This document shows, piece by piece, positions 1 through 64,000 of a stretch of 64,000 nucleotides of DNA. This DNA comes from an uncultured Gemmatimonadales bacterium (GTDB lineage Bacteria > Gemmatimonadota > Gemmatimonadetes > Gemmatimonadales > Gemmatimonadaceae): NCBI GenBank assembly GCA_963850905.1, contig CAWKMU010000003.1, forward strand, positions 1 to 64,000. Direction: 5' to 3'. Numbering within the stretch: position 1 is the stretch's first letter; the number at the start of each line of letters is the position of its first letter. The notes beneath the pieces were generated by a model. That model searched no databases, was not told where the DNA came from, and was given only the letters and a program-made list of their open reading frames with translations. The position numbers were made by a program, and so were the translations under genes.

Positions 1-670
1 GAAGCTTACTTCGTGCTAAAATCGATTTTCCCTGCAAAAGGCGAGCAGCGAAGACGAAATTCGGCCCTGCTGTGAGAGCGACCGGCAAGCGGGTGCGTTC
101 CCTCGACGGTCCAGCTTTCAAATATCCCGACCGGCAGCACAAAGAGTACCGCCGAAAGGATTCCCCAACAATGCAATGGCTTGGGGAACGCTGGACTTGT
201 TCTATCGGGTCCGCGCCACTCCGCTCGAGAGTGAGAATGCGACGTCGGCGTTGCTGCCGCGGAGGACTCGCGCGAACTCGACCGTCCACGCTTATCGTGC
301 CGAGCGCGATAGCCCGGTCCGAGATGGCAAGTTGATTACGTGAAAGGCACAAGAGGCGGACATGCTCGACAGCCGATGCGCCTCGAGTGTCGTTGCCCTA
401 GTCCTCGTCCAGGTCGTCTGCATGTCCGCGACGGAATCAGCGCGCACCCCAATGCGTCCAGCTTGACAAGCGAAACTGGGCTGGCGTTCCTTCGGATCCT
501 GCGCGGGGTCGCTCAATCGCCGCTCTGAACGGGTCACCCTGACCAGCGGCCGATCGACACGCACCAGAGGATCGGGATAGCTGCTTACGAGAAGAGTTGG
601 CCTGTGGCCACTTCTTCCTAGCCTACCCCGGAGTCATTCGGCACCTCTCTACGCCCGCTCGCATCGTCAC

Positions 671-1616
671 ATGATCAACACGATTTTGAGCGCGCTCCTG
701 CCGATCGTTGTCACCTTCCTGCTTGGGTACGTGGCAGCACGGCACCATGATTTTGGCCCGACGGATGCTCCGATCCTTAATCGGATGGTGCTGCTCTATG
801 CCGTGCCGCTGGCGCTATTTGGCGGCACCGTCAGCACGTCACGTTCCGTCTTGGGTCAGGACATTTCAATGGTCATCGCGCTATGCGTCGCCATCATCGG
901 CTTGTACGGCGCGGTCTATCTCATGTTCCGTCGCGCGTTCCACCAAGCGGTGGCCACCAGCGCGCTCGCCGCGCTGACGTCGTCAGCGCCCGCAGTCCCG
1001 TACGTCGGCCCAGCTGTCCTCGGTGATCTCTTCGGGACGCGCAGCGCCGTGCCGATTGCGATCGCCAGCACCGTGACCAACCTGACAGTCGTGCCCGTCA
1101 CGCTACTCCTCCTCGCGTTGAATACGACGTCGAATACGGCGTCACCCGTCTCGCGTCGCGCTCTGTTTGCATCAACCCTTCCTGAAGACGATCAAAGAAC
1201 CGATCGTGTGGGCACCGGCACTCGCCTTCGTCATCGTCTTATGCGGCATCCACATTCCGCAGGTGCTCGTGCATTCGATGTCGATGCTGGGATACGCATC
1301 CGGCGGCGTCGCGCTCTTCGCCTCGGGCATCGTCCTGGCCGCCGGCGCCATCACGATCAACTGGCGCGTCGTGCTCATGGTACTGCTGAAAAATATCGTG
1401 CAGCCCGCGCTGGTCCTTGTCGGGTTGCGATGGTACGGCTCTGCGGATCCGATCGTTAGCCAGGCAGTACTGACAACGGCAATTCCAACCATGCCCGTCG
1501 TCATCATGTTTGCGGCCCAGTATCAGGAGCGGCGGTCGGAGGCCGCGTCCGCCGTCTTCCTCAGCGTGATCAGCTCAATCCTGACAATGGGCGTGTTCAT
1601 CGCGCTGACATCCTGA
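671..1616 (+). CDS. AEC (auxin efflux carrier) family transporter, frameshifted near 1165
   Basis: ORFs 671-1459 and 1167-1616 join into one hydrophobic protein with AEC-like motifs (LNRMVLLYAVP; LKNIVQPAL; AIPTMP...AASAVFLS). Confidence 0.8.
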
Positions 1617-1851
1617 GCAAAGCCGGCCGCCTCATTCTCCGCGTGTGCTCTATAGCGGCACATGTCATGCGCCGGCTGCCGGCATAAGCAATGGCAAGGC
1701 CGACCATGCGGGTCTCGTTCGTGGCGAATGGTCGAGCGTTCAAGTCGCGCCCTGGGCGGAGATTTCACCATGGAGAGTACGCTCGGGGTCGGCACTGAAT
1801 GCTCGGTGCTAACACCCGCGGGCCCGTTCAACCTCATATACTGGTGGCCAC

Positions 1852-2358
1852 GTGACGACGCTCACAGTGAACGAAACCAGGCACGTCTACAACGGTGATC
1901 CTGCGAGACCCCTTTTGTGGTTTCTGCGGGAGTCGCTTGGGCTCATGGGCACACGTTTTGGATGTGGTGCCGCGCTTTGTGGTGCCTGCACCGTTCACGT
2001 GAACGGAGAGGCCCGTCGATCGTGCAGCATCACGCTGCGCGATTTAGAAGACGCCAAGGTCACGACGATCGAAGGCCTGAGTGCACGAGGTCCCCACCCC
2101 CTTCAAGTAGCGTGGATCGATCTCAATGTCCCGCAATGTGGTTATTGCCAGTCCGGTCAACTGATGCAGGCTGCGGCATTGCTCGCCGTGAATAGCAAGC
2201 CGACCGACGAGGATATCGATGAGGCAATGTCCGGCAACATCTGCCGGTGCGGCACCTACCCGCGAATTCGAGCGGCAATTAAGCAGGTGGCGTACGGGAG
2301 GCAGCCTGGCGGCTTTTTCCCTCCGTTGGCCAGTATTCCCAAAGGCGGCGCCCTATGA
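1852..2358 (+). CDS. (2Fe-2S)-binding small subunit of an IorA/CoxS-type molybdo-oxidoreductase
   Basis: GCGAALCGACTV, QCGYCQSG and GNICRCGTY motifs. Confidence 0.92.
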   Translation: MTTLTVNETRHVYNGDPARPLLWFLRESLGLMGTRFGCGAALCGACTVHVNGEARRSCSITLRDLEDAKVTTIEGLSARGPHPLQVAWIDLNVPQCGYCQSGQLMQAAALLAVNSKPTDEDIDEAMSGNICRCGTYPRIRAAIKQVAYGRQPGGFFPPLASIPKGGAL

Positions 2359-4534
2359 GTGAACAACCTCTCTCGCTGACACGTCGCTCTTTCGTTTTTG
2401 GCATTTCCGCGATGACGGGCATGGTCGTTCTCCGAGAGCTTCATCTCGACGCTCACTCACTGCCGGCCTCCAGCAAGACGACTCCTGAAATCACCGTGTG
2501 GGTGGTGATCGAGCCCAGCGACGCGGTGACCAGTTCGTGTCGCTCGATCGGAAATGGGTCAGGGGACTCTTACTGGACTGCTTATGCTCGTGGCGGAGGA
2601 GCTTGAGTGCGAGTGGTCGCACGTGCGGCCTGAATTCGTGCCACCTTCGGAAAACCTCGCGCGAGGGAACGCATGGGGTTCGATGACCACCGCTGCGAGT
2701 TTTGGCATTCGGACGTCGCAGGATTACCTCCGAAAGGCGGGAGCGCAGGCCCGCATGATGTTGATTGCCGAGGCCGCATCTCGGTGGCGTGTGCCAGACG
2801 AAGACTGCAGCGCTTCGAAGAGCGTAATCCGCCACGCTGCGAGTGGGCGGAGTCTTCGCTTCGGTGAGGTCGCTGCCGCCGCGGCTCGACGCCCGGTGCC
2901 AACGAATGTCGTTTTGAAGAAGCCGGAGAATTGGACGTTGATCGGGACTTCAGTGAGACGGCTTGACACGCCAGACAAGGTGTTTGCTCGGGTGCGCTAT
3001 GCGAGTGACGTGCGCCTGCCTGGTATGCTCTGCGCCGCGGTGCGTGCATGTCCCGCCTTCGGCGGAAAGCGGATATCGTTCCAGGCTGATGCAATCAAGG
3101 ACATGACAGGTGTACGCCATGTGCTTCCGGTCGATGACGACGCCGTAGCGGTGCTCGCTGACACGTGGTGGGACGCACATCAGGCACTTGAACGGCTGCC
3201 CATAGTCTGGGACGAAAGCGCCTCAGCACACCTAAACACCGCAGACATTATTGCTGATTGTACGCAGGCACTGGATGCCGCCGACATAACCAAGGGAAGA
3301 CAAGCCGGCGATTTCGCAAAGGCACTGGCAAACGCACATAGCTCTGTCGAATTGGTGTACCACGTACCGTATCTGGCACACGTGACAATGGAACCACAAA
3401 CCTGCACGGCCCGCGTGACGAAGGGCCGAGCTGAGGTCTGGGCGCCAACCCAGAATGGAGAAAGGACACTACAGGCGGTCGCAAAGGCTCTGAATCTCGA
3501 CCCGAAGAACGTTGTAGTGAACAAGTGCCTGCTGGGCGGCGGTTTTGGCCGGCGTGGAATCGCGCAGGATTGGGCGGTGCGGGCGGTCCAAATAGCGCGA
3601 CAGGTCGACGTCCCGGTGAAAATGCAATGGTCACGGGAAGAAGACGTTCGCCGGGATGTTTGCCGCCCAATCGCGGTGGCAAAACAAACCGCTTGTTTCG
3701 ACGCAAGTCGCCGATTGACCGGTTGGCAAGTGCGGCTTGCCGGCCCCTCGATCTACGCGAGCATCGCTCCCGAACGACTCGTGAATGGTCAGGATCTCGA
3801 CATGATGAATGCATTCCAGATCGAGGATATGCCGTATGCGGCACCGAACCTGGATGTGGGTTATGTGATGCGGAATAGCCCGATCCTGGTAGGCTTTTTG
3901 GCGTGGCACGAATCACTCGCAGAATGGCTTTTTCCGTGAACGCTTCGTGGATGGAATGGCGCATTCGATAGGTGCAGATCCATTCCAGTTCCGGCGAGCC
4001 CTTTTGGCGAACGGCCCGCGTTCGTTGAGAGTCCTCGAGGCAGTGGCCGAGCATGCCGGTTGGGGGAAGGCGCCGGCGGGCGTACATCAGGGCATTGCCA
4101 TCGTCGAGTGTTATGACTCGGTGTGCGCGCAGGTGGTTGATCTTTCCGTCGATAACAAAGGAGGCATCACCATACATCGGGTGGTTACAGGCATCGATTC
4201 CGGGTACATCGTGAACAAAGCCTGCGTCGTCGCCCAGACTGAGGGGTCGGTCGCGTGGGCGCTTGCTGCAACAATGACTGGAGAGATTACTCATACCCGT
4301 GGCCGGGTCGACCAAAGCAATTTTCACAACTATCCTGCGCTGCGGAATGTTCGAGATGCCCCTGTCGAGACGCTGCTTGTATCGAGCGGGGATCGCTTTC
4401 TCAACCGCTGGGGAGGGATAGGAGAACCTGCTGCGACGCCTCTTGCGCCCGCGATTGCGAATGCTGTTTTTGCCGCGACAGGCAAGCAGATTCGTTCGTT
4501 GCCGCTAACAAACTACGGTCTGACGTTGGCTTAA
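2355..4534 (+). CDS. Molybdopterin-binding large subunit (IorB / aldehyde oxidoreductase family), several frameshifts
   Basis: Tat-like RRSF N-terminus; EMGQG, HVTMEP, LGGGFGRR, WSREED and GGIGEP motifs spread over ORFs 2355-2606, 2554-3939 and 3947-4534. Confidence 0.88.
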
Positions 4535-4535
4535 A

Positions 4536-5128
4536 ATGAGCTCACAAGCGAGGTCTTCACTCAGCGTTCTCCTCCCCGCAGTTTGCATAGCCGCCGGTCT
4601 CTCGGCAGTGAGCTGCGCGAAACCAAGTCGGCCAATCAAGAAGTCGGGTGACGCCGCGGGTCTCTTTGTGCAATTTGATGCCCACGTTGACCTCTCCGCG
4701 CTGCATGAATTGCCACACATCGACTGACTTCCCGCGGCAGGGGAATGACCAGGCACCGTCACATCATGCTGGTGACTCGCGGTGCCGAGAGCAATGGCGC
4801 TGCCGCTCTGCACTGCGCCACATGCCATGGGGCTTCGAACGGGGACAACGGGGTACCGGGCGCACCTGGTTGGCAGCTTGCGCCGCTCAGCATGGCTTGG
4901 GAAGGCTTATCTGCAGGTGCCTTATGCCGCGTGATGCTTGCACCCCAAAACGGACAGACAGCTCAGAGTATTGTTGCCCACATGAAAACTCCGATTGTGC
5001 AGTGGGCTTGGTCGCCGGGGGTCGACCTTGATGGCAAACAGAGATCGACGCCGCCGCTCTCCCGAGATCAGTTCCTAGCATTGACTCAGGCGTGGGCCGA
5101 CAGTGGAGCCCGTTGCCCGAAAACGTGA
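4536..5128 (+). CDS. c-type cytochrome-like accessory subunit of the IorAB cluster, frameshifted
   Basis: PRCMNCH and CATCH heme-binding motifs; PGAPGWQLAPLSMAW segment typical of this family. Confidence 0.7.
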
Positions 5129-5360
5129 TTCACTGAATCAGGAAAGAACCAAGTTCTTGATAGCGCGACGTGGCCGGGGGCCACATTGGCACCCCGGCGC
5201 CGAAGATATCCTGTATTCGTGGATGGACCGCGCCGTTGGCGAAAACGAGTGGCGATGCATCGCTTCTGGTGCCTCCCTAACCAAACAGGGGTGTTGGGGC
5301 GCAGCTGTCGCGACCGCGGTTTGTCAGACAAGACTCAGAGGCGTTGCAGTGGGGGTTGTC

Positions 5361-6604
5361 ATGAGTAGGAACAGTTTCCCAATCCGTGCTTCGCCCCGGA
5401 GGACAATCGATCTCCCCGCGCTCATCCTGGCTCTTGGGACATTCGCGATCGGGACGGATGCGTTCATCATTGGCGGCATCCTACCGAAGATCGCGCATGA
5501 CCTCTCGGTCAGCGTCGGGCTGGCCGGTCTGGTCGTATCGGTATTTTCCCTATCGTATGCATTCGGCTCGCCCATCGTTGCGGCGCTAAGCGCGCGCTGG
5601 CGGCGCTCGACTGTCATCATCGGTGGGCTAGCCGTGTTCTCGGCCGCCAATCTGTTGTCGGGCTTGTCACCAACATTCGGTTGGCTTTTGGCGACACGCG
5701 TTGTTGCTGCACTCGCAGCGGGGCTTGTCGCCCCGGCTTGTTATGCGCTCGCTTCAACACTCGGCTCGTCACATAATCGTGGTGAGATGTTAGCGATCGT
5801 CGCAGCCGGGTTTACCAGTGCTATCGTCTTAGGCGTCCCCCTTGGGGTCTTATCGGCAATTACGCCGGCTGGCGGGGTTCGCTGATCTTCGTAGCGATAC
5901 TCGGAGCCATCGCCGCGCTTTCAATGTTCGGCGCAGGAGTTCCGGAGCCTGACTCGAGTGACAAGTGCACCCAGCCCCTCTGAACAACTGCGGATTTTGC
6001 GCCGCCCCGAAACCATCATCGTCCTTACGCCATTTCTAATTTGGTCCATCGCCAACTTTGGGCTTTATACGTTCATCGCCGCCATTCTAGGGCGCCAACT
6101 GTCGGCAACCGCCATTCCGGTCTTGCTACTACTCTTCGGATTGGGTGCATGGCTGGCAATTTCATCGGTGGCGCGCTGTCCGACCGGTATGGTCCTCGAT
6201 GGCCGACGATTATTTGTCTGGTGATGTTGATCGGTGCCCTCGCGGTTATTGAGCCGGCCAGTTCGTCGGTAATTTCGGCGAGCGTCACCATGATCTGGTG
6301 GGGTGTCTGCCAAGCTGCACTCTTTACCCTTCAGCAGCAGCGAACTATTGCACTAAATCCCGGGGAGTCGACGTTGGGCCTCGCCTTGAACAACTCTGCG
6401 CTGTATCTGGGGGCGTCGGTCGGAGCGGCAGGAGGCGGAGTGGTCATTTCAAGGTGGTCCCTTGCCTTGGTTGCTCCGACGAGCGCGGCTGTCGCCACCT
6501 TAGGTCTGCTGGCGCTTCTGATTTTGCCGCGGGGCGGAGCGCGTGCCGCTTCCACCGGCCCGATCATTTCTGTTCATCACAATCGCCCCTACAACGTTCT
6601 CTGA
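5361..6604 (+). CDS. MFS transporter (DHA1-like), frameshifted
   Basis: LALGTFAIGTDAFIIGGILP N-terminus and GNFIGGALSDRYG loop motif, spread across three frames. Confidence 0.82.
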
Positions 6605-6689
6605 GCCCTGTCTGACCAGTCGCGGTCGCGATAGCTGCGCCCCAACCCCTGCGTGTGGTTGGCTGGAACCGGAAGCTTTCGTCTCGACC

Positions 6690-6815
6690 ATCGCGATAGA
6701 CGCACGGGTGAGCCCGAGGAAATCGCCAAGGCCGTGCGATTTTTCGCCTCGGTCGACCCGTGGGATGCCACGAGCGCCGAACTATTTGTCGACGGTGGCA
6801 GAGCGCAGGTGTGGT
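6690..6815 (+). pseudogene. C-terminal remnant of an SDR oxidoreductase
   Basis: RTGEPEEIAKAVRFFAS...ELFVDGGRAQV matches the SDR C-terminus; no N-terminal part present. Confidence 0.6.
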
Positions 6816-7068
6816 CGTTTCTCCAGCGAGGATGTGCTGATGGCCGGTGCGTGGGTAGTGGAGCATTTGTTGGGTGATTCGAACGAGAGGAAGATCATCA
6901 TCCGGAAAGCACGCAGTGTGGAAGAGGAGCACGGGCATTCAGAATAACGCACGGCCTCACACCGTAACGCAATGCGAGGCTGAGGCTTAATCAATCGGGA
7001 CGGCGGGATTTGATCCCGCGATCCCTGAACTCTATTCGCACTATTGGTAACGGTTGCGAGTCCAAAAA

Positions 7069-7845
7069 ATGTCTCGCGTCTTTATTACAGGGTCTACTGA
7101 CGGAATCGGCCTCATGAGCGCCCGGCTTCTTCTCGAGCAGGGCCACCAGGTCGTGCTGCACGCACGCAGCGCGGCTCGTGCGGCCGATGCCCAGCGCACC
7201 CTACCCTCTGCCGAAGCTGTGGTCGTGGGCGACCTTTCCAGCGTCGCTCAGACGCGCGCCGTCGCCGAGCAAACGAACCGCCTGGGCCGTTTCGATTCAG
7301 TCATCCACAATGCCGGCGTGGGCTATCGGGAGCCACGCCGTATCCAGACAGAGGACGGTTTGCCGCACGTCTTCGCCATAAACGTGCTCGCGCCCTACGT
7401 GCTGACAGCCCTGATCGAAAGGCCAAAGCGCATGGTATATCTGAGCTCTGGTATGCACCGAGGTGCCAACGCCAGTCTGGAGGACGTCGAGTGGACGCAA
7501 AGACGTTGGCAGGGAGCGGAGGCCTACGCCGAAAGCAAACTGTACGACGTGCTGCTGGCGTTTGCTGTGGCTCGGCGCTGGCTCAATGTCCTTTCCAACG
7601 CACTGGAGCCAGGCTGGGTGCCAACTACAATGGGTGGCCCCGGTGCCCCTGACGACATCGACCAGAGTCATCGAACCCAAGTGTGGCTTGCCGTGAGTAA
7701 TGATCCTCAGGCACTGGTATCTGGGCGGTATTTCTATCACATGCATCAACGGGCGGCTGATCCTGCCGTTTACGACACAGCGCGACAGAATCGATTGCTT
7801 GATATCTGCCGGCGGCTTTCAGACGTAGCTCTGCCAAACGGCTAA
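7069..7845 (+). CDS. SDR family oxidoreductase
   Basis: ITGSTDGIG, HNAG and YAESK motifs. Confidence 0.92.
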   Translation: MSRVFITGSTDGIGLMSARLLLEQGHQVVLHARSAARAADAQRTLPSAEAVVVGDLSSVAQTRAVAEQTNRLGRFDSVIHNAGVGYREPRRIQTEDGLPHVFAINVLAPYVLTALIERPKRMVYLSSGMHRGANASLEDVEWTQRRWQGAEAYAESKLYDVLLAFAVARRWLNVLSNALEPGWVPTTMGGPGAPDDIDQSHRTQVWLAVSNDPQALVSGRYFYHMHQRAADPAVYDTARQNRLLDICRRLSDVALPNG

Positions 7846-8243
7846 AGGAAATTCGCGACAGAGCTAAAAGGGAGTTCCGTTCCGCATCTCCGCGCCGTCC
7901 GCAAATGCCGACCCGGCACGCAATCCCACGCGTGTCTACCCAATGGCCGATAGGTCGCCCGGCGCGCCACGCTGGCCCCGATTTCCGGAAGGACTGGGTC
8001 AGCATCGAGATTCCGACGCTCCAAATGCCTCAATGGGCCCCTCAGCCGAAGCGCAGCCCTGTAACGCACGCGCCACCCTGGCCACGCAAAGCTCTCGATC
8101 ACCCGAATACGTCAATTCAGTCCGCCACCGAGCGAGCGGTAAAGCTCAACCAAATTGCTGCTTCGGCTGAACCGCGTCGTCGCGACCTGCGCCTGGGCCC
8201 TTTCCCTTTATAGACGATACGCTGCGCATCGAGCACGGTCAGA

Positions 8244-8537
8244 ATGGGTCAACCGAGCGTTGAGCTGACGCTCGACACAGCCGGGCGCCCAGCGGTGAGG
8301 CTGAGCAATCCCAATGCGGACGCACCGACCGCCGCCTTAGAGGTCGACTACAAGGGCGCGCACGTGATCTTCAATCGCCCGGGCGGGGCATCGAGCTATC
8401 TGTTCCTGAACAACGCCGGCGCATCTGGCGTCGTGCTTCTCGACACGAGGGGCGTGAGGCGGTTAGCCGCGCTTGTCACCCCGGACGGAACCCCCAACGT
8501 CGAGCGCTTCGGGCCTGACGGCAAGCCGCTACCCTGA
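8244..8537 (+). CDS. Hypothetical protein, possibly an N-truncated fragment
   Basis: 97-aa ORF with protein-like beta-rich composition; no recognised motif. Confidence 0.4.
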   Translation: MGQPSVELTLDTAGRPAVRLSNPNADAPTAALEVDYKGAHVIFNRPGGASSYLFLNNAGASGVVLLDTRGVRRLAALVTPDGTPNVERFGPDGKPLP

Positions 8538-8742
8538 TCATGTGGTGGTGGATATTGTGAAGCGCTACTTGGGATCGTGCGCCCTGGGAGTGGAGTACCG
8601 ACACATGTGCGCGGAGAGCCGCCGACCAAGTGACCGGAATACACGGTTCCTCTTTCGGGGGCGTCGGTCGTGATCGAGCGGCGGCGTTTCCTGCTCCCTT
8701 CCCACGTTCACTGACACAGGTTCACCCGACGTCGGAGTTTCC

Positions 8743-10585
8743 ATGGCTGCTGAAACGATCATCTACAATGTGAAGGTCGCGACGAATCGAGTTCCATCGT
8801 TTGTCGAAGCTATTGCCATCGAAGCTGGAAAGATCGCGCTACCGGATAATAGCGAGGAGATTCTCCGGCTGCGCGGCCCGGAAACCAAAGTCATTGATGG
8901 TAAAGGAGGACGGTGATCCCCGGGCTCAACGATTCGCATATGCACCCGATCCGGGGCGGCCTGAATTACAACATGGAGTTGCGCTGGGATGGCGTGCCTT
9001 CGCTGGCCGACGCGCTGCGTATGCTGAAGGAGCAGGCCGCGCGCACGCCCGCGCCACAGTGGGTGCGCGTTGTCGGCGGGTGGACGGAGTTTCAGTTTGC
9101 CGAGCGCCGGATGCCGACGTTCGATGAAATCAACGCGGTGTCGCACCGGATACGCCCGTTTTCGTCCTGCACTTGTACGACCGTGCGTTACTGAACGGTG
9201 CCGCTTTGCGCGCGGTGGGTTACACCAAGGACACGCCAGATCCTCCTGCCGGCGAAATCCAGCGGGACAAGCGAGGCAATCCAACGGGACTTCTCGTCGC
9301 CAAACCGAGCGCGTTCATCCTCTACTCGACTTTGTTCAATGGGGCCAAAGCTGTCGCGGGACGATCAGCTCAATTCTTCGCGTCTCTTTTTCCGTGAGTT
9401 GAATCGGTTCGGCATCACAAGTGCGGTTGATGCGGGCGGCGGCTTCCAAAACTATCCTGACGACTATGAAGTCGTCAACGAACTACATCGGAGAACCAAC
9501 TATCGGTTCGCCTGGCTTACAACCTTTATCCCCAGAAGGGGGGTCAAGAGCTCGCGGATTTTGAACGATGGGCAGGGATGACGAAACCTGGCGAGGGGGA
9601 CGACTTCTATCGCGTCAATGGCGCCGGAGAGATGCCTCGTGGCTTCGGCAGCGGATTTTGAGGATATGCTCCAACAGCGGCCGGACATGGCGCCCATCAA
9701 TGGAGAGTGAATTGAAGGCGGTGGTCCAATATCTGGCGGAGAACCGATGGCCGTTTCGCATGCATGCCACTTACAACGAGACGATTTGTCGGGCCCTCGA
9801 CGTATTCGAGGAGGTCAACCGGGAGATTCCCTTCGAGGGCCTGCATTGGTTCTTCGATCACTGTGAGACGGTGACAGATCACAATATGGAGCGGATCAAG
9901 GCGATGGGCGGCGGCATTGCTGTGCAGAACCGAATGGCATTCCAGGGAGAGTACTTCGTCGAACGCTACGGCGCGCAACAGGCGAAGCGGTCACCCGCCG
10001 ATCCGGCGGAGGCTCGAGATGGGCATTCCCGTCGGAGCTGGCACGGACGCGACCAGAGTGGCGAGCTACAATCCGTTCCTGTCCCTCTATTGGCTCATCA
10101 CTGGAAAGACCCTCGGCGGATTGACGCTGTATCCGAAGCAAGACCGCATGGACCGCGAGGAAGCGCTGAAGCTCTACACAGTAGGAAGCAGTTGGTTTTC
10201 AGGTGAAGACGGTAAGAAGGGATCGCTCGCACCGGGCCAACTAGCGGATCTGGCCGTTCTGTCCGCGGACTACTTCTCAGTGCCAGACGAAGAGATCAAG
10301 CGACTCGAATCCGTGTTGACGCTCGTAGGTGGGAAGGTAGTCTACGCCGCCGGCGAATTTGCGAGGATGTCGCCTCCGGATCTGCCTGTCAGTCCAGCAT
10401 GGTCGCCGGTGGCGGAGTACGGCGGATATGCACACGTCCCGGAATCAGTCCTCGCCGGGTCTCATTCCATGGTGCACGCCGACGGGGCCTGCGGTCATGT
10501 GCACAGTGGACAGAGCAGACATCACCGTCAGGTGTTGGGTGAACGGGGATTGTGGACGCTGGGGTGCGATTGCTTTGCATTCTGA
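8743..10585 (+). CDS. Amidohydrolase 3 (YtcJ-like), multiple frameshifts
   Basis: IPGLNDSHMH, WPFRMHATYNETI, WFFDHCE, GAGTDATRVASYNP and GQLADLAVLS motifs across several frames. Confidence 0.85.
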
Positions 10586-10603
10586 ACCTGTGGAGGGACC
10601 GAT

Positions 10604-10831
10604 ATGAAAGCGGCGCTCATTTCGTTGGTGGTAGGCCTACTTGTCGGTGTCGTATATGGGCTCATTCGGGTGAAGAGTCCTGCGCCGCCTATCATTGCTC
10701 TGGTCGGACTGCTCGGGATGGTGTATGGCGAGCAAGCTGGCGAATGGCTGCTGACAAAAATCCACTCGACGAGCGGGCCGACCGCGTCGAGTACACCCAC
10801 GTCGCCCGGCCAGCCGACCTCACCACCATGA
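10604..10831 (+). CDS. XapX / DUF1427 family small membrane protein
   Basis: GLLVGVVYGLIRVKSPAPPIIALVGLLGM signature. Confidence 0.85.
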   Translation: MKAALISLVVGLLVGVVYGLIRVKSPAPPIIALVGLLGMVYGEQAGEWLLTKIHSTSGPTASSTPTSPGQPTSPP

Positions 10832-10925
10832 CCGCCGGTTCCCTCGCACTGTTCCTGGTTCTCGGCGCCGCCGGTCGGATTCGCCGGCGGCCTCTCGCTG
10901 ATCGTCGGTCGGTGAGCCAGTCGGC

Positions 10926-12330
10926 TCACCAGCCGTATTTGGCTTCGAGGCCCAAGTAGAAGCTGTTCCGCCCTCCCGCGCGGCGGATCGCGTCGCCAAT
11001 GGCGTAATACACCGTCTCCAGGGCGAAGGCCGCGTAGCGCGTCACCGCGTAGTCGGTACGAAATTGCCCGTACGTGCCGCTATAGCTCCCCGGTTGGCCA
11101 GCCGTGCCACGGATAGGGATGTCGGGAATCGTATAGAATGGCGTCGGCTGTCGTCTCGCGCCACACGCCGGCGGAAGCCAACAGCACAGTGAGCGTCGAG
11201 GTCGGGTATACCGTGATCGACGGCTTGACATGAATGAAGTTCGTGTAGCCTGTATAGCCCGCGAGGGCGAGATAATAACCATTCGGGAAGAGCGGGTTGA
11301 ACGTGCCGAGCGTGTGATCGTGCGGGTCACTGTCCCCGGACGCTGCGTCCAGTTGCATCCCAAGGCGTGGCGTCCATCGGACTGAGCGGATGGTATAGCC
11401 TCCCAGTGATCCGACGGCCCACGCCAGAATGTTCTCGTCGGCGATGCGACCGGTTTGGCCCATGCCCTCCATGTCCAGATCGAAGCCCCCGGCCTTCTGG
11501 GCGAAATGGACATCGAGCACGTCGCGCCGCTCGTTGCCGCTGATGCTCGGGAAATGAGCCCCATGCTGCGTAAAGCGCGACAAAGTGGCTGACAGCTGGC
11601 CCGACCCGAACACCTGGTGCTCCAGGCGCACGCCACCATAGGTCAGCGCCTGACTGCTGTAGTCATCAAAGACGTGCACATCCTTATCCTGGACGGGCTG
11701 GCTGTAGAAGCCCGACAGCCTCCAGGCACCATGCAAATAGCTGAACCAGGCAGCGTCGAACGACTGACGCACGTTCGGGCCGTCGCGGAGTGAGATGAAG
11801 CGCTGGAGATCGAACGCGATCTGCTGTCGCCCCACTCGAGCCGTGAACGTGCCGCCGCCAACCGGCTCGGTCACAGCGACAAACGCTTGCTCGAGGTCGA
11901 GTTGGTTTACGTCGGGTGGCGTAAGCATCACTTTGCCCGGCGCGAAGTCGCTCTGGAGTTGGGTAAAGATCTGCACGCGCGCGCTCGGATGGACATCGGC
12001 GTGCAACTCGAATCGGGTGATGACGTAGTCCTCGTTTACGTTGGGAGGCGTGCCCAAGGCTGGGGCGTTATTGCTCTCGAAACGCACCCTGAGGTCGGCG
12101 CCGAGCGACAGGTAGGCCTTGGGATTGTCTCGAGAGAGTGGGATGTATTTCAGGTTGTCGAATGGCTCTCGTCGGACACGCGGATCGGCCAACACCGACC
12201 AGTCTTCCTGCCACCGGTTGAAGAGAATCGCGGGTCGCTGCGGCGCGGTCGCAGTCGAGTCGCTGTCGCGCGCAGATCCTGTGTGCAAGCTCAGGACGCC
12301 GATCACGAGCACGCACGCTACATCCATCAA
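10926..12330 (-). CDS. Alginate export family outer-membrane protein, frameshifted near 11135
   Basis: NRWQEDWS, GRQQIAFDLQRFISLRDGPNVRQSFD and TFNPLFPNGYY motifs; C-terminal aromatic residue. Confidence 0.82.
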
Positions 12331-13217
12331 GTACCGCTAGAGGAATGAATCTCCGCGATATATCCGCCGGGAAACTGCACGATGGCCTCCTGACGATCAC
12401 CGGCCGTGTACGGCGCGACGAGCACAGTCGCTCCGGCCGCTTTCGCCTTGTCGAGCGTGGAGGAGAGGTTGGAGACCTCGTACCCGGTCAGCTCGTGGCC
12501 ATAAGGGTACGGCAAATGACCGTCGGTCACGAGTACGGTGAGTTTGCCGAACCCCGACTCGATGCGGACGCGGCGATAGCTGTCGTTCGGCCGGCCGATT
12601 TCCACCCCAGGCGCCTTGGGGTCATCGGCGAGGATCTTGCCGTGCGAAAATCGGACGAATCCCTGGATGAATTGGTCGGCCTTGTCGGTCGACAGGTAGA
12701 CGCGATTCTCCGGCACCGTCTTCAGCTTCGGCGATGACGCTGGGGTGGTGTGCCAGTACAGCTGCATGTGTACGCCGCCCGGCCATTCGAGGATGACGTC
12801 GCTGCCAATTGGATCGGGGAACGGCGTCACGATAATGTCTGCTCCATTCGCCCGGGCAGCGCGAACAGCCGTGTCCATGTTCGTGACCAGAGAGCCCGTC
12901 CGTTCGGAGCCGAAGGGGTATGGGATCGGCGTGGTGAAGCCGAGCGCTGACACGCCGCCGACCGGCGTGGACACCGCCTGCCACATCGTCTTACTTGGCG
13001 TCGGCGTGATCGTGGTTGGACCCTCCTTGGACGTTGTGCCGCCAAACGTCGCAATGAAACTGGCGACGAAACGGTCGAAGTCGTCGGGGGCGACATAGAC
13101 GTGGGTCGTGGAGTACTGTGAACCGACCGTCACGTCCGGTGTCAATGCGGCCCCCACTTGAGCGCGCGCCGCCAATGCAACCAGCAAGGCCATCAGCAGG
13201 GATGCGACCATGTGCAC
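12327..13217 (-). CDS. Secreted glyoxalase-like (VOC) protein
   Basis: Signal peptide, QYSTTHVYV, TDGHLPYPYGHE and FPGGYIAEIH motifs; usual neighbour of the amidohydrolase/XapX/alginate-export cluster. Confidence 0.78.
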   Translation of the reverse strand: MHMVASLLMALLVALAARAQVGAALTPDVTVGSQYSTTHVYVAPDDFDRFVASFIATFGGTTSKEGPTTITPTPSKTMWQAVSTPVGGVSALGFTTPIPYPFGSERTGSLVTNMDTAVRAARANGADIIVTPFPDPIGSDVILEWPGGVHMQLYWHTTPASSPKLKTVPENRVYLSTDKADQFIQGFVRFSHGKILADDPKAPGVEIGRPNDSYRRVRIESGFGKLTVLVTDGHLPYPYGHELTGYEVSNLSSTLDKAKAAGATVLVAPYTAGDRQEAIVQFPGGYIAEIHSSSGT

Positions 13218-13435
13218 GTGGGTCGGCCTGAGAGAATGCCTGTGGTGGCAACGCCGGACCGCGCGGCGACCACAGCTTGGCCCGCGCCATATGGGTCGAG
13301 TGCTGCACCATCCTCGCCTCCTCTCCGGCTCGCGACAATCGGCTCCTCGACAATGAATAAGTCAAATCGCCTCGTACCACAACGGGCCGTCTCCGCCTGA
13401 CCTATCTCCGTTATTACCGATCTCCGCGACTTCAA

Positions 13436-13754
13436 TCAGCCCCGCTCTGACGGACGGCGGCCAAGAAGGTGGAATCGCGGCAATTCCAAGGCGGAATCGC
13501 GGCAATCGCGCCCTCGCGCCGCGATGTCGAGGAGCGGGATAGACTCCAGCACACTCCCGAAGAAATTGCGCCGGCCCGTGACGGTGAATCGCCCGTTGCC
13601 CTCAGCGATATTGGCTGCGATTGAAAGGGCCGCGCGATTCGACTGATTGGCGAGGAAGTAGGCCCGCGGGAAGAGCCGGCTCGCCGCGCAAACGGTCTCT
13701 GCGAATCCGACGCTTTTTGTGGTGGACGAGGAGCGTCTCGAAGGCAAGCGGCAC
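13436..13754 (-). pseudogene. Four-helix-bundle protein (TIGR02436/Avd-like), frameshifted and truncated; copy 1
   Basis: LAFETLLV...FPRAYFLANQSNRAALSIAANIAEGNGRFT; homologous to the intact copy at 37208-37627. Confidence 0.85.
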
Positions 13755-13795
13755 GCGTCCACACTGGCCTCCGCCCGTCACCCGAGCGTCAGACC

Positions 13796-13940
13796 AGAAA
13801 GTAGAAACTAGAGAGTAGACCGAGTAGCGCGGCCCCGTGGCGCTCACTGCCATCGGGGCCGTTGGTTGTTGTTCGTCTACTTTCTACTTTCTGCTTCGCT
13901 ACTCTCTATTTTTCCCCGCTCCGCGGGGAAAAATGGGGCT
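13796..13940. repeat. Structured post-tRNA tail (heptamer inverted repeats, inner hairpin, terminator-like hairpin); tRNA fragment almost entirely lost
   Basis: CAGAAAGTAGAAACTAGA...TCTACTTTCTACTTTCTG, then ATTTTTCCCCGC-TCC-GCGGGGAAAAAT (13908-13934); near-identical to 63818-63948. Confidence 0.9.
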
Positions 13941-14038
13941 TCCGCGCACCAACTGTGTTGGACTGGGACGAGCGAATACAGAGGTAAGGGCGAGCGAACC
14001 ATCTGTTTATTGGAGGAAGCAGGCGAGTAACGGTCGTC

Positions 14039-14066
14039 TGTCGATTTCCCCGACCCTCGTTCGACG
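14039..14066 (+). promoter_or_regulatory. ECF-type promoter (ECF42-like) upstream of the YciI gene
   Basis: TGTCGA-N14-GTTCGACG; same motif and spacing at 16306-16333. Confidence 0.6.
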
Positions 14067-14124
14067 CCACTATACAGGGGTACTTCCGATCCCCGATTTC
14101 CGACCCTAGCTGAGGATCCGGACC

Positions 14125-14560
14125 ATGCGGTTCATGGCAATCCATTTTTTCACGCCGGCCGGCGAAGGCCGGCCCGATGCCGACGACCGAGCAAATGCAG
14201 ACAGGGGTGAACTTCCACGAAGAGCAGGTGAAAGCCCGAGTGCTGTTGCAGGCCGAGGGGCTGCACCCGAGCTCGAAGGGTGCGCGTGTGCGGCTCTCGG
14301 GGGAGAAGCGGACGGTCACCGACGGGCCGTTCACCGAGGCGAAGGAGCTCATCGGCGGGTTCTGGATTATTGAGGCCAAGTCAATGGAGGAGGCGATCGA
14401 GTGGGTCAAGCGCATTCCAAACCCGTGGCCGGAGGACACCGAGATCGAGGTCCGGCAGGTCGCCGAGCCCGAGGACGTGGAAGAGATGACGCCCGAACTT
14501 GTAGCGCAGATAGCGAGGCTGCACGGCGAGGCGCCGCTCGGTAGGGTGACGACACCCTGA
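14125..14560 (+). CDS. YciI/DGPF family protein, N-terminal frameshift
   Basis: GLHPSSKGARV...VTDGPFTEAKELIGGFWII...IEVRQV. Confidence 0.88.
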
Positions 14561-14736
14561 GCCTCAGCCAAAAATCACGGGACCAATCTGCGGGGAATCT
14601 CTACACGGCCGGGTACAATCGCGCGTACACGCCGACGGAGGATGTTTGGGTGGCGACGTTGCCGGTGGGGCACGCGGATGGATGGCCGAGGGTGGCGGCG
14701 AAGGGGGCGAAGGTTCGGATCAACGGGACATTGGGT

Positions 14737-16199
14737 GGATTCAATTGGTCGTCGCAACACTCTCACCGAGGAGGTTGCGATGACAGCACCGAGGCGACGG
14801 CGCTCGGATCGGTCTGGACGTGGCAAGCTGCATTCACTGGGCCGCCCGCCGGTCGGGCGGCGTGAGGACCGGCAGCGGTTCTGGGGCGCTATCGCCCGCG
14901 GCTGCTACTCCGAGACCGCGGTTGCCGATGCGCGAGTCTCGTGGGTGGTCGGGGCACGCTGGTTCCGACAAGCTGGAGGCATGCCGCCGTCACATCTCGC
15001 CCCATCCGCGTCGCCGCTGTCGGGGCGCTATCTATCCTTCGCCGAGCGCGAGCAGCTGGCGCTCCTCCACGCCCACCACTACGGCGTCCGCGAGATTGCC
15101 CGCCAGCTTGGGCGCGCGCCCTCGAGCATCTCGCGCGAGCTGCGCCGGAATGCGGCGACCCGTGGTGGCGCGCTCGACTACCGTGCGACCACGGCGCAGT
15201 GGCACGCCGACCGGGCGGGCCGCCGCCCGAAGCCGGCGAAGCTGGCGACAGACGCGCGGCTCCGGCAGTATGTGCAGGACCGCCTCGCGGGTGTGATCAC
15301 GGCGCCGGACGGCGCGGCGGCGCGCGGGCCGGCGGTGCCGTGGAGGGGCCGCAGGCACGGGCGTCGGCAGCACCGGCAATGGGGTCGCGCGTGGAGTCCG
15401 GCGCAGATCGCGCATCGGCTCCCCGTCGACTTCCCGGAGGATCCCACCATGCGCATCAGCCACGAAGCGATCTACCAGGCACTCTACGTCCAGGGCCGCG
15501 GCGCGCTCCGTCGCGAGCTGACCGCCTGCTTACGCACGGGCCGGGCGTTGCGCGTGCCGCGTGCCCGCACACGGGCCGCGGGCAGAGGCTTTGTCACGTC
15601 CGACCTGCTGATCAGCGCTCGACCAGCCGAGGCGGACGACCGCGCGGTGCCGGGGCACTGGGAGGGCGATCTGATCCTAGGCCTCGACAGCTCCGCCATC
15701 GGCACGTTGGTCGAGCGCACTACACGCTTCACGCTACTGCTCCACCTCCCGCGCATGCGGGGCCACGCGGCTGGCGCGCGCACGACCGACACAAAGAACG
15801 GGCCCGCGCTCGCCGGGCACGGTGCTCCGGCGGTGCGTGATGCGATCACGCGCGCGATCCAGACACTACCCGCCCAACTGCGGCGGTCGCTGACGTGGGA
15901 TCAAGGGGCAGAGATGGCACAGCACGCACAACTACGCGTTGATACGGGGCTCGCGGTCTACTTCTGCGATCCGCAGAGTCCCTGGCAGCGGGGGACGAAC
16001 GAGAATACGAACGGACTATTGCGGCAGTACTTCCCAAAGGGCACGGATCTGAGCGCGCACAACGCCCCTGATGTGGCTGCGGTCGCGCTCACGCTGAACA
16101 CGCGACCGCGCAAGACGCTCGGCTGGAGAACGCCTGCCGAAGCGCTGAACGAGCTGTTACTCTCACACACACAAACCGTTGCGACGACCGATTGACTCT
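14737..16199 (+). mobile_element. IS30-family insertion sequence
   Basis: Imperfect terminal inverted repeats GGATTCAATTGGTCGTCGCAAC (14737-14758) and GTTGCGACGACCGATTGACTCT (16178-16199) flank the transposase. Confidence 0.88.
14780..16195 (+). CDS. IS30-family transposase
   Basis: ISRELRRN HTH, WSPAQI, ISHEAIY, GHWEGDLI, LTWDQG, SPWQRGTNENTNGLLRQYFPKG and RPRKTLGW motifs. Confidence 0.95.
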   Translation: MTAPRRRRSDRSGRGKLHSLGRPPVGRREDRQRFWGAIARGCYSETAVADARVSWVVGARWFRQAGGMPPSHLAPSASPLSGRYLSFAEREQLALLHAHHYGVREIARQLGRAPSSISRELRRNAATRGGALDYRATTAQWHADRAGRRPKPAKLATDARLRQYVQDRLAGVITAPDGAAARGPAVPWRGRRHGRRQHRQWGRAWSPAQIAHRLPVDFPEDPTMRISHEAIYQALYVQGRGALRRELTACLRTGRALRVPRARTRAAGRGFVTSDLLISARPAEADDRAVPGHWEGDLILGLDSSAIGTLVERTTRFTLLLHLPRMRGHAAGARTTDTKNGPALAGHGAPAVRDAITRAIQTLPAQLRRSLTWDQGAEMAQHAQLRVDTGLAVYFCDPQSPWQRGTNENTNGLLRQYFPKGTDLSAHNAPDVAAVALTLNTRPRKTLGWRTPAEALNELLLSHTQTVATTD

Positions 16200-16305
16200 G
16201 GGTTGTATCCGGTGATCGCATCGGTGTCGGCGAGCCACACGACATTGCGATGCATCTCGGCGCGCTGTTGCCGAGGCGGGTGGTGTAAGGCGACGCGACG
16301 CCCGC

Positions 16306-16333
16306 TGTCGAGAATCCGGTGGCTGGTTCGACG
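16306..16333 (+). promoter_or_regulatory. ECF-type promoter (ECF42-like) upstream of the alpha/beta hydrolase
   Basis: TGTCGA-N14-GTTCGACG, as at 14039-14066. Confidence 0.55.
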
Positions 16334-16352
16334 TAATAGGGCATAGGCGACA

Positions 16353-17297
16353 ATGGCCTTTCCCGTTACCGCGAGGATCCCGACGATGATGTCCACGGCA
16401 AGATTGATAGCCACGTCCGCCGCAGGTCTGACCCTGGCGTCGGCGGGCCCAGCCACCCTTCACACACCCGCCCCGTCGAGTGCTGAATCGGGCTACGCGC
16501 CGGTGAACGGCCTTCAGCTCTACTACGAGATTCGCGGGACCGGGGCCCCAGTGGTCGTCCTGCACGGCGGCCTAAGCAACACGGAGTTGATTGCGGGCAT
16601 GATCACGCAGCTCGCGCGCACGCAGCGCGTGATCGCGGTTGACCTTCAGGGGCACGGTCGCACGGCGGATATCGATCGTCCGTTCACTTGCGAGGCGATG
16701 GCGGACGACATCGCTGGGCTGCTCCGCTATCTCAAGATCCCGAAGGCGGACATCGTGGGATACTCGCTCGGAGGGTCCGTCGCGCTGCGTACGGCGATTC
16801 AACACCCCGACATGATCGGCAAGCTCGTCGTGGTCTCGGCGGTGGTTCAGCCATCGGGCTGGTACCCGGAGCTGCACGCCGCAATGGAGCACGTGGGCGC
16901 CGGCATGGCCGACGCGATGAAGCCGAGCCCCGCGTACCAGACCTACGCCCGCATCGCTCCGCGTCCTGAAGATTGGCCGGTGTTACTCGACAAGACGGGG
17001 GCGCTGCTGAGGCAGGATTTCGATTGGACGCACGAGGTGAAATCGATCGCGGCGCCGACGTTGCTGGTCTTTGGCGACGCCGATGCGATACGGCCGGAGC
17101 ACATGGTGGAGTTCTTCCATCTGCTCGGTGGAGGCACCAAAGATGGCGGCCTGGACGGGTCCGGAATGTCAAAGGCTCGGCTGGCGATTCTGCCCGGCAC
17201 CACCCACTACACCATCTTTGATTCCCCGCTCCTCCCTCCCTTGATCGTGCGCTTCCTCGCCAGCGATGACTCCCGCATCCGACCCAACACGAACTAG
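16353..17297 (+). CDS. Alpha/beta hydrolase
   Basis: LHGG, DLQGHGRT, GYSLGG nucleophile elbow and GTTHY. Confidence 0.9.
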   Translation: MAFPVTARIPTMMSTARLIATSAAGLTLASAGPATLHTPAPSSAESGYAPVNGLQLYYEIRGTGAPVVVLHGGLSNTELIAGMITQLARTQRVIAVDLQGHGRTADIDRPFTCEAMADDIAGLLRYLKIPKADIVGYSLGGSVALRTAIQHPDMIGKLVVVSAVVQPSGWYPELHAAMEHVGAGMADAMKPSPAYQTYARIAPRPEDWPVLLDKTGALLRQDFDWTHEVKSIAAPTLLVFGDADAIRPEHMVEFFHLLGGGTKDGGLDGSGMSKARLAILPGTTHYTIFDSPLLPPLIVRFLASDDSRIRPNTN

Positions 17298-17362
17298 CGT
17301 CCTTCGTTTTTCACGTCGGCCAACACTGCGCGATCGTTGAACATTGCGCGAGACCCAGCAGC

Positions 17363-17467
17363 GCGGCCCCGTGGCGACTTACCGCCACGGGGCCGTTGTT
17401 GCTTCTCGTCTACTTTCTACTTTCTGTGTCGCTACTCTCTATTTTTGGCCGCTGTGCGGCCAAAAAT
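17363..17467. repeat. Structured post-tRNA tail, truncated before the four-helix-bundle gene
   Basis: CGGCCCCGTGGCG-ACTTAC-CGCCACGGGGCCG, TCTACTTTCTACTTTCTG and ATTTTTGGCCGC-TGT-GCGGCCAAAAAT. Confidence 0.88.
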
Positions 17468-17511
17468 GGGCCTGGGTAGAGTTGAACTACCGACCTCACG
17501 CTTATCAGGCG
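17467..17511 (-). tRNA. 3' half of tRNA-Ile(GAT), att-site scar 1 (not an intact tRNA)
   Basis: Reverse complement CGC-CTGATAA-GCGTG-AGGTC-GGTAG-TTCAACT-CTACC-CAGGCCC-A gives anticodon loop, T-arm and acceptor 3' strand; no D-arm or 5' half. Confidence 0.92.
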
Positions 17512-17613
17512 CGGGGTTCTCTGCCCTCTTGCCGGCAAGTTGCCGGCTTTCATAGTGACGGCCTGCATATCCGCCCGATCGTAGAGCGCCCGATGCCGGA
17601 ATATGCCGCCTCC

Positions 17614-17637
17614 AATTGGAACCTGAATTAGAACCAT
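17614..17637. repeat. Tandem 12-bp direct repeat (putative integrase arm site)
   Basis: AATTGGAACCTG/AATTAGAACCAT, 106 bp from the anticodon loop. Confidence 0.7.
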
Positions 17638-17778
17638 CTTGCGCACGGCCGGGGCTCTGACCACACGCGGTCCGGTAAATTCGCTGCTCAGTCGACTCGG
17701 CAGCCGGATCAACACTCAATGGTCGTGCGGTCCCGCCCGGTTCGCATCTGGAACACACGCCCCGATCCAGCGAAGGGA

Positions 17779-17982
17779 TCACCGGCCGCCGTGCCGCTCA
17801 CGACTCTTTATGACCGTCACAAGGGCGCGCAATGCTTCGTTAACAGCCTTCGAGTTCGGAAAGACCTCAGCCACATCGCGGTCGAGAACCACGATGTTGG
17901 TGCCCTCCGCGTACCGGGCCGCGTACTTGCCGCGTACGCCACCGGTGAAATCATATTCGTTTCGCATCTCGTCGTCTGACAT
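17779..17982 (-). CDS. BrnA-like antitoxin
   Basis: EMRNEYDFTGGVRGKYA...VVLDRDVAEVFPNSKAVNEALRAL, directly downstream of brnT. Confidence 0.82.
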   Translation of the reverse strand: MSDDEMRNEYDFTGGVRGKYAARYAEGTNIVVLDRDVAEVFPNSKAVNEALRALVTVIKSRERHGGR

Positions 17983-17997
17983 AGTCGCGGCGATCGG

Positions 17998-18282
17998 CTA
18001 GCGATCGCGTTCTTCGTGTTGTCGCCGCTCGCGCGGCGTCGCCGGCCGGGCCGATATGAGCCGAATCTCGTCGTTCTCATCCGCGTGGACCACCACTACC
18101 AGCCGCCCCCGTGCGGAGGACCCAAGCGTCAAGTACCGTGCCTCCCCTGTGGAGTGATGGGGGTCTCCAATCGTCACTGACAGCGGGTCACCAAACACCG
18201 TGACCGCTTCCGTGAAGTCTACCCCGTGTTTCCGAACGTTAGTATCGGCTTTATCGGGATCCCAAGTAAAAGAGAGGCCCAC
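17998..18282 (-). CDS. brnT: BrnT family toxin
   Basis: FTWDPDKADTNVRKHGVDFTEA...IRLISARPATPRER. Confidence 0.92.
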   Translation of the reverse strand: MGLSFTWDPDKADTNVRKHGVDFTEAVTVFGDPLSVTIGDPHHSTGEARYLTLGSSARGRLVVVVHADENDEIRLISARPATPRERRQHEERDR

Positions 18283-18444
18283 GCCTCAAATATACGCCAT
18301 GCGTGGAAACCCACGGCCGAGGCCCGAGTCGAGTGCCGGCGACGGTAGCCCAGTTCAGAGAGAAGATGGCCGGGTACCCCGGTGCCACGAGGAGGCGCCG
18401 GTCGCGACCAGTTGATCCAGTTGTGCCGCATTCTCCGGCGCCAC

Positions 18445-18745
18445 GCATCGGGATCGATATCTTCGACGCGCGCCGGCGACGTCAGCGCCAAGCCGAGGCG
18501 CTTCATGTAGTCCTTTTGCTGCGCGACCGCGTTCGCGTCGTTGTGGTTGTACGACAGCTGGAAACTCAATGGATCGACGGTCGGATTCACACCCCCAGGT
18601 GTTGCGATCGCCACTTTGAATCCGCCGTCCGTGAACTTGCGGTGTGGTGTCACGAATTCTTCCGACCAGAATCCCGTCGGATCGGCGTGGCATTCTTCAT
18701 CGTCCAAACACTCGCACCCGACAGCACCATAACGATTGACGACAT
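18445..18745 (-). pseudogene. DJ-1/PfpI (type 1 glutamine amidotransferase-like) N-terminal fragment
   Basis: PTGFWSEEFVTPH...IATPGGVNPTVDPLS; homology stops before the catalytic region. Confidence 0.7.
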
Positions 18746-19161
18746 TGCTCCTCGCCCTCCCGTTGGGTTGTTCGTCCCGCCACAGGCTGCCTCCCACCGC
18801 CGCGCCTTCCCCGTTAACCGCGCCTTTCTGGCGATCAGGACGACATCACCGACAGGCGCTGTATCCTCGACCGTCCGGCAAGACACAGTGCCTGCTCCAG
18901 TCTGACCGGGCCTCGTCCCTCACTGTTCGCCAGGTTATTCGAGAACCTCCGCACTCGGTAGACGATAAACCCGGAAATCAGCTTCCCGGATTTGAGTGAA
19001 CGAACGAGACCATACCCGAATGCTGTCGGAGTGGCTCGCTCATCCCATTCTTAGGAAACTGATTCCCAGAGTATCCGGGTACCTCGAGGTTTTGCAAAAC
19101 CCTACGTTGTCCCGCCATGGCGGCGCCTGGACCCGGTACTGAACGGTCATTGGAGGATGCG

Positions 19162-19577
19162 GTGAGTGACAGCCGAACCGTGAAGGACGAGGCCGACATT
19201 CGGAGCACGTTGGCGTCGTATAGTGACGCCCTCAACAGCAGCACGACGGCTGGGGTGCAGCCCCTGTACACCGACGACGGCGTGTTTATGCCGCCCTACA
19301 GCCCGTCGGCGGTCGGCAAGGCCGCTGTGGAGAAAGCCTACGATGCTGTCTCAACGAGTTGAAATTCCGCGTGAAGTTCACGATGGCGGAACTGGTCGTG
19401 ATGGCTCCGACTTGGGCGTACGTCCGAACGAATTCGGCGGGCACTACATGGCACCGTTCGACTGGTAGTACGACCTCCGAGGCGAACCAGGAGCTCTTCA
19501 TCTTCAAGAAAGGCGACGACGGCAAGTGGCGCATTGCACGGTACAGCTTCTCGCCGACGAACCCGCTGCCCAGGTGA
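19162..19577 (+). CDS. NTF2-like / SgcJ-EcaC (DUF4440) protein, frameshifted
   Basis: LYTDDGVFMPPYSPSAVG and EANQELFIFKK...WRIARYSFS; GGAGG RBS upstream. Confidence 0.78.
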
Positions 19578-19608
19578 GACTCCGCCGTTCGTCTACGTTT
19601 GCTTGCGG

Positions 19609-20967
19609 TCACGAGCGACCCGTACGCTGGCGGCGCCCAACGTCAAGGGCTGATGTCTGTCCAGGGCCCGAGTCTGGCGGCCCCTGCTCCTTCAGCAACT
19701 GCGCGACGACTCGGTCTTCATCCTCGTACGCTCCCTCGCCGAAGTGATGGAACCTGATGCGTCCATTTCGGTCGGCGATGTACACGCTCGGCCAGTATTC
19801 GTTGTTGAAGGCGCGCCAGATGGCGTAGTTGGCGTCGAGCGCGACAGGGTACGTCACGCCGAGCCGCCGGACGGCGGCCGCCACGTTCTCCGGCACGCGT
19901 TCCGGCGCCAGTTCCGGCGTGTGGACGCCGACAACGACGACATCCTGGCCCTTGTACTTGGCCGCAAGCGCCTTGATATGCGGTAACGCGTTGAGGCAGT
20001 TGTAACACTCGAACGTCCAGACGTTCACGACCACGACCTTCCCTCGCCGTTGATCAGGCGACAGCGCCCGGCCATCGCCACTGGTGTTGAGCCATCCCGT
20101 CGCACCATCGAACGACGGTAAGGGACCTTCGTCCGGCCTTGGGACCGGAGCGGGGGCGGCTGAGTTGCCGACGAAGTGCATCACGGTGGCCTGCCGGTGC
20201 GGGACGAGGCGAGCCAGCAGGACCTCCTCCGCGCCAGCCGTCTGGGCGATGCCGTGCGACGCAAAGAGACGCGCATCCCACCCGATCGCAATGACCAGCG
20301 CCGTAGCGATCGCGGCCGCGCCGAGGATCCGCCGGGCCCACACATCTACCAGATGCCCCCCAATCCGGCGGAGCGCACGCAACACACGGCCGCCAGCAGC
20401 CAGCCCGCCGGCCAGCGCCAAGGCAGCTCCTGCGCCGAACGTCGCGAACAATGACGCGGCAAGCACCGGCCGCGCGCCGGCTGCGGCGGCGCCAGCAACG
20501 AGTCCGAGAATGGGCCCCGCACATGGTGCCCAGAGCAGTCCAGTGGCAACGCCGAGCACGAACGAGCGCCCCGGTGCGGCGCCCGGGGTCGAGTCGGTGG
20601 CTGGCTGGCCAGCGCGCCGCGTCCCGTCCGCTCCGCCATGCGACAGACGAGCGCCGAGACGAACCAGCGGATTCGTGACCCAGCTCGCCAACCGCGGAGA
20701 GAGGAGGCTCACTCCCGCGAGGCTGAGCACGACGAGAGCGGCAATCCGTCCGACGCTAGAAGCCGCGGCCACCTCAGCCGCGCCTGCCGTGCCGACCATC
20801 GCCACCGCGACGAACGCGAGGACAAGACCGCCCAAGAGCGGCAGGGTCTCGCGGGCGAAGGGTCGTCCACTCCGCGCAAACACGAACGGAAGCACAGGCA
20901 GGATACAAGGGCTGGCGATGGTCAACAGCCCGCCCGCGAACACCGCGAGGTAGAGCAGGGCGATCAT
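19609..20967 (-). CDS. dipZ: DipZ-like CcdA-thioredoxin fusion
   Basis: SPCILPVLP and LLWAPCAGPILG in the TM domain; WTFECYNC, GVHTPE and NEYWP in the thioredoxin domain. Confidence 0.85.
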   Translation of the reverse strand: MIALLYLAVFAGGLLTIASPCILPVLPFVFARSGRPFARETLPLLGGLVLAFVAVAMVGTAGAAEVAAASSVGRIAALVVLSLAGVSLLSPRLASWVTNPLVRLGARLSHGGADGTRRAGQPATDSTPGAAPGRSFVLGVATGLLWAPCAGPILGLVAGAAAAGARPVLAASLFATFGAGAALALAGGLAAGGRVLRALRRIGGHLVDVWARRILGAAAIATALVIAIGWDARLFASHGIAQTAGAEEVLLARLVPHRQATVMHFVGNSAAPAPVPRPDEGPLPSFDGATGWLNTSGDGRALSPDQRRGKVVVVNVWTFECYNCLNALPHIKALAAKYKGQDVVVVGVHTPELAPERVPENVAAAVRRLGVTYPVALDANYAIWRAFNNEYWPSVYIADRNGRIRFHHFGEGAYEDEDRVVAQLLKEQGPPDSGPGQTSALDVGRRQRTGRS

Positions 20968-21037
20968 GACACAATTCTCCGGCAGAGGAAGACCCTGCGC
21001 ACGCGTATAGTTGCAGGCTGCAAACCCCAGTCGCGGC

Positions 21038-21325
21038 TCATCGGCGGCTCCAGCCTGCGCTGACGAGTGCCTCGAGGACGCGTGCGCGCAAGGCGATCGC
21101 ATCTTCGTGCTCGCGGCGCAACGCCCGAAGGCGGTCGATCAGTGCGCGCTCGAACCGCTCATGTTCGCGGCAATACACACACTGGGCGAGGTGCGCGTCG
21201 ATGGCCGCCATCGTCGGGGCATCGAGCGTCCGATCCAGATAGTCCCAAAGCGCGCGAACGGCGTGCTCGCAATCGACAGGCATGTCAATGGTATCTGGCG
21301 GCACCTTGGAATCCCAATCAATCAT
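21038..21325 (-). CDS. Zinc-finger (ZAS, zf-HC2) anti-sigma factor
   Basis: C...LWDYLD...HLAQCVYC (HxxxCxxC), coupled to the ECF sigma gene. Confidence 0.88.
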   Translation of the reverse strand: MIDWDSKVPPDTIDMPVDCEHAVRALWDYLDRTLDAPTMAAIDAHLAQCVYCREHERFERALIDRLRALRREHEDAIALRARVLEALVSAGWSRR

Positions 21326-21917
21326 GGGTGGCTCCTCGTCCAAAGGTGTTTTGCCCGATCCCCGCATCGCGCGCGTGGGCGATCAGGGCGCCTTGCACGG
21401 CACGCCGAGCGCGGAACAAACGCGATCGAACGGTCCCAATGGGGACGCCCAGCACCGCGCCAACCTCCTCGTAGGTCTGGCCCTCAATGTCGATCAAGAC
21501 CAGCACGCTGCGATGGGGTTCCGGCAACTCGTCGACGGCCCGCAGGATCGCGGGTCGCACGTCGATCTCGTCGAACAGATTGCCAAGTCCATCGCGCATC
21601 GCCCGAATGTGAGACATCACTGCCGGCACCGCGTCGACGTCAGCCTCGTCGCTTTCGACGAACGGCGCCCGTTTGCGGCGCGATTTCACGAACGTGTTCC
21701 GGCAAATCGTGAACAGCCAACGTCGCGGGTCACTGCCCCGGAGGAACGTGTCCCAGTAGCGAAACGCCCGCAGGTAGGTCTCCTGAACGAGATCATCGGC
21801 GTCGGCCCGGCTGCGCGTGAGCGAGAGAGCGAACCGCGCGACGTCCGCGAGACATGGCAGCGCCAAAAGCTCGAACTCTCGCGACCGCGCCTCCGAATCA
21901 TCGCCCTGCTCACTCAC
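21318..21917 (-). CDS. ECF RNA polymerase sigma factor (SigH/SigR-like)
   Basis: DADDLVQETYLRA, WLFTICRN and GVPIGTVRSRLFRAR motifs. Confidence 0.92.
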   Translation of the reverse strand: MSEQGDDSEARSREFELLALPCLADVARFALSLTRSRADADDLVQETYLRAFRYWDTFLRGSDPRRWLFTICRNTFVKSRRKRAPFVESDEADVDAVPAVMSHIRAMRDGLGNLFDEIDVRPAILRAVDELPEPHRSVLVLIDIEGQTYEEVGAVLGVPIGTVRSRLFRARRAVQGALIAHARDAGIGQNTFGRGATHD

Positions 21918-21937
21918 GTTTCTTACCCCTTGCTCGC

Positions 21938-22564
21938 CTACCGACCACCAGGCTGCATGGCGTGGCTCATCGGAAACGCCTTGGCGATGGCCACCGCGAC
22001 GTCCTGATCTGCACCAACCCCAGTGTACACGACCGCCCCGTCCGCGTTGACCACTACGAGATACGAGGTGTGTGGGACTTTGTACGCGGCGACGGCCTTC
22101 CCGTCACGATCGAAGACGAAGACACCGTTCAGGTGCTTGGCCGTCACGTACGCTTGTTCCTTCGCTGGCGTCTGATTGTTGCTGACCCCGACCGAAACGA
22201 ACGTCGCCCGGTCGCCATACTTGGTCTGCGCAGCCTGCAGAGAGGGCTCGAGCCGCTTGCACAGCGGGCACCAGGTGGCCCAGAACTCTATCACGACCGG
22301 CTTCGTCCCGATGTACTGTGAGAGGTCGACTGCGTGGCCATCGAGCGTCTCGACCGAGGCACCCGGGGCCTTGGTGCCGACGGCCACACCGACGGTCCCA
22401 GCGGAGGCCATTGCGGAGGAGGCCATAGCGGAGCCCATGCCGGCCTCCTGGGCAGCGCTGGTGCCTGGAATGGTCATGAGCGCGACGGCAACCATCGCGA
22501 GGAGTGAGACGAGGAGCTGTGCCGATGGTGTCATGCGGGCTGCGAGGTGCGATGATGGAGACAT
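21938..22564 (-). CDS. TlpA-family thiol-disulfide oxidoreductase
   Basis: Signal peptide and FWATWCPLC. Confidence 0.9.
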   Translation of the reverse strand: MSPSSHLAARMTPSAQLLVSLLAMVAVALMTIPGTSAAQEAGMGSAMASSAMASAGTVGVAVGTKAPGASVETLDGHAVDLSQYIGTKPVVIEFWATWCPLCKRLEPSLQAAQTKYGDRATFVSVGVSNNQTPAKEQAYVTAKHLNGVFVFDRDGKAVAAYKVPHTSYLVVVNADGAVVYTGVGADQDVAVAIAKAFPMSHAMQPGGR

Positions 22565-22606
22565 GGAGGGACCAATAGAAGGGATGAGGTGAGAACTACG
22601 GTGAGA

Positions 22607-23320
22607 CTACGACAACAGGGTGCCCATCTGGACGAGGTAATACTCAGCGACGCCGAACATCAGGATCGCGAAGGCGCGCTTCACCCAGAGCATCCAGCGA
22701 CCGGCGGGGGGTAACCGGACGATGCCACCCGCGGCAAGGCCGACGGCCACGAGTAACGTGCACATACCGAGCGAGAACACGAAGAGGTAGAGGAACCCAA
22801 GGGTGGCGCTGTGGGTCGTGCTGACCCATGCGAGGAGCGTGGCCATGACGGGCGCCCCGCACGGAGCAGCGACGAGACCAGAGGCCGCGCCCACGCCGAA
22901 CACGCCGGCGACATGTCCGCGCCCGTCGAGTGACGCCGCCCGGCCCAAAAGCGCGCGGGGCACCGGGACCGGGACCACGTCGAGCATCATGAAGCCGAAC
23001 AGCGCGAGCAGATTGGCGAGCAGAAAGTAGAGCCAGGGGTTGGTGCTGATCGCGCCGAAGAGCTGCCCGGTGAGGCCAGCGAACAACCCCAGCGTCGCAT
23101 ACGCAAGTGCCAACCCGACGACGTACGCAATAGTCAGGAGTGCCGCCCGACTGAGCGATCTCTCGCCTCGGGTCGCATGCCCTCCGACGATCGCGGCGGT
23201 GATCGGAATCATAGGGTAAATGCACGGCGTCAGGCTCGTGAGCACGCCGCCGAGAAAGACCAGACCAAGGGCCGCAACGGGGTGCGTCGACAACAGATTG
23301 GCGATACTACCGAGTGCCAC
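22607..23320 (-). CDS. CcdA/DsbD transmembrane domain protein
   Basis: SLTPCIYPMIPIT and VAAPCGAPV motifs. Confidence 0.9.
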   Translation of the reverse strand: MALGSIANLLSTHPVAALGLVFLGGVLTSLTPCIYPMIPITAAIVGGHATRGERSLSRAALLTIAYVVGLALAYATLGLFAGLTGQLFGAISTNPWLYFLLANLLALFGFMMLDVVPVPVPRALLGRAASLDGRGHVAGVFGVGAASGLVAAPCGAPVMATLLAWVSTTHSATLGFLYLFVFSLGMCTLLVAVGLAAGGIVRLPPAGRWMLWVKRAFAILMFGVAEYYLVQMGTLLS

Positions 23321-23389
23321 GAGTGACTCGCGTTATGAGGCCGAGCCCGGACGGCGGTGACCGCTCGCCCAGGGTAAGGGACGTGCGGC

Positions 23390-23612
23390 GACATGTAGTC
23401 CGCCCCTGGGATGAGAGTTCCATCACGGAGCGTGTTGACAACCTGACAACCACGCCCGGCAATCGTGACCATCTTTTGGCCGAGTTCGAGATCGGGACTG
23501 TCGGCGAACACTCGAGCGTAAATGCGACGACCCGCTCGGGCGTGCCGTCCATCGTCCCGCTCACTTCGACCCGGACGTTGGTCATTGCCGCGATGCGAGA
23601 GCGGGTTCCGCG
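23390..23612 (-). pseudogene. OsmC-family C-terminal fragment, paralog of 30512-30952
   Basis: MTNVRVEVSGTMDGTPER...VTIAGRGCQVVNTL, close to the intact copy; N-terminal part replaced by the SDR gene. Confidence 0.75.
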
Positions 23613-23615
23613 CAG

Positions 23616-24434
23616 TCAGAGTGCCGCGTGATCTTTCACCGCGACTTCGAGCGCCCGCTTGAGCCCGAGGAACCGCTCGTCGACGGCTTCCGGGTTGTCG
23701 CCGTTGAGCGCGATCAATTGCGCGCGGGCTCCCCCGCCTCGGATCACGTCGAATGCGTTCTTCTCAATGCCGTCCACGATTGCGTTTGCGACAGAGTCGG
23801 CCGGCTCCAGCGTGAAACCGAGCTCCGGTCCGGCCCGGTTCGACCTCATCATCGGCGTATCCGTGCCGCTGGGGTAGGCGGTCAACACGTGCACCCCTTC
23901 GCCCTTGAGCTCCCGGCGTAGCGCTTCGCCGAACCGAGCTAGGCCGGCTTTTGCGGCCGCATAGGTCGCGTAGAATGGCACGCCAACAAGGGCAATGCCG
24001 GACGAAACGTTCACGACCATCGCCTCCCCGCTCGCGCGCAGCGCCGGCAGGGCGGCGCGAGTCAGCAGAATGGGTGCGACCAGATCCACCTCCACCATTG
24101 CTTGCAAATCGGCTTCGGATGTGTTCTCGAGGCGTCCGGCCCTCACGCCGCCGGCGTTGTTGACGAGGATGTCGAGTCCCCCGAGCGCGCCGAGCGCCTG
24201 AGTGATCGTGGCGGCGCGGCCGTCGGGCTTCGCGACGTCGGCGGCGATGCCCCAGACGCGCGTATCATTGTGGTAGTCACTTTGCTGCAGGCTCCGGACG
24301 GCGTCCGCGAGCGCGTCGGCACGTCGGCCGGTGATCACGACGTTCGCGCCCTTCGCCAGGAGGGCGCGCGCGAGCGCCAGGCCGATGCCGCTCGACCCGC
24401 CGGTAATCAGGACACGCTTGCCGGTGATGTTCAT
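23616..24434 (-). CDS. SDR family oxidoreductase
   Basis: ITGGSSGIG, NNAG and YAAAK motifs. Confidence 0.93.
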   Translation of the reverse strand: MNITGKRVLITGGSSGIGLALARALLAKGANVVITGRRADALADAVRSLQQSDYHNDTRVWGIAADVAKPDGRAATITQALGALGGLDILVNNAGGVRAGRLENTSEADLQAMVEVDLVAPILLTRAALPALRASGEAMVVNVSSGIALVGVPFYATYAAAKAGLARFGEALRRELKGEGVHVLTAYPSGTDTPMMRSNRAGPELGFTLEPADSVANAIVDGIEKNAFDVIRGGGARAQLIALNGDNPEAVDERFLGLKRALEVAVKDHAAL

Positions 24435-24440
24435 ATCGGC

Positions 24441-25172
24441 TTAGACCGCGACGCGGCCGCCGTCGACGGGAACGACGGCACCGTTGACGTAACTGGCTCG
24501 GTCGGAGGCGAGGAAGAGAATCACCTCCGCGATCTCCTCCGGGCGCGCGGCGCGGCCGAGCGGGATGGTGGAGACGATGGCGGCAAAGCCGTCACCCATC
24601 GCCTCGGTGCCCGGCGTCGACGTCGGTCCGGGGGAGACGGCGTTGACTCGAACGCCGTTCGGCCCGTACTCGCCCGCCCACACCTTGGTCAGGAGCGCCG
24701 TCGCCGCTTTCGACGCCCCATATGCCGACAGACCGGGCATGCCGAACTCGGCGACCATCGTGGTGACGTTGACGATCGAGCCGCGACCACGAGCCGCCAT
24801 CCGGGGCGCAATCGCGGCCGTCAAATAGAACGGCGCCTTGACGTTCACCGCGAAGGTCTCGTCGAACGCGGACTCCGGCAACTCGTGCGTGGGACCGCCG
24901 GGGAAGATGCCGGCGTTGTTGACCAGGATGTCGACCTCGGACGCACGCGCCCCGAGCGCTCGTACGTCCTTGGCCGAGCTGAGATCGGCACGGATGAACT
25001 CCGCCTCGCCTCCCTCCGCCGTGATGGCTTCGACCACCTCGGCGCCGCGCGCCTCGCTGCGGCCGCTAATCAGCACCTGCGCGCCCTCACGGGCCAGCGC
25101 TGCCGCCGCCGCTCGCCCGATCCCGGACGTTCCGCCCGTGATGAGCGCTGTCCTTCCTGCTAGTTCGCCCAT
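24441..25172 (-). CDS. SDR family oxidoreductase
   Basis: ITGGTSGIG, NNAG, YGASK and VPVDGG motifs; start set at MGELAGR. Confidence 0.93.
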   Translation of the reverse strand: MGELAGRTALITGGTSGIGRAAAAALAREGAQVLISGRSEARGAEVVEAITAEGGEAEFIRADLSSAKDVRALGARASEVDILVNNAGIFPGGPTHELPESAFDETFAVNVKAPFYLTAAIAPRMAARGRGSIVNVTTMVAEFGMPGLSAYGASKAATALLTKVWAGEYGPNGVRVNAVSPGPTSTPGTEAMGDGFAAIVSTIPLGRAARPEEIAEVILFLASDRASYVNGAVVPVDGGRVAV

Positions 25173-25194
25173 GTTGATACCCCTCGATCGTGAT

Positions 25195-25245
25195 TGGACT
25201 GTGTAGTCCACAATATAGTCGGAGTACTGGACTGTCAAGTCCAGT
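25195..25245. promoter_or_regulatory. Two palindromic TetR-type operators between divergent genes
   Basis: TGGACT-GTGT-AGTCCA (25195-25210) and ACTGGACT-GTCA-AGTCCAGT (25226-25245). Confidence 0.75.
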
Positions 25246-25262
25246 GGCGCTAGCTTTTGCTC

Positions 25263-25913
25263 ATGCGCGAGCCGAAGGCGCCGGCGACCGACAGGGGACG
25301 GGCGACCCGGGAGAGGATCCTGCAAGCCGCCGCCGAGCTGGTGGCGGAGAAGGGCGCCGCCGGCATGAGCCTCGACGACGTCCGCGCGCGCACGGGCGCC
25401 AGCCGCAGCCAGCTGTACCACTACTTCGAGGATCGCGACGATCTCGTGCGGCAGGTCATCGACGTCACGACCAACGTGGTCATCGACGTCCAGGCCGACC
25501 TGTTCAAGCACCTCGACTCCTGGACCGGAATCGACCGGTGGTTCGACGCCCTCGTCGAGCTGCAGGTCGAGCGGCAAGCACGCGGCGGCTGCCCGATTGG
25601 CTCGCTCGTCGGCCAGCTCGCGGAACGGGACGCCGGCGCCCGGGCGGCAATCGCCGCCGGCTTCGATCGCTGGGAAACCCCTCTCCGCGATGGGCTTGTC
25701 CGGATGAAAGCGCTCGGAAGGCTACGTCACGACGCCGACCCGTCAGCGCTCGCCACTGCGACGATGGCCAGCATCCAGGGCGGCCTCCTACTCACCCAGG
25801 TGCGCCGCGACGCGTGCCAGCTCCGCATCGCCCTCGACGCAGCGCGCGCGAACCTCCGCCTCAGTGCCAGCACCCGACCGAACCGGAAAGGTGACACCAG
25901 AATGAACCTATGA
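25263..25913 (+). CDS. TetR/AcrR family regulator
   Basis: TRERILQAA...SLDDV...SRSQLYHYF HTH and GGCPIGSL. Confidence 0.92.
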   Translation: MREPKAPATDRGRATRERILQAAAELVAEKGAAGMSLDDVRARTGASRSQLYHYFEDRDDLVRQVIDVTTNVVIDVQADLFKHLDSWTGIDRWFDALVELQVERQARGGCPIGSLVGQLAERDAGARAAIAAGFDRWETPLRDGLVRMKALGRLRHDADPSALATATMASIQGGLLLTQVRRDACQLRIALDAARANLRLSASTRPNRKGDTRMNL

Positions 25914-26112
25914 TTCGGACTGCTCGCCTTCCTCGAAGCAAAGTCCGCAAGGGCGCGGACCTCGCTGGGCTCATCGTGCGTGGCCGCGAGCGCACCGTTC
26001 GATAAGCGAAGACCGTGACGCGGTACGCCTTCAGGCTCGGCCACGTACGCTCCTGAGCAGACGCTGGCACGGCCTTACCTTGCGTCCCAGCGAGGCGCCT
26101 CCGCGTGGAGTC

Positions 26113-26930
26113 TCAGCGGCGCATGGCCCGTTCGATCTCCACGCCTTCCCTCCGCGCGTCGGCCCATCGGAGCGGCAGGGTGCGGATCTCGCCACTCGTC
26201 CGCGCATGTACCAGGTGGTCGAGACACTCCATGATCACGCGCCGCTGCAGCACGCGGTGGAAGGGCACGCCGAAGTGATGTCCCATCATGAACGGCAGGA
26301 ACACTGAGCGTGGCGGCTTGGCGTGTTCGGTCACGTCTCGCGCTACGGTGGGCGAGACGGTGGGGATTCCTCGGCGTTCGACGGCGCGCTGCACGAGCGC
26401 GATGCTCTGAATGGCAGAATGGGTCAGGCGGGCGCGGCAAGGACAATGTCGGCGCCATCGGACCACACGGCGGCGGCGATATCCTGTGCGAGCGTCCGCT
26501 CCAACCGGTCCGGGTCCATGTTGTAGCCAATGAAGGAGTAGAAGGAATCCGTCAACCCGCCTATCACCCCTTCGGCCGCCAGCTCGCGAAGCCGCTCGAT
26601 GGGGAAGATGACGTTGAGGTCGCGGTCCGCGCCGGCCGTAGGGTACTTGAGCTGGTGAATCTCGAGGTCCTCGACACGTGAAGACAATGGCACACGACGG
26701 AAGGTGTAGTCGCCAACCGGATGGACCGTGTCGAAGGGGAGCGTCCCCGTTGGCTGCACGCCCGACGTGCTGATAAAGGTCAACCGGCACTCGGATAGCG
26801 GTTTTCGCAGGGGCGCGAGTGGCACGAGATCGACCGTGTCGATCATCGACCCGGGATACCGCTCGTTCACCGTTTCCCATAGGCCAGGGCGAAGCTGCCG
26901 GGTCTCATTGCCGTCAGACGTGTCCGTCAT
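26113..26930 (-). CDS. PrdB/GrdB-like (reductase selenoprotein B family) protein with predicted Sec at 26424-26426; apparent indels just after the UGA
   Basis: ISTSGVQ...D.NVIFPIERLRELAAEGVIG...DIVLAAPA-UGA, then QSIALVQRAVERRGIPTVS...PPRSVFLPFMMGHHFG in another frame; removing two T bases gives U-P-I-C-H-Q. Confidence 0.75.
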
Positions 26931-27205
26931 GGATCCACTCTCCCGAACGCTGCACGAAGTAGAAATGCAGGTGAAAGTACAAGTGAGCTAGCGTCTCGGG
27001 GCCGCGTGTCCCAATGGTTTCCAGGATGAATTCCCGGTCGGTGGCCGGCATATCGAGTAGCGGGATCGAGCGCCTGGATCCAGGCCTTGTCAATCTCCCT
27101 CCGGCCCCTGTCCTCGCTTCCGTCGCCGAAGTGCAGTCGCACATACCGAATGAGCTTATCGTGCTCCCCGGCCGCGAGCGCGTCCTTGAGATACTGGAGC
27201 GACAT
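26914..27205 (-). CDS. Small hypothetical protein, frameshifted near 27065
   Basis: MSLQYLKDAL...AWIQALD joined to PLLDMPATDREFIL...GEWIHDGHV; tightly packed in the operon. Confidence 0.55.
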
Positions 27206-27210
27206 TCGTG

Positions 27211-28165
27211 TCAGCCCTCCCCCGCCGGCCGCCCGCCAGTACGCCGAACGCGAAAGTCGAACAGCTCGGGCCGAGCATAATGGCCGGTCACATCCAGCGT
27301 CATGCTTTCCTCCCGAATGCGCGTCAGATCCAGTTCGGCCACGAGCACGCATGGCTCGTCGTACGCCGGCCCCGCGAGGTAGTCGCCATCGGGGCCGATG
27401 CATGGCACTCCCGCCGCGCAGTATCCACTGTTCCGGCCGCGCCACGCGCTCCGGATGCGCCTCTAACTCCGGCGGAAGCGACGACGCGCGCATCAGCGAC
27501 CCTGCTGCGAGCACGAAGCAGCGCCCTTCGAAGGCATACTGCCGGCTTGCCACCTGATGCATTTCGTGCGCAGTCGGCCAGACTGCGACGTGGATATCCT
27601 CGCCCGATTCGTGAAGTGTCTGGCGCACAAGGGGCATCCAGTGCTCCCAGCAGATCGAGCCTCCTACGCGGCCGGTCGGCGTGCTAACGGCACGCAGACC
27701 CTCGACGTCGCCGCTGCCCCATACCATCCGTTCGGTGTAGGTCGGCACGAGCTTGCGATGATGGTTGAGCAGGCGGCCGTCAGGTCCCAGCGTAAGGAGG
27801 CTGTTGTACAGGGTCCCGCGCCCAATCCCATGTTCCGTGCGCTCCGTGACGCCAATGACTACTGTGACCGCGGCCTGGCGAGTCATTTCAGCGATCATAT
27901 TGAGGGCGGCGCCTGGCACGCTGACGCTGTCCCGGGCCATCCGGGCGAACACCGCCTTGGTCGGCGGATGGTTCCACAGCGCGACATCGCGGCAGAGGTC
28001 GAGCCAAGCGGGATAGCCTGGGATCCACGTCTCGGGGAAGACGACGAGCGCCGCGCCCGCCTCCTGCGCGTCGCGGATGCCGGCGGCGGTCCGAACGAGG
28101 CAATCGTCGAGATCGACGCCGACCTCCGCCTGCACGACCGCGACTTTGACGCTCTCATTTCTCAT
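27211..28165 (-). CDS. Nitrilase (carbon-nitrogen hydrolase), frameshifted near 27400
   Basis: Catalytic triad contexts FPETWIPGYP, HRKLVPT and ICWEHWMPL; C-terminal DVTGHYARP. Confidence 0.9.
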
Positions 28166-28358
28166 CCGACCGAAACTAGAGGCTGGCAATGCCGCCGTCC
28201 ACGAACATCTCCGTCCCCGTGATGAACGACGGTGCGCGATTACCTGTTCGATCGACGTAGACCGCAGCCGCTGCCGGAGTTCCATCCATCCGTCGTCGGG
28301 AACGACTTGGCACCAAATGCGCTCTCGTTGGCGCGGGGGGGCGAGGGATCTCGACTCG

Positions 28359-28943
28359 CTAAGGCCGTCGCGTGCTCTTGGCCGACGACCTGGACGCCGT
28401 TGTCGGCCTCGCATGGTGGTCGAGACGAAGAGGCTCGATGAGTCGAGCAACAATTTCATCGACCGCTGCGTCGGCTTTCGCCTCGATTTCCGCTGGCGTC
28501 TGGTCCTGGATTGGATGCGGGACGTACACCCCATCGAAGTCTGGCCGTCCCAGCGCCGCCGCCTGCGCGCGGGCCGGCAAAGCGAATTCGTGCGTCGCGA
28601 CAGCGACGGCGGGGATGCCAATTGTTTCGAGCCGGATCGTGTCGTGCAAACTGCACGTTGTGCACGACCCTCAATCGGCTAACGCTTCGATCACCGCGTC
28701 GACAGTCCGGAGTTTCTCGAGGACCTGGGCCGGCGCGGGCTTGGTGTACGTCGGCTTGGTCTCGCGCACCACGCTCGCCACGCCGTGGTGCGCGAGCAAC
28801 AACTGCTCGACGCGATCGAGAAAGACACTGCCGCCCGGTTTGCTGATGTCGAGCAGCGCGACGGTCTTGCCGGCGAGTGTCGACAGCCGCGGCGCGCCCG
28901 CGGCCGTCGGTCTCAGTTCGTTGCATGGATTCACGAGAATCAT
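28359..28943 (-). CDS. UGSC-family selenoprotein (Sec at 28671-28673)
   Basis: In-frame read-through EALAD-UGA-GSCTTCSLHDTIRLETIGIPAVAVAT; ATGA overlap with the upstream gene; hairpin follows the UGA. Confidence 0.85.
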
Positions 28944-30469
28944 GGACATGGATAGGTCACCCGTTGGCTGCCTCGCGGGCCGCTGGCCCAGCCTCCAATC
29001 ACGGCCGAGAACTTTCCAGCCGTGCCACCCGCAACAATGATACCGATCGATTCCGGCGATCGGAATTTCTGGTAGCACCGTTCACCGCCGATCGTAACTT
29101 CTCGATACAGGTGCGTCTGACTCGAGCCTTCGCCATCCGGGTCCTCGTAAACGCGCATTGGAATGCCGGTGTTTTCGAACAGGAACTCGCGCGCATCTTG
29201 TTTTCGCAGACCGTCGCGATGGATCGTTCGCGCGTGCTCGAGCCCGATGATCACCAGCGCCTCGGGGCCCATGCACGCGCGATATGACCAGACCGTCGCC
29301 AACGCGTGCGAGATCGCCTTAAGCACACCGGCGGCGCTGCGCGCCACGTGCTCGCTCACTCCGTGTGGCGCTTCGCCGGCAAACAGGGTGACCGCGCTCT
29401 GACTGGATGGGAATCCGAGTTCGACGTGCAGCGGTTCCCACGGGCTTTCTTCCTCGTTCTCCGCGATGCAAAACGAGAATTTGCCTGGGTTCCCGAGCGT
29501 GGACATGTCAATCGCATCCGGGACCGCGCCACCGAGATTCCTGAGAATCAGCTGCAGCGCCCGGCCCAGCGTGCTGTTGGCGCGCGCGACGTTGCTGAAC
29601 ACGTTCTGGCCGCTCGCAAACCCAAGCCTCCCGCGCGCCGGCCCGTTCACGATGACGAGCGGCGCCGCGAAATGCGTGGTTGCCTGCACCCCGTGCGCGT
29701 TGAACCGCTCGTCGCATAGGGCGCGCACCAGCGGAAGCAGTACGTCCATCATTCCGGGCTCGCACCCCGCCATCACGGCGTTGGCCGCGATCTTCTCCAC
29801 GGTCGCTTCGCCATAGCACGGCGGAATCAAGCCAATGATCTCCGTCGGATCGCGCCCGCCGATCATGCGCTCCACCCGTTCCACCGTCGGCGGCACCACG
29901 GGCAAGGGATCGCCGAACTCCCGGGCACAGAATTCCCAGGGGTCTTGAGACGTCTCGATACGAGAGGCTCCCCTTCCTGCAGACGCATAGAGGTTCAGCG
30001 GGTCCGCAGCCAGGCCAGCATCGTGGTGCTCGAGGTGCCGGGAGGAGCAACCCGGTTTGCGATGGGGCAAACCGTCGTGCACATCGGCAACGGCGCGGAC
30101 GCCCATCGCCGCTGCGATGGCGTTCAGATCATCCTTGTCGAACCCGACCTGGGCGCGTTCGACGTGCCCATCACTGCCGACCAGATAGAACGCCGGAACC
30201 GACACGGGATCGTACGCCGTCGACAATCGCAAGCCCTCATCGACCTCAATCGGAAACGCCGCCGCTGTCTGCTCCTTGAACTGCTGCGTGAGCGCCAGCG
30301 AGTCCTGCGAGACTCCGACCACCCGTGCGTGTTGCTCAGCCAGCCGGTTGAGATACGGCACGGCGAGGCGGCAGGTTGGGCAGTCGGTCTCGAGAAAGAC
30401 CAGCAGCCACGGCTCAGCGCTGGTGGGCGCAGACCGGAACGGGGGCGCTTTCTGGCCGGCGGCGAGCAT
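28940..30469 (-). CDS. Peroxiredoxin/TlpA-like domain fused to the domain usually encoded beside UGSC proteins
   Basis: N-terminal DCPTC; C-terminal LPVVPPTVERVERM...ATVEKIAANAVMAGC...RANSTLGRAL...GNPGK...ENEEESPW. Confidence 0.75.
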   Translation of the reverse strand: MLAAGQKAPPFRSAPTSAEPWLLVFLETDCPTCRLAVPYLNRLAEQHARVVGVSQDSLALTQQFKEQTAAAFPIEVDEGLRLSTAYDPVSVPAFYLVGSDGHVERAQVGFDKDDLNAIAAAMGVRAVADVHDGLPHRKPGCSSRHLEHHDAGLAADPLNLYASAGRGASRIETSQDPWEFCAREFGDPLPVVPPTVERVERMIGGRDPTEIIGLIPPCYGEATVEKIAANAVMAGCEPGMMDVLLPLVRALCDERFNAHGVQATTHFAAPLVIVNGPARGRLGFASGQNVFSNVARANSTLGRALQLILRNLGGAVPDAIDMSTLGNPGKFSFCIAENEEESPWEPLHVELGFPSSQSAVTLFAGEAPHGVSEHVARSAAGVLKAISHALATVWSYRACMGPEALVIIGLEHARTIHRDGLRKQDAREFLFENTGIPMRVYEDPDGEGSSQTHLYREVTIGGERCYQKFRSPESIGIIVAGGTAGKFSAVIGGWASGPRGSQRVTYPCP

Positions 30470-30511
30470 GGGTCGGAAGCTAGAGGCACACCAGAGGCGT
30501 CGGTGCCATCG

Positions 30512-30952
30512 TCAGGTCGCGATCGCTCCTTCCTCCAGCTCGATCGGCGTGCCCGCATACGAAATCGTCACTGGCCCGGCCAGGCCCAGGGTGTTGACCA
30601 CCTGACACCCTCGCCCCGCGATCGTCACCAGCTTCCGCGCGAGCTCCACGTCCGGGCAATCGCCCGTGACGTCGAGTGTGAAAGCCGTGAATCGCTCCGG
30701 CGTCCCATCCATCGTACCGGTCACCGCCACGCGAACGTTCGTCATCGGCGCCTCGCGCCCACGAATGGCTGCCAGCAAGTGACTGGTGAAGCAGCCGCCG
30801 AGTGCCACGAGGAGATACTCACCCCCGGCGGGACCGCGATCGTTTCCGCCCTTCGCCAGGCCGCGGTCCACCAGCGCGGCATGCGTGCGCACGGTGGCTT
30901 TGGAAGTGACGTTGTCGAGGTGCTCGAGTGTCGCCTTGACAGTGTTGCTCAT
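30512..30952 (-). CDS. OsmC/Ohr family protein
   Basis: GGNDRGP...LLVALGGCF and a second Cys in GCQVVNTL. Confidence 0.85.
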   Translation of the reverse strand: MSNTVKATLEHLDNVTSKATVRTHAALVDRGLAKGGNDRGPAGGEYLLVALGGCFTSHLLAAIRGREAPMTNVRVAVTGTMDGTPERFTAFTLDVTGDCPDVELARKLVTIAGRGCQVVNTLGLAGPVTISYAGTPIELEEGAIAT

Positions 30953-31000
30953 GGATCTCTCCGGAGCTGAAGAATGTGGCTTGGGTCGAACGAGGACGCG

Positions 31001-31445
31001 TTAGTGGCGGGGCATGCCCGCCTCGTGCAGCGCGGAGAGAACGCGAAGGCGCAGTGCGGTCGCGTCGGTGTACGCGAGACGCAGGCTTTGAATTCGCTGG
31101 ATGAGCGTGCGCTCGAAGTGGGCATGCTCGTGCTAGAGCACCGATGGCATCGGGTCGAGATCGCCCTCGTCGCTCTCGACCATCAGATTCCGGTTCCGGC
31201 GCGAGCGAATGCAGGCGTTCCGGCAAATCGTAAAGAGCCACCGTCGCGCGTCGTTGCCAGGATTAAATGTCTCCCGGCATCGAAATGCGTTGAGAAAGGT
31301 TTCCTGCGCAAGGTCGTCGGCGTCCGCGTCGTGTCGCGTGAGCGAGAGCGCGAAGCGGGCCACATCCTCGAGCCACGGCAGCATGAGGTCCTCAAAACCG
31401 GTCCGCGCCGGCGCAGCAAGCTCTGCCGGGTCCGTCACGCCATCG
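31001..31445 (-). pseudogene. Deletion fusion of an ECF sigma N-half and an anti-sigma C-terminus
   Basis: DVARFALSLTRHDADADDLAQET...WLFTICRN (paralog of 21318-21917) stops at 31133 and is followed by EHAHFERTLIQRIQSLR...ALRLRVLSAL (paralog of 21038-21325). Confidence 0.75.
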
Positions 31446-31512
31446 TCCCCTCGAGTGGTGCGAGCAACACGGGCCAGATAGTCACGAGGACCCTAGTGAG
31501 TTCCATAGGGCG

Positions 31513-31881
31513 CTATGATCGTCCGGGCTTCTGGTCGGCGGCTGTGTAGTCCGTGATCAGCCAGACGAGGAAGATCAGCGCTCCCGCGCCAACGTAGAAA
31601 TCGCGCGCGAGGGTATCCTGGGTGAATCGCAAGATCCAGGGCAGCGCGACGAGTACGATCGACACGACGAGCTCGATCGCGCCGTGCAGGGGAAGCGGCA
31701 CCAGCTTCACCGCGCCGAGGGGAAACGCCGTCACCAAAGTCAGCAGCAGATGAATTCCGGCGAGCAGGTATGAGACGGTGGCCGGCAAGCCGGAAAGCCC
31801 GAGTAGCGCCGGCGCGAGCGCAAATGCGATGACAACGGCATAGTCCAAGATGCCGTGAATCGTGGGGCGAAGAACTCTCAT
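31513..31881 (-). CDS. SPW-repeat-like small membrane protein
   Basis: HGILDY...HGAIEL...LPWIL...LITDY; four hydrophobic segments. Confidence 0.7.
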   Translation of the reverse strand: MRVLRPTIHGILDYAVVIAFALAPALLGLSGLPATVSYLLAGIHLLLTLVTAFPLGAVKLVPLPLHGAIELVVSIVLVALPWILRFTQDTLARDFYVGAGALIFLVWLITDYTAADQKPGRS

Positions 31882-32128
31882 GTCTGGCTTCCACGTATCG
31901 GGAGGGCGTGAGCGCGGACCCAGGGTCGCGGCGGCGGCCAATACCTGACGCATGGGACCCGCGAAACAGCAAGCGTTCAACATAGTTCGGCGCGACGCAT
32001 TCAGTTCCACTGGCGCTGAAGCAGGTGGCCCAACCCTCGAGGAGCGTAAGGACGGAACTCGTCACCATTGTGGGGACTATGTGCGCCGAGGCATACAAGC
32101 CGCACCTCACAGACGGTCCGGAGACACC

Positions 32129-32635
32129 ATGGCAAGAGCGGGAAGCACGATTCTCGATTCAGGCGATCCGTTCCCAAAGCTGACATTCAAGCTCACGGAT
32201 GGGTCCGAGATCGAGACGCCCACCGGCCTCCGGCATCCGTGGAACGCGGTGCTATTCAATCGAGGCCATTGGTGCCCGTTCTGCATCGCACAGCTCAAGA
32301 GCTTTCAAGCCGGACTTGACAGGCTCGCGGCCGAGGGCATTGGGGTGCTTTCGGCCTCGGTCGACAGTCTCGAGAAGGCCAGGGAGACCCAGGCGAGCAC
32401 GGGCGCCACATTCCCGATCGCCTATGGCCTTCCGGTGAAGGAGACCGCCTCCGCTATCGGTGCATTCTATGATCCGACACCTGCCCACACGGCACCGTAT
32501 GTCCAGTCGACCGGATTTGTGTTGGGGCCAGAAGGAAGGATCGTCGTGTCGGTCTACAGTTCCGGGGCGATCGGGCGCCTGGTGTGGCAAGACGTGCTGG
32601 GTCTTGTGCGGTATGTCAAAAGCGCATCGAAGTAA
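32129..32635 (+). CDS. Peroxiredoxin-like (AhpC/TSA) protein
   Basis: GDPFP, FNRGHWCPFC and YSSGAIGRL motifs. Confidence 0.85.
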   Translation: MARAGSTILDSGDPFPKLTFKLTDGSEIETPTGLRHPWNAVLFNRGHWCPFCIAQLKSFQAGLDRLAAEGIGVLSASVDSLEKARETQASTGATFPIAYGLPVKETASAIGAFYDPTPAHTAPYVQSTGFVLGPEGRIVVSVYSSGAIGRLVWQDVLGLVRYVKSASK

Positions 32636-32739
32636 AGCGCACACGATCGACCCGACCGTAGCATCAACAGCATCCGGCAGCCGTTCGATGCCGAGTGTGA
32701 GCTGAGCCCACTGCCTGGTATCGCCGCTGGTCGCCGCCA

Positions 32740-33792
32740 CTACGCCTTGGGCGCGAGGTGGTATCCCGGCGTCGACCGCATGATTCCGAGCTCGTCGTCG
32801 GTCATGTCCGCCGGGATATCAGCGAAGAGCGGGGTGCTGAGGTAGCGCTCTCCCGTGTCGGGGAGCATGCACAGCACCGTCGAACCCTTCGCCGCCGTCT
32901 TGCATACCTCGAGCGCGCCGGCAAAGGTGGCGCCGGCGCTGATGCCCACGAAGATGCCCTCCTTCTGCGCGAGGTCGCGGCTGGAGCGCATGGCATCGGC
33001 GGCGGCGACGGTGAGCACGCGGTCGATGACGTGCATCTCCACCGCGTCGCCGGTGAGCTTGGGAACGAAGTCGGGGCTCCAGCCCTGGATCGGATGGGGC
33101 TTCCACGACGGATTGGTAGCTGCCGGCGAGCCGTCCGGGTTGCGCTCCTGTCGGGCTCCGCTCGTGAGCATGGGCGCGTCGGCGGGCTCGCAGACCACGA
33201 TCTTCGTTGCCGGCCGCTCCTTGGCGAGCACACGCGCAACGCCCTTGAGCGTGCCGCCGGTGCCGAAGCCGGTGACCCAGTAATCAAGCCCCTGGCCGGC
33301 GAAGTCGGCGAGGATCTCGGCCGCCGTGGTCCGCGAGTGCATGTCGGCGTTGGCCTCGTTCTCGAACTGGTGGGTGAGGAACCAGCCGTGCGTGCGGGCC
33401 AGCTCAACGGCCTTGTTCACCATGCCCGTGCCCTTCTCGGCCGCCGGCGTGAGCACCACCTTCGCGCCGAGGAAACGCATGAGACGCCGGCGCTCCACGC
33501 TGAAGGTCTCGGCCATCGTCACGACAAGGGGATAACCCTTCTGCGCGCACACCATGGCGAGGCCGATGCCGGTGTTGCCACTCGTGGCCTCGACTACGGT
33601 CTGTCCCGGTTTGAGCGTTCCCGTCCGTTCGGCGTCCTCGATGACGCCGAGGGCGAGGCGGTCCTTCACGGAGCCGAGCGGATTGAAGGCCTCGATCTTC
33701 ACATGAAGATCGACGCCGGGCGGTGCGAGGCGATTGATCTTGACGACCGGCGTGTTGCCGACGGTGCCGAGTATGTTTGCAAATCTGGCCAC
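32740..33792 (-). CDS. cysK: Cysteine synthase A
   Basis: GNTPVV, NPLGSVKDR (PLP lysine), EATSGNTGIG, GTGGT and PDTGERYLST. Confidence 0.95.
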   Translation of the reverse strand: MARFANILGTVGNTPVVKINRLAPPGVDLHVKIEAFNPLGSVKDRLALGVIEDAERTGTLKPGQTVVEATSGNTGIGLAMVCAQKGYPLVVTMAETFSVERRRLMRFLGAKVVLTPAAEKGTGMVNKAVELARTHGWFLTHQFENEANADMHSRTTAAEILADFAGQGLDYWVTGFGTGGTLKGVARVLAKERPATKIVVCEPADAPMLTSGARQERNPDGSPAATNPSWKPHPIQGWSPDFVPKLTGDAVEMHVIDRVLTVAAADAMRSSRDLAQKEGIFVGISAGATFAGALEVCKTAAKGSTVLCMLPDTGERYLSTPLFADIPADMTDDELGIMRSTPGYHLAPKA

Positions 33793-33878
33793 GAAGTGCC
33801 TCCGTTCGGCGTCGCGCCGAAGTGTCGCTGTAAGTCTGCCTCGGCCGGTGCGCATCCATGAATGCCATCGTGCGTGTG

Positions 33879-33984
33879 CCGGCAAGTTACCGGCTCTTCG
33901 TCTGACAGTGCCGTTATCCGTCTGATTGCCCACCCCGGAAACCGGCAGGATATCGGGTCCGATTGTCCCCAGAATTGTCCCCAA
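33879..33984. repeat. Orphan att arm (palindromic boxes plus tandem 12-bp repeat) with no tRNA fragment
   Basis: CCGGCAAGTTACCGG...GATTGTCCCCAG/AATTGTCCCCAA; colinear with the arms at 37851, 41305 and 52365. Confidence 0.85.
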
Positions 33985-34797
33985 CCTTCCGCCGAATGGC
34001 CGGTGTGCGGGTTCCGGAAAGTCTGGCGCGCGAATTCCTGAACCCACACCAGTGAGGCTAACCCAAGATGCGATTTGGCCGCTGACGCAAATTGAAGTCG
34101 GCGTGATGTGACGGCGGTTTGGCTTTGCACCCTTCATCCGAACGTGAACGAATAGGCCTCGGCACCCAGATCCAGAAACTCAATGTTGAAGTTGCGATCC
34201 TGCGCGCCCCGGCGCTGGCGAATGAGCTGATAGAGGCGCGCCTCACGAATCTGGTGTTCTCTTCTGGCTCGCGCAGCCATGAAACCGTCCCGCGCCCTGT
34301 TCGTCGAGGTACTGCGTCGCTGTGGCGTGTAGGGGTCTGGCCCATACCGCGATGTCGTTTGCATCGGCGATTGCGTGCGTTGCGATGTTGCGGGCGCTCA
34401 AGCGGTGGGACTGCGGACGATCTGGATCAATCCGACGCGAAGCCCACTGCCGTTCGACGCCCCCAAGCCGGATGCTTGGGTGGCTGATCTGCGCGACCTC
34501 GTGCCTGCGGATTCAGCCCACGCGCTTTAGCCGCGGCCAATCTCCCGGTCTCCGCCGAGACACGTTAGTTCGATGCGACGAGCGTCTGGAACTTTGGGTT
34601 ATTCCGCAACGGGGCGAACAATGGATCGATCCGTAGCTCCGCCCGTGTGACCCAGAATGGCACCCGCAGCACCTGCGCGAGCGCGTCGATCGCTTCGTCC
34701 TGCTCGCCGACCAGTACGTCCGCGCGAGCATCTGCTCATAGTATGGGCCGACATACGCGTCCTGCGCGGCCGGCACCATCGCGACCGCGTGTCGCGG

Positions 34798-35027
34798 ACA
34801 CATTCCTGTACACTCCCGCGTGCGATCCCGAGGAAGTTGCGCCGTTCGGCCGCCGTGAACCGCCCGTTCCCCTCCGCGATATTCGCCGCGATGGACAGTG
34901 CCGCGCGATTGAGCTGGTCCGCCAGGAAGTAGTACCACCGCGGGCCCCGCCCCGTCGCCGTGCACACCGCATCGGCAAACATGACGCTCTTCTGGTACAC
35001 TAGGAGCTTCTCGAAGGCGGACCCCAC
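34798..35027 (-). pseudogene. Four-helix-bundle protein, C-truncated; copy 2
   Basis: SAFEKLLVYQKSV...LADQLNRAALSIAANIAEGNGRFT...ARGSVQECV, then unrelated sequence. Confidence 0.88.
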
Positions 35028-35067
35028 GCGCTCGCGCTACGGCCTCGCGTCAATCCAGCGTCATAGA

Positions 35068-35208
35068 GCAGAAAGGAGAAAGGAGAGAGGAGACCGAGTA
35101 GAACGGCCCCGAGGCGCTCACTGCCTTCGGGGCCGTTAGTTGCTGTTCGTCTACTTTCTACTTTCTGTGTCGCTACTCTCTATTTTTGGCCGCTGTGCGG
35201 CCAAAAAT
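35068..35208. repeat. Structured post-tRNA tail with mismatched (chimeric) heptamer arms
   Basis: GCAGAAAGGAGAAAGGAGA...CGGCCCCGAGGC/GCCTTCGGGGCCG...TCTACTTTCTACTTTCTG, then the terminator-like hairpin. Confidence 0.88.
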
Positions 35209-35253
35209 GGGCCTGGGTAGAGTTGAACTACCGACCTCACGCTTATCAGGCGT
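35208..35253 (-). tRNA. 3' half of tRNA-Ile(GAT), att-site scar 2
   Basis: Identical core TGGGCCTGGGTAGAGTTGAACTACCGACCTCACGCTTATCAG. Confidence 0.92.
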
Positions 35254-35354
35254 CCCCAAGCCGTCCGGAATGACCGCGATTTGCCCGTTTTCCCTATGAT
35301 AGCCCGCGCCACTGCCCGAGTGCGTGGGCGTAAATGCCCGAACATGACCGGCCC

Positions 35355-35378
35355 AACGGACACCGGAACGGACACCAG
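35355..35378. repeat. Tandem 12-bp direct repeat (putative arm site)
   Basis: AACGGACACCGG/AACGGACACCAG, 106 bp from the anticodon loop. Confidence 0.75.
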
Positions 35379-35428
35379 CTGACGGGTGCTTGCTACCGGT
35401 GGCAGACCCGTTGCCACCCGGCGGATCA

Positions 35429-35775
35429 TCACCCGAGTGCGATGACAGCGGTGTCGGCCTGCGCCAGCAGCATCAGGACGGCGTTCAGTTGGGAGCGGAG
35501 GAGCTGGGCAACGTCTGCGGTGGAACAGTTGCCGAGACGAATCCAGATGACCTTGGGCGGCGCTCCGTATAAAACGGTGAGCCGATGAAAGTCTTCGTCT
35601 TTCGTCACGAGGGTGAAGCCGTGCTGACGAGCATACTCCCACACTCTCGCATCGCTGGCTCCCTGGAGGTTGGCCACGCTCACGTGCGTCGAGCGCGGAT
35701 AGACGTCCGACAGTGCCTCGACGAGCCGCGCGGCAAGGTTCTCGTCGAATAACAGCCTCGGAGGAGGCTCAGGCA
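35429..35775 (-). CDS. DUF5615 PIN-like toxin (start codon uncertain)
   Basis: RLLFDENL...STHV...SDARVWEYA...VTKDEDF...PPKVIWIRLGN. Confidence 0.85.
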
Positions 35776-35996
35776 GCGGGGTTGCTCCGAAGGGTGCGCT
35801 CGCGCTCCGCCGCGAAGGCCAGGCAGGCTCGAATGTCGTCCCGGGTCAGCACCGGGAAATCGGCGAGGACCTGGTCTTCGCTCATGCCCGAGGCCAGATA
35901 TGACAGTACGTCGCCCACGCTAATCCGGGTTCCCCGGACGATGGGTTTGCCGAACCGGATCTCGGGATCGATCACGATCCGCTGGCGGTAATCCAT
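35769..35996 (-). CDS. DUF433 family antitoxin
   Basis: IVIDPEIRFGKPIVRGTRISVGDVL...GMS...DFP.LTRDDIRACLAFAA. Confidence 0.92.
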   Translation of the reverse strand: MDYRQRIVIDPEIRFGKPIVRGTRISVGDVLSYLASGMSEDQVLADFPVLTRDDIRACLAFAAERERTLRSNPAA

Positions 35997-36108
35997 AGGT
36001 GGGATCCTAGGGGCCTCGATGAAGGGGGTCAATAGTGACTCGGGCGCGATGGGTAGCGCTCCCGCTCGACGACGCGACTACCCCTGAGGAGCCGCGGCCC
36101 GAGTAGGC

Positions 36109-36137
36109 TTGCCAACTATCCCACTTTGTAGTATACT
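36109..36137 (+). promoter_or_regulatory. Sigma70-type promoter of the RelE/HigB-HTH operon
   Basis: TTGCCA-17 bp-TATACT. Confidence 0.65.
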
Positions 36138-36197
36138 TAGGCTCCGTTGGAAGGCGGCGAACTGGCTGGACCCAGCCCGTTAGGGCGGAGCCAAAAG

Positions 36198-36524
36198 GTG
36201 GACTTCGTATTCGTGGAGGTCAGCGTCTTCACTAAGCAGATCGCAAACCTTGGCCTTGATGAGAACCTCCGGCAGTTGCAAATCGAATTACTACTCAACC
36301 CGCGAAAGGGACCAGTCGAACCTGGGACCGGTGGCGTCAGAAAGGTGCGAATGGCGGACAGCTCACGCGGCAAAGGCAAACGATCTGGGACGCGGGTGCT
36401 GTACGTGTATGCTGAAAGTCGCTTGACGATCTATCTACTTTGGCTTTACTCGAAGGGTGAGACGGATCGGCTCTCTGAGGAGCAGAGGAAACAGCTCAGA
36501 GCTATCGTGAAGGGGCTTGTATAG
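36198..36524 (+). CDS. RelE/HigB-like toxin
   Basis: NPRKGPVEPGTGGVRKVR...GKGKRSGTRVLY...IYLLWLYSKGE. Confidence 0.88.
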   Translation: MDFVFVEVSVFTKQIANLGLDENLRQLQIELLLNPRKGPVEPGTGGVRKVRMADSSRGKGKRSGTRVLYVYAESRLTIYLLWLYSKGETDRLSEEQRKQLRAIVKGLV

Positions 36525-36569
36525 CCTTTGAGTAAACGGTCGGACCAAACATCGTTGGAGTAGGCACAA

Positions 36570-37046
36570 ATGACGGATGACGCAATGGCTCCGGAACAGT
36601 TCGCGGAACTGCTCGGTGCGGTCAAGGAGGCCGCGGCACACTATCGGGGCGAGAAGCTCGAACTACGAACGACGGTGATGCCGGTCCCACCTGGGGCCAT
36701 GTCGCCCACGGCACTACGAGAGTTCAGGAATGCGCTCGGAATGTCGCAGGCCGTATTCGCCGGCTACCTAAACGTCACCCCCAAGGCGGTACAGGCGTGG
36801 GAGCAGGGCGAGCGTCGGCTCTCCGGCTCCGCGCTTGCGCTCGTCCGCCTCGGTCAGCGGAACCCCGAGATTGTATTTCCAATGCAGGCTCGCGCGGCTG
36901 CGACCGGGCTTCAGGCGATCTTCGGCAAGCACTGGACGGACCGCCAGATTGCCGCCAAGCGCGCGGGGCGACCAATTGCGAAGCGTGCAGTCGTCCACGG
37001 AAAGCGCGCCCCGACGCACGCAAAATCCGCACGCGGCTCGCGCTGA
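36570..37046 (+). CDS. HigA-like XRE HTH antitoxin with basic C-terminal extension
   Basis: RNALGMSQAVFAGYLNVTPKAVQAWEQGERRLSG. Confidence 0.85.
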   Translation: MTDDAMAPEQFAELLGAVKEAAAHYRGEKLELRTTVMPVPPGAMSPTALREFRNALGMSQAVFAGYLNVTPKAVQAWEQGERRLSGSALALVRLGQRNPEIVFPMQARAAATGLQAIFGKHWTDRQIAAKRAGRPIAKRAVVHGKRAPTHAKSARGSR

Positions 37047-37207
37047 CAAGGTCCGGGCGGCCGACGCTTCCTGCCCCGCGTCAATTCGGAATCGCGCGGT
37101 CCACTATCTGGTTCTTGTGATTGCTGCTGCAAGGCGCCGCGCCCATGTCGTCCGCGAATGTCGACTCGAAGACACGCCCCCTCGAGCGCGGCGCGAATGC
37201 GACGAGC

Positions 37208-37627
37208 TCACTGCGGGTCGTCAGGCCGTAGCGCTTGCGGAGGCGTCCTTCCGCACGTACTTCCCGCGGGGCGCCGGTTCTCTAGCCCCTTGATCAGTCC
37301 CGACGTCATCCGCGAGATCTCCTCGAGCTCCGCTCGGAGGCGTGCGTGGACGTCCGCCTCCAGCACCTGTCGCCGCATCGCGATCTCGAGCAGCGGCACA
37401 CACTCCCGCACACTCCCCCGCGCAATCCCAAAGAAATTGCGCCGATCCGCAACCGTGAATCGCCCGTTCCCCTCGGCGAGATTCGCCGCGATCGAGAGCG
37501 CCGCCCGATTCAACTGATCGGCAAGGAAGAAGTATCCGCGCGGGAACCGTCTCGTCCCTGCACAGACAGCATCGGCGAAGTTGATACTCTTTTGGTAGCC
37601 GACTAGCTTCTCGAAGGCGAACGGCAC
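37208..37627 (-). CDS. Four-helix-bundle protein (TIGR02436 / 23S-IVS protein / Avd-like), only full-length copy; copy 3
   Basis: FAFEKLVGYQKS...LADQLNRAALSIAANLAEGNGR...FFGIARGSVRECVPLLEIA...LEEISRMTSGLIK. Confidence 0.92.
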   Translation of the reverse strand: MPFAFEKLVGYQKSINFADAVCAGTRRFPRGYFFLADQLNRAALSIAANLAEGNGRFTVADRRNFFGIARGSVRECVPLLEIAMRRQVLEADVHARLRAELEEISRMTSGLIKGLENRRPAGSTCGRTPPQALRPDDPQ

Positions 37628-37668
37628 GGGCGGACGCTCGCGCTGCGGCGTCAGCCGCGCGTCATAGA

Positions 37669-37807
37669 GCAGAAAGGAGAAAGGAGAGAGGAGACCGAGG
37701 AGCCCGGCCTCGTGGCGCACTCGCCATCCAGACCGCCCGAGCTCTTCGTCTCCTTTCTCCTTTCTGCCTCGCTCCTCTCTATTTTTGGCCGCTGTGCGGC
37801 CAAAAAT
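37669..37807. repeat. Structured post-tRNA tail, G/C heptamer type
   Basis: Perfect 19-bp inverted repeat GCAGAAAGGAGAAAGGAGA (37669-37687) / TCTCCTTTCTCCTTTCTGC (37749-37767), then the terminator-like hairpin. Confidence 0.9.
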
Positions 37808-37850
37808 GGGCCTGGGTAGAGTTGAACTACCGACCTCACGCTTATCAGGC
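37807..37850 (-). tRNA. 3' half of tRNA-Ile(GAT), att-site scar 3
   Basis: Identical core sequence. Confidence 0.92.
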
Positions 37851-37976
37851 ATCTGTAATGCAGACGATCGGCCGACAACTTGCCGGTTCTGCTCTGACGG
37901 TGTCGCCATCCGCCGACCTGCACACTCTCGGAACCGACAGGATGTCGGTCTCAATTGTCCCCAGAATTGTCCCCAA
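37851..37976. repeat. att arm with AATTGTCCCCAG/AATTGTCCCCAA repeat (37953-37976)
   Basis: About 126 bp, homologous to 41305-41430, 52365-52491 and 33879-33984. Confidence 0.88.
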
Positions 37977-38324
37977 TACGGCGCCCTGCCTCAAGAAAGG
38001 CACCCCATCCACGAAGTACTGTGCCGGAGAACAGGTGTCTCCGTCGCAGTCGATCATCATAGAAATCGTATTCCCGAGAAGATTCTGTGAAGTCGGGCGT
38101 CGCGTGCTCTGGAACGGCGCGCGAACGGTCGCCTTTGTTCTGACCGAGTGATACGTTGCCGGCGTTGAGGCGCAATGTGACAGGATAGCGGAAACTGCGG
38201 CCTGCAGGGGATCTGCTGCGGGAGTTCGTCCAGGGGTTCCAACCCTTTCCCACGCGGTACTGTCCTACACGTGATCCACGGCGCGCTCGCTAGGACCCGC
38301 GACCCCTGTAGCCGGCCACTCGCT

Positions 38325-40772
38325 ATGGAAGCAGCCCTCCAGACCCTGCGCTACGCGGCGCGCCGACTCGCGCGCACGCCCGCGTTCACCCTGATCGCCC
38401 TCGCCACCCTGGCGATCGCGATCGGCGCCAGCACCGCCGCGTTCAGCCTCGTGAACGGGGTGCTTCTCAAGCCACTTGGCTTCGAGCGACCGGACCGCCT
38501 CGCGTATCTCCACGCCACCGAGGCGCGGCAAGTCTTCACGGAGATGGCGCCGCCGGATGTGATCGACTACCAGAACCAGACGCACAGCTTCACCGCGATC
38601 GTTCCCTTCCGGAGTGGACAGACCGTCACCCTCCTCCGCCCCAAAGCCCCTCCGCTGCTCGTCAACGGGGCTCGGGTGGGCGCCGACTTCTTTTCCGTCC
38701 TCGGCACGCACGCACAGCTCGGACGCACGTTTGCGCACGGCGAGGATGCGAGAACGGCGACCCGAGTGCTCGTCCTGTCCGATGGCGCCTGGCATCGGTA
38801 CTTCGCCGCCGACCCCGGGGTCATCGGCAGCCAGGTCAGGCTGGACGGGGACCTTTACATCATCGTTGGTGTGGCGCTGCCTCGGTTCACGTTCCCCGAC
38901 AATGCCGAAGTCTGGTACCCGGCAGTGTGGGGGGACTGGGAGATCGGCGACATTGGCCGGGGCAATCATATTGCCCATGCGATCGCCCGGCTGCGCGATG
39001 GCGTCACGCTCGCCAGCGCCCAGCGCGACCTGAGCACCGTCGCGAGCCGCATCGCTCAACAATTCCCCAAACAGGAAGCTGGGATCGGCGTGGCCGCCGT
39101 CCCGATCCGGCAAGCGATCGTGGGCGACGTGGAGCGGCCGCTCTGGGCCATCCTGGGGGCCGTGATGTTCGTGCTGCTCATTGCCTGCGCGAATGTGGCG
39201 AACCTGCTGCTCGTCCGCGCCGCATCCCGCACGAGCGAAGTGGCCGTGCGCACCGCGCTCGGGGCGGGACGCCGCCAGCTCCTCGGCCAGTCGCTCGCCG
39301 AGAGCATGCTCATCGCCGTGGGCGGGACCGTGCTCGGCACGGTGATCGCTATCTTCGTCGTGCATGTCCTGACGGCGAGCGCCACGCTCGCGCTCCCGCG
39401 CATGCAGGATGTGGGCATCGACATCCGCGTGCTCGCCTTTGCCGCCACGCTTGCCGTTGGCACAGGTGCCGTCTTCGGGCTCATCCCCGCGCTCCATGCG
39501 TCCGGTTGGGACATCGCAACAATTCTTCGCTCTGGCCGGGGGACCGGTGGCTCCGCTGGAAGCGAGCGCGCCCGATCCGTTCTCGTCTTTGCCGAGTTGG
39601 CACTGGGGACCGTGTTGCTCGTGGGGGCTGGGCTCCTGATCCGCAGCTTTGAGCGCTTGACCAACGTAGACCCCGGCTTCAGGCCAGATCACCTCGTGGT
39701 ATTTGATGTCGCCCTGAGCGGCAACAAGTACGAGAACGATCCGCCAGTTATCCAGTTCTCGGACCGGGTGCAAGCAGGACTCGCGGCTATGCCAGGTGTG
39801 CAGAGCGTGGCGGTGGCGGCCAACCGCCCGTTCGATCCGGAAAGCGGCAGCTCGTCGCCGTCGTTCACGATCGACGGCACGCCGCCATCGACACCCGGCA
39901 CAGAGCCCTACGCCCGGCTCGTACCGGTCTCCCCCGACTTTTTCCGCACCATGGGGATGACGCTCGTGCGCGGCCGCACGTTTACCGATGACGAGAACCG
40001 GCTCGACGCGGTCCGGGTGCTGGTGATCAACCAAGCCCTGGCAGACCGCTACTTCCCAGGACAGAACCCGATCGGGCAGCACCTGACGTCCCGCTTTCTT
40101 CACGGCGGTTCCAACCCTGACAGCGCGGTGCACCCCTCCGGAGAGATCATCGGCGTCGTGCGCAATGCGAATTTCGAGTCGCTGAAGACCACACCGGAGC
40201 CGGCGACGTTCTTCCCGTACCGGCGGTTCCCGTTCAACACGACCTTCGTCCTTCGCACCGCACTCCCGCTCACAGGGCTCGAGCACGAGATCCGGCAGGT
40301 GGTCGCATCGATCGATCCTGATGTGCCGATTTATGAGCTCGGGACGATGACCGGAGCCGTGGCCGCATCAATGTCGCAGTCCCGCTTCTACACGTCGTTA
40401 CTCACGGCGTTTGCTGGCATCGCGCTGCTGCTCGCCACCCTAGGCGTTTACGGGGTGATCTCCTACGCGGTGAGCCAGCAGACCCGGGACTTCGGGATTC
40501 GTATTGCGCTGGGCGCGGCCTCGCACGATGTTGTGAACCTTGTGCTCGGACGGGGCGCATTGCTCATCCTCCCTGGCCTGGCGGCGGGCGTAGTGGGGGC
40601 CGTGTTCCTCACGCGTACGATCCGCGGACTCCTCTTCGGCATCACACCACTGGATCCGCCGACGCTTGGGCTCGTGTGCGTCGTGTTCGCCACCGTGGGC
40701 GCGATCGCGTCCTGGCTCCCAGCCCGTCGAGCCGCACGCGTGGATCCGATCATTGCGATGCGCTCGGAATGA
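38325..40772 (+). CDS. ADOP / MacB-FtsX duplicated ABC permease
   Basis: LRYAARRL.RTPAFT, VLLIACANVANLLL, GIRIALGA and PARRAARVDPIIAMRSE. Confidence 0.93.
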   Translation: MEAALQTLRYAARRLARTPAFTLIALATLAIAIGASTAAFSLVNGVLLKPLGFERPDRLAYLHATEARQVFTEMAPPDVIDYQNQTHSFTAIVPFRSGQTVTLLRPKAPPLLVNGARVGADFFSVLGTHAQLGRTFAHGEDARTATRVLVLSDGAWHRYFAADPGVIGSQVRLDGDLYIIVGVALPRFTFPDNAEVWYPAVWGDWEIGDIGRGNHIAHAIARLRDGVTLASAQRDLSTVASRIAQQFPKQEAGIGVAAVPIRQAIVGDVERPLWAILGAVMFVLLIACANVANLLLVRAASRTSEVAVRTALGAGRRQLLGQSLAESMLIAVGGTVLGTVIAIFVVHVLTASATLALPRMQDVGIDIRVLAFAATLAVGTGAVFGLIPALHASGWDIATILRSGRGTGGSAGSERARSVLVFAELALGTVLLVGAGLLIRSFERLTNVDPGFRPDHLVVFDVALSGNKYENDPPVIQFSDRVQAGLAAMPGVQSVAVAANRPFDPESGSSSPSFTIDGTPPSTPGTEPYARLVPVSPDFFRTMGMTLVRGRTFTDDENRLDAVRVLVINQALADRYFPGQNPIGQHLTSRFLHGGSNPDSAVHPSGEIIGVVRNANFESLKTTPEPATFFPYRRFPFNTTFVLRTALPLTGLEHEIRQVVASIDPDVPIYELGTMTGAVAASMSQSRFYTSLLTAFAGIALLLATLGVYGVISYAVSQQTRDFGIRIALGAASHDVVNLVLGRGALLILPGLAAGVVGAVFLTRTIRGLLFGITPLDPPTLGLVCVVFATVGAIASWLPARRAARVDPIIAMRSE

Positions 40773-41184
40773 TCTTGCAGGCGTGAAAGGCTAAACTCTC
40801 TTGTAGAAGCACACAGGGAGAAGGAGAGCGACGGGGGACGACCGGACCTGCCGCGCTCCGACGGAAGCCTCCGAGTGAGCCAAAGACCGACCCCGCTTAA
40901 ACATCTATGTCACTGGGGACGTGATCTCTCGTCGTGGCCGGAGCGGTCGCACAGTACGCGCACAGGATCGTCGACCTCTTTTTTTGCGGCTTCGTCACGA
41001 GCGAAAAATGTTCTGCTCGGCTCGCTCCAAACAACGCTCTGTGCTCGTTGCGGAGCAGTTCAAGAAGCTGCAGACGGCCGCGCGGCCAGGCGTCCGTCAG
41101 TCGAGTCGCTGCTGATCCTGGGCAACCTGACGGGTAACAGCGTCGGGGCTCTACGCCAGCTCCGATGGTTGGATATTCCCTTAT

Positions 41185-41212
41185 GACCTCACGCCTACTT
41201 AGGCGTGAGGTC
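41185..41212. repeat. Perfect palindrome resembling the tRNA-Ile anticodon arm
   Basis: GACCTCACGCCT-ACTT-AGGCGTGAGGTC. Confidence 0.85.
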
Positions 41213-41260
41213 CACACCATTAACGCGCCTACGTAAGTGCTTGTGCAACGGTGCCTTGAA

Positions 41261-41304
41261 TGGGCCTGGGTAGAGTTGAACTACCGACCTCACGCTTATC
41301 AGGC
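41261..41304 (-). tRNA. 3' half of tRNA-Ile(GAT), att-site scar 4 (no structured tail)
   Basis: Identical core sequence. Confidence 0.92.
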
Positions 41305-41430
41305 ATCTGGAATGCAGGCGATCGGCCGACAAGTTGTCGGTTCCCCACTGACGGTGTCGCTATCCGCCGACTTGCACACCCGCTCAACCGACAAGATGTC
41401 GGCTCCAATTGTCCCCAGAATTGTCCCCAA
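41305..41430. repeat. att arm with AATTGTCCCC tandem repeat (41407-41430)
   Basis: Homologous to 37851-37976. Confidence 0.88.
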
Positions 41431-41489
41431 GCTAACGCTGCGGGCGGGGGCCAGCCAACTCCGCTTGCCGTGGTCCAGTCGCCGACCCG

Positions 41490-41837
41490 TCAGCCAGCCA
41501 CGCGTCTCAACTCCGCTTCGCATGCATCGCGCAGTGGACCCAAGTCACTCTCAATCATCCGCCACATGAGTTCCTCGTCTACTTCATCGTACTCGTGGCG
41601 AAGCACGTTCCCGAGTGCGCGCACGTCGATCCACGAAATCGACGGATAGCGCGCATCCATGTGCGTTCCGAGTTTGGCGGCGGCCTCGCTGATCCGACCG
41701 AAGCACCGTTCCACGGCATCCCGGGTCAACGAGCTTTCAGCGAATGCCTCGCCGTTCATCCCGCACACATAGGCACGGATGCGGTCGATGTTCTCGACAA
41801 TGTCGCGAAGCCGACGCGCCGGATCCGACGTTGGCAC
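41490..41837 (-). CDS. HepT-like HEPN toxin (DUF86)
   Basis: DAVERCFGRISEAA...ISWIDVRALGNVLRHEYD. Confidence 0.9.
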   Translation of the reverse strand: MPTSDPARRLRDIVENIDRIRAYVCGMNGEAFAESSLTRDAVERCFGRISEAAAKLGTHMDARYPSISWIDVRALGNVLRHEYDEVDEELMWRMIESDLGPLRDACEAELRRVAG

Positions 41838-41849
41838 GAGACCTCGCGC

Positions 41850-42170
41850 CTAGAACGCAACAACGGCGTCCCGCTCAGCCGCGGGCCGCACATGCGGCTG
41901 AAGTCGGCGACGCTGGACCACCTCGATGGGTCTTCCAAGGAGCTCGCCCAGTCCTTGGATCTCCCGGACGGCTCCCACATACGCAAGCAGGGTCGGACGA
42001 CCGGCAGGATCTAACTCAATCATGATGTCGACGTCACTTCCCGGCAGGTCCTCACCTCGAGCCACCGAGCCGAAGACGGCAGCGTGCAACACGCCGCGCC
42101 GCTTTAGTTGTGCGGCCCGAGCGCGGAGGAGCGTGAGAACACGGTCCAGTGTCTTATCAGAGGGTGCCAT
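41850..42170 (-). CDS. MntA-like minimal nucleotidyltransferase antitoxin
   Basis: VFGSVARGEDLPGSDVDIMIE. Confidence 0.92.
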   Translation of the reverse strand: MAPSDKTLDRVLTLLRARAAQLKRRGVLHAAVFGSVARGEDLPGSDVDIMIELDPAGRPTLLAYVGAVREIQGLGELLGRPIEVVQRRRLQPHVRPAAERDAVVAF

Positions 42171-42544
42171 GGTATGGAATCTAAGAACGAATGGCTTAGA
42201 GGGGCCACACCGGCCATTGCCAACCGGGCGAGGCTACTTCGTTTAGAGCTGAATGATCACGACGCTTCTCGTTCATTTGCATTCACCTCGGCCATGCAGC
42301 TGATCTGTCAGGGCCCACCAAGTCCCGCCAGCGACCCCAAGACCCAGCATTCCCTTCGAGGGTGAATAGCCGCCGTCTTCAACCTAGAACCCCGTTACAC
42401 CGCATGGCAGCCAGTTCGGATCGTGCGAGCACCCGGCCGACGCAAGTGTCGTAACAATTATTCACGACAGCCGTTGGCCGAAAAGGCTCTAGCAGGCAGA
42501 CAAGCCGTGTCTTTCCCAATGATACCTATGCGGAACCGCGGTGG

Positions 42545-43057
42545 TCAGGGATGCTGTATGAGCACCGGCCGGCCTGTCGTTGCAACTCCGGGAACCCCAA
42601 GGGCGCCACGGACATTTCGTCCCCAACAGTAGACTTTGCCGTGGTTGGCGACACCGCAGGTATGTTCGAGGCCCGCGCTGATCGACGTGACGTGTATGAT
42701 GTCAATGACGCGTGACGGGTACGGACGCCCGCGACGGTCGGCGCTTTGGTTGGCATCAACCGACCCCCCGCCGAGCTGGCCGCTGACATTTACGCCCCAG
42801 CAGTAGGCGAGGTGGTCGACGCCTATCGCGCACGTGTGCAGCGAGCCGGCGCTGATCGCGACGAAACGCGCGCCGTTTGCGACGCGTACAGGGCGCTCGA
42901 GTCGGTCGCGAAACGCCGGGCCGCCAATGTAGCCTCCGCAGCACCGCGGTACCGTGTCGGCCCCCAGCGCCCCCGTGCCGATCCAACCCCGACAGGACGC
43001 CAGGCCCGCGGCATCGAGCACACAGCCGTGCTGATATCCCATCGTCGGAGGAGCCAC
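42545..43057 (-). pseudogene. RCC1-repeat protein, C-terminal fragment
   Basis: ISAGSLHTCAI...AYCWG.N..GQLG and ISAGLEHTCGV...VYCWGRN. Confidence 0.75.
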
Positions 43058-43184
43058 GGCATTCTAGGCGAGCCTTTGCCGAATGAGGCACCGATTGGAT
43101 TGGTAATCGAGTTAACCGGGCTGTTCGAGGGCCTGGCGAGCGCGTATTCACAGTCAGGCGCACAGGCGGGCCTCGTTTAGTTGC

Positions 43185-44889
43185 TCACGGGACTTTCGCC
43201 GATAGACTCAGCGATCGGCCGTCGACCGGTTGTTCCGCCTTGATGCCAAGCTCCTTGGCAAGGGTCGGCGCGATGTCCACGGTGCTGGCTGGATCTGTTC
43301 GATGCTCGGGTTTCCAAAGCCCCCAAAAGATCAGCGGTACCCGGCGATCATAGTCCCACGGAGTGCCGTGTTGCGCTGCATCGTGCTTCGGGGGACCGTC
43401 GCGCTCGACAAGCGGGTTGAAGGCGAAGAGTATGTCGGCCGACCGTCCTTCGGGCGCGCTGAGCTTCAAGCGATACAGCACGTCCTCCTCGCGAGGGTCA
43501 GGAAAGCGCTTTTGGGGCATCGCCCTCAGCTCCTCGAGCGAGGCCACGGCAGCAACTTCGGGCATGGCACGAACGATGGCGGTGATTCTGCCGATCACTT
43601 GCCTCAGACCGCCCGTTGCCGCTGCTGCCGTATGGTCAACGTAGATCTGCTGATCGCCGCCGCTCACCAGGTCCAGGTTCGTGCCCAACTCCCGTTGGAC
43701 ACGCGCTTGCAATTCCTTCGTCCATCCTTCGACATCGATCCGGTGTGCGGGGATGCCTTGGCTCCTCAATCGCTCGGCAAAATCAAGACCGCCGTGGTCT
43801 GCACTGAACACGACAACCACGCTCGTCCCCCGCTGCCGAAGCCTATCCAGAAAGATTCCCAGCCTTGCATCCAACCGGCGAATGAGATCCTGCATTTCCG
43901 GACCGGAATTGCCGAATGCATGTTCCGCGGCGTTGGTCGCCGACAGCCCCAAACACAGCAGGTCGAAGTGATTCCCCTCGCCTAGATGCTCATTCTGGAT
44001 CAATGCTTCGGCGGCATCGAATATCGCATCGTCCCAGAACGGCGAAGCCCGGTATCGATTCCAAAAGCCGCCGTCCTGTGTCTCGTTCAAGATGAAGCCG
44101 GCGTGCTGCGCATCCGGAAAGCCCTGAGTCTGGATCAACCTCGGCAGACGACTCACGATGGGATAATCGGTGAGGTCTGCCTTCCACTCACCTGGAATGA
44201 CGAGTCCATTCGGACGGGCCCATGGGAACCCAGGTGAGCGTCTCCGTCCGCAGGCGATGCATGAGATCTGAATTGAACTTCACGAGCCATGGTGGAAGCG
44301 TCCGCGCATATGCGGTAGACGTCGTAAACCCAAACCCTTCTTGGAACCAGTACACGCCGTCGGTCTTCGGGCCTGCCATTAGAATTGCCGAACGATCTTT
44401 GCCTGCCACGGCAAAGACCCGGCTATCGGGGAACGCGTCTTTGAGCCAAGTGCCAAACGTTGTGCCTCGAAACTGGACGTCACTCGCTCCAACCGGGCCG
44501 GACGACGCGCCGAAGGTCTTCGCCTGGTCGTCCTCTACGCAGTACGTTTCCTTGCCCGTGCTGGAATCCTTCCAGCTATTGGTGCCTATGCCCGTTGATG
44601 CGGGATATCTCCCTGAGAGAAGCGTGGCGTGTCCCGGACATGTCTCGGTGAACGCATGCTCCTGATACGCATTCTCGAAGACAACGCCCTCCTTGAGAAG
44701 CTTTCCCAATCCTCCGGGCAGACCGGCCGTGTACCGGTCCATGATCTCTCCCGAGAGCATGTCCACCGAAACCACGATGACCAGATTCGGCTTGGGGGTT
44801 GGAGCCACGGACTGTGCAGCAACCGAGCTGCGATCCACCATCAATAAAACGAGCACAAGGACGAGCAGAATCATTCTCCGCGTCTTCAT
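43185..44889 (-). CDS. Alkaline phosphatase superfamily protein (PafA-like), frameshifted near 44190
   Basis: Signal peptide, VSVDML, TETCPGHATL, GKDRSAIL, SADHG and HGTPWDYDRRVPLIFWG. Confidence 0.87.
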
Positions 44890-44979
44890 GATGCAAAACT
44901 CCTCGCGTCAAAGTGGGAATGGTCACGACTGTCCGGTCGGAAGCGAGCGGTCACTGTTCATCGATGTGGGTGGCTATGT

Positions 44980-45639
44980 CTAGCCGGGCGCGCAGTTGGG
45001 AGCCGTAGCGCTCACCACGACTCTCGCAATGCGGTCGAGTAGGCGTTGCTTGGATGCCGGCCACTCTTCCCGCAGCAGGCTGTGCACGACATCGTCGCGA
45101 CGGATCCTCGAGCCTCGGCCCGTCTCCGCGTACGAGCGCAGGATGCCTTCTTGCACTGCACCGATCGCCTTCAAGGCCGCTCGGGATCGTGCGTTCCTTC
45201 TGTCGCTATGGAATTCAAGGCGCTGACATTGGAGCTGCTCGAATGCCAAGGTCAGCACCAGCAATTTTGATTCGGGGTTGGCGCCGAGTCCCCACACTGC
45301 CGGTGCGAACCAGGACCCAATCGTGACTCGCCGATGCTCGGCCGAGTAATGCTTCAATCGCGTACAACCGACAAGAGCACCCGTCTTCCGCCATCGAACG
45401 ACGAATGGCGCCACAGTGCCCTCGGCGCGATCCCGCAAGGCGGCGGAGACGTAGTTGTCGAGCGCTTCTTTTGTCGACGCGTTGCTCGTGAGGAATTGCC
45501 AGATCGATTGGTCTCTTGCGATCAGGAGCAATTCGTCCGCGTGAGCAGGGAAAAGCGGTTCTAGGACAATGAGCGTTCCGGGGACGTTCGCGTCCGGCCC
45601 GATTGCCTTGAGAACATCACCTGAACAGGTATTCGGCAT
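44980..45639 (-). CDS. GNAT (RimJ/RimL-like) N-acetyltransferase
   Basis: IGSWFAPAVWG.GANPESK...NARSRAALKAIGAVQEGILR. Confidence 0.85.
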   Translation of the reverse strand: MPNTCSGDVLKAIGPDANVPGTLIVLEPLFPAHADELLLIARDQSIWQFLTSNASTKEALDNYVSAALRDRAEGTVAPFVVRWRKTGALVGCTRLKHYSAEHRRVTIGSWFAPAVWGLGANPESKLLVLTLAFEQLQCQRLEFHSDRRNARSRAALKAIGAVQEGILRSYAETGRGSRIRRDDVVHSLLREEWPASKQRLLDRIARVVVSATAPNCAPG

Positions 45640-46202
45640 AGCCTCGGCCTTTCCGCCCATTAGGGTAGGAACGACCTCAGGCTTTTTATGCCTTAAGTTG
45701 TGCGGCTGAATCAGCCGTGGTGTCGCTCGGTCACAGGCCCAGTCGCAAACTGACTGGCGGAACCCTAGACACAATCGCGAATTGTTGTCCGATTATAAGC
45801 TCGATACAAACCTGACGCCACCTCCTGATCGCCTGCGTCTCTGCTCGTGCTCGGGCGTTGGCCGCTCTCCTTCGAGTAACCAAGGAAAGGATTCGGCTTG
45901 TACCTGAGTCCCACCACGGCTTCCCGCGACCCGGTTAGGCCATGCTCGCCAGTCTCATAACCCAAATCCGTTGCGGACGAGCGGGCGCGCGGAAGCGAGC
46001 GCGCGTCCGCCCACGACAGTGCCAAAGCCGATCGCCCGCGCACCTCGGCTCCGCGCATTGGTGCCTCCGCGCCGTAACGTCGCTGGCTATCGGGTCAGCC
46101 TCGCCAGTTCTTGCAAGCGTGCCGGCACTGGCCTGTGATGCCCTTGCAACGCCTGAATAACCCTGTCCAAACCATTGACCTGAGTGCCCCAAGCGATTCA
46201 AA

Positions 46203-46445
46203 CTCGAGCAAGGGCACGCACTCCCGGACACTGCCGCGTGCAATCCCAAAGAAATTGCGCCGATCCGCAACCGTGAATCGCCCGTTCCCCTCGGCGAGAC
46301 TCGCCGCGATCGACAGCGCCGCCCGATTCAACTGATCGGCAAGGAAGAAGTACCCGCGCGGGAACCCTCTCGTCGCCGCACAGATCGCGTCCGCGAACGT
46401 AACGCTCCGTTGGTAGACGAGAAGCTTCTCGAAGGCGAACGGCAC
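46203..46445 (-). pseudogene. Four-helix-bundle protein, C-truncated; copy 4
   Basis: PFAFEKLLVYQRS...RGSVRECVPLLE, then unrelated sequence. Confidence 0.88.
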
Positions 46446-46486
46446 GGGCGGACGCTCGCGCTGCGGCGTCAGCCGCGCGTCATAGA

Positions 46487-46625
46487 GCAGAAAGGAGAAA
46501 GGAGAAAGGAGACCGAGGAGCGCGGTCCCGTGGCGCACTCGCCATCCAGACCGCCCAAGCTCTTCGTCTCCTTTCTCCTTTCTGCCTCGCTCCTCTCTAT
46601 TTCGGCCGGCTGTGCCGGCCGAAAT
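46487..46625. repeat. Structured post-tRNA tail, G/C type
   Basis: GCAGAAAGGAGAAAGGAGAAAGGAGA...TCTCCTTTCTCCTTTCTGC; hairpin ATTTCGGCCGGC-TGT-GCCGGCCGAAAT. Confidence 0.9.
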
Positions 46626-46668
46626 GGGCCTGGGTAGAGTTGAACTACCGACCTCACGCTTATCAGGC
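46625..46668 (-). tRNA. 3' half of tRNA-Ile(GAT), att-site scar 5
   Basis: Identical core sequence. Confidence 0.92.
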
Positions 46669-46760
46669 CGAAGACGAGCGCTGGAGAGCGCTGGACACCG
46701 CCCATTCTTATGGCCTAGCGGTTGCGACTCGCTGGTGGGCGTCCGCCCCCGCTGAGGGGC

Positions 46761-46784
46761 GCTGACACTGCGGCTGGCACTGCC
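46761..46784. repeat. Tandem 12-bp direct repeat (putative arm site)
   Basis: GCTGACACTGCG/GCTGGCACTGCC, about 95 bp from the anticodon loop. Confidence 0.55.
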
Positions 46785-47270
46785 GAAACACAGCTGCAGT
46801 CGGTCGGTGAGCGTTCCCCGATCACTCCCCCCAGCCGTTTCTCGTCGGTGCCACGGGACGGGAGCACGACAGCTTGTCAACACCGATTGAAATTTCAAAC
46901 CTATGGTAAGACAGCTCACATGGCTGAACTATTTTTGGGTTATCGGGTCCGCAGCAGATACCTCATGTGGGTGGAATCGGACCGGCGCTGCTGTTGTCAA
47001 TCGGTACCTTGAACTGCAAGGGCGGGGGTTGGCCTCTGGGGGTTAGGAGATATCCTGCAAACCCACTTCACCTTTTGTGTTTTCCAGGGGCGAGTGGGAT
47101 TCTCACCGCACCAACAACGCTAGTGAGTGCCGATCGTTCCGATAAAGGCTCATTCTCACTGCGGACCGCTCCGTCCTCCCGCGCCAGCCTGCCGGAATCT
47201 CAAATCTCACTAGCTTAGCGTACGAATTTGGGCGCGTAATTGGCTATGACATCAGCTCAAGGAGAAAAGG

Positions 47271-47681
47271 GTGCCGTTCGCAATCAAAGCCGAGGTTCGC
47301 GATCCGCGCGCCAAGACGTTCGCGTTCACCGCACAAAAGACGATGTATGGCGGCAAGCATATCGCCGAAGGTGACACGGTTTTCGTTTTCGCGAGCGAGA
47401 ACGAAGGCGGACAGGGCCTCATCGCGCGCGGCGTCGTCACCTCCGCCGAAGCGATCCCCAAGAAGCGCGGCATCGCCCGGCAAACGCCGCGCGTGAGCAT
47501 CACCATCAGACGCACCGCGCTCGCGAAGCGGCCGCTGGGGCGGAGCGAACTCAAACACTTCACCGACTGGAATGACGGCCGGCCCGGGACCGAGCTCAAT
47601 TTCAAATTCTATCGTCAGGCCACCAACAAGATCGTCGGCATCTCGGATGAAGCGGCGGCGTTCCTCGGCGGATTCTTTTAG
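47271..47681 (+). CDS. Conserved hypothetical protein (possibly PUA/EVE-like)
   Basis: QKTMYGGKHIAEGDTVFVFASENEGG.GL.ARG...ELNFKFYRQATNKIVG; RBS present. Confidence 0.65.
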   Translation: MPFAIKAEVRDPRAKTFAFTAQKTMYGGKHIAEGDTVFVFASENEGGQGLIARGVVTSAEAIPKKRGIARQTPRVSITIRRTALAKRPLGRSELKHFTDWNDGRPGTELNFKFYRQATNKIVGISDEAAAFLGGFF

Positions 47682-47899
47682 CCGCAGACCTGGCGGAGCG
47701 CGTCAGGGGAGAGCTGCGCGGCATTCTCGGCAACCGGATAAAATTGACGGCGGACGAGCATGCTGGCTTCGCGGGATTCGCTGCAGTCCTGCCGAGCACG
47801 CCCTTAGACCCTGTAAGGTGCACAAACTGGCTCACGCAGCCCGTTGTGCTCGTGGAGCAATCCGCCGAGACGATCACGACGCTGGACACACGCTCCTCG

Positions 47900-48334
47900 C
47901 GAGTCGAACGCCCCGCTCAGGCGCCCGCGTCGAGCTCGGCGGAGTAAGGTCCAGCGCCCGATGCGCCTGTGACCGTTGTAGTGGTCGACGAACGTGTCGC
48001 ACACGCGCTCGAGATGCCGCGTGCTGAGGATCAGGAGCCAGTCCAGATATTCTGACCGAACGGTCCGAACAAAGCGCTCAGCGACGGCGTTTGCCTGCGG
48101 CGCGCGAATCGGGCGTCACCACGAACGAGCGCCAGCTGGCGGGCGGAAGGAGCCCGCTGGCCAAGAAGACTTGGTCCGTGGCCGTCAGCGGCGGCCGGCG
48201 CATTCCGCGGCGCAAGACGGCCAGCTCGTGGCGGAGCACGATGATTTCGAGTTCTTTGAATGCGTCAGACCGGAAGCGAAGGATGGCGAGTTGTAGAACG
48301 CGTCGAGAATGAGGTAGCACAGCGAGATGAGCAC
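47900..48334 (-). pseudogene. Internally deleted rve/integrase-core (DDE) transposase remnant
   Basis: KELEIIVLRHELAVLRR...FVVTP joined to APQANAVAERFVRTVRSEYLDWLLI...HLERV...HYN. Confidence 0.75.
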
Positions 48335-48510
48335 GAGGCCTCCGCCAAACCCCATTCGGTTCAGGAGCTACCTTAAATAGGCAACCTGCCGTGTTTCAGA
48401 GGGTAGCCGGGCGTCGGGTGCCGCGCGTTCCCCTCCCTCCTGCCGGTTCGGGCCGGGAGAAACGGGTAGAACCAATCGCCGAGCACGGTGAGAAAGAAAG
48501 GAACTGAGGA

Positions 48511-49759
<1,249 letters not shown>

Positions 49760-49767
<8 letters not shown>

Positions 49768-50386
49768 GGTCCTACCCGTCGACCCGACGACCACCATCCG
49801 CGCCGAGACATCACAGGCCGACCCCGACACGTGCAAGTTCACGGTCAGCCGGACGGTGCATCCGGGTGGCCCGTTCTTTTTCGACAGCAAGGATCGGGCA
49901 TCCGGCTCGCCCCTCGTCGAGCGACTCTTTGCCCTGCCGGGCGTTTCCCATGTGCTCGTGGCCGAGACCGTGGTGACGGTTGGAAAGGACCCGAGTGTCG
50001 CGTGGTCGGCGCTGAAATCGGCAATCGGCGCGGCCATCCGGACGCAGCTGCTCACAGGTGTGCCCGCGATCTTCGAGGCTCCTCGCAACGCAGGCGCGCG
50101 GGGCCGAACCGACGGCGAGATTCGTGCGTGCGTTCAGGAACTCCTGGACCGCGAAGTGAATCGTTCCATCGCAAGCCATGGCGGGAAGATCTCAATCGTC
50201 GACATTCGGCACGGCAACCTCTTCATTGCGATGAGCGGAGGCTGCCAGGGTTGCGCTGCCTCTTCCGTAACCTTGCGACAGGGGTTCGAGGTCATGGTGC
50301 GCAGGGTGGCACCGGAGATTGTCGACATCGTGGACACGACGGACCACGCGGCCGGCGAGAAACCCTTCTACCAGCGCACGGTCTAG
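49760..50386 (+). CDS. NifU/NfuA-like Fe-S scaffold protein
   Basis: Nfu N-terminal domain plus SHGG...MSGGCQGC...TDH..GE.PFY. Confidence 0.88.
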
Positions 50387-50395
50387 GAGAAGTCG

Positions 50396-52173
50396 ATGGT
50401 GCTAGGTCGCCTGCCCCTCTACGGTGAACCGGAGGTTTCGCCGGACCGCTCGCAAGCGAGCAGCCTGTCTGCAGAGGAACTCGTGGTCGCCTATCACGAA
50501 CGGACGAAGCACCATTACCACCGCTTCGCCGCATCGGTTGGCTACATGGATTGGGCTACGCAGCCAGATCCGTTCCGTCGCTACGAGGGAGCGTCGCTGA
50601 TTCGCCTCCCTTTCCCCGAGATGGGGCAAGCACTTCCATACTGGCAGCTCTACGTCGCCGACAGCATGGAGCCAGCCCCGCTTTCGATTGACTCCGTCTC
50701 GCTGTTCTTCCGCTACGCCCTCTCGCTGACCGCGTGGAAACGGTTCCACGAAACGACGTGGTCTCTCTTCGCGCCAACCCCTCGAGCGGAAACCTGCACC
50801 CGACGGAGGGATATGCGCTCCTGCCTGCCGTTGGCGCCATCCACGACCGTCCCGGCGTCTACCACTACGCACCGAAGGAACACGGTCTCGAGCGTCGAGC
50901 CGATGTTGACCCGTCGGTCTGGGCTGCCCTGATGACCGCGTTTCCGGAGGATTCATTCCTCGTGGGGCTCTCGTCCATTCATTGGCGAGAGGCCTGGAAG
51001 TATGGCGAGCGCGCGTTCCGCTACTGCCAACATGACGTGGGTCATGCCCTCGGGACTCTGCGCTTCGCGGCTGCCGCCCTGGGCTGGAAACTCTTCCTCC
51101 TCGACCGTGTAGACGCCACGTCACAGCTTCTCGGACTCAACCGCGACGCCGACTACGCCGGCGCGGAGCGAGAACATCCCGAACTCTTGGCAGTTGTCGT
51201 CCGGGGGAACTGGGCCAGTGACCGGGGCCTTTGCTTATCCAAAGAGGTCGCATCCCAGGGGGCCGCTTCACGATGGTATGGCACGGCCAACGTGCTGAGT
51301 CCCGAGCACAGCGTCGACTGGCCGGTGATCGACGAGGTTGCTGCTGCCACTACGAATCCGACGACTGCGATCGACGAAGATTTCTCCGGGTTTCCTTCGG
51401 AGGAGGAACTCTTCGAGCCGCCAGTTCGATCCGGTGCGTTCACCGCGAAGAAAGTCATCCTGGGCCGCAGAAGCGCCGTGAGCATGGACGCATCCACCGC
51501 AATTTCCGCGGCGACGTTCTTCCGGATGCTCGCTCGTCTCGTGCCCACCCGAGACGGGCGATCCGTGCCGTGGGACGCTATTCCCTGGCGCCCACGCATC
51601 CACCTGGGCCTCTTCGTGCACCGCGTGAACGACCTTTCTCCTGGTCTCTACACGCTTGCTCGCGATCCGGAGAAGGTCGAGCAACTTCGGCAAGCGATGC
51701 GGCGCGAGTTCCTGTGGCGGCGCCCTCCGTCGTGCCCGCGTGGGCTCCCGCTGTACCTGCTCAAAGAAGGGGACTGCCGCGCTCTGGCTGCGAGCGTCTC
51801 CTGCGGTCAGGACATCGCGGGAGATGGGGCTTTCAGCCTAGGGATGATCGCCGACTACATGGACAGCCTGGTTACCTACGGCGCTGCGTTCTATCGAAAT
51901 CTCTTCTGGGAGGCCGGTCTCGTGGGCCAGGTGCTGTACCTCGAAGCTGAAGAGGCGAGCATTCGTTCTACCGGGATCGGCTGCTACTTCGATGATCCCG
52001 TTCACGAGGTGTTCGGCATCTCTTCGCGCGACTGGCAGAGCTTCTACCACTTCACGGTGGGTGGCCCCGTCGAGGACAAACGGCTCACGACGTTACCAGC
52101 GTACAAGTTGGAGGAAAAACGATCAGCCCGGGGGCAGCCTCCTGGCCGCCTGCCCGTCTGGCGTGGCGTCTGA
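50396..52173 (+). CDS. SagB/ThcOx-family nitroreductase, frameshifted near 50765
   Basis: YHERTKH, DWATQPDPFRRY, LRANPSSGNLHPTE, WKYGERAFRY and TGIGCYFDD. Confidence 0.87.
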
Positions 52174-52320
52174 GACAAGGCGTCTGGAGCACAGGGCGGC
52201 CCGGACGTCGCCCCCTCGGGTGCGGTTAACCGATTTTCTGGTTGCAGACGGGTTTGAGCTCCACGATCAACCGCTTCTCTTCATTGTCGTAGTCCGTCGT
52301 GACCACCGTATCGGTTTAGA

Positions 52321-52364
52321 TGGGCCTGGGTAGAGTTGAACTACCGACCTCACGCTTATCAGGC
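52321..52364 (-). tRNA. 3' half of tRNA-Ile(GAT), att-site scar 6 (no structured tail)
   Basis: Identical core sequence. Confidence 0.92.
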
Positions 52365-52491
52365 ATCTGCGTAGGGGCGCAAAGTCCGGCAAGTTGCCGT
52401 TTTTTCCTCTGACGGTGCCGCCATCCGCCTGATTGCGCACCCAAGGAAACGGCAAGATGCCGGCTCCAACTGTCCCCGAAATTGTCCCCAA
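52365..52491. repeat. att arm with AACTGTCCCCGA/AATTGTCCCCAA repeat (52468-52491)
   Basis: Homologous to the other TGTCCCC-type arms. Confidence 0.85.
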
Positions 52492-52604
52492 TCCCTGGCG
52501 CCGGCAAGACTACTACGTGGAACCGCGGCAGGACGCAGATGGCGAGTTGCCACTCGATACCATCCGTGCGACGACCATTCCTGACATCATCACAGCAGCG
52601 CAAT

Positions 52605-55169
52605 TCACTGATCAATGTCCGTGTCCTCCGAACCGTCGAACGAGCGGCGCACCGGGGCTGGCATCGGGACACCGGGCCTGAACGCCGCCCACAGGATCTC
52701 ATTCATCACTCGCGGATCGGCGCGATCGACACCAGAGAAATCCAGCTTCGCCGACGCCTCGGCCAGCGGGCCGGTCTTCGGGTTGAGGGCGTTGAGATCC
52801 ACCGTTTCCGGCCGCGTCGTGTAGGTCCAGAGCATCGGCTTCGCCTGAAAGAGCCTATACATCGGCGTGGCGTCGCGATCGTGTTGCGTCATCGGCGGCA
52901 GGCCTAGGATCACCTCCATCGTCCGGACCATCGACGTCATTGTGTACGGCGTGTGGTCCACGAACCCCGCCTTGACGTATGGCGAGATCACGAAGCCGAC
53001 CGAGCGGTGAGCATCGAAGTGGTCGGGTCCATCCGCTGCGTCGTCCTCGGTAACGAAGATGGCCGACGACGCCCAGAAGGAGGAATGACTTAGCGCTTCG
53101 ACGATCCGCCCGAGCCCGAGGTCGTTGTCCGCGACCATCGCCTCGGGCGTCGGCAGGCCGGGCATGAGGCCCACCGTGTGATCCCATGGCATACTGATGA
53201 CGATGAAGTTGGACCACTGCCCACTGCGTTCGGCCGCCTTTAGATCCCGGGCAAAGATCGCCCCCCGCTCGGCGTCGCTCTTCTCGAACAGATACTTCCA
53301 GTCGCGGCTCGTGTGACGATCGATGTCCAGCTGGTCCGTGTACACCGGACTCGCGCCCGCGACCTTCACGCCGAACTCGCCATAGTTGTAGTAGCTTAGA
53401 CCGGCCCGGCCTACGAGCTGCCAGAGATAGCCGGCCGGCGACCTGACTAGGCGCTGCTCGTTGTCGGGGTTCGGATAGACGGCGATGGCAAAGCCCCGGG
53501 GTCCTTCCGGGTGGCCGTTGCCGTTCGCGGCGGATGTAAGGGTATCGTGCGAGCCGGGGAAACCGCGCCAGCTCGCCGTGGCTCGCTCGTTATAGGCGGT
53601 CGAATACGCCGAGTTGGCCCATTGGTGCCCGTCCTGCGATATGACGCCTTCGACGAAGTAGCGATCGAGCAGCGGGGTCTGCTGAGCCAACGCGTGGGCA
53701 TTCGGCGTCATGCTCTGCCCGAGGTACGCTAGCTCCTTATCCCCGTCCCCGCGTGGGTCGTCGCCGAGTACTTGATCGTAAGTGCGATTCTCGCGAATGA
53801 TGAACACAACGTGTTTGATGTCGTGAAAGGCGGCGAGTGCCGTCTCACGCTCGGTGGCGGTGATCTCGTGATCGCTGACTGGCAAGTTCCCCTCGACCTG
53901 ATGCGTGAATGCCGCCAGCTGTTCGGCATCCGGTATCGCAATGACCTCGGCGTAGCCGGTCAATGCGTTTCCGGTGAAGTCGAAGGGCACGTTGGACATC
54001 CCCTTCCAGGCGTGCTTCTGGTCGCGGGCCGGCCAGTTGGGCCGCGAGTCGATCCCCTTCGCGAGACCGACGACCAGATGTCCGCCATCCGGAGTCAAGG
54101 CGAGCGCGGTCGGGTCCCAGCCGGTGGGTATGAACCCCAGCACGCGGGAGTGGCCTGGTTCGTGGATGTCGATCACCGCGATATCGTTGTTGTCGGCGTT
54201 GGCCACGTAGAGACGGCTGTCGGCGCTAACCGCCAGTCCGTTCGGCGTCGAGCCGACCGGATCGTTCGGGTGCAATGACGTGATGACGGTCTCGACGACC
54301 AGGCCGGCCCGGATCACGCTGACGCTGTTCGACTCGGCATTGGCGACGAACAGCCGGCCATCGGCGGCGTAGGTCAGGTCGGTGGGGTGCACGCCGACCG
54401 GTACTCTGGCCGTTTCCTTGAGCGTGGCTGCGCTGAGCAGACTAACCGACTGGTCACCCCAATTGGCGACCGCCAGCGTGGAGTCGCCCGGCGCTAGCGC
54501 CAGCTGAAAGGGACGATTCCCCAGCCGGACTCGGGCGAGCACCCGATCCGTAGCGGCGTCGACCTTGTACACGGAGTTGTCTTGGAAATTGATCACGAAG
54601 AGGTGGCCCCGCGGGTCCGCCGCGATGCCGGCGATGAACCGGTCTTTGTCTGCCAGGTTCGGGATCGCCAACGGCCGGTCGACTGTCAGCGCGCTCCCCG
54701 TCCCGCTTAGGCGGATGATCGGGCGCTCAAGCGACGCACGCACAGCCGGAGCGAGACCCGCCACCTCGGTGTCCTTTTGCATGTCATCCGTCACCGGCCC
54801 GCCGCCCGATACGTAGATCGCCCCGCGGGCGCCATCTACGGCGAGTCCGGCCCATGCCTTCCCGAGCGGAATGTGTTGCCGCACGACGGCGTGCTCCGGG
54901 TCGATCACCTCGAGGGAATGATCGTGGTACCCACCGGTCACGATCAGCATCGACGTGCCGTCAGTCGATGGCGCGATCCGCAGCGGCATGTCGCCTGTGA
55001 GTCGCACCAGGGTGCCAGCCGGGGTCACCCGCTGGCCAGTCGCCCAAATGGTCGCCGCCTGCTGCGGGGCCGAATCGCTCGCTGACGTGTTGCGTGTGCA
55101 CCCGGCGCTCGACACCCCTACAATTGCCGCGAGCGCTAGTCCCCAGTGCCTTTGTGGCCTCACCAGCAT
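52605..55169 (-). CDS. YVTN/YncE beta-propeller plus phosphoesterase lipoprotein
   Basis: Lipobox SAGC, propeller repeats, IIRENRTYDQVLGD and AMVADNDLGLGRIVE...EDDAADGPDHFDAHRS. Confidence 0.88.
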   Translation of the reverse strand: MLVRPQRHWGLALAAIVGVSSAGCTRNTSASDSAPQQAATIWATGQRVTPAGTLVRLTGDMPLRIAPSTDGTSMLIVTGGYHDHSLEVIDPEHAVVRQHIPLGKAWAGLAVDGARGAIYVSGGGPVTDDMQKDTEVAGLAPAVRASLERPIIRLSGTGSALTVDRPLAIPNLADKDRFIAGIAADPRGHLFVINFQDNSVYKVDAATDRVLARVRLGNRPFQLALAPGDSTLAVANWGDQSVSLLSAATLKETARVPVGVHPTDLTYAADGRLFVANAESNSVSVIRAGLVVETVITSLHPNDPVGSTPNGLAVSADSRLYVANADNNDIAVIDIHEPGHSRVLGFIPTGWDPTALALTPDGGHLVVGLAKGIDSRPNWPARDQKHAWKGMSNVPFDFTGNALTGYAEVIAIPDAEQLAAFTHQVEGNLPVSDHEITATERETALAAFHDIKHVVFIIRENRTYDQVLGDDPRGDGDKELAYLGQSMTPNAHALAQQTPLLDRYFVEGVISQDGHQWANSAYSTAYNERATASWRGFPGSHDTLTSAANGNGHPEGPRGFAIAVYPNPDNEQRLVRSPAGYLWQLVGRAGLSYYNYGEFGVKVAGASPVYTDQLDIDRHTSRDWKYLFEKSDAERGAIFARDLKAAERSGQWSNFIVISMPWDHTVGLMPGLPTPEAMVADNDLGLGRIVEALSHSSFWASSAIFVTEDDAADGPDHFDAHRSVGFVISPYVKAGFVDHTPYTMTSMVRTMEVILGLPPMTQHDRDATPMYRLFQAKPMLWTYTTRPETVDLNALNPKTGPLAEASAKLDFSGVDRADPRVMNEILWAAFRPGVPMPAPVRRSFDGSEDTDIDQ

Positions 55170-55218
55170 CGCGCTGTACTCCGGTCTCGGTTGGTTCCCC
55201 CCTGTAGCTGCGCGACCT

Positions 55219-56439
55219 TCACTCGGCCCAGATCATCGGGCTCTTGATCCTGCTGCTCAACAGCATCTCGGTGTCGGCGTCGTACGTATACTCCTCCCTC
55301 AGGTCATCATTGATGAAGACCCGCAAGACGCCGCTTTTTGTGTCGTCTCGCGCATAGACACGGCGAGCGTGTGGATATTTGTCGCATGAGACGTTGACAC
55401 CGGAGTCAAACCCCTTCCCGATCGGCGTCAGGCGACACGTCTTCTCGAGCGTGCCGATGACGAACACTCCGTCGGGCGTGATCATGTCCGTGTACAGAAC
55501 TCCGCTGCCATCCGGGAACAGCGTCTGGTGCGTTTCGCCGGGCTTATAGTCAACGACCTTCAATGTCACGTCATCCGCAACCGTGTCATTTGCCAGGAGC
55601 CCATCGGGCCGAATATAGAAATGCGCCGTCTCACGGCTCTTGGGGCGCTGACTCCACACGACGAATATGTGCCAGTGGGGCGGTGCGTCCTCATGGGCAA
55701 CGGCCGGACCTTGCGTGGGAAAATTGGTGTCGAACCCCATCACGCGAATGGTACCGATCCCCTGCTCGTCAACGCGTCGATCGAGACCCAAGGCCCGAAT
55801 CGCCTCGCGGGCTGCGAACTCCAGATTGAGAGCCGCCTGATGCTCGACCTCAGGCCATGGTCCAGTCGCGTAGCGCCCACGTCTGCGCTCAATGTCCGCA
55901 TGTTCAATGCGGATTTGTACCCCCGGCGTTTCAATGTAGGTGTACGTTTCCGTCGCGTCGTCACTGTCGTACCACGGCAACGCCTCTAACGCAGGGTCTA
56001 CGAGCGGCGCGTCGAACTTGATCCCGTCCGCCACCCGTACGAAAGGCACACGGCTACGGCCAACGACAACGGCCCGCACCTGGGACGGGTCGACTTTGAT
56101 CTTGACTCCGACCACGGACTGCAGCGTGGTTGGTGCGCGAAAGTGAAAGTAGAACTCCTTGGAATCCTGCCCATCCGTAAAGCGATTCGAGATCAGCCCA
56201 CACGTCGTACACGACGTTGGAAACACGACGGACCACCTCACTGAATCTGCTTTGACCTTCAAGACGCGCACGCTGAGAAAACCTGGCAACACGTACCACT
56301 CGGCAAGAAAGCCGGGCGGGATCTGAAACCCCTCCTGCTCCAATGCCACTTGTGCTGCGAGCGGGTGTGCGCGTCCTACCAACATGGCGCCCACTGTCAC
56401 AACCGTGGCAAGGGACCTCACTCCGAGCAAACCCTTCAT
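55219..56439 (-). CDS. Secreted hypothetical protein
   Basis: 406-aa ORF with signal peptide and HEDAPPHWH His-rich motif; in operon with SusD. Confidence 0.7.
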   Translation of the reverse strand: MKGLLGVRSLATVVTVGAMLVGRAHPLAAQVALEQEGFQIPPGFLAEWYVLPGFLSVRVLKVKADSVRWSVVFPTSCTTCGLISNRFTDGQDSKEFYFHFRAPTTLQSVVGVKIKVDPSQVRAVVVGRSRVPFVRVADGIKFDAPLVDPALEALPWYDSDDATETYTYIETPGVQIRIEHADIERRRGRYATGPWPEVEHQAALNLEFAAREAIRALGLDRRVDEQGIGTIRVMGFDTNFPTQGPAVAHEDAPPHWHIFVVWSQRPKSRETAHFYIRPDGLLANDTVADDVTLKVVDYKPGETHQTLFPDGSGVLYTDMITPDGVFVIGTLEKTCRLTPIGKGFDSGVNVSCDKYPHARRVYARDDTKSGVLRVFINDDLREEYTYDADTEMLLSSRIKSPMIWAE

Positions 56440-56459
56440 TAGTCACCTCGTGTACCGCG

Positions 56460-58039
56460 TTACGGGCAAGTCAACGTCCAGACCCCACCCCGACTCTGTA
56501 TCTCGGATACCGGCACCGGCGCCACTGTCGTGTGGTAGTCGACCCCCGCCGTGCCGGCTACAGCCTGAATAGCAGCGACCGCGAGCGCGTCGGGCCCCGC
56601 CGTCGCCGCCCAAGTGGTATCACTCACCGCCGCCATTCCCCACATGCGAATGGCAATGAGGTGGTCGGCGCTGCCTTCGAGCACGGTGGAGATCCGGAGT
56701 TCCTTCATCAACGTGTCGCGCACCGCCGTGTAGCCCGGCGCGATCGTCAGAGCGGGCAAGCCGCCTGCTTGCTGGTGCACGGTGTTGATGAGCGTGATCG
56801 CGCCCGCGTAGTCCCCGAGCCCGAGGTGAATCTCAGCGCGGACCAGCGCTAATTCCTCCGCGCGCGTAACCGGCACCGGGCCATTCACGGTCGCGGCAGG
56901 CAGATAGCTCACGTCTACGCCCGCCGCTGAGTACTCCGGTAGCTGCAACGGCAGTGGGTTTGGAACAAACTTGTTCTTCCAGCGCAAATCGGCTGCCGAA
57001 TCAACGTCGGCCAACAGATCCTGCATCGGTGCGGTCTGACCATAGTACTGGTTCATCGGATTCGCGTAATCACCCGACTGCCCGCTGTACGTCTCGTACG
57101 CGCCGTATGGATCGAGCGCGAAGGGGCCAGGGACGGGCGGTGCAATGGCGGCGAGATTGTACAGCGCTGAGGCGGCCAGCGCGCTGTCGGCGCGCGTGAG
57201 AGCCGAGGCGTCCGGTGCCCCAGGGGAGCTCGGAGTCGGACTCGTCCCCGGCGTGCTGCGGGCAATGGCATAGGCGAATTCGAGCCCCGCCTTCCCCGCC
57301 AAGGCTCGGTTGAATGCTGCAAAGGCGCCCGGGGTTGTGCTCGGTGCTGCGGTCGCCCCAACCGAGGCGAAGCCCGCCGGCAATATCACCGGCAGCGGGA
57401 TGGCTCCCGCGGTGTTGAGGTCGACAAGTCCCGAGTCGAGAACGGCGACAATGTATTTCCAGACGTCCTTATTGCAGTAGGGCGGGCTTGTGATACCGTC
57501 GTGGATGGCATAGATCGGGACTCCGAGCGTATCAGTCAGCTCAGCCACCCACATGAAGTTCAGCGCCTTGATTGTTTGCGCGATGCCCGCGACCGCGAAT
57601 GCCTGCGCCGGCGTATAGGCAGCCACCTGGGGCAGGATTGCGAGAAGCTGGTTGGCCTGCAGCGCGTATTGAAACGGAGGCGACCACCCCGCGTTGTCAT
57701 ACGGCAACATCGGCGTCTCTCCGCTATAGTGGGTGACCAGCGGAGGCTGCGACGAGAGAAACAGCACTGCGTCGCGCGAAAACGCATTCACCATCCCCAG
57801 GAAGTAACCGTTGGTCTGCTCGGTGCGCATTCCGCCGAACAACCCGGTGATGGCATTTTGCACCCCTGTCGGGCTGTTCGGTATGCTCGTCGGCGCCGTG
57901 AAGTACGGCACGCGTGACTCACCGCACGCCGAAGTCGAGAGATGAATGTGAGGCCAGCAATCAGCGCAGGCCTGTAGCAGCGGCGTGTTGCGCCCCGAGG
58001 CGACGCGGCTCGCTCGTCGATCGAGAACGAGGGAATCAT
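56460..58039 (-). CDS. RagB/SusD-like lipoprotein, frameshift in the signal region
   Basis: Lipobox TSAC just upstream of ORF 57911; RAEELALVRAEI...AITLINTV...ELRISTVLEG. Confidence 0.8.
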
Positions 58040-58040
58040 G

Positions 58041-61000
58041 TCAAAAGCCCAGATCAAGGGAAAGGAAATAACTGCGCGCAGGCGGGTAAGGCGTGATCTG
58101 AAAGCCGCGCTCCACATCCTCGCTTTGGAACCAGGTCGCCGCCGGGTCCATGCCCGTGTAACCTGACGAGTACGAGTGCAGGAGATTCCGACCGGTGAGG
58201 TTGAGCCGTGCGCTCGCGATGCGCCCGCCGAGCGCGCGACTGATCCAGCGGGCCGGAACCGTGTAGCTTAGCGCAACCTCCCGGAGCCAGATCGTACTCG
58301 CTGGCTCTACAAACGGCGTGAGGTTCTGCACGGCCTGCTGGACACGTTTCGCCTCCAGAGCGGTATCGGCCAGCAGGAAGGGACCGTAGTCGAAGTAGTA
58401 GTTCGTGAGGTTGCTGATACTCGCACCCCGCTGCCACTCGACCAGGCCAGAGAGGCGGAACCCGCCGTAGCTAATCGAGTTATTGAAGGTCATGACATAG
58501 GACGGCTGGCCGTCGCCGACCTGCTTGGGCATGCCGTCCGAGGTCAGGACTGCCGTATTCACTATGTCCGAAACGGACCGTCCCACCTGGATCCAGTATT
58601 CCCCGTACGGGCCACCGAATTCCTCGTACCCTGGGGTGAATGGCCCGACTGGCAACGCATTCACGACGCTGTAGTTGCGATAGAACGTCGTCGTCGTGAG
58701 CCACGTCAGCCCTTGCGGCGTCTGCACAGGTGTGGCCGAGAGCGATAGCTCAATTCCCTGGTTCGTGAATTCGCCACCGTTCGACCAGTCGCTCGTGTAT
58801 CCGAGCGACGCGGGCACACCCGCCTGAAGCAGTAGATTCGTGATGCGCTTTTGATACACGGTCGCGCTGAGCTGTGCTCGCGATCGAAACATCGTCCCGT
58901 CAACGCCCATCTCGATTTCCGCCTCCGACTCAGGCTTGATGGTTGGATCGCCCAGCGTGGTCGTGTTCGTGATCCCGGGCAGCCCACTCGCGATGAGTGT
59001 CGTGAGAGGCGTGTACTGGACGCCGTAATTGGGTTGCGTCCCCGATTGCCCGTACGCGGCCCGCAGCTTGAGCTCGTCCAAAAAGCCCACAAACTGTGGG
59101 ACGCGATACGACGCCGAGTACCGCGGGTAGGCGTAGAATTTGTTGAAGTTGCCGTCGTTCGACGTGCGCTCCGCCGTGACCCCGGCCGTCACGGCCAAGC
59201 GGTCCGACAGCGTGATGACTTGCTCCTGCGCGTACCACGACTGATCGTGTTGCGCCGACTTGGAGAAGAAATTGCTCTGCACCGCCCCGATCGCTGGCAA
59301 TGCCGCGCCTGCGATCAGCTGTTGCGAGACGCTGGACGGGTTGATCAGCTGTCAATGTTCGTCGCCAAATCCCACCAATGTCGTAAAGTCCAGCTGCGAC
59401 AGTCCTGTGTAGTGGTGGATAACGTTCAGCGAGAGGTTCGAGTACGAGGTGTTCGCTTCTGCGGTCGTCGCGACCCCTGGCAGTGACGTCGCCTGCTCGA
59501 CCTGCAGAGCCGGCGGCGCATAGAGATCGTCGTGTTGATCGGTGTAGTCCGCTCCGCCAAGGACGTTGACGCGAAGGCTCTGATGCTCCGTGCTCCAGGC
59601 CGTCCAGTTGATGTTGCCGCCGCCAATGAAGCGGTTTACAGTCTCCGGCGTTTGGACCTCGGCGGCGTCCGCGAACGGATTCGCGGGGCCAAACGGGTTA
59701 ACCGGCCAGAGACCGTCCGCATGCTGCTGATCCAGCGTCACGAACTGCGGCGTGTACGCAAACGCGTTGTACGGGGCGATGCCGATATTGTCGTTCCCAC
59801 TGATCCCGCGCCGGGTGAGCGAGTGCGCGTATGTGAGATTCGCCGAGACCGAGAGGGTGCTGAAGAGCTGCTGCGTGACGTTCGCGCGGACGGTGCTTTT
59901 TTGGTACCCGGTGTTCGTCTGAATCCCGTTGTCGTACTTGGCGAGCCCCGACACGAAATACTGGGTCTGCGCCAGCGCCCCGCTCAAGCTGATGTCCGTT
60001 TCGTACGCGGCCTGCGGATTGCTGAACAGCTGGCTCTGGTAGTCCTGCGGACCCGAGTAGACCGACGCGATCTTGGATTCGCCATACCCGAGCGGTGCCC
60101 CCCAATCCTGTGCACTCGCGAGCGTCGGGAACTGTCGAAGAGCTAAAGTCTGCGCATCGGTGAAGTGGCCGACCGTTTGCGAGATCAACCACGAGGGCTT
60201 GCCGGCGGTCCCATGCTTCGTCGTGATGATGATCACCCCCAATGACGCCTTGGACCCGTAGATCGCCGACGCCGACGCGCCCTTCAAGACCTCGACCGAC
60301 TCAATGTCGTCCGGGTTGAGGTCAGCAATGCGGTTGGTGCCGTTGTCGACCTCGTTGGGCTGCAGGACTCCGCCCGCAGTAATGGCACTCTCGCCGGAGT
60401 AGGCCGTCTGGTTGTTCACGATCACCCCGTCGACGACGTAGAGCGGTGTCGCCGCCGCGTTGATGGACGTGATCCCCCTGATCTGCACGTAGAGCCCCCC
60501 ACCGGGGGCCCCGCTGTTGTTCGTCTCGATCACTGCGCCGGGCACCTGGCCTTGCAGCGAGTTCTCGATAGTCGGCGCTGGCACAGCCGTGATGTTCTGC
60601 GCGGGGACGACCGCGACGTCGTTCGCGGCGTTCTGAGACGACACAGTTGTCGCCACCCCCGTGACCACCTGCGCCTCGAGGCGAAGGACGTCCTGCCGCA
60701 GCGCGACGGTGTAGTCCATCTGTCCCGCGACGATCGGCACGATCTGGGCGAGATAACCAATGCGACGCACCGTCAGTGATTTCGCACCCGTGGGAAGCCG
60801 GAAACTGAACGTTCCGCTGTCCGTGGTGTTTTGTCCTGTCGTGGTGCCTGTTACCACAACGGACGCAGCGGCCACGGGCTGCTTACTGCCGGCGTCGAGC
60901 ACTCGCCCCGTAACCCGCGAGTCTTGACGGTGCGTGCTGGTGTGTTCGTCGATACGCGGTGGTCGCCCAACCAGCACGGCATCACCGCGAATCGAGACGT

Positions 61001-61370
61001 ATGCTGGGAGTCCGGTGCCCTCGAGCACGATCGCCAAGGCGTTGGCAACACTCACGTTTGCCACGTGGAGCGAGACATGCGCTCGCGACGCCAGCACGTC
61101 TGGCCCCAACTGGATTGCGACACCTGCGGCTTCGCCGACTGCGAGCAGGGCGTCTTTGAGCGAGGAAACGCGAAGGTCGAGCGAGACCGACTCCCGAAGG
61201 ATCGCAGCGGCGCTGTTGGTCGTCCGCACCCACGTGTCCTGCCGTGTATCGGGGGGAGTGTTTGCGGCGAGCGCGTTCGAGTCAGGCGTTCGCGTCGGCT
61301 CCTGAGCTGCGATCCGAGCGGCGAACATCGCGAGAGCGAATGCGAATCGAGGTACAATTGTCACGGTCAT
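58041..61370 (-). CDS. SusC/RagA-like TonB-dependent receptor with N-terminal signalling extension, frameshifted near 59350
   Basis: PLYVVDGV, ADLNPDDIESVEVLKGASASAIYGSKAS.GVIIITTK; C-terminal YPPARSYFLSLDLGF. Confidence 0.9.
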
Positions 61371-61408
61371 TGGATGTTCCGCCGAACACAAGAGGACGCG
61401 AGCAGAGC

Positions 61409-62481
61409 TCACGATCGCGGGATGGCATGGAAGGTCACTGTTCGGCCAGTACGCTCGTAGCGCGTGCCAGTGAGCAACACGAGTGCGTCGAGCACTTCGG
61501 TGCTGCTCTGGGAGCCGAATGTGACTGTCAGCAGTTGACGTCCGAGCGCGGGATCCGCGAGCTGTATGTCGAGATCCCACCAGCGACCGATCAATGCACT
61601 GACCTCGCTGAAGGGCACTGAGTCGAAGGCGAGACGTCCTTCCGTCCAGCCAATTGCTGCAGCGGATTTCACTCCGTGCCGGAGCGCAGCCAACTGACCT
61701 GACGTATCGATCAGCGCGAGATCGTTTGCTTGTAATTCGACCTGGGCGACGTTGACCTTGCCTTCGGAAACGACCACCTGCCTCCGCGTCGCGCCGCCAT
61801 AGGCCGTAACGGCGAACCGCGTCCCGATATCGCGGATAGTGAGGTGGCCGGCATGGACTGCGAAGGGACGGGCCGCGTCATGTCGGACCACAAAGTACGC
61901 TTCGCCGTCGAGGTAAACATCGCGTGTCGGCTCGCCGTAATCGTCGGGAATGCGAAGGCTTGTAGCGGCGCCCAACACGATCTGCGTTCCATCATCCAGT
62001 TGGAGATTGGCGCGTTGCGCCGGGCGGGTCGAGAATTCTCGCGCGCCCCGAGGCGACGCGGGGTGCGGCTGTCGAATCCGACCAATCGCGATGCCCCCGT
62101 CACACCCAGGACTGCGAGCACGAACGCAGCCGCGGCCGCTGCGGGAAACCGGATCAGCGCTGTCCTCCAGGAGTCCCGACGCTCGCCCCGAACCACCAAC
62201 AGGGCTTTGCGGCGCTCACTCGAAGCAATGACCCGCCCCTCGACATCGCGGCCTTCTCTCGCCGCGGCAGTCAGTCGCGCACTCAGTCGGACCCATGCCG
62301 TCTCAGGATCTGTCATGCGCGACCGCGACTCGAGGGCGCGCGCAAGTTTGCGAAGCAATGCCAGTTCTGCAGCACGATCCGGTCGAGCCGCCAGCCAGCG
62401 CTCCACCTCGGCGCGCTCGGCTGGGGAGCACGCTCCGGTAATGTGGCGAGCCAGCAAATGATGATCGGACGAATCGTGCAT
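61409..62481 (-). CDS. FecR-family anti-sigma/signal transducer, frameshifted near 62030
   Basis: ERAEVERWL, a TM segment, R.VYLDGEAYFVV.HD..RPF.V...IGTRFAV and WTEGRLAF. Confidence 0.87.
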
Positions 62482-62577
62482 CGGGTGCCTGGCGCTCGGG
62501 TCAGCGAGTTTCCGCTATTTCAATGCGGAACCTCCGGCAAAACCCAACGTCCCTTTCCAAGCGCGGTGCTAACCGAC

Positions 62578-63261
62578 TCAGAAGAACTTCTCGAGTTCTC
62601 GGCGAATGGCCCTGAGGCCGAGCATGATCTCCCGCTCGACATACTTGACGGACGTTCCCATTGTTCGCGCGACCTCGGCGTTCGCGAGGTGGTACTCCCA
62701 GCGCAACGTCACCGCCAGGCGCCGACGCTCCGGCAGGTGCCCTAATGCCGCATGCAGCGCTGCGGTCACCTCGTTCCGACGACAGGCTTCGTCGGTGGGC
62801 TCGGGGCCTTGCCCCATGCCAGTACGTTCCACGCCGCCGCTGGCAGCCGCCTCCCATCTACTCGCGACGCGGTCATGCCGCCGACGTCCGGACAGGTAGT
62901 TGCGTACCGCCACGACCAGATACGCTTGGATACTGCCGCGCAGCTTCCACCGAGGACCAAGCGCCCAAATGTTGTACATCACGTCTTGTACGCATTCGTC
63001 CGCGAGATCCTTGTCCTGCGTCAGTGCCACTACGTAGGCGTGTAGCTCGACGTAGTACACGTCGAACATGGTCTTGAACGCTCCGGCATCCCCTGCGCGA
63101 ATGCGCGCGGCCATCGCCGCATCGGCCGTCGGTGGTGACAGCTCGTCCAGCCGGTCGCGACGCACTGAACTCGGCACCTGCATCGGGCCGGCCAGCGAAA
63201 GCCCTGGGGCGGGATCCGCCATCGAACTGACGACCTGGAGGTCCGCAGCTGGATCGGTCAT
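62578..63261 (-). CDS. ECF sigma factor (FecI-like)
   Basis: GDAGAF...ADECVQDV...YLVVAVRN...LPERRRLAVTLRW...EVARTMG.S. Confidence 0.9.
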   Translation of the reverse strand: MTDPAADLQVVSSMADPAPGLSLAGPMQVPSSVRRDRLDELSPPTADAAMAARIRAGDAGAFKTMFDVYYVELHAYVVALTQDKDLADECVQDVMYNIWALGPRWKLRGSIQAYLVVAVRNYLSGRRRHDRVASRWEAAASGGVERTGMGQGPEPTDEACRRNEVTAALHAALGHLPERRRLAVTLRWEYHLANAEVARTMGTSVKYVEREIMLGLRAIRRELEKFF

Positions 63262-63684
63262 GGGCCGTCACGATTATGCCCACGTTTGCTGACGCGCAAG
63301 GCACCTTACCGATCGCTCTCTGGTCGACAACTATAGGGCGCGTCGAAAGAATCGACCGACACGTGACCAAGTTGTGACCACCGGAGAAACGCCCGGCCGC
63401 CTGCGGCGATCATCAACGCACAAGGAATGGCTGCTCATCCCTAGGCTCGTCGCTACAGATCGAGCAAGGGCTCGACGAGAATCAATGCCACGATCGCGAA
63501 CTCGAGGAGCTCCGCGCGGGGTGCTTAGGCTTCGCTGTTCAGCATGCGCACATCTCACGGAGGTTGGGAGCTTGCGGTCAGTGCCGCGACGCAACTCCTG
63601 GCGCCCGAAAGAGACTCGACCCCGCGGGTTGCCGGTCAGGAACTGGCCGACGACAGAGCCGGCACAAGTCGACCATCGCTGCAG

Positions 63685-63777
63685 CCCCGCGGCAAGCGCC
63701 GCCTCGCCGCGCACACAGCGTCGGCCAGTCCCACACTCTTCTGGTACCACGAGAAGCTTCTCGAACGCAAACGCCAT
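63685..63777 (-). pseudogene. Four-helix-bundle protein, N-terminal stub; copy 5
   Basis: MAFAFEKLLV / YQKSVGLADAVCAARRRLPRG. Confidence 0.8.
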
Positions 63778-63817
63778 GCGTCTATGCTGCCCGATCGGCG
63801 TCGGCAGACCGTCAGGG

Positions 63818-63948
63818 CAGAAAGTAGAAAGTAGAGGGAGTAGCACGGCCCCGTGGCGCTCACTGCCATCGGGGCCGCTGTTGCTGTTCGTCTACTTTCT
63901 ACTTTCTGTTTCGCTACCCTCTATTTTCCCCGCTCCGCGGGGAAAAAT
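63818..63948. repeat. Structured post-tRNA tail, T/A type
   Basis: Perfect 18-bp inverted repeat CAGAAAGTAGAAAGTAGA (63818-63835) / TCTACTTTCTACTTTCTG (63891-63908); TTTTCCCCGC-TCC-GCGGGGAAAA hairpin. Confidence 0.9.
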
Positions 63949-63989
63949 GGGCCTGGGTAGAGTTGAACTACCGACCTCACGCTTATCAG
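63948..63989 (-). tRNA. 3' half of tRNA-Ile(GAT), att-site scar 7
   Basis: Identical core that ends exactly at the anticodon-loop boundary (TTATCAG). Confidence 0.92.
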
Positions 63990-64000
63990 CCAAGTTGCCT

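What the first reader, a model, noticed from the sequence alone, without database searches (positions are those of the whole stretch)
13436..64000. Integrase-less cassette array punctuated by seven identical tRNA-Ile 3' halves: a possible tRNA-anchored gene-capture platform
Seen: a 42-bp core (TGGGCC...CTTATCAG) recurs unchanged and in one orientation at 17467, 35208, 37807, 41261, 46625, 52321 and 63948. It divides the region into units of about 17.7, 2.6, 3.5, 5.4, 5.7 and 11.6 kb with unrelated cargo. Identity always stops 0-4 bp past the anticodon loop. No tyrosine or serine integrase, replication, conjugation or phage gene was recognised in any unit. Known: one class of tyrosine integrases crosses over in the 7-nt anticodon loop and displaces the tRNA 3' half, and tandem islands at one tRNA occur. 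Inference: these are non-autonomous cassettes added serially by integrases acting in trans, comparable to an integron or tycheposon-type island but using a tRNA half as the recombination site. The intact tRNA-Ile should lie to the right of 64000.
Basis: partly seen in the sequence, partly recalled or inferred. Interest (0 to 1): 0.9.

Follow-up and report, generated by a model that had tools for sequence, protein, structure and literature searches.

The report
Stacked mobile-element remnants at tRNA-Ile
A soil bacterium's only isoleucine-GAU tRNA gene has been hit again and again by integrating mobile DNA, leaving a row of cargo blocks separated by identical tRNA half-copies; this kind of pile-up is known, but here most blocks have lost their own integration enzyme and end in a copied 'tRNA tail'.

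Summary
The 42-nt tRNA-Ile(GAT) 3' half is exact at all seven stated places.

The unit next to the tRNA (63990-72744) is a self-sufficient integrative element. It has a tyrosine integrase, an excisionase-like gene, a rolling-circle Rep and the same repeat pair in both arms.

The six in-window units have no integrase trace. They are not uniform cassettes. Five start with arms carrying repeat pairs of three kinds, each matching integrase-side arms at tRNA-Ile in relatives. None keeps the matching second arm. Four end instead in a copied "tRNA tail": a palindromic repeat plus a PF05635 four-helix-bundle gene.

Best reading: tandem accretion at an integration hotspot, with passenger or remnant units. 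Dehalococcoides ssrA islands, tycheposon islands and cis-mobilisable elements are the known parallels. An integron-like platform is not supported.

The scan met the tRNA-tail unit before on other DNA (e1-4121202).

The parts
17467..17508 (-). Junction J1: displaced tRNA-Ile(GAT) 3' half, 45 nt identical to the tRNA
35208..35249 (-). Junction J2: displaced 3' half, 46 nt identical
37807..37848 (-). Junction J3: displaced 3' half, 44 nt identical
41261..41302 (-). Junction J4: displaced 3' half, 44 nt identical. Its left flank is not an L module
46625..46666 (-). Junction J5: displaced 3' half, 44 nt identical
52321..52362 (-). Junction J6: displaced 3' half, 44 nt identical. Its left flank is not an L module
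63948..63989 (-). Junction J7: displaced 3' half, 42 nt identical. To its right starts the 8.8-kb integrase-bearing element (63990 to C3:72744), which ends at the intact tRNA-Ile c[72745-72818] outside the window
17509..35207 (.). Unit U1 (17.7 kb). Left arm has the palindrome CCGGCAAGTTGCCGG (17532) and the repeat pair AATTGGAACC/AATTAGAACC (17614, 17626). Cargo: redoxins, DsbD, ECF sigma with anti-sigma, SDRs, TetR, nitrilase-type hydrolase, OsmC, PLP enzyme. It holds an internal arm relic at 33878-33994. No integrase
35250..37806 (.). Unit U2 (2.6 kb). Left arm has the repeat pair AACGGACACC x2 (35355, 35367). Cargo: a weak RelE-like ORF plus an HTH_3 protein, and the genome's only full-length PF05635 gene (about 37211-37636, minus strand). 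No integrase
37849..41260 (.). Unit U3 (3.4 kb). Left arm is R-type with AATTGTCCCC x2 (37953, 37965). Cargo: a MacB/FtsX-type permease (38271-40769). An anticodon-arm-like hairpin lies at 41185-41212. No integrase
41303..46624 (.). Unit U4 (5.3 kb). Left arm is R-type with AATTGTCCCC x2 (41407, 41419). Cargo: HepT/MNT pair, RCC1-repeat protein, phosphodiesterase (two ORFs), GNAT. Its stretch 43154-45822 is 96.5% identical to a unit beside tRNA-Ala in G001. No integrase
46667..52320 (.). Unit U5 (5.7 kb). Its arm is atypical, with GAGCGCTGGA x2 directly at the core (46676, 46686). Cargo: Mrp/NUBPL-type ATPase, NifU, nitroreductase-like protein. No integrase
52363..63947 (.). Unit U6 (11.6 kb). 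Left arm is R-type (AATTGTCCCC at 52480, a variant copy beside it). Cargo: phosphoesterase/beta-propeller protein, three proteins with no Pfam hit, TonB-dependent receptor, FecR, ECF sigma. No integrase
37211..37806 (-). L module at J3. On the tRNA's strand it reads: terminator-like hairpin, about 110-nt palindromic element with heptamer-repeat arms, then the full PF05635 four-helix-bundle gene
34777..35207 (-). L module at J2, with a degenerate PF05635 gene (profile positions 1-73)
46203..46624 (-). L module at J5, with a truncated PF05635 gene (profile positions 1-78)
63683..63947 (-). L module at J7, with a PF05635 stub of 21 aligned residues
17350..17466 (-). L module at J1: part of the palindromic element and the terminal hairpin only, no PF05635 gene
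13520..13940 (-). L module without a tRNA half (a decayed junction, J0). The paralogous copy at the end of contig C4 still has the half, with 1 mismatch
14730..16205 (+). Insertion sequence (HTH_38 + rve domains) with four copies in the genome. It interrupts a unit that is uninterrupted in G001

Best explanation
This is an integration hotspot, not a purpose-built cassette platform. Tyrosine integrases that cross over in the anticodon loop of the single tRNA-Ile(GAT) gene have inserted element after element. Each insertion restored the tRNA with an element-borne 3' half and pushed the old half, with everything behind it, further from the gene (tandem accretion). The newest insertion, 63990 to C3:72744, is a complete small integrative element. 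It has a tyrosine integrase, an excisionase-like gene and a rolling-circle Rep. The same repeat pair (GCGTACCC, one copy extended to GCGTACCCC) sits in both arms.

The six older units in the window are non-autonomous leftovers or passengers. Five still begin with a recognisable tRNA-distal arm: a palindrome plus a direct-repeat pair about 105-120 nt from the core. These pairs are of three kinds, each matching an integrase-side arm at tRNA-Ile in a relative. All six lack the integrase and the matching tRNA-proximal arm. Four end instead in a copy of the tRNA's own tail, a heptamer-armed palindromic element plus a PF05635 gene.

Shown: the anatomy, the absence of integrases, the arm matches, and transfer of segments between species.

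Inferred: the units arrived either joined to an integrase-bearing driver that later left alone (accretion and cis-mobilisation), or by homologous recombination that used the tail-plus-half repeats and the tRNA flank as anchors.
For: 1. Intact tRNA and eight exact direct halves in one orientation within 55 kb, with identity ending 0-4 nt past the loop.

2. The tRNA-proximal unit has an ORF of 452 aa. It matches PF00589 over profile positions 6-169 of 172 (E 2.7e-4, below the curated cut-off). It also matches PHROG integrase phrog_1 (E 8.9e-8) and, weakly, a XerC-like PDB chain. The unit also holds an RC-Rep (PF23343, phrog_10883) and a MerR/HTH_17-like gene. The repeat pair lies at 64099 and at 72653/72664.

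3. Window arm repeats match integrase-side arms in relatives. AATTGTCCCC x2 (U3, U4, U6) matches G001. AATTGGAACC/AATTAGAACC (U1) matches G004. AACGGACACC x2 (U2) matches the AACGGACAC-type repeats of G020 and G044.

4. Test for shared 9-mers between the first and last 200 nt of each unit: 1 of 7 G000 units passes, the 8.8-kb element. Of 13 units tested in relatives, five share direct-repeat-type words. Four of these carry an integrase or integrase-like ORF (G004 35011-50782, G004 50825-112907, G038, G044). The fifth, in G020, has no integrase. The other eight share none or only stray 9-mers.

5. No integrase was found in the window and no HTH_17 hit.

6. Turnover and transfer. G000 and G001 share the unit left of J1 at 97%, and homology stops 2 nt past the 42-mer. 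U4 cargo is 96.5% identical to a G001 unit at tRNA-Ala. Core flanks are only 82-89% identical.

7. L copies in the array are not each other's nearest relatives. The J3 copy groups with the L behind the intact tRNA-Ile of G002 (support 95/93).

8. Seven of the 61 genomes searched, G000 included, have three or more copies of the half.

9. G004 holds a 62-kb element with matching outer arms and an internal L plus degenerate half. This is a composite of the kind the accretion model needs.
Against: The model does not explain how a unit comes to end in an L module, since integrase action alone cannot create a second L. No remnant of any integrase was found. Under pure decay some trace would be expected in at least one of six units.

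The halves are all perfect, while the adjoining L modules differ by 8-26%. That fits recent, separate arrivals better than long decay in place.

Two-armed units without integrase exist in relatives. Cassettes born without an integrase are therefore possible.

The assembly is 82% complete, so a cognate integrase could lie in missing sequence. The integrase call for the 8.8-kb element rests on matches below Pfam's curated cut-off.
Confidence: 0.68

Rival explanations
1. The units are non-autonomous cassettes made to be moved singly by integrases supplied in trans, so the tRNA half works like an integron attC or attI site and the locus is a gene-capture platform.
For: No integrase trace in six units. 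All halves are perfect. Unit ends are conserved and modular around variable cargo. Integrase-less units with matching repeat pairs in both arms exist beside the intact tRNA-Ile of G020 and beside tRNA-Ala of G001. An L-ended unit without integrase also sits between tRNA-Pro halves in G002.
Against: The arms belong to at least three different repeat classes, so there is no common site or enzyme. None of the six in-window units (0 of 6) has matching arms. G000 has no detectable relative of the G001 or G004 integrases, and the resident integrase's repeat type (GCGTACCC) occurs in no in-window arm. Cargo points both ways. An arm relic without a half lies inside U1 (33878-33994), which indicates decay and fusion.
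Confidence: 0.17
2. The in-window units were exchanged between related strains mainly by ordinary homologous recombination. The 160-640 bp 'L module plus half' repeats and the conserved tRNA flank served as anchors. Integrases made only the first junctions.
For: L plus half is present at five of the seven in-window junctions (and at C4:712909) and gives far more homology than the 42-nt core. Island segments are 96-98% identical between G000 and G001 against 82-89% for core flanks. L lies directly behind the intact tRNA-Ile in G002, G003 and G007, so recipients offer the anchor.
Against: L copies differ by 8-26%, which is poor substrate for RecA. J4 and J6 lack L. Between G000 and G001, homology ends within 2 nt of the core at J1, not inside L. 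This is a route of spread, not an account of origin.
Confidence: 0.3
3. The repeats are an assembly artefact, or a local duplication within this metagenome-assembled genome.
For: The genome is a MAG at 82% completeness. The end of C4 carries a 92-98% similar second version of window 7-14.7 kb. No public contig bridged a junction.
Against: Cargo is unrelated between units. The same junction type occurs in independent assemblies of G001, G004, G020, G038, G044, G046 and G050. L copies are diverged and group across genomes. A 2030-nt public contig reproduces the interior of U2 without a difference.
Confidence: 0.03

Closest known systems
Tandem ssrA genomic islands of Dehalococcoides (PMC3146451; I read the passages found by term search)
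   Same: Many islands sit in a row downstream of one stable-RNA gene. They are bounded by direct repeats of its 3' end, with strain-specific cargo. 15 islands lack an integration module; the authors suggest that these might be cis-mobilisable elements moved by accretion.
   Different: There the target is tmRNA, the repeat is 20 bp, and the enzyme is a serine recombinase. Here the target is the tRNA-Ile anticodon loop, the repeat is 42-46 nt, and the enzymes are tyrosine integrases of several arm classes. The copied tRNA tail (L module) at unit ends has no counterpart in the passages I read.
Tycheposon-built islands of Prochlorococcus (bioRxiv 10.1101/2020.12.28.424599; abstract and passages read)
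   Same: Elements integrate at a few tRNA genes. Neighbouring elements are separated only by a partial tRNA. New arrivals push old ones into the island, and partial tRNAs mark older events. Small elements carry an integration module and a replication module plus cargo.
   Different: That paper reports fragmented integrases among the remnants; none was found here. Homology of hallmark genes to tycheposons was not tested. The phylum here is Gemmatimonadota, by the record titles of close relatives.
Cis-mobilisable elements (CIMEs) and accretion in streptococcal ICE/IME tandems (review PMC5704250; passages read)
   Same: Elements without integration or transfer genes, flanked by att sites, stacked in tandem with a functional element at the 3' end of a target gene. 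Transfer of the whole composite has been observed.
   Different: A CIME keeps both attL and attR. The six units here keep the core repeats and one arm but not the matching second arm. No conjugation genes were seen.
Islander-type tRNA islands and tandem arrays (PMC4383910; passages read)
   Same: A tDNA plus a displaced 3' fragment in direct orientation, with an anticodon-centred crossover (2083 of 3919 islands in that database).
   Different: Islander counts a tandem member only if it has its own integrase. It lists 4 arrays of three or more. Here 1 of 7 units would qualify.
Integron
   Same: A row of integrase-less gene units separated by a repeated recombination site.
   Different: There is no intI beside an attI, no attC-type sites and no common promoter or orientation. 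The sites are tRNA halves with lambda-like arms of several classes.

Membership tests
tRNA-integrating genomic island (Islander definition) | An intact tDNA plus a cognate 3' fragment in direct orientation bounds the island | tested here: met
   tRNA-Ile c[72745-72818] and seven exact 42-nt fragments on the same strand
tRNA-integrating genomic island (Islander definition) | Each island has its own tyrosine integrase gene | tested here: not met
   Met only for 63990-72744. None of the 6 in-window units has a PF00589 match at E<=1 in six frames, or a tblastn hit
tRNA-integrating genomic island (Islander definition) | Crossover at a canonical sublocation (anticodon loop) | tested here: met
   Identity to the tRNA ends 0-4 nt beyond the 7-nt loop in all seven copies
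Cis-mobilisable element (CIME) | Lacks integration and transfer genes | tested here: met
   Pfam scan of 217 window ORFs of 100 aa or more. Six-frame searches with PF00589, PF00239 and PF12728
Cis-mobilisable element (CIME) | Retains functional attL and attR, meaning both arms of the parent element | tested here: not met
   Core repeats are present, but 0 of 6 units share any 9-mer between their first and last 200 nt. Units with matching arms do: the 8.8-kb element, two in G004, G038, G044 and G020
Cis-mobilisable element (CIME) | Moved together with an adjacent functional element | not testable with these tools
   Public contigs gave no junction evidence. The G004 composite with an internal L and half is only suggestive
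Integron | intI next to attI, cassettes ending in attC, one orientation under a common promoter | tested here: not met
   The only integrase lies inside the last unit and reads towards the tRNA. Cargo lies on both strands. The sites are tRNA halves with arms of differing repeat type
Tycheposon | Shared hallmark integration and replication genes of that family | not tested
   The 8.8-kb element has an integrase and an RC-Rep. No comparison with tycheposon proteins was made
Tyrosine recombinase (for the 452-aa ORF at C3:71288-72646) | Catalytic domain matching PF00589 above the curated cut-off | tested here: inconclusive
   21.2 bits against a cut-off of 27.1, but aligned over profile positions 6-169 of 172. 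PHROG integrase phrog_1 at E 8.9e-8. XerC-like PDB chain at E 0.019. The candidate R...R...W...Y residues were read by eye

The most novel reading that the evidence does not exclude
The 'L module' (tRNA 3' half, palindromic element and PF05635 four-helix-bundle gene) would be the working tRNA-proximal end of a distinct class of integrase-less units. These units would restore both the tRNA and its co-oriented tail gene. They could combine with distal arms of several integrase families and would spread between species, at tRNA-Ile and at tRNA-Pro. In that case the locus would be a tRNA-tail-anchored gene-capture system rather than a graveyard of decayed elements.
Probability: 0.2. Interest if true: 0.65.

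Novelty: new variant of a known kind. Interest (0 to 1): 0.42.

Why it matters
The locus shows how flexible gene content builds up at one tRNA gene in Gemmatimonadales, a common but little-studied soil lineage. The arm repeats act as fingerprints. They let each integrase-less block be assigned to an integrase class that is known only from relatives.

The recurring loss of the integrase end and its replacement by a copy of the tRNA's own tail is not explained by the standard accretion model, and it gives a concrete question to test. The link between PF05635 genes and tRNA 3' ends recalls the same family's place inside 23S rRNA intervening sequences.

Tried and rejected
1. Public reads. One run search found soil metagenomes holding at most 0.45 of the sampled words. 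Laying the contigs of four runs on 34000-53900 gave depths of about 2-8 and no contig bridging a junction. The listed joints fall in L or R repeat homology, and the loose ends at halves are other organisms' tRNA-Ile genes. This gives no verdict on excision or on the assembly.

2. The search for related loci with the integrase in genome contigs: 54 pattern matches, none confirmed.

3. The integrase searched in 61 relatives. Only weak partial hits appeared in G002 and G027. One 30%-identical gene lies beside tRNA-Ile in G038.

4. Rfam on the window at gathering threshold: nothing. At E<=1 on 37100-38300, only microRNA-precursor models appeared. They merely reflect the long hairpin.

6. I first took the heptamer repeats of the palindromic element for integrase arm sites. 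I rejected this because the element is a dispersed family, with about 16 long copies.

7. I first assumed the 634-aa ORF beside the G020 tRNA was an integrase. Pfam shows a polysaccharide-deacetylase-like protein.

8. A shared left boundary of truncated L modules near 37376-37385 looked site-specific. The alignment shows J2 continuing in weak homology, so I make no claim.

9. A pattern search for arm repeats of the G020 type found only the two known G020 sites in five genomes.
Full report
**Observation.**
The 42-mer is exact at all seven stated coordinates and was never matched in 100 shuffles. The window is C3:1-64000 of a 4.49-Mb, six-contig assembly. Genome-wide there are nine matches at up to 2 mismatches. 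Seven are the window copies. One lies at C3:72745. One, with 1 mismatch, lies at C4:712909, 747 bp from a contig end. ARAGORN finds no tRNA in the window. It finds the assembly's only tRNA-Ile(GAT) at c[72745-72818], among 47 tRNAs and one tmRNA. Identity of the seven copies to that gene runs 42-46 nt from the 3' end, which is the whole 7-nt anticodon loop plus 0-4 nt.

**The unit next to the tRNA.**
The stretch 63990 to C3:72744 (8755 bp, GC 0.618 against 0.667 for the next 100 kb) lies almost wholly outside the window. It encodes a 452-aa ORF that ends 98 nt before the tRNA.
- The ORF matches PF00589 over profile positions 6-169 of 172. At E 2.7e-4 and 21.2 bits, this is below the cut-off of 27.1.
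- It matches PHROG integrase phrog_1 at E 8.9e-8.
- It matches a XerC-like PDB chain weakly.

The unit also has a rolling-circle Rep (PF23343; phrog_10883 at E 5.8e-26) and a MerR/HTH_17-like small gene. The repeat pair GCGTACCCCACGCGTACCC lies about 110 nt inside the distal end (64099). The same pair lies about 80 nt from the tRNA at 72653/72664. This is the anatomy of a complete lambda-type attP split by integration.

**No integrase in the window.**
I scanned all 217 window ORFs of 100 aa or more against Pfam, plus 45 of the 65 such ORFs in the next 20 kb. The only recombinase-type hits were the integrase above and an insertion-sequence transposase (HTH_38 + rve, 14642-16192).
- Six-frame PF00589 at E<=1 gave nine places in the genome, none in C3:1-64000.
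- PF00239 gave none in the genome.
- PF12728 gave weak hits only inside the 8.8-kb element.
- tblastn used 13 ORFs of 200 aa or more that end within 400 nt of a tRNA-Ile copy in relatives. It gave no window hit at E<=1e-3, and three of them hit the 8.8-kb element's integrase. Some of these 13 later proved not to be integrases.

**What flanks the halves.**
On the right of J1, J2, J3, J4 and J6 the sequence follows one plan. After the core come about 23-25 nt, then a palindrome near CCGGCAAGTTGCCGG, a second palindrome about 45 nt on, then a direct-repeat pair about 105-120 nt from the core. The pair differs between units:
- U1 has AATTGGAACC/AATTAGAACC.
- U2 has AACGGACACC x2.
- U3 and U4 have AATTGTCCCC x2, and U6 has one exact copy beside a variant.
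- U5 is atypical, with GAGCGCTGGA x2 at the core.

Each typical pair recurs in relatives on the other side of a unit, next to a tRNA-Ile copy:
- AATTGTCCCC x2 lies between a 399-aa ORF and the intact tRNA-Ile of G001. The G001 displaced halves carry the R-type arm.
- AATTAGAACC/AATTGGAACC lies beside the PF00589-positive ORF at the G004 tRNA.
- AACGGACAC-type pairs lie in G020 and G044.

**A simple test of arm matching.**
I compared the first and last 200 nt of each unit for shared 9-mers.
- In G000, 1 of 7 units passes: the 8.8-kb element.
- Of 13 units in relatives, five share repeat-type words. These are G004 35011-50782 and 50825-112907, G038, G044 and G020 22175-26562. The other eight share none or only stray 9-mers.
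- Four of the five carry an integrase or integrase-like ORF. The G020 unit does not.

So the six window units are one-armed.

**The L module.**
Left of J1, J2, J3, J5, J7 and C4:712909, and at 13520-13940 without a half, lies a conserved block 74-92% identical between copies. Read on the tRNA's strand it contains:
- a T-flanked hairpin;
- a palindrome of about 110 nt with tandem-heptamer arms (z = -6.7 for folding);
- the start of a PF05635 gene.

All four PF05635 hits of the genome lie here, and only the J3 copy is full length. The palindromic part belongs to a dispersed family, with about 16 long copies. One of them abuts tRNA-Pro(GGG) at C3:2064172. An earlier scan note (e1-4090135) described this family.

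L lies directly behind the intact tRNA-Ile in G002, G003 and G007. It also lies behind tRNA-Pro(GGG) in G002 and G004. In G002 an integrase-less 4.75-kb unit (HicA, TPR, kinase, full PF05635) sits between an L-flanked tRNA-Pro half and the L-flanked tRNA-Pro.

More widely, 72 loci encode relatives of the J3 protein. Many are in Planctomycetota at 66-75% identity. Of the first 60 scanned, 33 have a same-strand tRNA ending within 300 nt upstream: 27 Pro, 2 Arg, and 1 each of Ile, Glu, Ser and Asp (my count). None of 78 downstream ORFs of 130 aa or more matched PF00589. None of the 33 loci repeats the tRNA tail within about 3 kb.

**Movement.**
- G000 and G001 share the block left of J1 (13982-14733 and 16239-17352) at 97%. 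G001 lacks the insertion sequence there. Homology stops at 17510, two bases past the core, where G001 continues with an R-type arm.
- U4 cargo (43154-45822) is 96.5% identical to part of a 5.7-kb unit in G001. That unit is bounded by 45-nt tRNA-Ala(TGC) halves, has matching arm repeats and has no integrase.
- Core flanks of the same genome pair are 82-89% identical.
- In a tree of 13 L copies, the J3 copy groups with the G002 L behind the intact tRNA-Ile (support 95/93). The array copies are not each other's nearest relatives. Three rows contain non-homologous sequence and sit on long branches.
- Seven of the 61 genomes searched, G000 included, hold three or more copies of the half.

**Reading.**
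The halves, the arms and the complete newest element show serial integrase-mediated insertion. The differing arm classes, the one-armed state, an arm relic without a half inside U1 (33878-33994) and the insertion sequence all speak for passenger or remnant units rather than uniform cassettes.

G004 holds a 62-kb element with matching outer arms and an internal L plus degenerate half. This is the composite that accretion followed by departure of the driver requires.

What remains unexplained is how units come to end in L, and why no integrase trace survives. Homologous exchange through L-plus-half repeats is a plausible second route.

**Known parallels.**
I read only passages found by term search in these papers.
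- Dehalococcoides ssrA islands, including 15 without an integration module (PMC3146451).
- Tycheposon islands with partial tRNAs between elements (10.1101/2020.12.28.424599).
- Cis-mobilisable elements and accretion (PMC5704250).
- Islander, which lists 4 arrays of three or more among 3919 islands (PMC4383910).

A search for PF05635 and its names listed 15 of 25 papers. By title and abstract start, none concerns tRNA linkage; the full texts were not read.

**Limits.**
The genome is an 82%-complete MAG. Public contigs gave no junction evidence.

Noticed in passing
window 6995-7038: A decayed tRNA-Pro(GGG) 3' half (26 of 27 nt at its 3' end, then degenerate). It lies just before an SDR gene that is 97.8% identical to C4:706655-707477. 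It looks like a relic of a tRNA-Pro-type unit inside the region left of the tRNA-Ile array.
   Followed up: partly
window 1-11000: Several genes are split into two or three adjacent ORFs: Mem_trans, the molybdopterin-binding oxidoreductase subunit, MFS and Amidohydro_3. Long ORFs in U1 and U6 are intact. These may be pseudogenes or local assembly errors.
   Followed up: no
window 14730-16205; C4:1-1472, 33629-35104, 42712-44180: A four-copy insertion sequence (HTH_38 + rve), 99.9-100% identical between copies. Contig C4 ends exactly at the point where this element starts in the window. The last 12 kb of C4 are a 92-98% similar second version of parts of window 7-26 kb. This may be the array's continuation or a strain variant.
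   Followed up: partly
window 41185-41212: A hairpin, GACCTCACGC-CTACTTAG-GCGTGAGGTC, that mimics an extended tRNA-Ile anticodon arm. It lies 48 nt left of J4, one of the two junctions without an L module. It may be a secondary core-like site.
   Followed up: no
L042-L096: Relatives of the PF05635 protein at 66-75% amino-acid identity occur in Planctomycetota MAGs, mostly 110-300 nt behind tRNA-Pro genes of all three anticodons. In three Phycisphaerales loci the next genes are IscS and NifU. Such high identity across phyla suggests transfer of a tRNA-tail gene.
   Followed up: partly
L033:7326-13135 (G001): A 5.7-kb unit between 45-nt tRNA-Ala(TGC) halves. AAACGGGTAAC-type repeats lie in both arms and there is no integrase. 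The phosphodiesterase is split into two ORFs at the same place as in window U4.
   Followed up: partly
G020:C16 (L017, L018) and G050:C240 (L019, L020): Arrays in other genera hold more, shorter and partly degenerate halves, with spacings down to 0.7-2 kb. No PF00589 match was found in the G020 array region.
   Followed up: partly
C3:2045081-2064253 (outside the window): The palindromic element abuts the intact tRNA-Pro(GGG). A partial copy with the same terminal hairpin lies 19 kb away without a tRNA half. This may be an old island boundary.
   Followed up: no

Follow-up and report, generated by a model that had tools for sequence, protein, structure and literature searches.

In no fewer than two bacterial phyla, we found a cassette, made of a hairpin and a gene, that directly abuts the final base of tRNA genes. 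Broken copies of this cassette, derived from different donors, have piled up in a growing genomic island in an uncultured Gemmatimonadales bacterium. The window that we analyzed, the first 64,000 nucleotides of contig CAWKMU010000003.1, is the inner part of that island. This suggests a selfish element, seemingly not described before, that rides on tRNA ends. We think it probable that the repeated tail behind the displaced tRNA ends in the window is such an element and that the additive tRNA-Ile island in the window grew through such tails. The cassette would consist of a first hairpin (hairpin 1), a bulged stem, heptamer arms, and one 120-amino-acid PF05635 gene, flush with the 3' end of a tRNA or tmRNA gene.

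The window contains seven duplicates of the 3' half of the tRNA (Table 1). The intact tRNA-Ile(GAT) lies just beyond it, at C3 72745-72818, with an integrase element, and ARAGORN found no tRNA inside the window. Partial tRNA duplicates divide variable cargo behind an intact tRNA, the arrangement that marks an additive tRNA island. The cargo blocks between the cores carry redox, toxin-antitoxin, ABC permease, SusC/D-like, and IS30 genes. The integrase is confined to the newest element, outside the window; its gene (C3 71384-72646) matched PF00589 only weakly, short of the cut-off (E 2e-4), and the element is flanked on both sides by arm repeats (64099, 72653, and 72664). An integron cassette array was rejected because the blocks are multigene, lie in both orientations, and are bounded by tRNA cores; neither Rfam nor NCBIfam made an integron call above cut-off. 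Of 16 core fragments, 12 carry a tail. The same core-tail design occurs in genomes G001 and G004, at tRNA-Pro in G002, and at loci L152, L155, L195, and L213, and a Pirellulaceae genome has the same arrays at tRNA-Pro with three intact tails.

Table 1. Positions of tails, cores, and cassette parts in the window
Feature	Position	Strand	Details
Additive tRNA-Ile island array	13514..63989	.	Integrase-less cargo blocks between cores
Core-less tail	13514..13939	-	Gene fragment frameshifted and internally deleted; about 5 bases resemble tRNA end
Core and 118-nt tail	17350..17510	-	Core 17466-17510; arm-type repeats 17614-17635
Arm-type sequence, commonest kind	33879..33994	-	Core deleted
Core and tail	34797..35251	-	Core 35207-35251; tail cut after 77 codons
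Arm-type repeats of 35.2-kb unit	35355-35376
Full-length cassette	37208..37807	-	Hairpin 1, stem A, heptamer arms, TGACG repeats, PF05635 gene
PF05635 gene of full cassette	37208-37627	-
Two TGACG repeats of full cassette	37664, 37653	-
Heptamer arms of full cassette	reach ~37669	-
Stem A of full cassette	bulge at 37695-37696	-	2-nt GG bulge
Hairpin 1 of full cassette	37781-37807	-	12-bp perfect stem, 3-nt loop; starts at tRNA discriminator A
att core	37806..37850	-	45-bp duplicate of tRNA-Ile(GAT) 3' half; arm-type direct repeats 37953-37974
Tail-less core	41260..41304	-	Arm-type repeats 41407-41428
Core and tail	46200..46668	-	Core 46624-46668; tail cut after ~82 codons; arm-type repeats of a different type 46761-46782
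Tail-less core	52320..52364	-	Arm-type repeats 52468-52489
Core and 265-nt tail	63683..63989	-	Core 63947-63989, attR of integrase element C3 63990-72744

Six minus-strand tails are present in the window, as a preliminary description had claimed. Measured from the tRNA end, homology extends for about 420 nt (13.9 kb), 118 nt (17.4 kb), 410 to 430 nt (35.2 kb), the full length (37.8 kb), 420 nt (46.6 kb), and 265 nt (63.9 kb), and there is no tail behind the cores at 41260 and 52320. The copies have diverged, with 74 to 91% identity to the 37.8-kb copy. The claim that every tail starts at a tRNA end held for the five that carry a core; the 13.9-kb copy has about five matching tRNA-end bases and lacks the 45-bp core. 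Likewise, the left end is not always the site-specific end that had been proposed, since one YCII-gene flank joins three different tails at three points (13.9 kb, C4 712.9 kb, and G001 C2). What had looked like a fifth type of arm, lying upstream of the tails at 13.9 kb and on C4, proved to be this flank. Three of the five breakpoints do fall within 30 nt in the stretch encoding ECV-PLLE-IAAR, but this clustering is not clearly above chance (P ~0.10 against a uniform distribution), and we rejected a hot spot there. The ragged ends look like deletions, and the 17.4-kb tail was shortened relative to the matching G001 unit by a later deletion. The 35.2-kb tail is fused to the 3' fragment of another gene, and its module is a chimera of T type and G type. 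Contig C4 carries a seventh core with a tail, at 712.9 kb.

The protein of the full-length copy matched PF05635 (E 3.7e-25) and TIGR02436 (88 bits, above the curated cut-off of 24). Its predicted structure (pLDDT 91.8) has four helices and resembles Xcc0516 (2GSC) and BT_0352 (2RLD), with TM scores of 0.82 to 0.84; both were also found as sequence matches, and both structures have five chains. The Avd-like fold that had been proposed was borne out by the model, with a TM score of 0.78 to 4DWL at 8% identity to Avd. The members of this gene clade are mostly in Planctomycetota. In IMG/VR, eight pattern matches yielded no confirmed clade relative.

We asked where the clade gene sits in 160 loci, the best 80 matches of each collection with near-duplicates included. 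An intact tRNA or tmRNA, mostly tRNA-Pro, lay within 320 nt upstream on the same strand in 106 of the 160. In controls, a tRNA lay within 500 nt downstream in 1/139 loci, and none of 15 distant paralogues had a tRNA within 1.5 kb. Among the other 54 loci, 24 had an exact tRNA 3' end of at least 13 nt upstream; by a strict test, 15/160 loci had no clear tRNA end. In G006 and G009, the clade gene lies behind protein genes. The perfect hairpin stem begins at the discriminator base, N73, in 76/97 loci and at N72 in 12/97, and its pairing tracks the tRNA: A73 goes with T, G73 goes with C, and an encoded CCA is mirrored. As a control, only 2 of the 47 tRNA genes of this genome have a stem at the tRNA end, and both carry the module.

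Hairpin 1 is followed by the covarying bulged stem (stem A) and then by heptamer repeats. Pairing in stem A was 0.90, compared with 0.53 for shuffled partners (0/2000), and G-T and A-C pairs were equally rare (7 and 7 of 516). GNA or its complement was found in 32/62 triloops. Pairing of the heptamer arms was barely above that of shuffled partners (12.95 versus 12.73; 26/500), which counts against the cassette reading. A pseudoknot or switch between helices A and B was rejected because clear covariation was confined to helix A. Nor could we uphold the earlier view of hairpin 1 as an intrinsic terminator, a GC stem followed by a U run: the T run precedes the stem, an A run follows it, and the terminator scan made no call. 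No Rfam family reached its gathering score in the window or in locus L002, and across six loci the Rfam matches at E<=1 were all either tRNAs or due to chance. The exact module pattern had no match in a genome-contig collection from which near genomes may be left out.

The cassette is found at 14 tRNA and tmRNA types. On the protein tree, amino-acid type was sticky (14 changes, versus 26 when shuffled) and module type tracked the protein (32 versus 59), whereas the three tRNA-Pro loci were distributed nearly at random (26 versus 29.6; 22/300). These trees (quick and FastTree) rest on 120 columns and have many open forks; outgroups, one frameshifted row, and two truncated rows were left out of the FastTree tree and the tree tests. 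Gene-less copies in this genome are missing from the same site in relatives and are thus polymorphic insertions. The preliminary description had held that a tail at many non-tRNA loci would be an independent repeat, and this is partly the case: the gene-less module occurs at no fewer than 10 non-Ile places. At tRNA-Pro(TGG) in G000 and G004, core and module are duplicated without cargo, with 27-nt duplicates; tRNA 3'-end duplicates of 11 to 42 nt occur in 6/106 other loci, and a second module arm lies directly behind the gene in 17/142. We found no clean pair of empty and filled tRNA sites, so the unit ends are undefined, and no conserved right end of the cassette was visible; both points weigh against the cassette reading. 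With its one fixed end, the cassette was compared with MITE and REP elements moved by HUH transposases, which are recognized by inverted repeats at both termini or by a linked tyrosine transposase; PF01797 matches were present in 3/5 genomes, none beside the arrays. Also against the cassette reading, no mobilizing enzyme was identified; an IS200-type transposase match was present in only 3/5 genus genomes.

How such an array might arise can be outlined from these patterns. At a tRNA end, the cassette would be harmless and probably transcribed from the tRNA promoter. It may spread among tRNA loci, strains, and phyla along with a small segment of the tRNA 3' end, recombining at the shared end, either driven by homology or aided by the tRNA-targeting integrases of passing islands. 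Its structures most likely serve as DNA hairpins recognized by the putatively pentameric protein or by a host enzyme; this is the weakest step. An island that integrates at a cassette-bearing tRNA leaves the order arm, core, tail at its far end. Next, a new cassette, or a donor block starting with one, would arrive behind the restored tRNA, and the resident island would then lose its integrase end. Deletions would erode the dispensable gene from the right and spare the first hairpin, and tails would also recombine among themselves. Repeated cycles could yield units of core, ragged tail, cargo, and arm, the newest adjoining the tRNA.

A bolder version, which we put forward only tentatively, makes the protein the agent. 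A putative pentameric Avd-like protein, the sole product of a cassette with no gene for an integrase, transposase, or reverse transcriptase, would recognize its own DNA hairpins and direct insertion to precisely the discriminator base of a tRNA or tmRNA gene, making the cassette a minimal mobile element of a new class. Once inserted between the att core and the adjoining arm, the cassette would lock resident islands in place and act as a ratchet for island growth. Should the cassette insert itself at tRNA ends, no site-specific insertion system of this kind would be smaller; should it ground islands, the fixation of integrase-less cargo would be explained.

We considered whether the cassette is instead a normal host gene that serves tRNA 3' processing or termination and was caught passively; the ragged end would then mark the distal limit of what was captured. 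Islands could pick the gene up by excising imprecisely, in a specialized transduction of the kind suggested for tycheposons, or through illegitimate recombination anchored by homology. Capture of exactly this sort is proposed in the tycheposon preprint (10.1101/2020.12.28.424599). The window copies have dN/dS values of 0.12 to 0.16 and dS values of 0.35 to 1.1. They thus diverged under strong purifying selection before they were truncated, and therefore came from different donors. The suggestion that the tails sit directly behind an intact tRNA in such donors was confirmed in G002, G003, and G007, which have tRNA-Ile with the module. In G002 the gene is intact and 94% identical to the 37.8-kb copy (dS 0.046), yet the core DNA is only 70 to 82% alike. 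In addition, 51 of 55 loci with at least 3 kb downstream have no 13-nt tRNA duplicate. All of this would suit capture, although the donor origin of the copies fits the cassette reading as well. The suggestion that the tail is ordinary native chromosome was not supported: G005, G006, G008, and G009 have no tail directly behind tRNA-Ile, the clade was found in only 4/301 genomes of the phylum Gemmatimonadota, and its relatives are mostly in another phylum. This patchy, cross-phylum distribution, the hopping among tRNA loci, the polymorphic gene-less copies at non-tRNA sites, and the cargo-free duplicates all speak against capture, and at least one truncation (17.4 kb versus G001) is a later deletion. 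Moreover, capture alone puts the ragged end beside the displaced core, whereas here cargo and arm lie between. We consider it an unlikely explanation.

Still less probable is that the tail is the left arm of integrase-less integrative elements ordered core, tail, cargo, arm, with the module replacing an arm and the protein serving as an accessory factor to integrases acting in trans. Most units ending in the commonest arm type start with a tail and none has an integrase, and intact genes head the units of the Pirellulaceae array. Bulged stems recall attC sites, which we counted in its favor. Against it, the gene is lost in five of the six window copies, two units have no tail, units end in several unrelated arm types, and most tRNA-tail loci have ordinary neighbors and no downstream duplicate. 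The related proposal that the gene is a hallmark of integrating elements found no support: none of the four cores followed by an integrase has a tail, and among 89 ORFs scanned behind intact tRNA-tail loci, one was an integrase fragment, in a jumbled locus. This result also counts against the cassette reading, which predicts an intermediate in which an intact tail precedes an intact integrase arm; we saw no such intermediate. No intact integrase arm lies behind a tail in the Pirellulaceae array, and in the 3/201 family genomes with the commonest arm type no intact integrase adjoins the arm.

Another possibility is duplication within the genome. The tail would be copied next to the tRNA when excision aborts or replication slips from one core to another, and the hairpins would become perfect through template switching, with neither selection nor transfer. 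This is largely refuted as the whole story and quite improbable, but it may explain the cargo-free duplicates. Template-switch mutation can yield perfect stems without selection, a point that also counts against the cassette reading. The near-identical tandem core and module at tRNA-Pro(TGG) in G004, the frequent tandem second arms, and the chimeric tail at 35.2 kb fit this idea. However, adjacent tails are not the most alike (63.9 versus 46.6 kb, 74%; Pirellulaceae, 92, 94.5, and 93%), divergence took place under purifying selection, and the nearest match of the 37.8-kb copy lies in another species.

That the arrays are artefacts of a metagenome assembly can be practically dismissed. In its favor, completeness of the genome is 82%, and the end of contig C4 is a 92% copy of positions 13.7 to 14.7 kb in the window. 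Against it, the same arrays occur in other genomes, and short-read contigs from two other studies, one of whose runs may be the source sample, crossed the 46.2-kb break (X1 record 8, 46120-46583) and positions 35222-37251 (X2 record 10) with 0 differences, so that these joints, at least, are not artefacts. The contigs compared, which drop rare variants, showed no credible core-to-core joint.

The selfish tRNA-end cassette thus remains our preferred reading, and it can be set beside several known systems. The very large PF05635 family has members in rRNA insertions and shares its fold with the retroelement protein Avd. In the clade described here, the tRNA discriminator offers a landmark precise to a single base, a covarying nucleic-acid structure accompanies the gene, and arrays occur naturally; protein binding and DNA movement are thus testable with one 550-bp construct. 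We found no publication describing a tRNA-end-anchored four-helix-bundle cassette in a search whose coverage excluded most subscription journals and supplements.

Intervening sequences in rRNA, such as that with S23p in Coxiella 23S rRNA (PMC4990558) and the insertions in CPR rRNA (10.1101/2024.02.27.582315), have the same protein family within a stable-RNA transcript, in a part that is discarded, and are, by the accessible accounts, horizontally acquired. There, the gene lies inside a stem and inside the rRNA and is excised by RNase III, whereas the cassette gene lies downstream of its structures, behind a tRNA. We therefore rejected a 23S rRNA intervening sequence. Diversity-generating retroelements share the Avd-like fold and a GC-rich DNA hairpin, in which stem structure is more important than sequence; the hairpin loop of BPP-1 is a 4-nt GRNA, as far as these sources go (PMC3240598, 10.1101/2023.10.23.563531), whereas cassette loops are mostly 3 nt. 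The cassette has no reverse transcriptase, template, or variable repeat and only that 8% identity to Avd. We rejected such a retroelement because PF00078 was found in 0/5 genus genomes (67 to 98% complete).

The tandem units split by partial tRNA copies are shared with tycheposon islands (10.1101/2020.12.28.424599) and with the ssrA islands and cis-mobilizable elements of Dehalococcoides (PMC3146451), where, too, the newest unit lies beside the gene and many units have no integrase; the available text of both describes no repeated post-core cassette. Repeats of 7 bases that mirror each other, lie shortly after gene ends, and vary among close relatives are likewise known from Xanthomonas and Nostoc (PMC4692102) and Beggiatoaceae (PMC4679880). 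A term search of those texts found no link to a four-helix-bundle gene or to tRNA ends, and unlike these intergenic heptamers, the cassette has a fixed hairpin and a bulged stem before the repeats. The tRNA-linked repeats (TLRs) of Escherichia coli lie in tRNA operons, one to five per locus, bounded by an 18- to 19-bp duplicate of the tRNA 3' end (PMC8144298). The cargo-free tRNA-Pro(TGG) duplicates share this layout, in which a short tRNA 3'-end duplicate bounds the unit. TLRs, compared here by description only, are noncoding and from E. coli, and the portion of the report available makes no mention of a discriminator hairpin, heptamer arms, a PF05635 gene, or cross-phylum spread (PMC8144298). 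The cassette also connects tRNA-linked repeats with intergenic heptamer palindromes and with the accretion of islands.

The sequence directly behind the 45-bp duplicate of the tRNA-Ile(GAT) 3' half (the core) occurs six times in the window. We confirmed the lengths of these tails given in the preliminary description, and the tail is indeed missing behind two cores, at 41260 and 52320. However, the 13.9-kb copy lacks the core ascribed to it, and the first hairpin is not the terminator it was taken for: its 12-bp stem has a T run before it and an A run after it, and a terminator scan made no call. The clustering of three breakpoints is not clearly beyond chance (P about 0.10). The break at 46.2 kb and one further stretch were bridged by contigs of other runs with zero differences. 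The 17.4-kb tail heads the same cargo in the congener G001, where less of it is deleted; at least one of the truncations thus arose secondarily. The module of the 35.2-kb tail (hairpin 1, bulged stem A, and heptamer arms) is a chimera of two subtypes.

Features of the tRNA-Ile island and related sites in the genome under study, G000 (C3 1-64000 is the window; C4 is another contig)
Feature	Position	Strand	Remark
tRNA-Ile(GAT), single gene	C3 72745-72818	-	9 kb past window end
Tyrosine-recombinase-like ORF	C3 71384-72646		weak PF00589 match; in integrase element between window and tRNA-Ile
tRNA-Ile 3' 45-base duplicates	C3 17466, 35207, 37806, 41260, 46624, 52320, 63947; C4 712908		
Full-length tail gene (37.8-kb copy)	C3 37208-37627	-	
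Bridged stretch	C3 35222-37251		
Degenerate tRNA-Pro(GGG) 3' half	C3 6995-7040	-	no tail; att remnant of another tRNA within Ile island
Perfect 12-bp hairpin	C3 41172-41199	-	~60 nt behind tail-less core; 3' arm repeats 10 nt of tRNA-Ile core
IS30-family element	C3 14730-16205		three C4 copies >99.8% identical
Segment copied at C4 end	C3 13708-14733		92% copy
Weak match to rolling-circle replication initiators	C3 64649-65053 (L001:2650-3051)		inside integrase element by tRNA-Ile
Duplicated tRNA end (L293)	C3 3134850-3135230		outside window; tRNA-Pro(TGG), gene-less module, 27-nt own-3'-end duplicate, second different module

The window array is a tandem additive tRNA island, with mixed cargo in the blocks between cores. 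The integrase element next to tRNA-Ile has identical short repeats at its two sides, and no further copies of its integrase, or of two G004 integrases, were found in G000. A short direct-repeat pair, of one of several unrelated types, lies 100-130 nt upstream of every inner core; these pairs are probably integrase arm sites.

The protein of the full-length tail belongs to PF05635/TIGR02436. Its predicted four-helix fold matches 2GSC and 2RLD, and Avd less well. Of 61 related genomes, 49 contain homologues, with identity above 60% confined to this genus, and a clade-profile search across 301 genomes of the phylum gave matches in 4. We collected the best 80 of 248 metagenome loci and the best 80 of 140 genome loci. 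These 160, among them near-duplicates as well as four loci from this genus, show 57-93% identity to the query, and the titled ones are mostly from Planctomycetota. A quick tree sets them apart from the paralogues as a clade of their own (support 94). None of fifteen distant paralogues lies within 1.5 kb of a tRNA; by eye, most are found between mirror-image heptamer runs. We found that 106 of the 160 best loci follow an intact same-strand tRNA or tmRNA gene at no more than 320 nt (76 tRNA-Pro with all three anticodons, 9 tmRNA, 7 tRNA-Ala, 4 Arg, 3 Glu, 3 Gln, 2 Met, 1 Ile, and 1 Ser). The other 54 comprise 24 with an exact tRNA 3' end of at least 13 nt upstream, 3 tandem second copies, 12 with too little flanking sequence, and 15 in no class under a strict test.

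At single loci, the cassette (module plus gene) sits behind tRNA-Pro(TGG) within a 17-tRNA array (L163), and a second subtype has the same layout with other heptamers (L066, L213, L301). In L301, module copies flank the gene on both sides, each preceded by a 7-nt CCA-ending remnant. Short tRNA-Pro/tRNA-Ala 3' remnants in Planctomycetota (L168, L169, L211, L213, L218, L219, L221, L223, L287) are preceded by a conserved, A-rich motif containing GTTCAA, which is probably the attR arm belonging to a single integrase family.

A perfect stem was present at the tRNA end in 97 of 100 distinct loci, starting at the discriminator N73 in 76 of the 97 and at N72 in 12. N73 pairs as A-T in 87 and G-C in 2, a CCA, where encoded, is mirrored, and AGA comes next in 80. 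Such a stem occurs in 2 of 47 G000 tRNA genes; both carry the module. Stem A follows, closed over a 2-nt GG bulge. It covaries (0.90 paired versus 0.53 after shuffling of partners; 0/2000 in 62 distinct sets), by a statistic that ignores kinship. G-T pairs are as rare as A-C pairs (7 each among 516, with the best-matching register chosen). Among 62 triloops, 23 are GNA and 9 its complement (32 in all). Both features fit a DNA hairpin better than an RNA one; GNA triloops are stable in DNA. The heptamer arms are complementary, with covariation barely beyond shuffles. We found no Rfam family for the module.

We also asked whether the tail recurs at many non-tRNA loci. The module does in part: without the gene, it occupies at least ten further G000 places, behind stop codons and tRNA-Pro, for example between what we take from their sequences to be ychF and rpsF. 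The gene, however, is restricted to tails in G000. At three gene-less sites tested, relatives had no module or another heptamer palindrome. The ychF-rpsF and upstream-of-eno sites (L225, L226, and relatives) carry different heptamer-palindrome families by species, or none. tRNA-Pro(GGG) carries the module in G000, G002, and G004 and lacks it in G001, G006, G007, G008, and G009. Heptamer arm motifs number 332 across G000, and 8 of its 48 tRNA/tmRNA genes (tRNA-Gly, three Pro, two Leu, SeC, and Trp) have arms of the module family within 80 nt of the 3' end. The tRNA-Ile genes of G005 and G007 differ in T-stem sequence and orientation and share flanking genes; among the tRNA-Ile loci of G005, G007, G008, and G009, that of G007 is G000-type, with module and peroxiredoxin-like gene.

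On the protein tree, the amino acid type of the anchor tRNA changes 14 times (26 when shuffled) and module type 32 times (59 when shuffled), while tRNA-Pro anticodon changes 26 times against 29.6, with 22 of 300 shuffles as low. Thus, the gene moves together with its module, and the pair is freely exchanged among tRNAs whose 3' ends are alike, which is what guidance of insertion by the tRNA 3' end would predict. A second arm lies directly behind the gene at 17 of 142 loci. The tRNA end plus module is also found duplicated without any cargo; tRNA-Pro(TGG) of G004 has the same layout as L293, with two near-identical modules.

Core-tail arrays likewise occur in G001 and G004, and at tRNA-Pro in G002. 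A complete Pirellulaceae genome reads tRNA-Pro, tail, 41 kb, core, tail, 7.5 kb, core, tail; its three intact genes are 92-95% alike, and no integrase was found among 22 ORFs scanned. Four loci (L195, L155, L152, L213) repeat the design in small.

N73 anchoring, covariation, selection on the gene, patchy spread, donor origin, and arm-core-tail junctions are established. We somewhat favor the explanation that the tail is a cassette spreading via tRNA 3' ends, with loss of island arms and deletions. The cassette would spread through recombination at the tRNA 3' end, a resident island would lose its integrase end once a new tail sits behind the tRNA, and deletion would shorten tails; the first hairpin is kept wherever a core has a tail (shortest about 70 nt). 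Against this, no mobilizing enzyme was identified (of five genus genomes, none has a reverse transcriptase and only three have an IS200-type transposase match), no defined right end was found, and 89 ORFs scanned of 178 candidates gave one integrase fragment and no intermediate with intact tail plus integrase. In addition, template switching could make stems perfect without selection. That the cassette is a new class of minimal mobile element is doubtful.

Passive capture of a host gene is unlikely. The preliminary description had proposed looking for tRNA-Ile followed by the tail in island-free relatives. In the genus, the intact tRNA-Ile has the module and an intact gene behind it in G002, the module in G003 and G007, and neither in G001, G004, G005, G006, G008, and G009. 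A hallmark gene of the integrating element is more improbable still. Of the 16 core fragments counted, 12 have a tail; all four cores with an integrase next lack one. Origin from different donors, as proposed, was upheld: dN/dS is 0.03-0.17 in seven of eight gene pairs (purifying) and 0.51 in the closest, and selection is also purifying among the window's truncated copies at dS 0.35-1.1, so that these diverged as working genes in separate lineages. Duplication within the genome has very little probability. The 37.8-kb copy differs from G002 by a dS of 0.046, while the core DNA of the two genomes is 70-82% alike, which is a recent transfer.

Our searches of the literature found no description of a four-helix-bundle cassette anchored at tRNA ends, and the cassette did not qualify as an rRNA intervening sequence, a retroelement, or an integron. 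In the parts of the sources consulted, tycheposons (10.1101/2020.12.28.424599) and Dehalococcoides ssrA islands (PMC3146451) are likewise tandem additive islands at such genes, tRNA-linked repeats (PMC8144298) work similarly to the cassette, and rRNA intervening sequences (PMC4990558; 10.1101/2024.02.27.582315) carry a gene of the same type. By analogy, the cassette would work like a tRNA-linked repeat with an intervening-sequence-type gene, inside an ordinary additive island.
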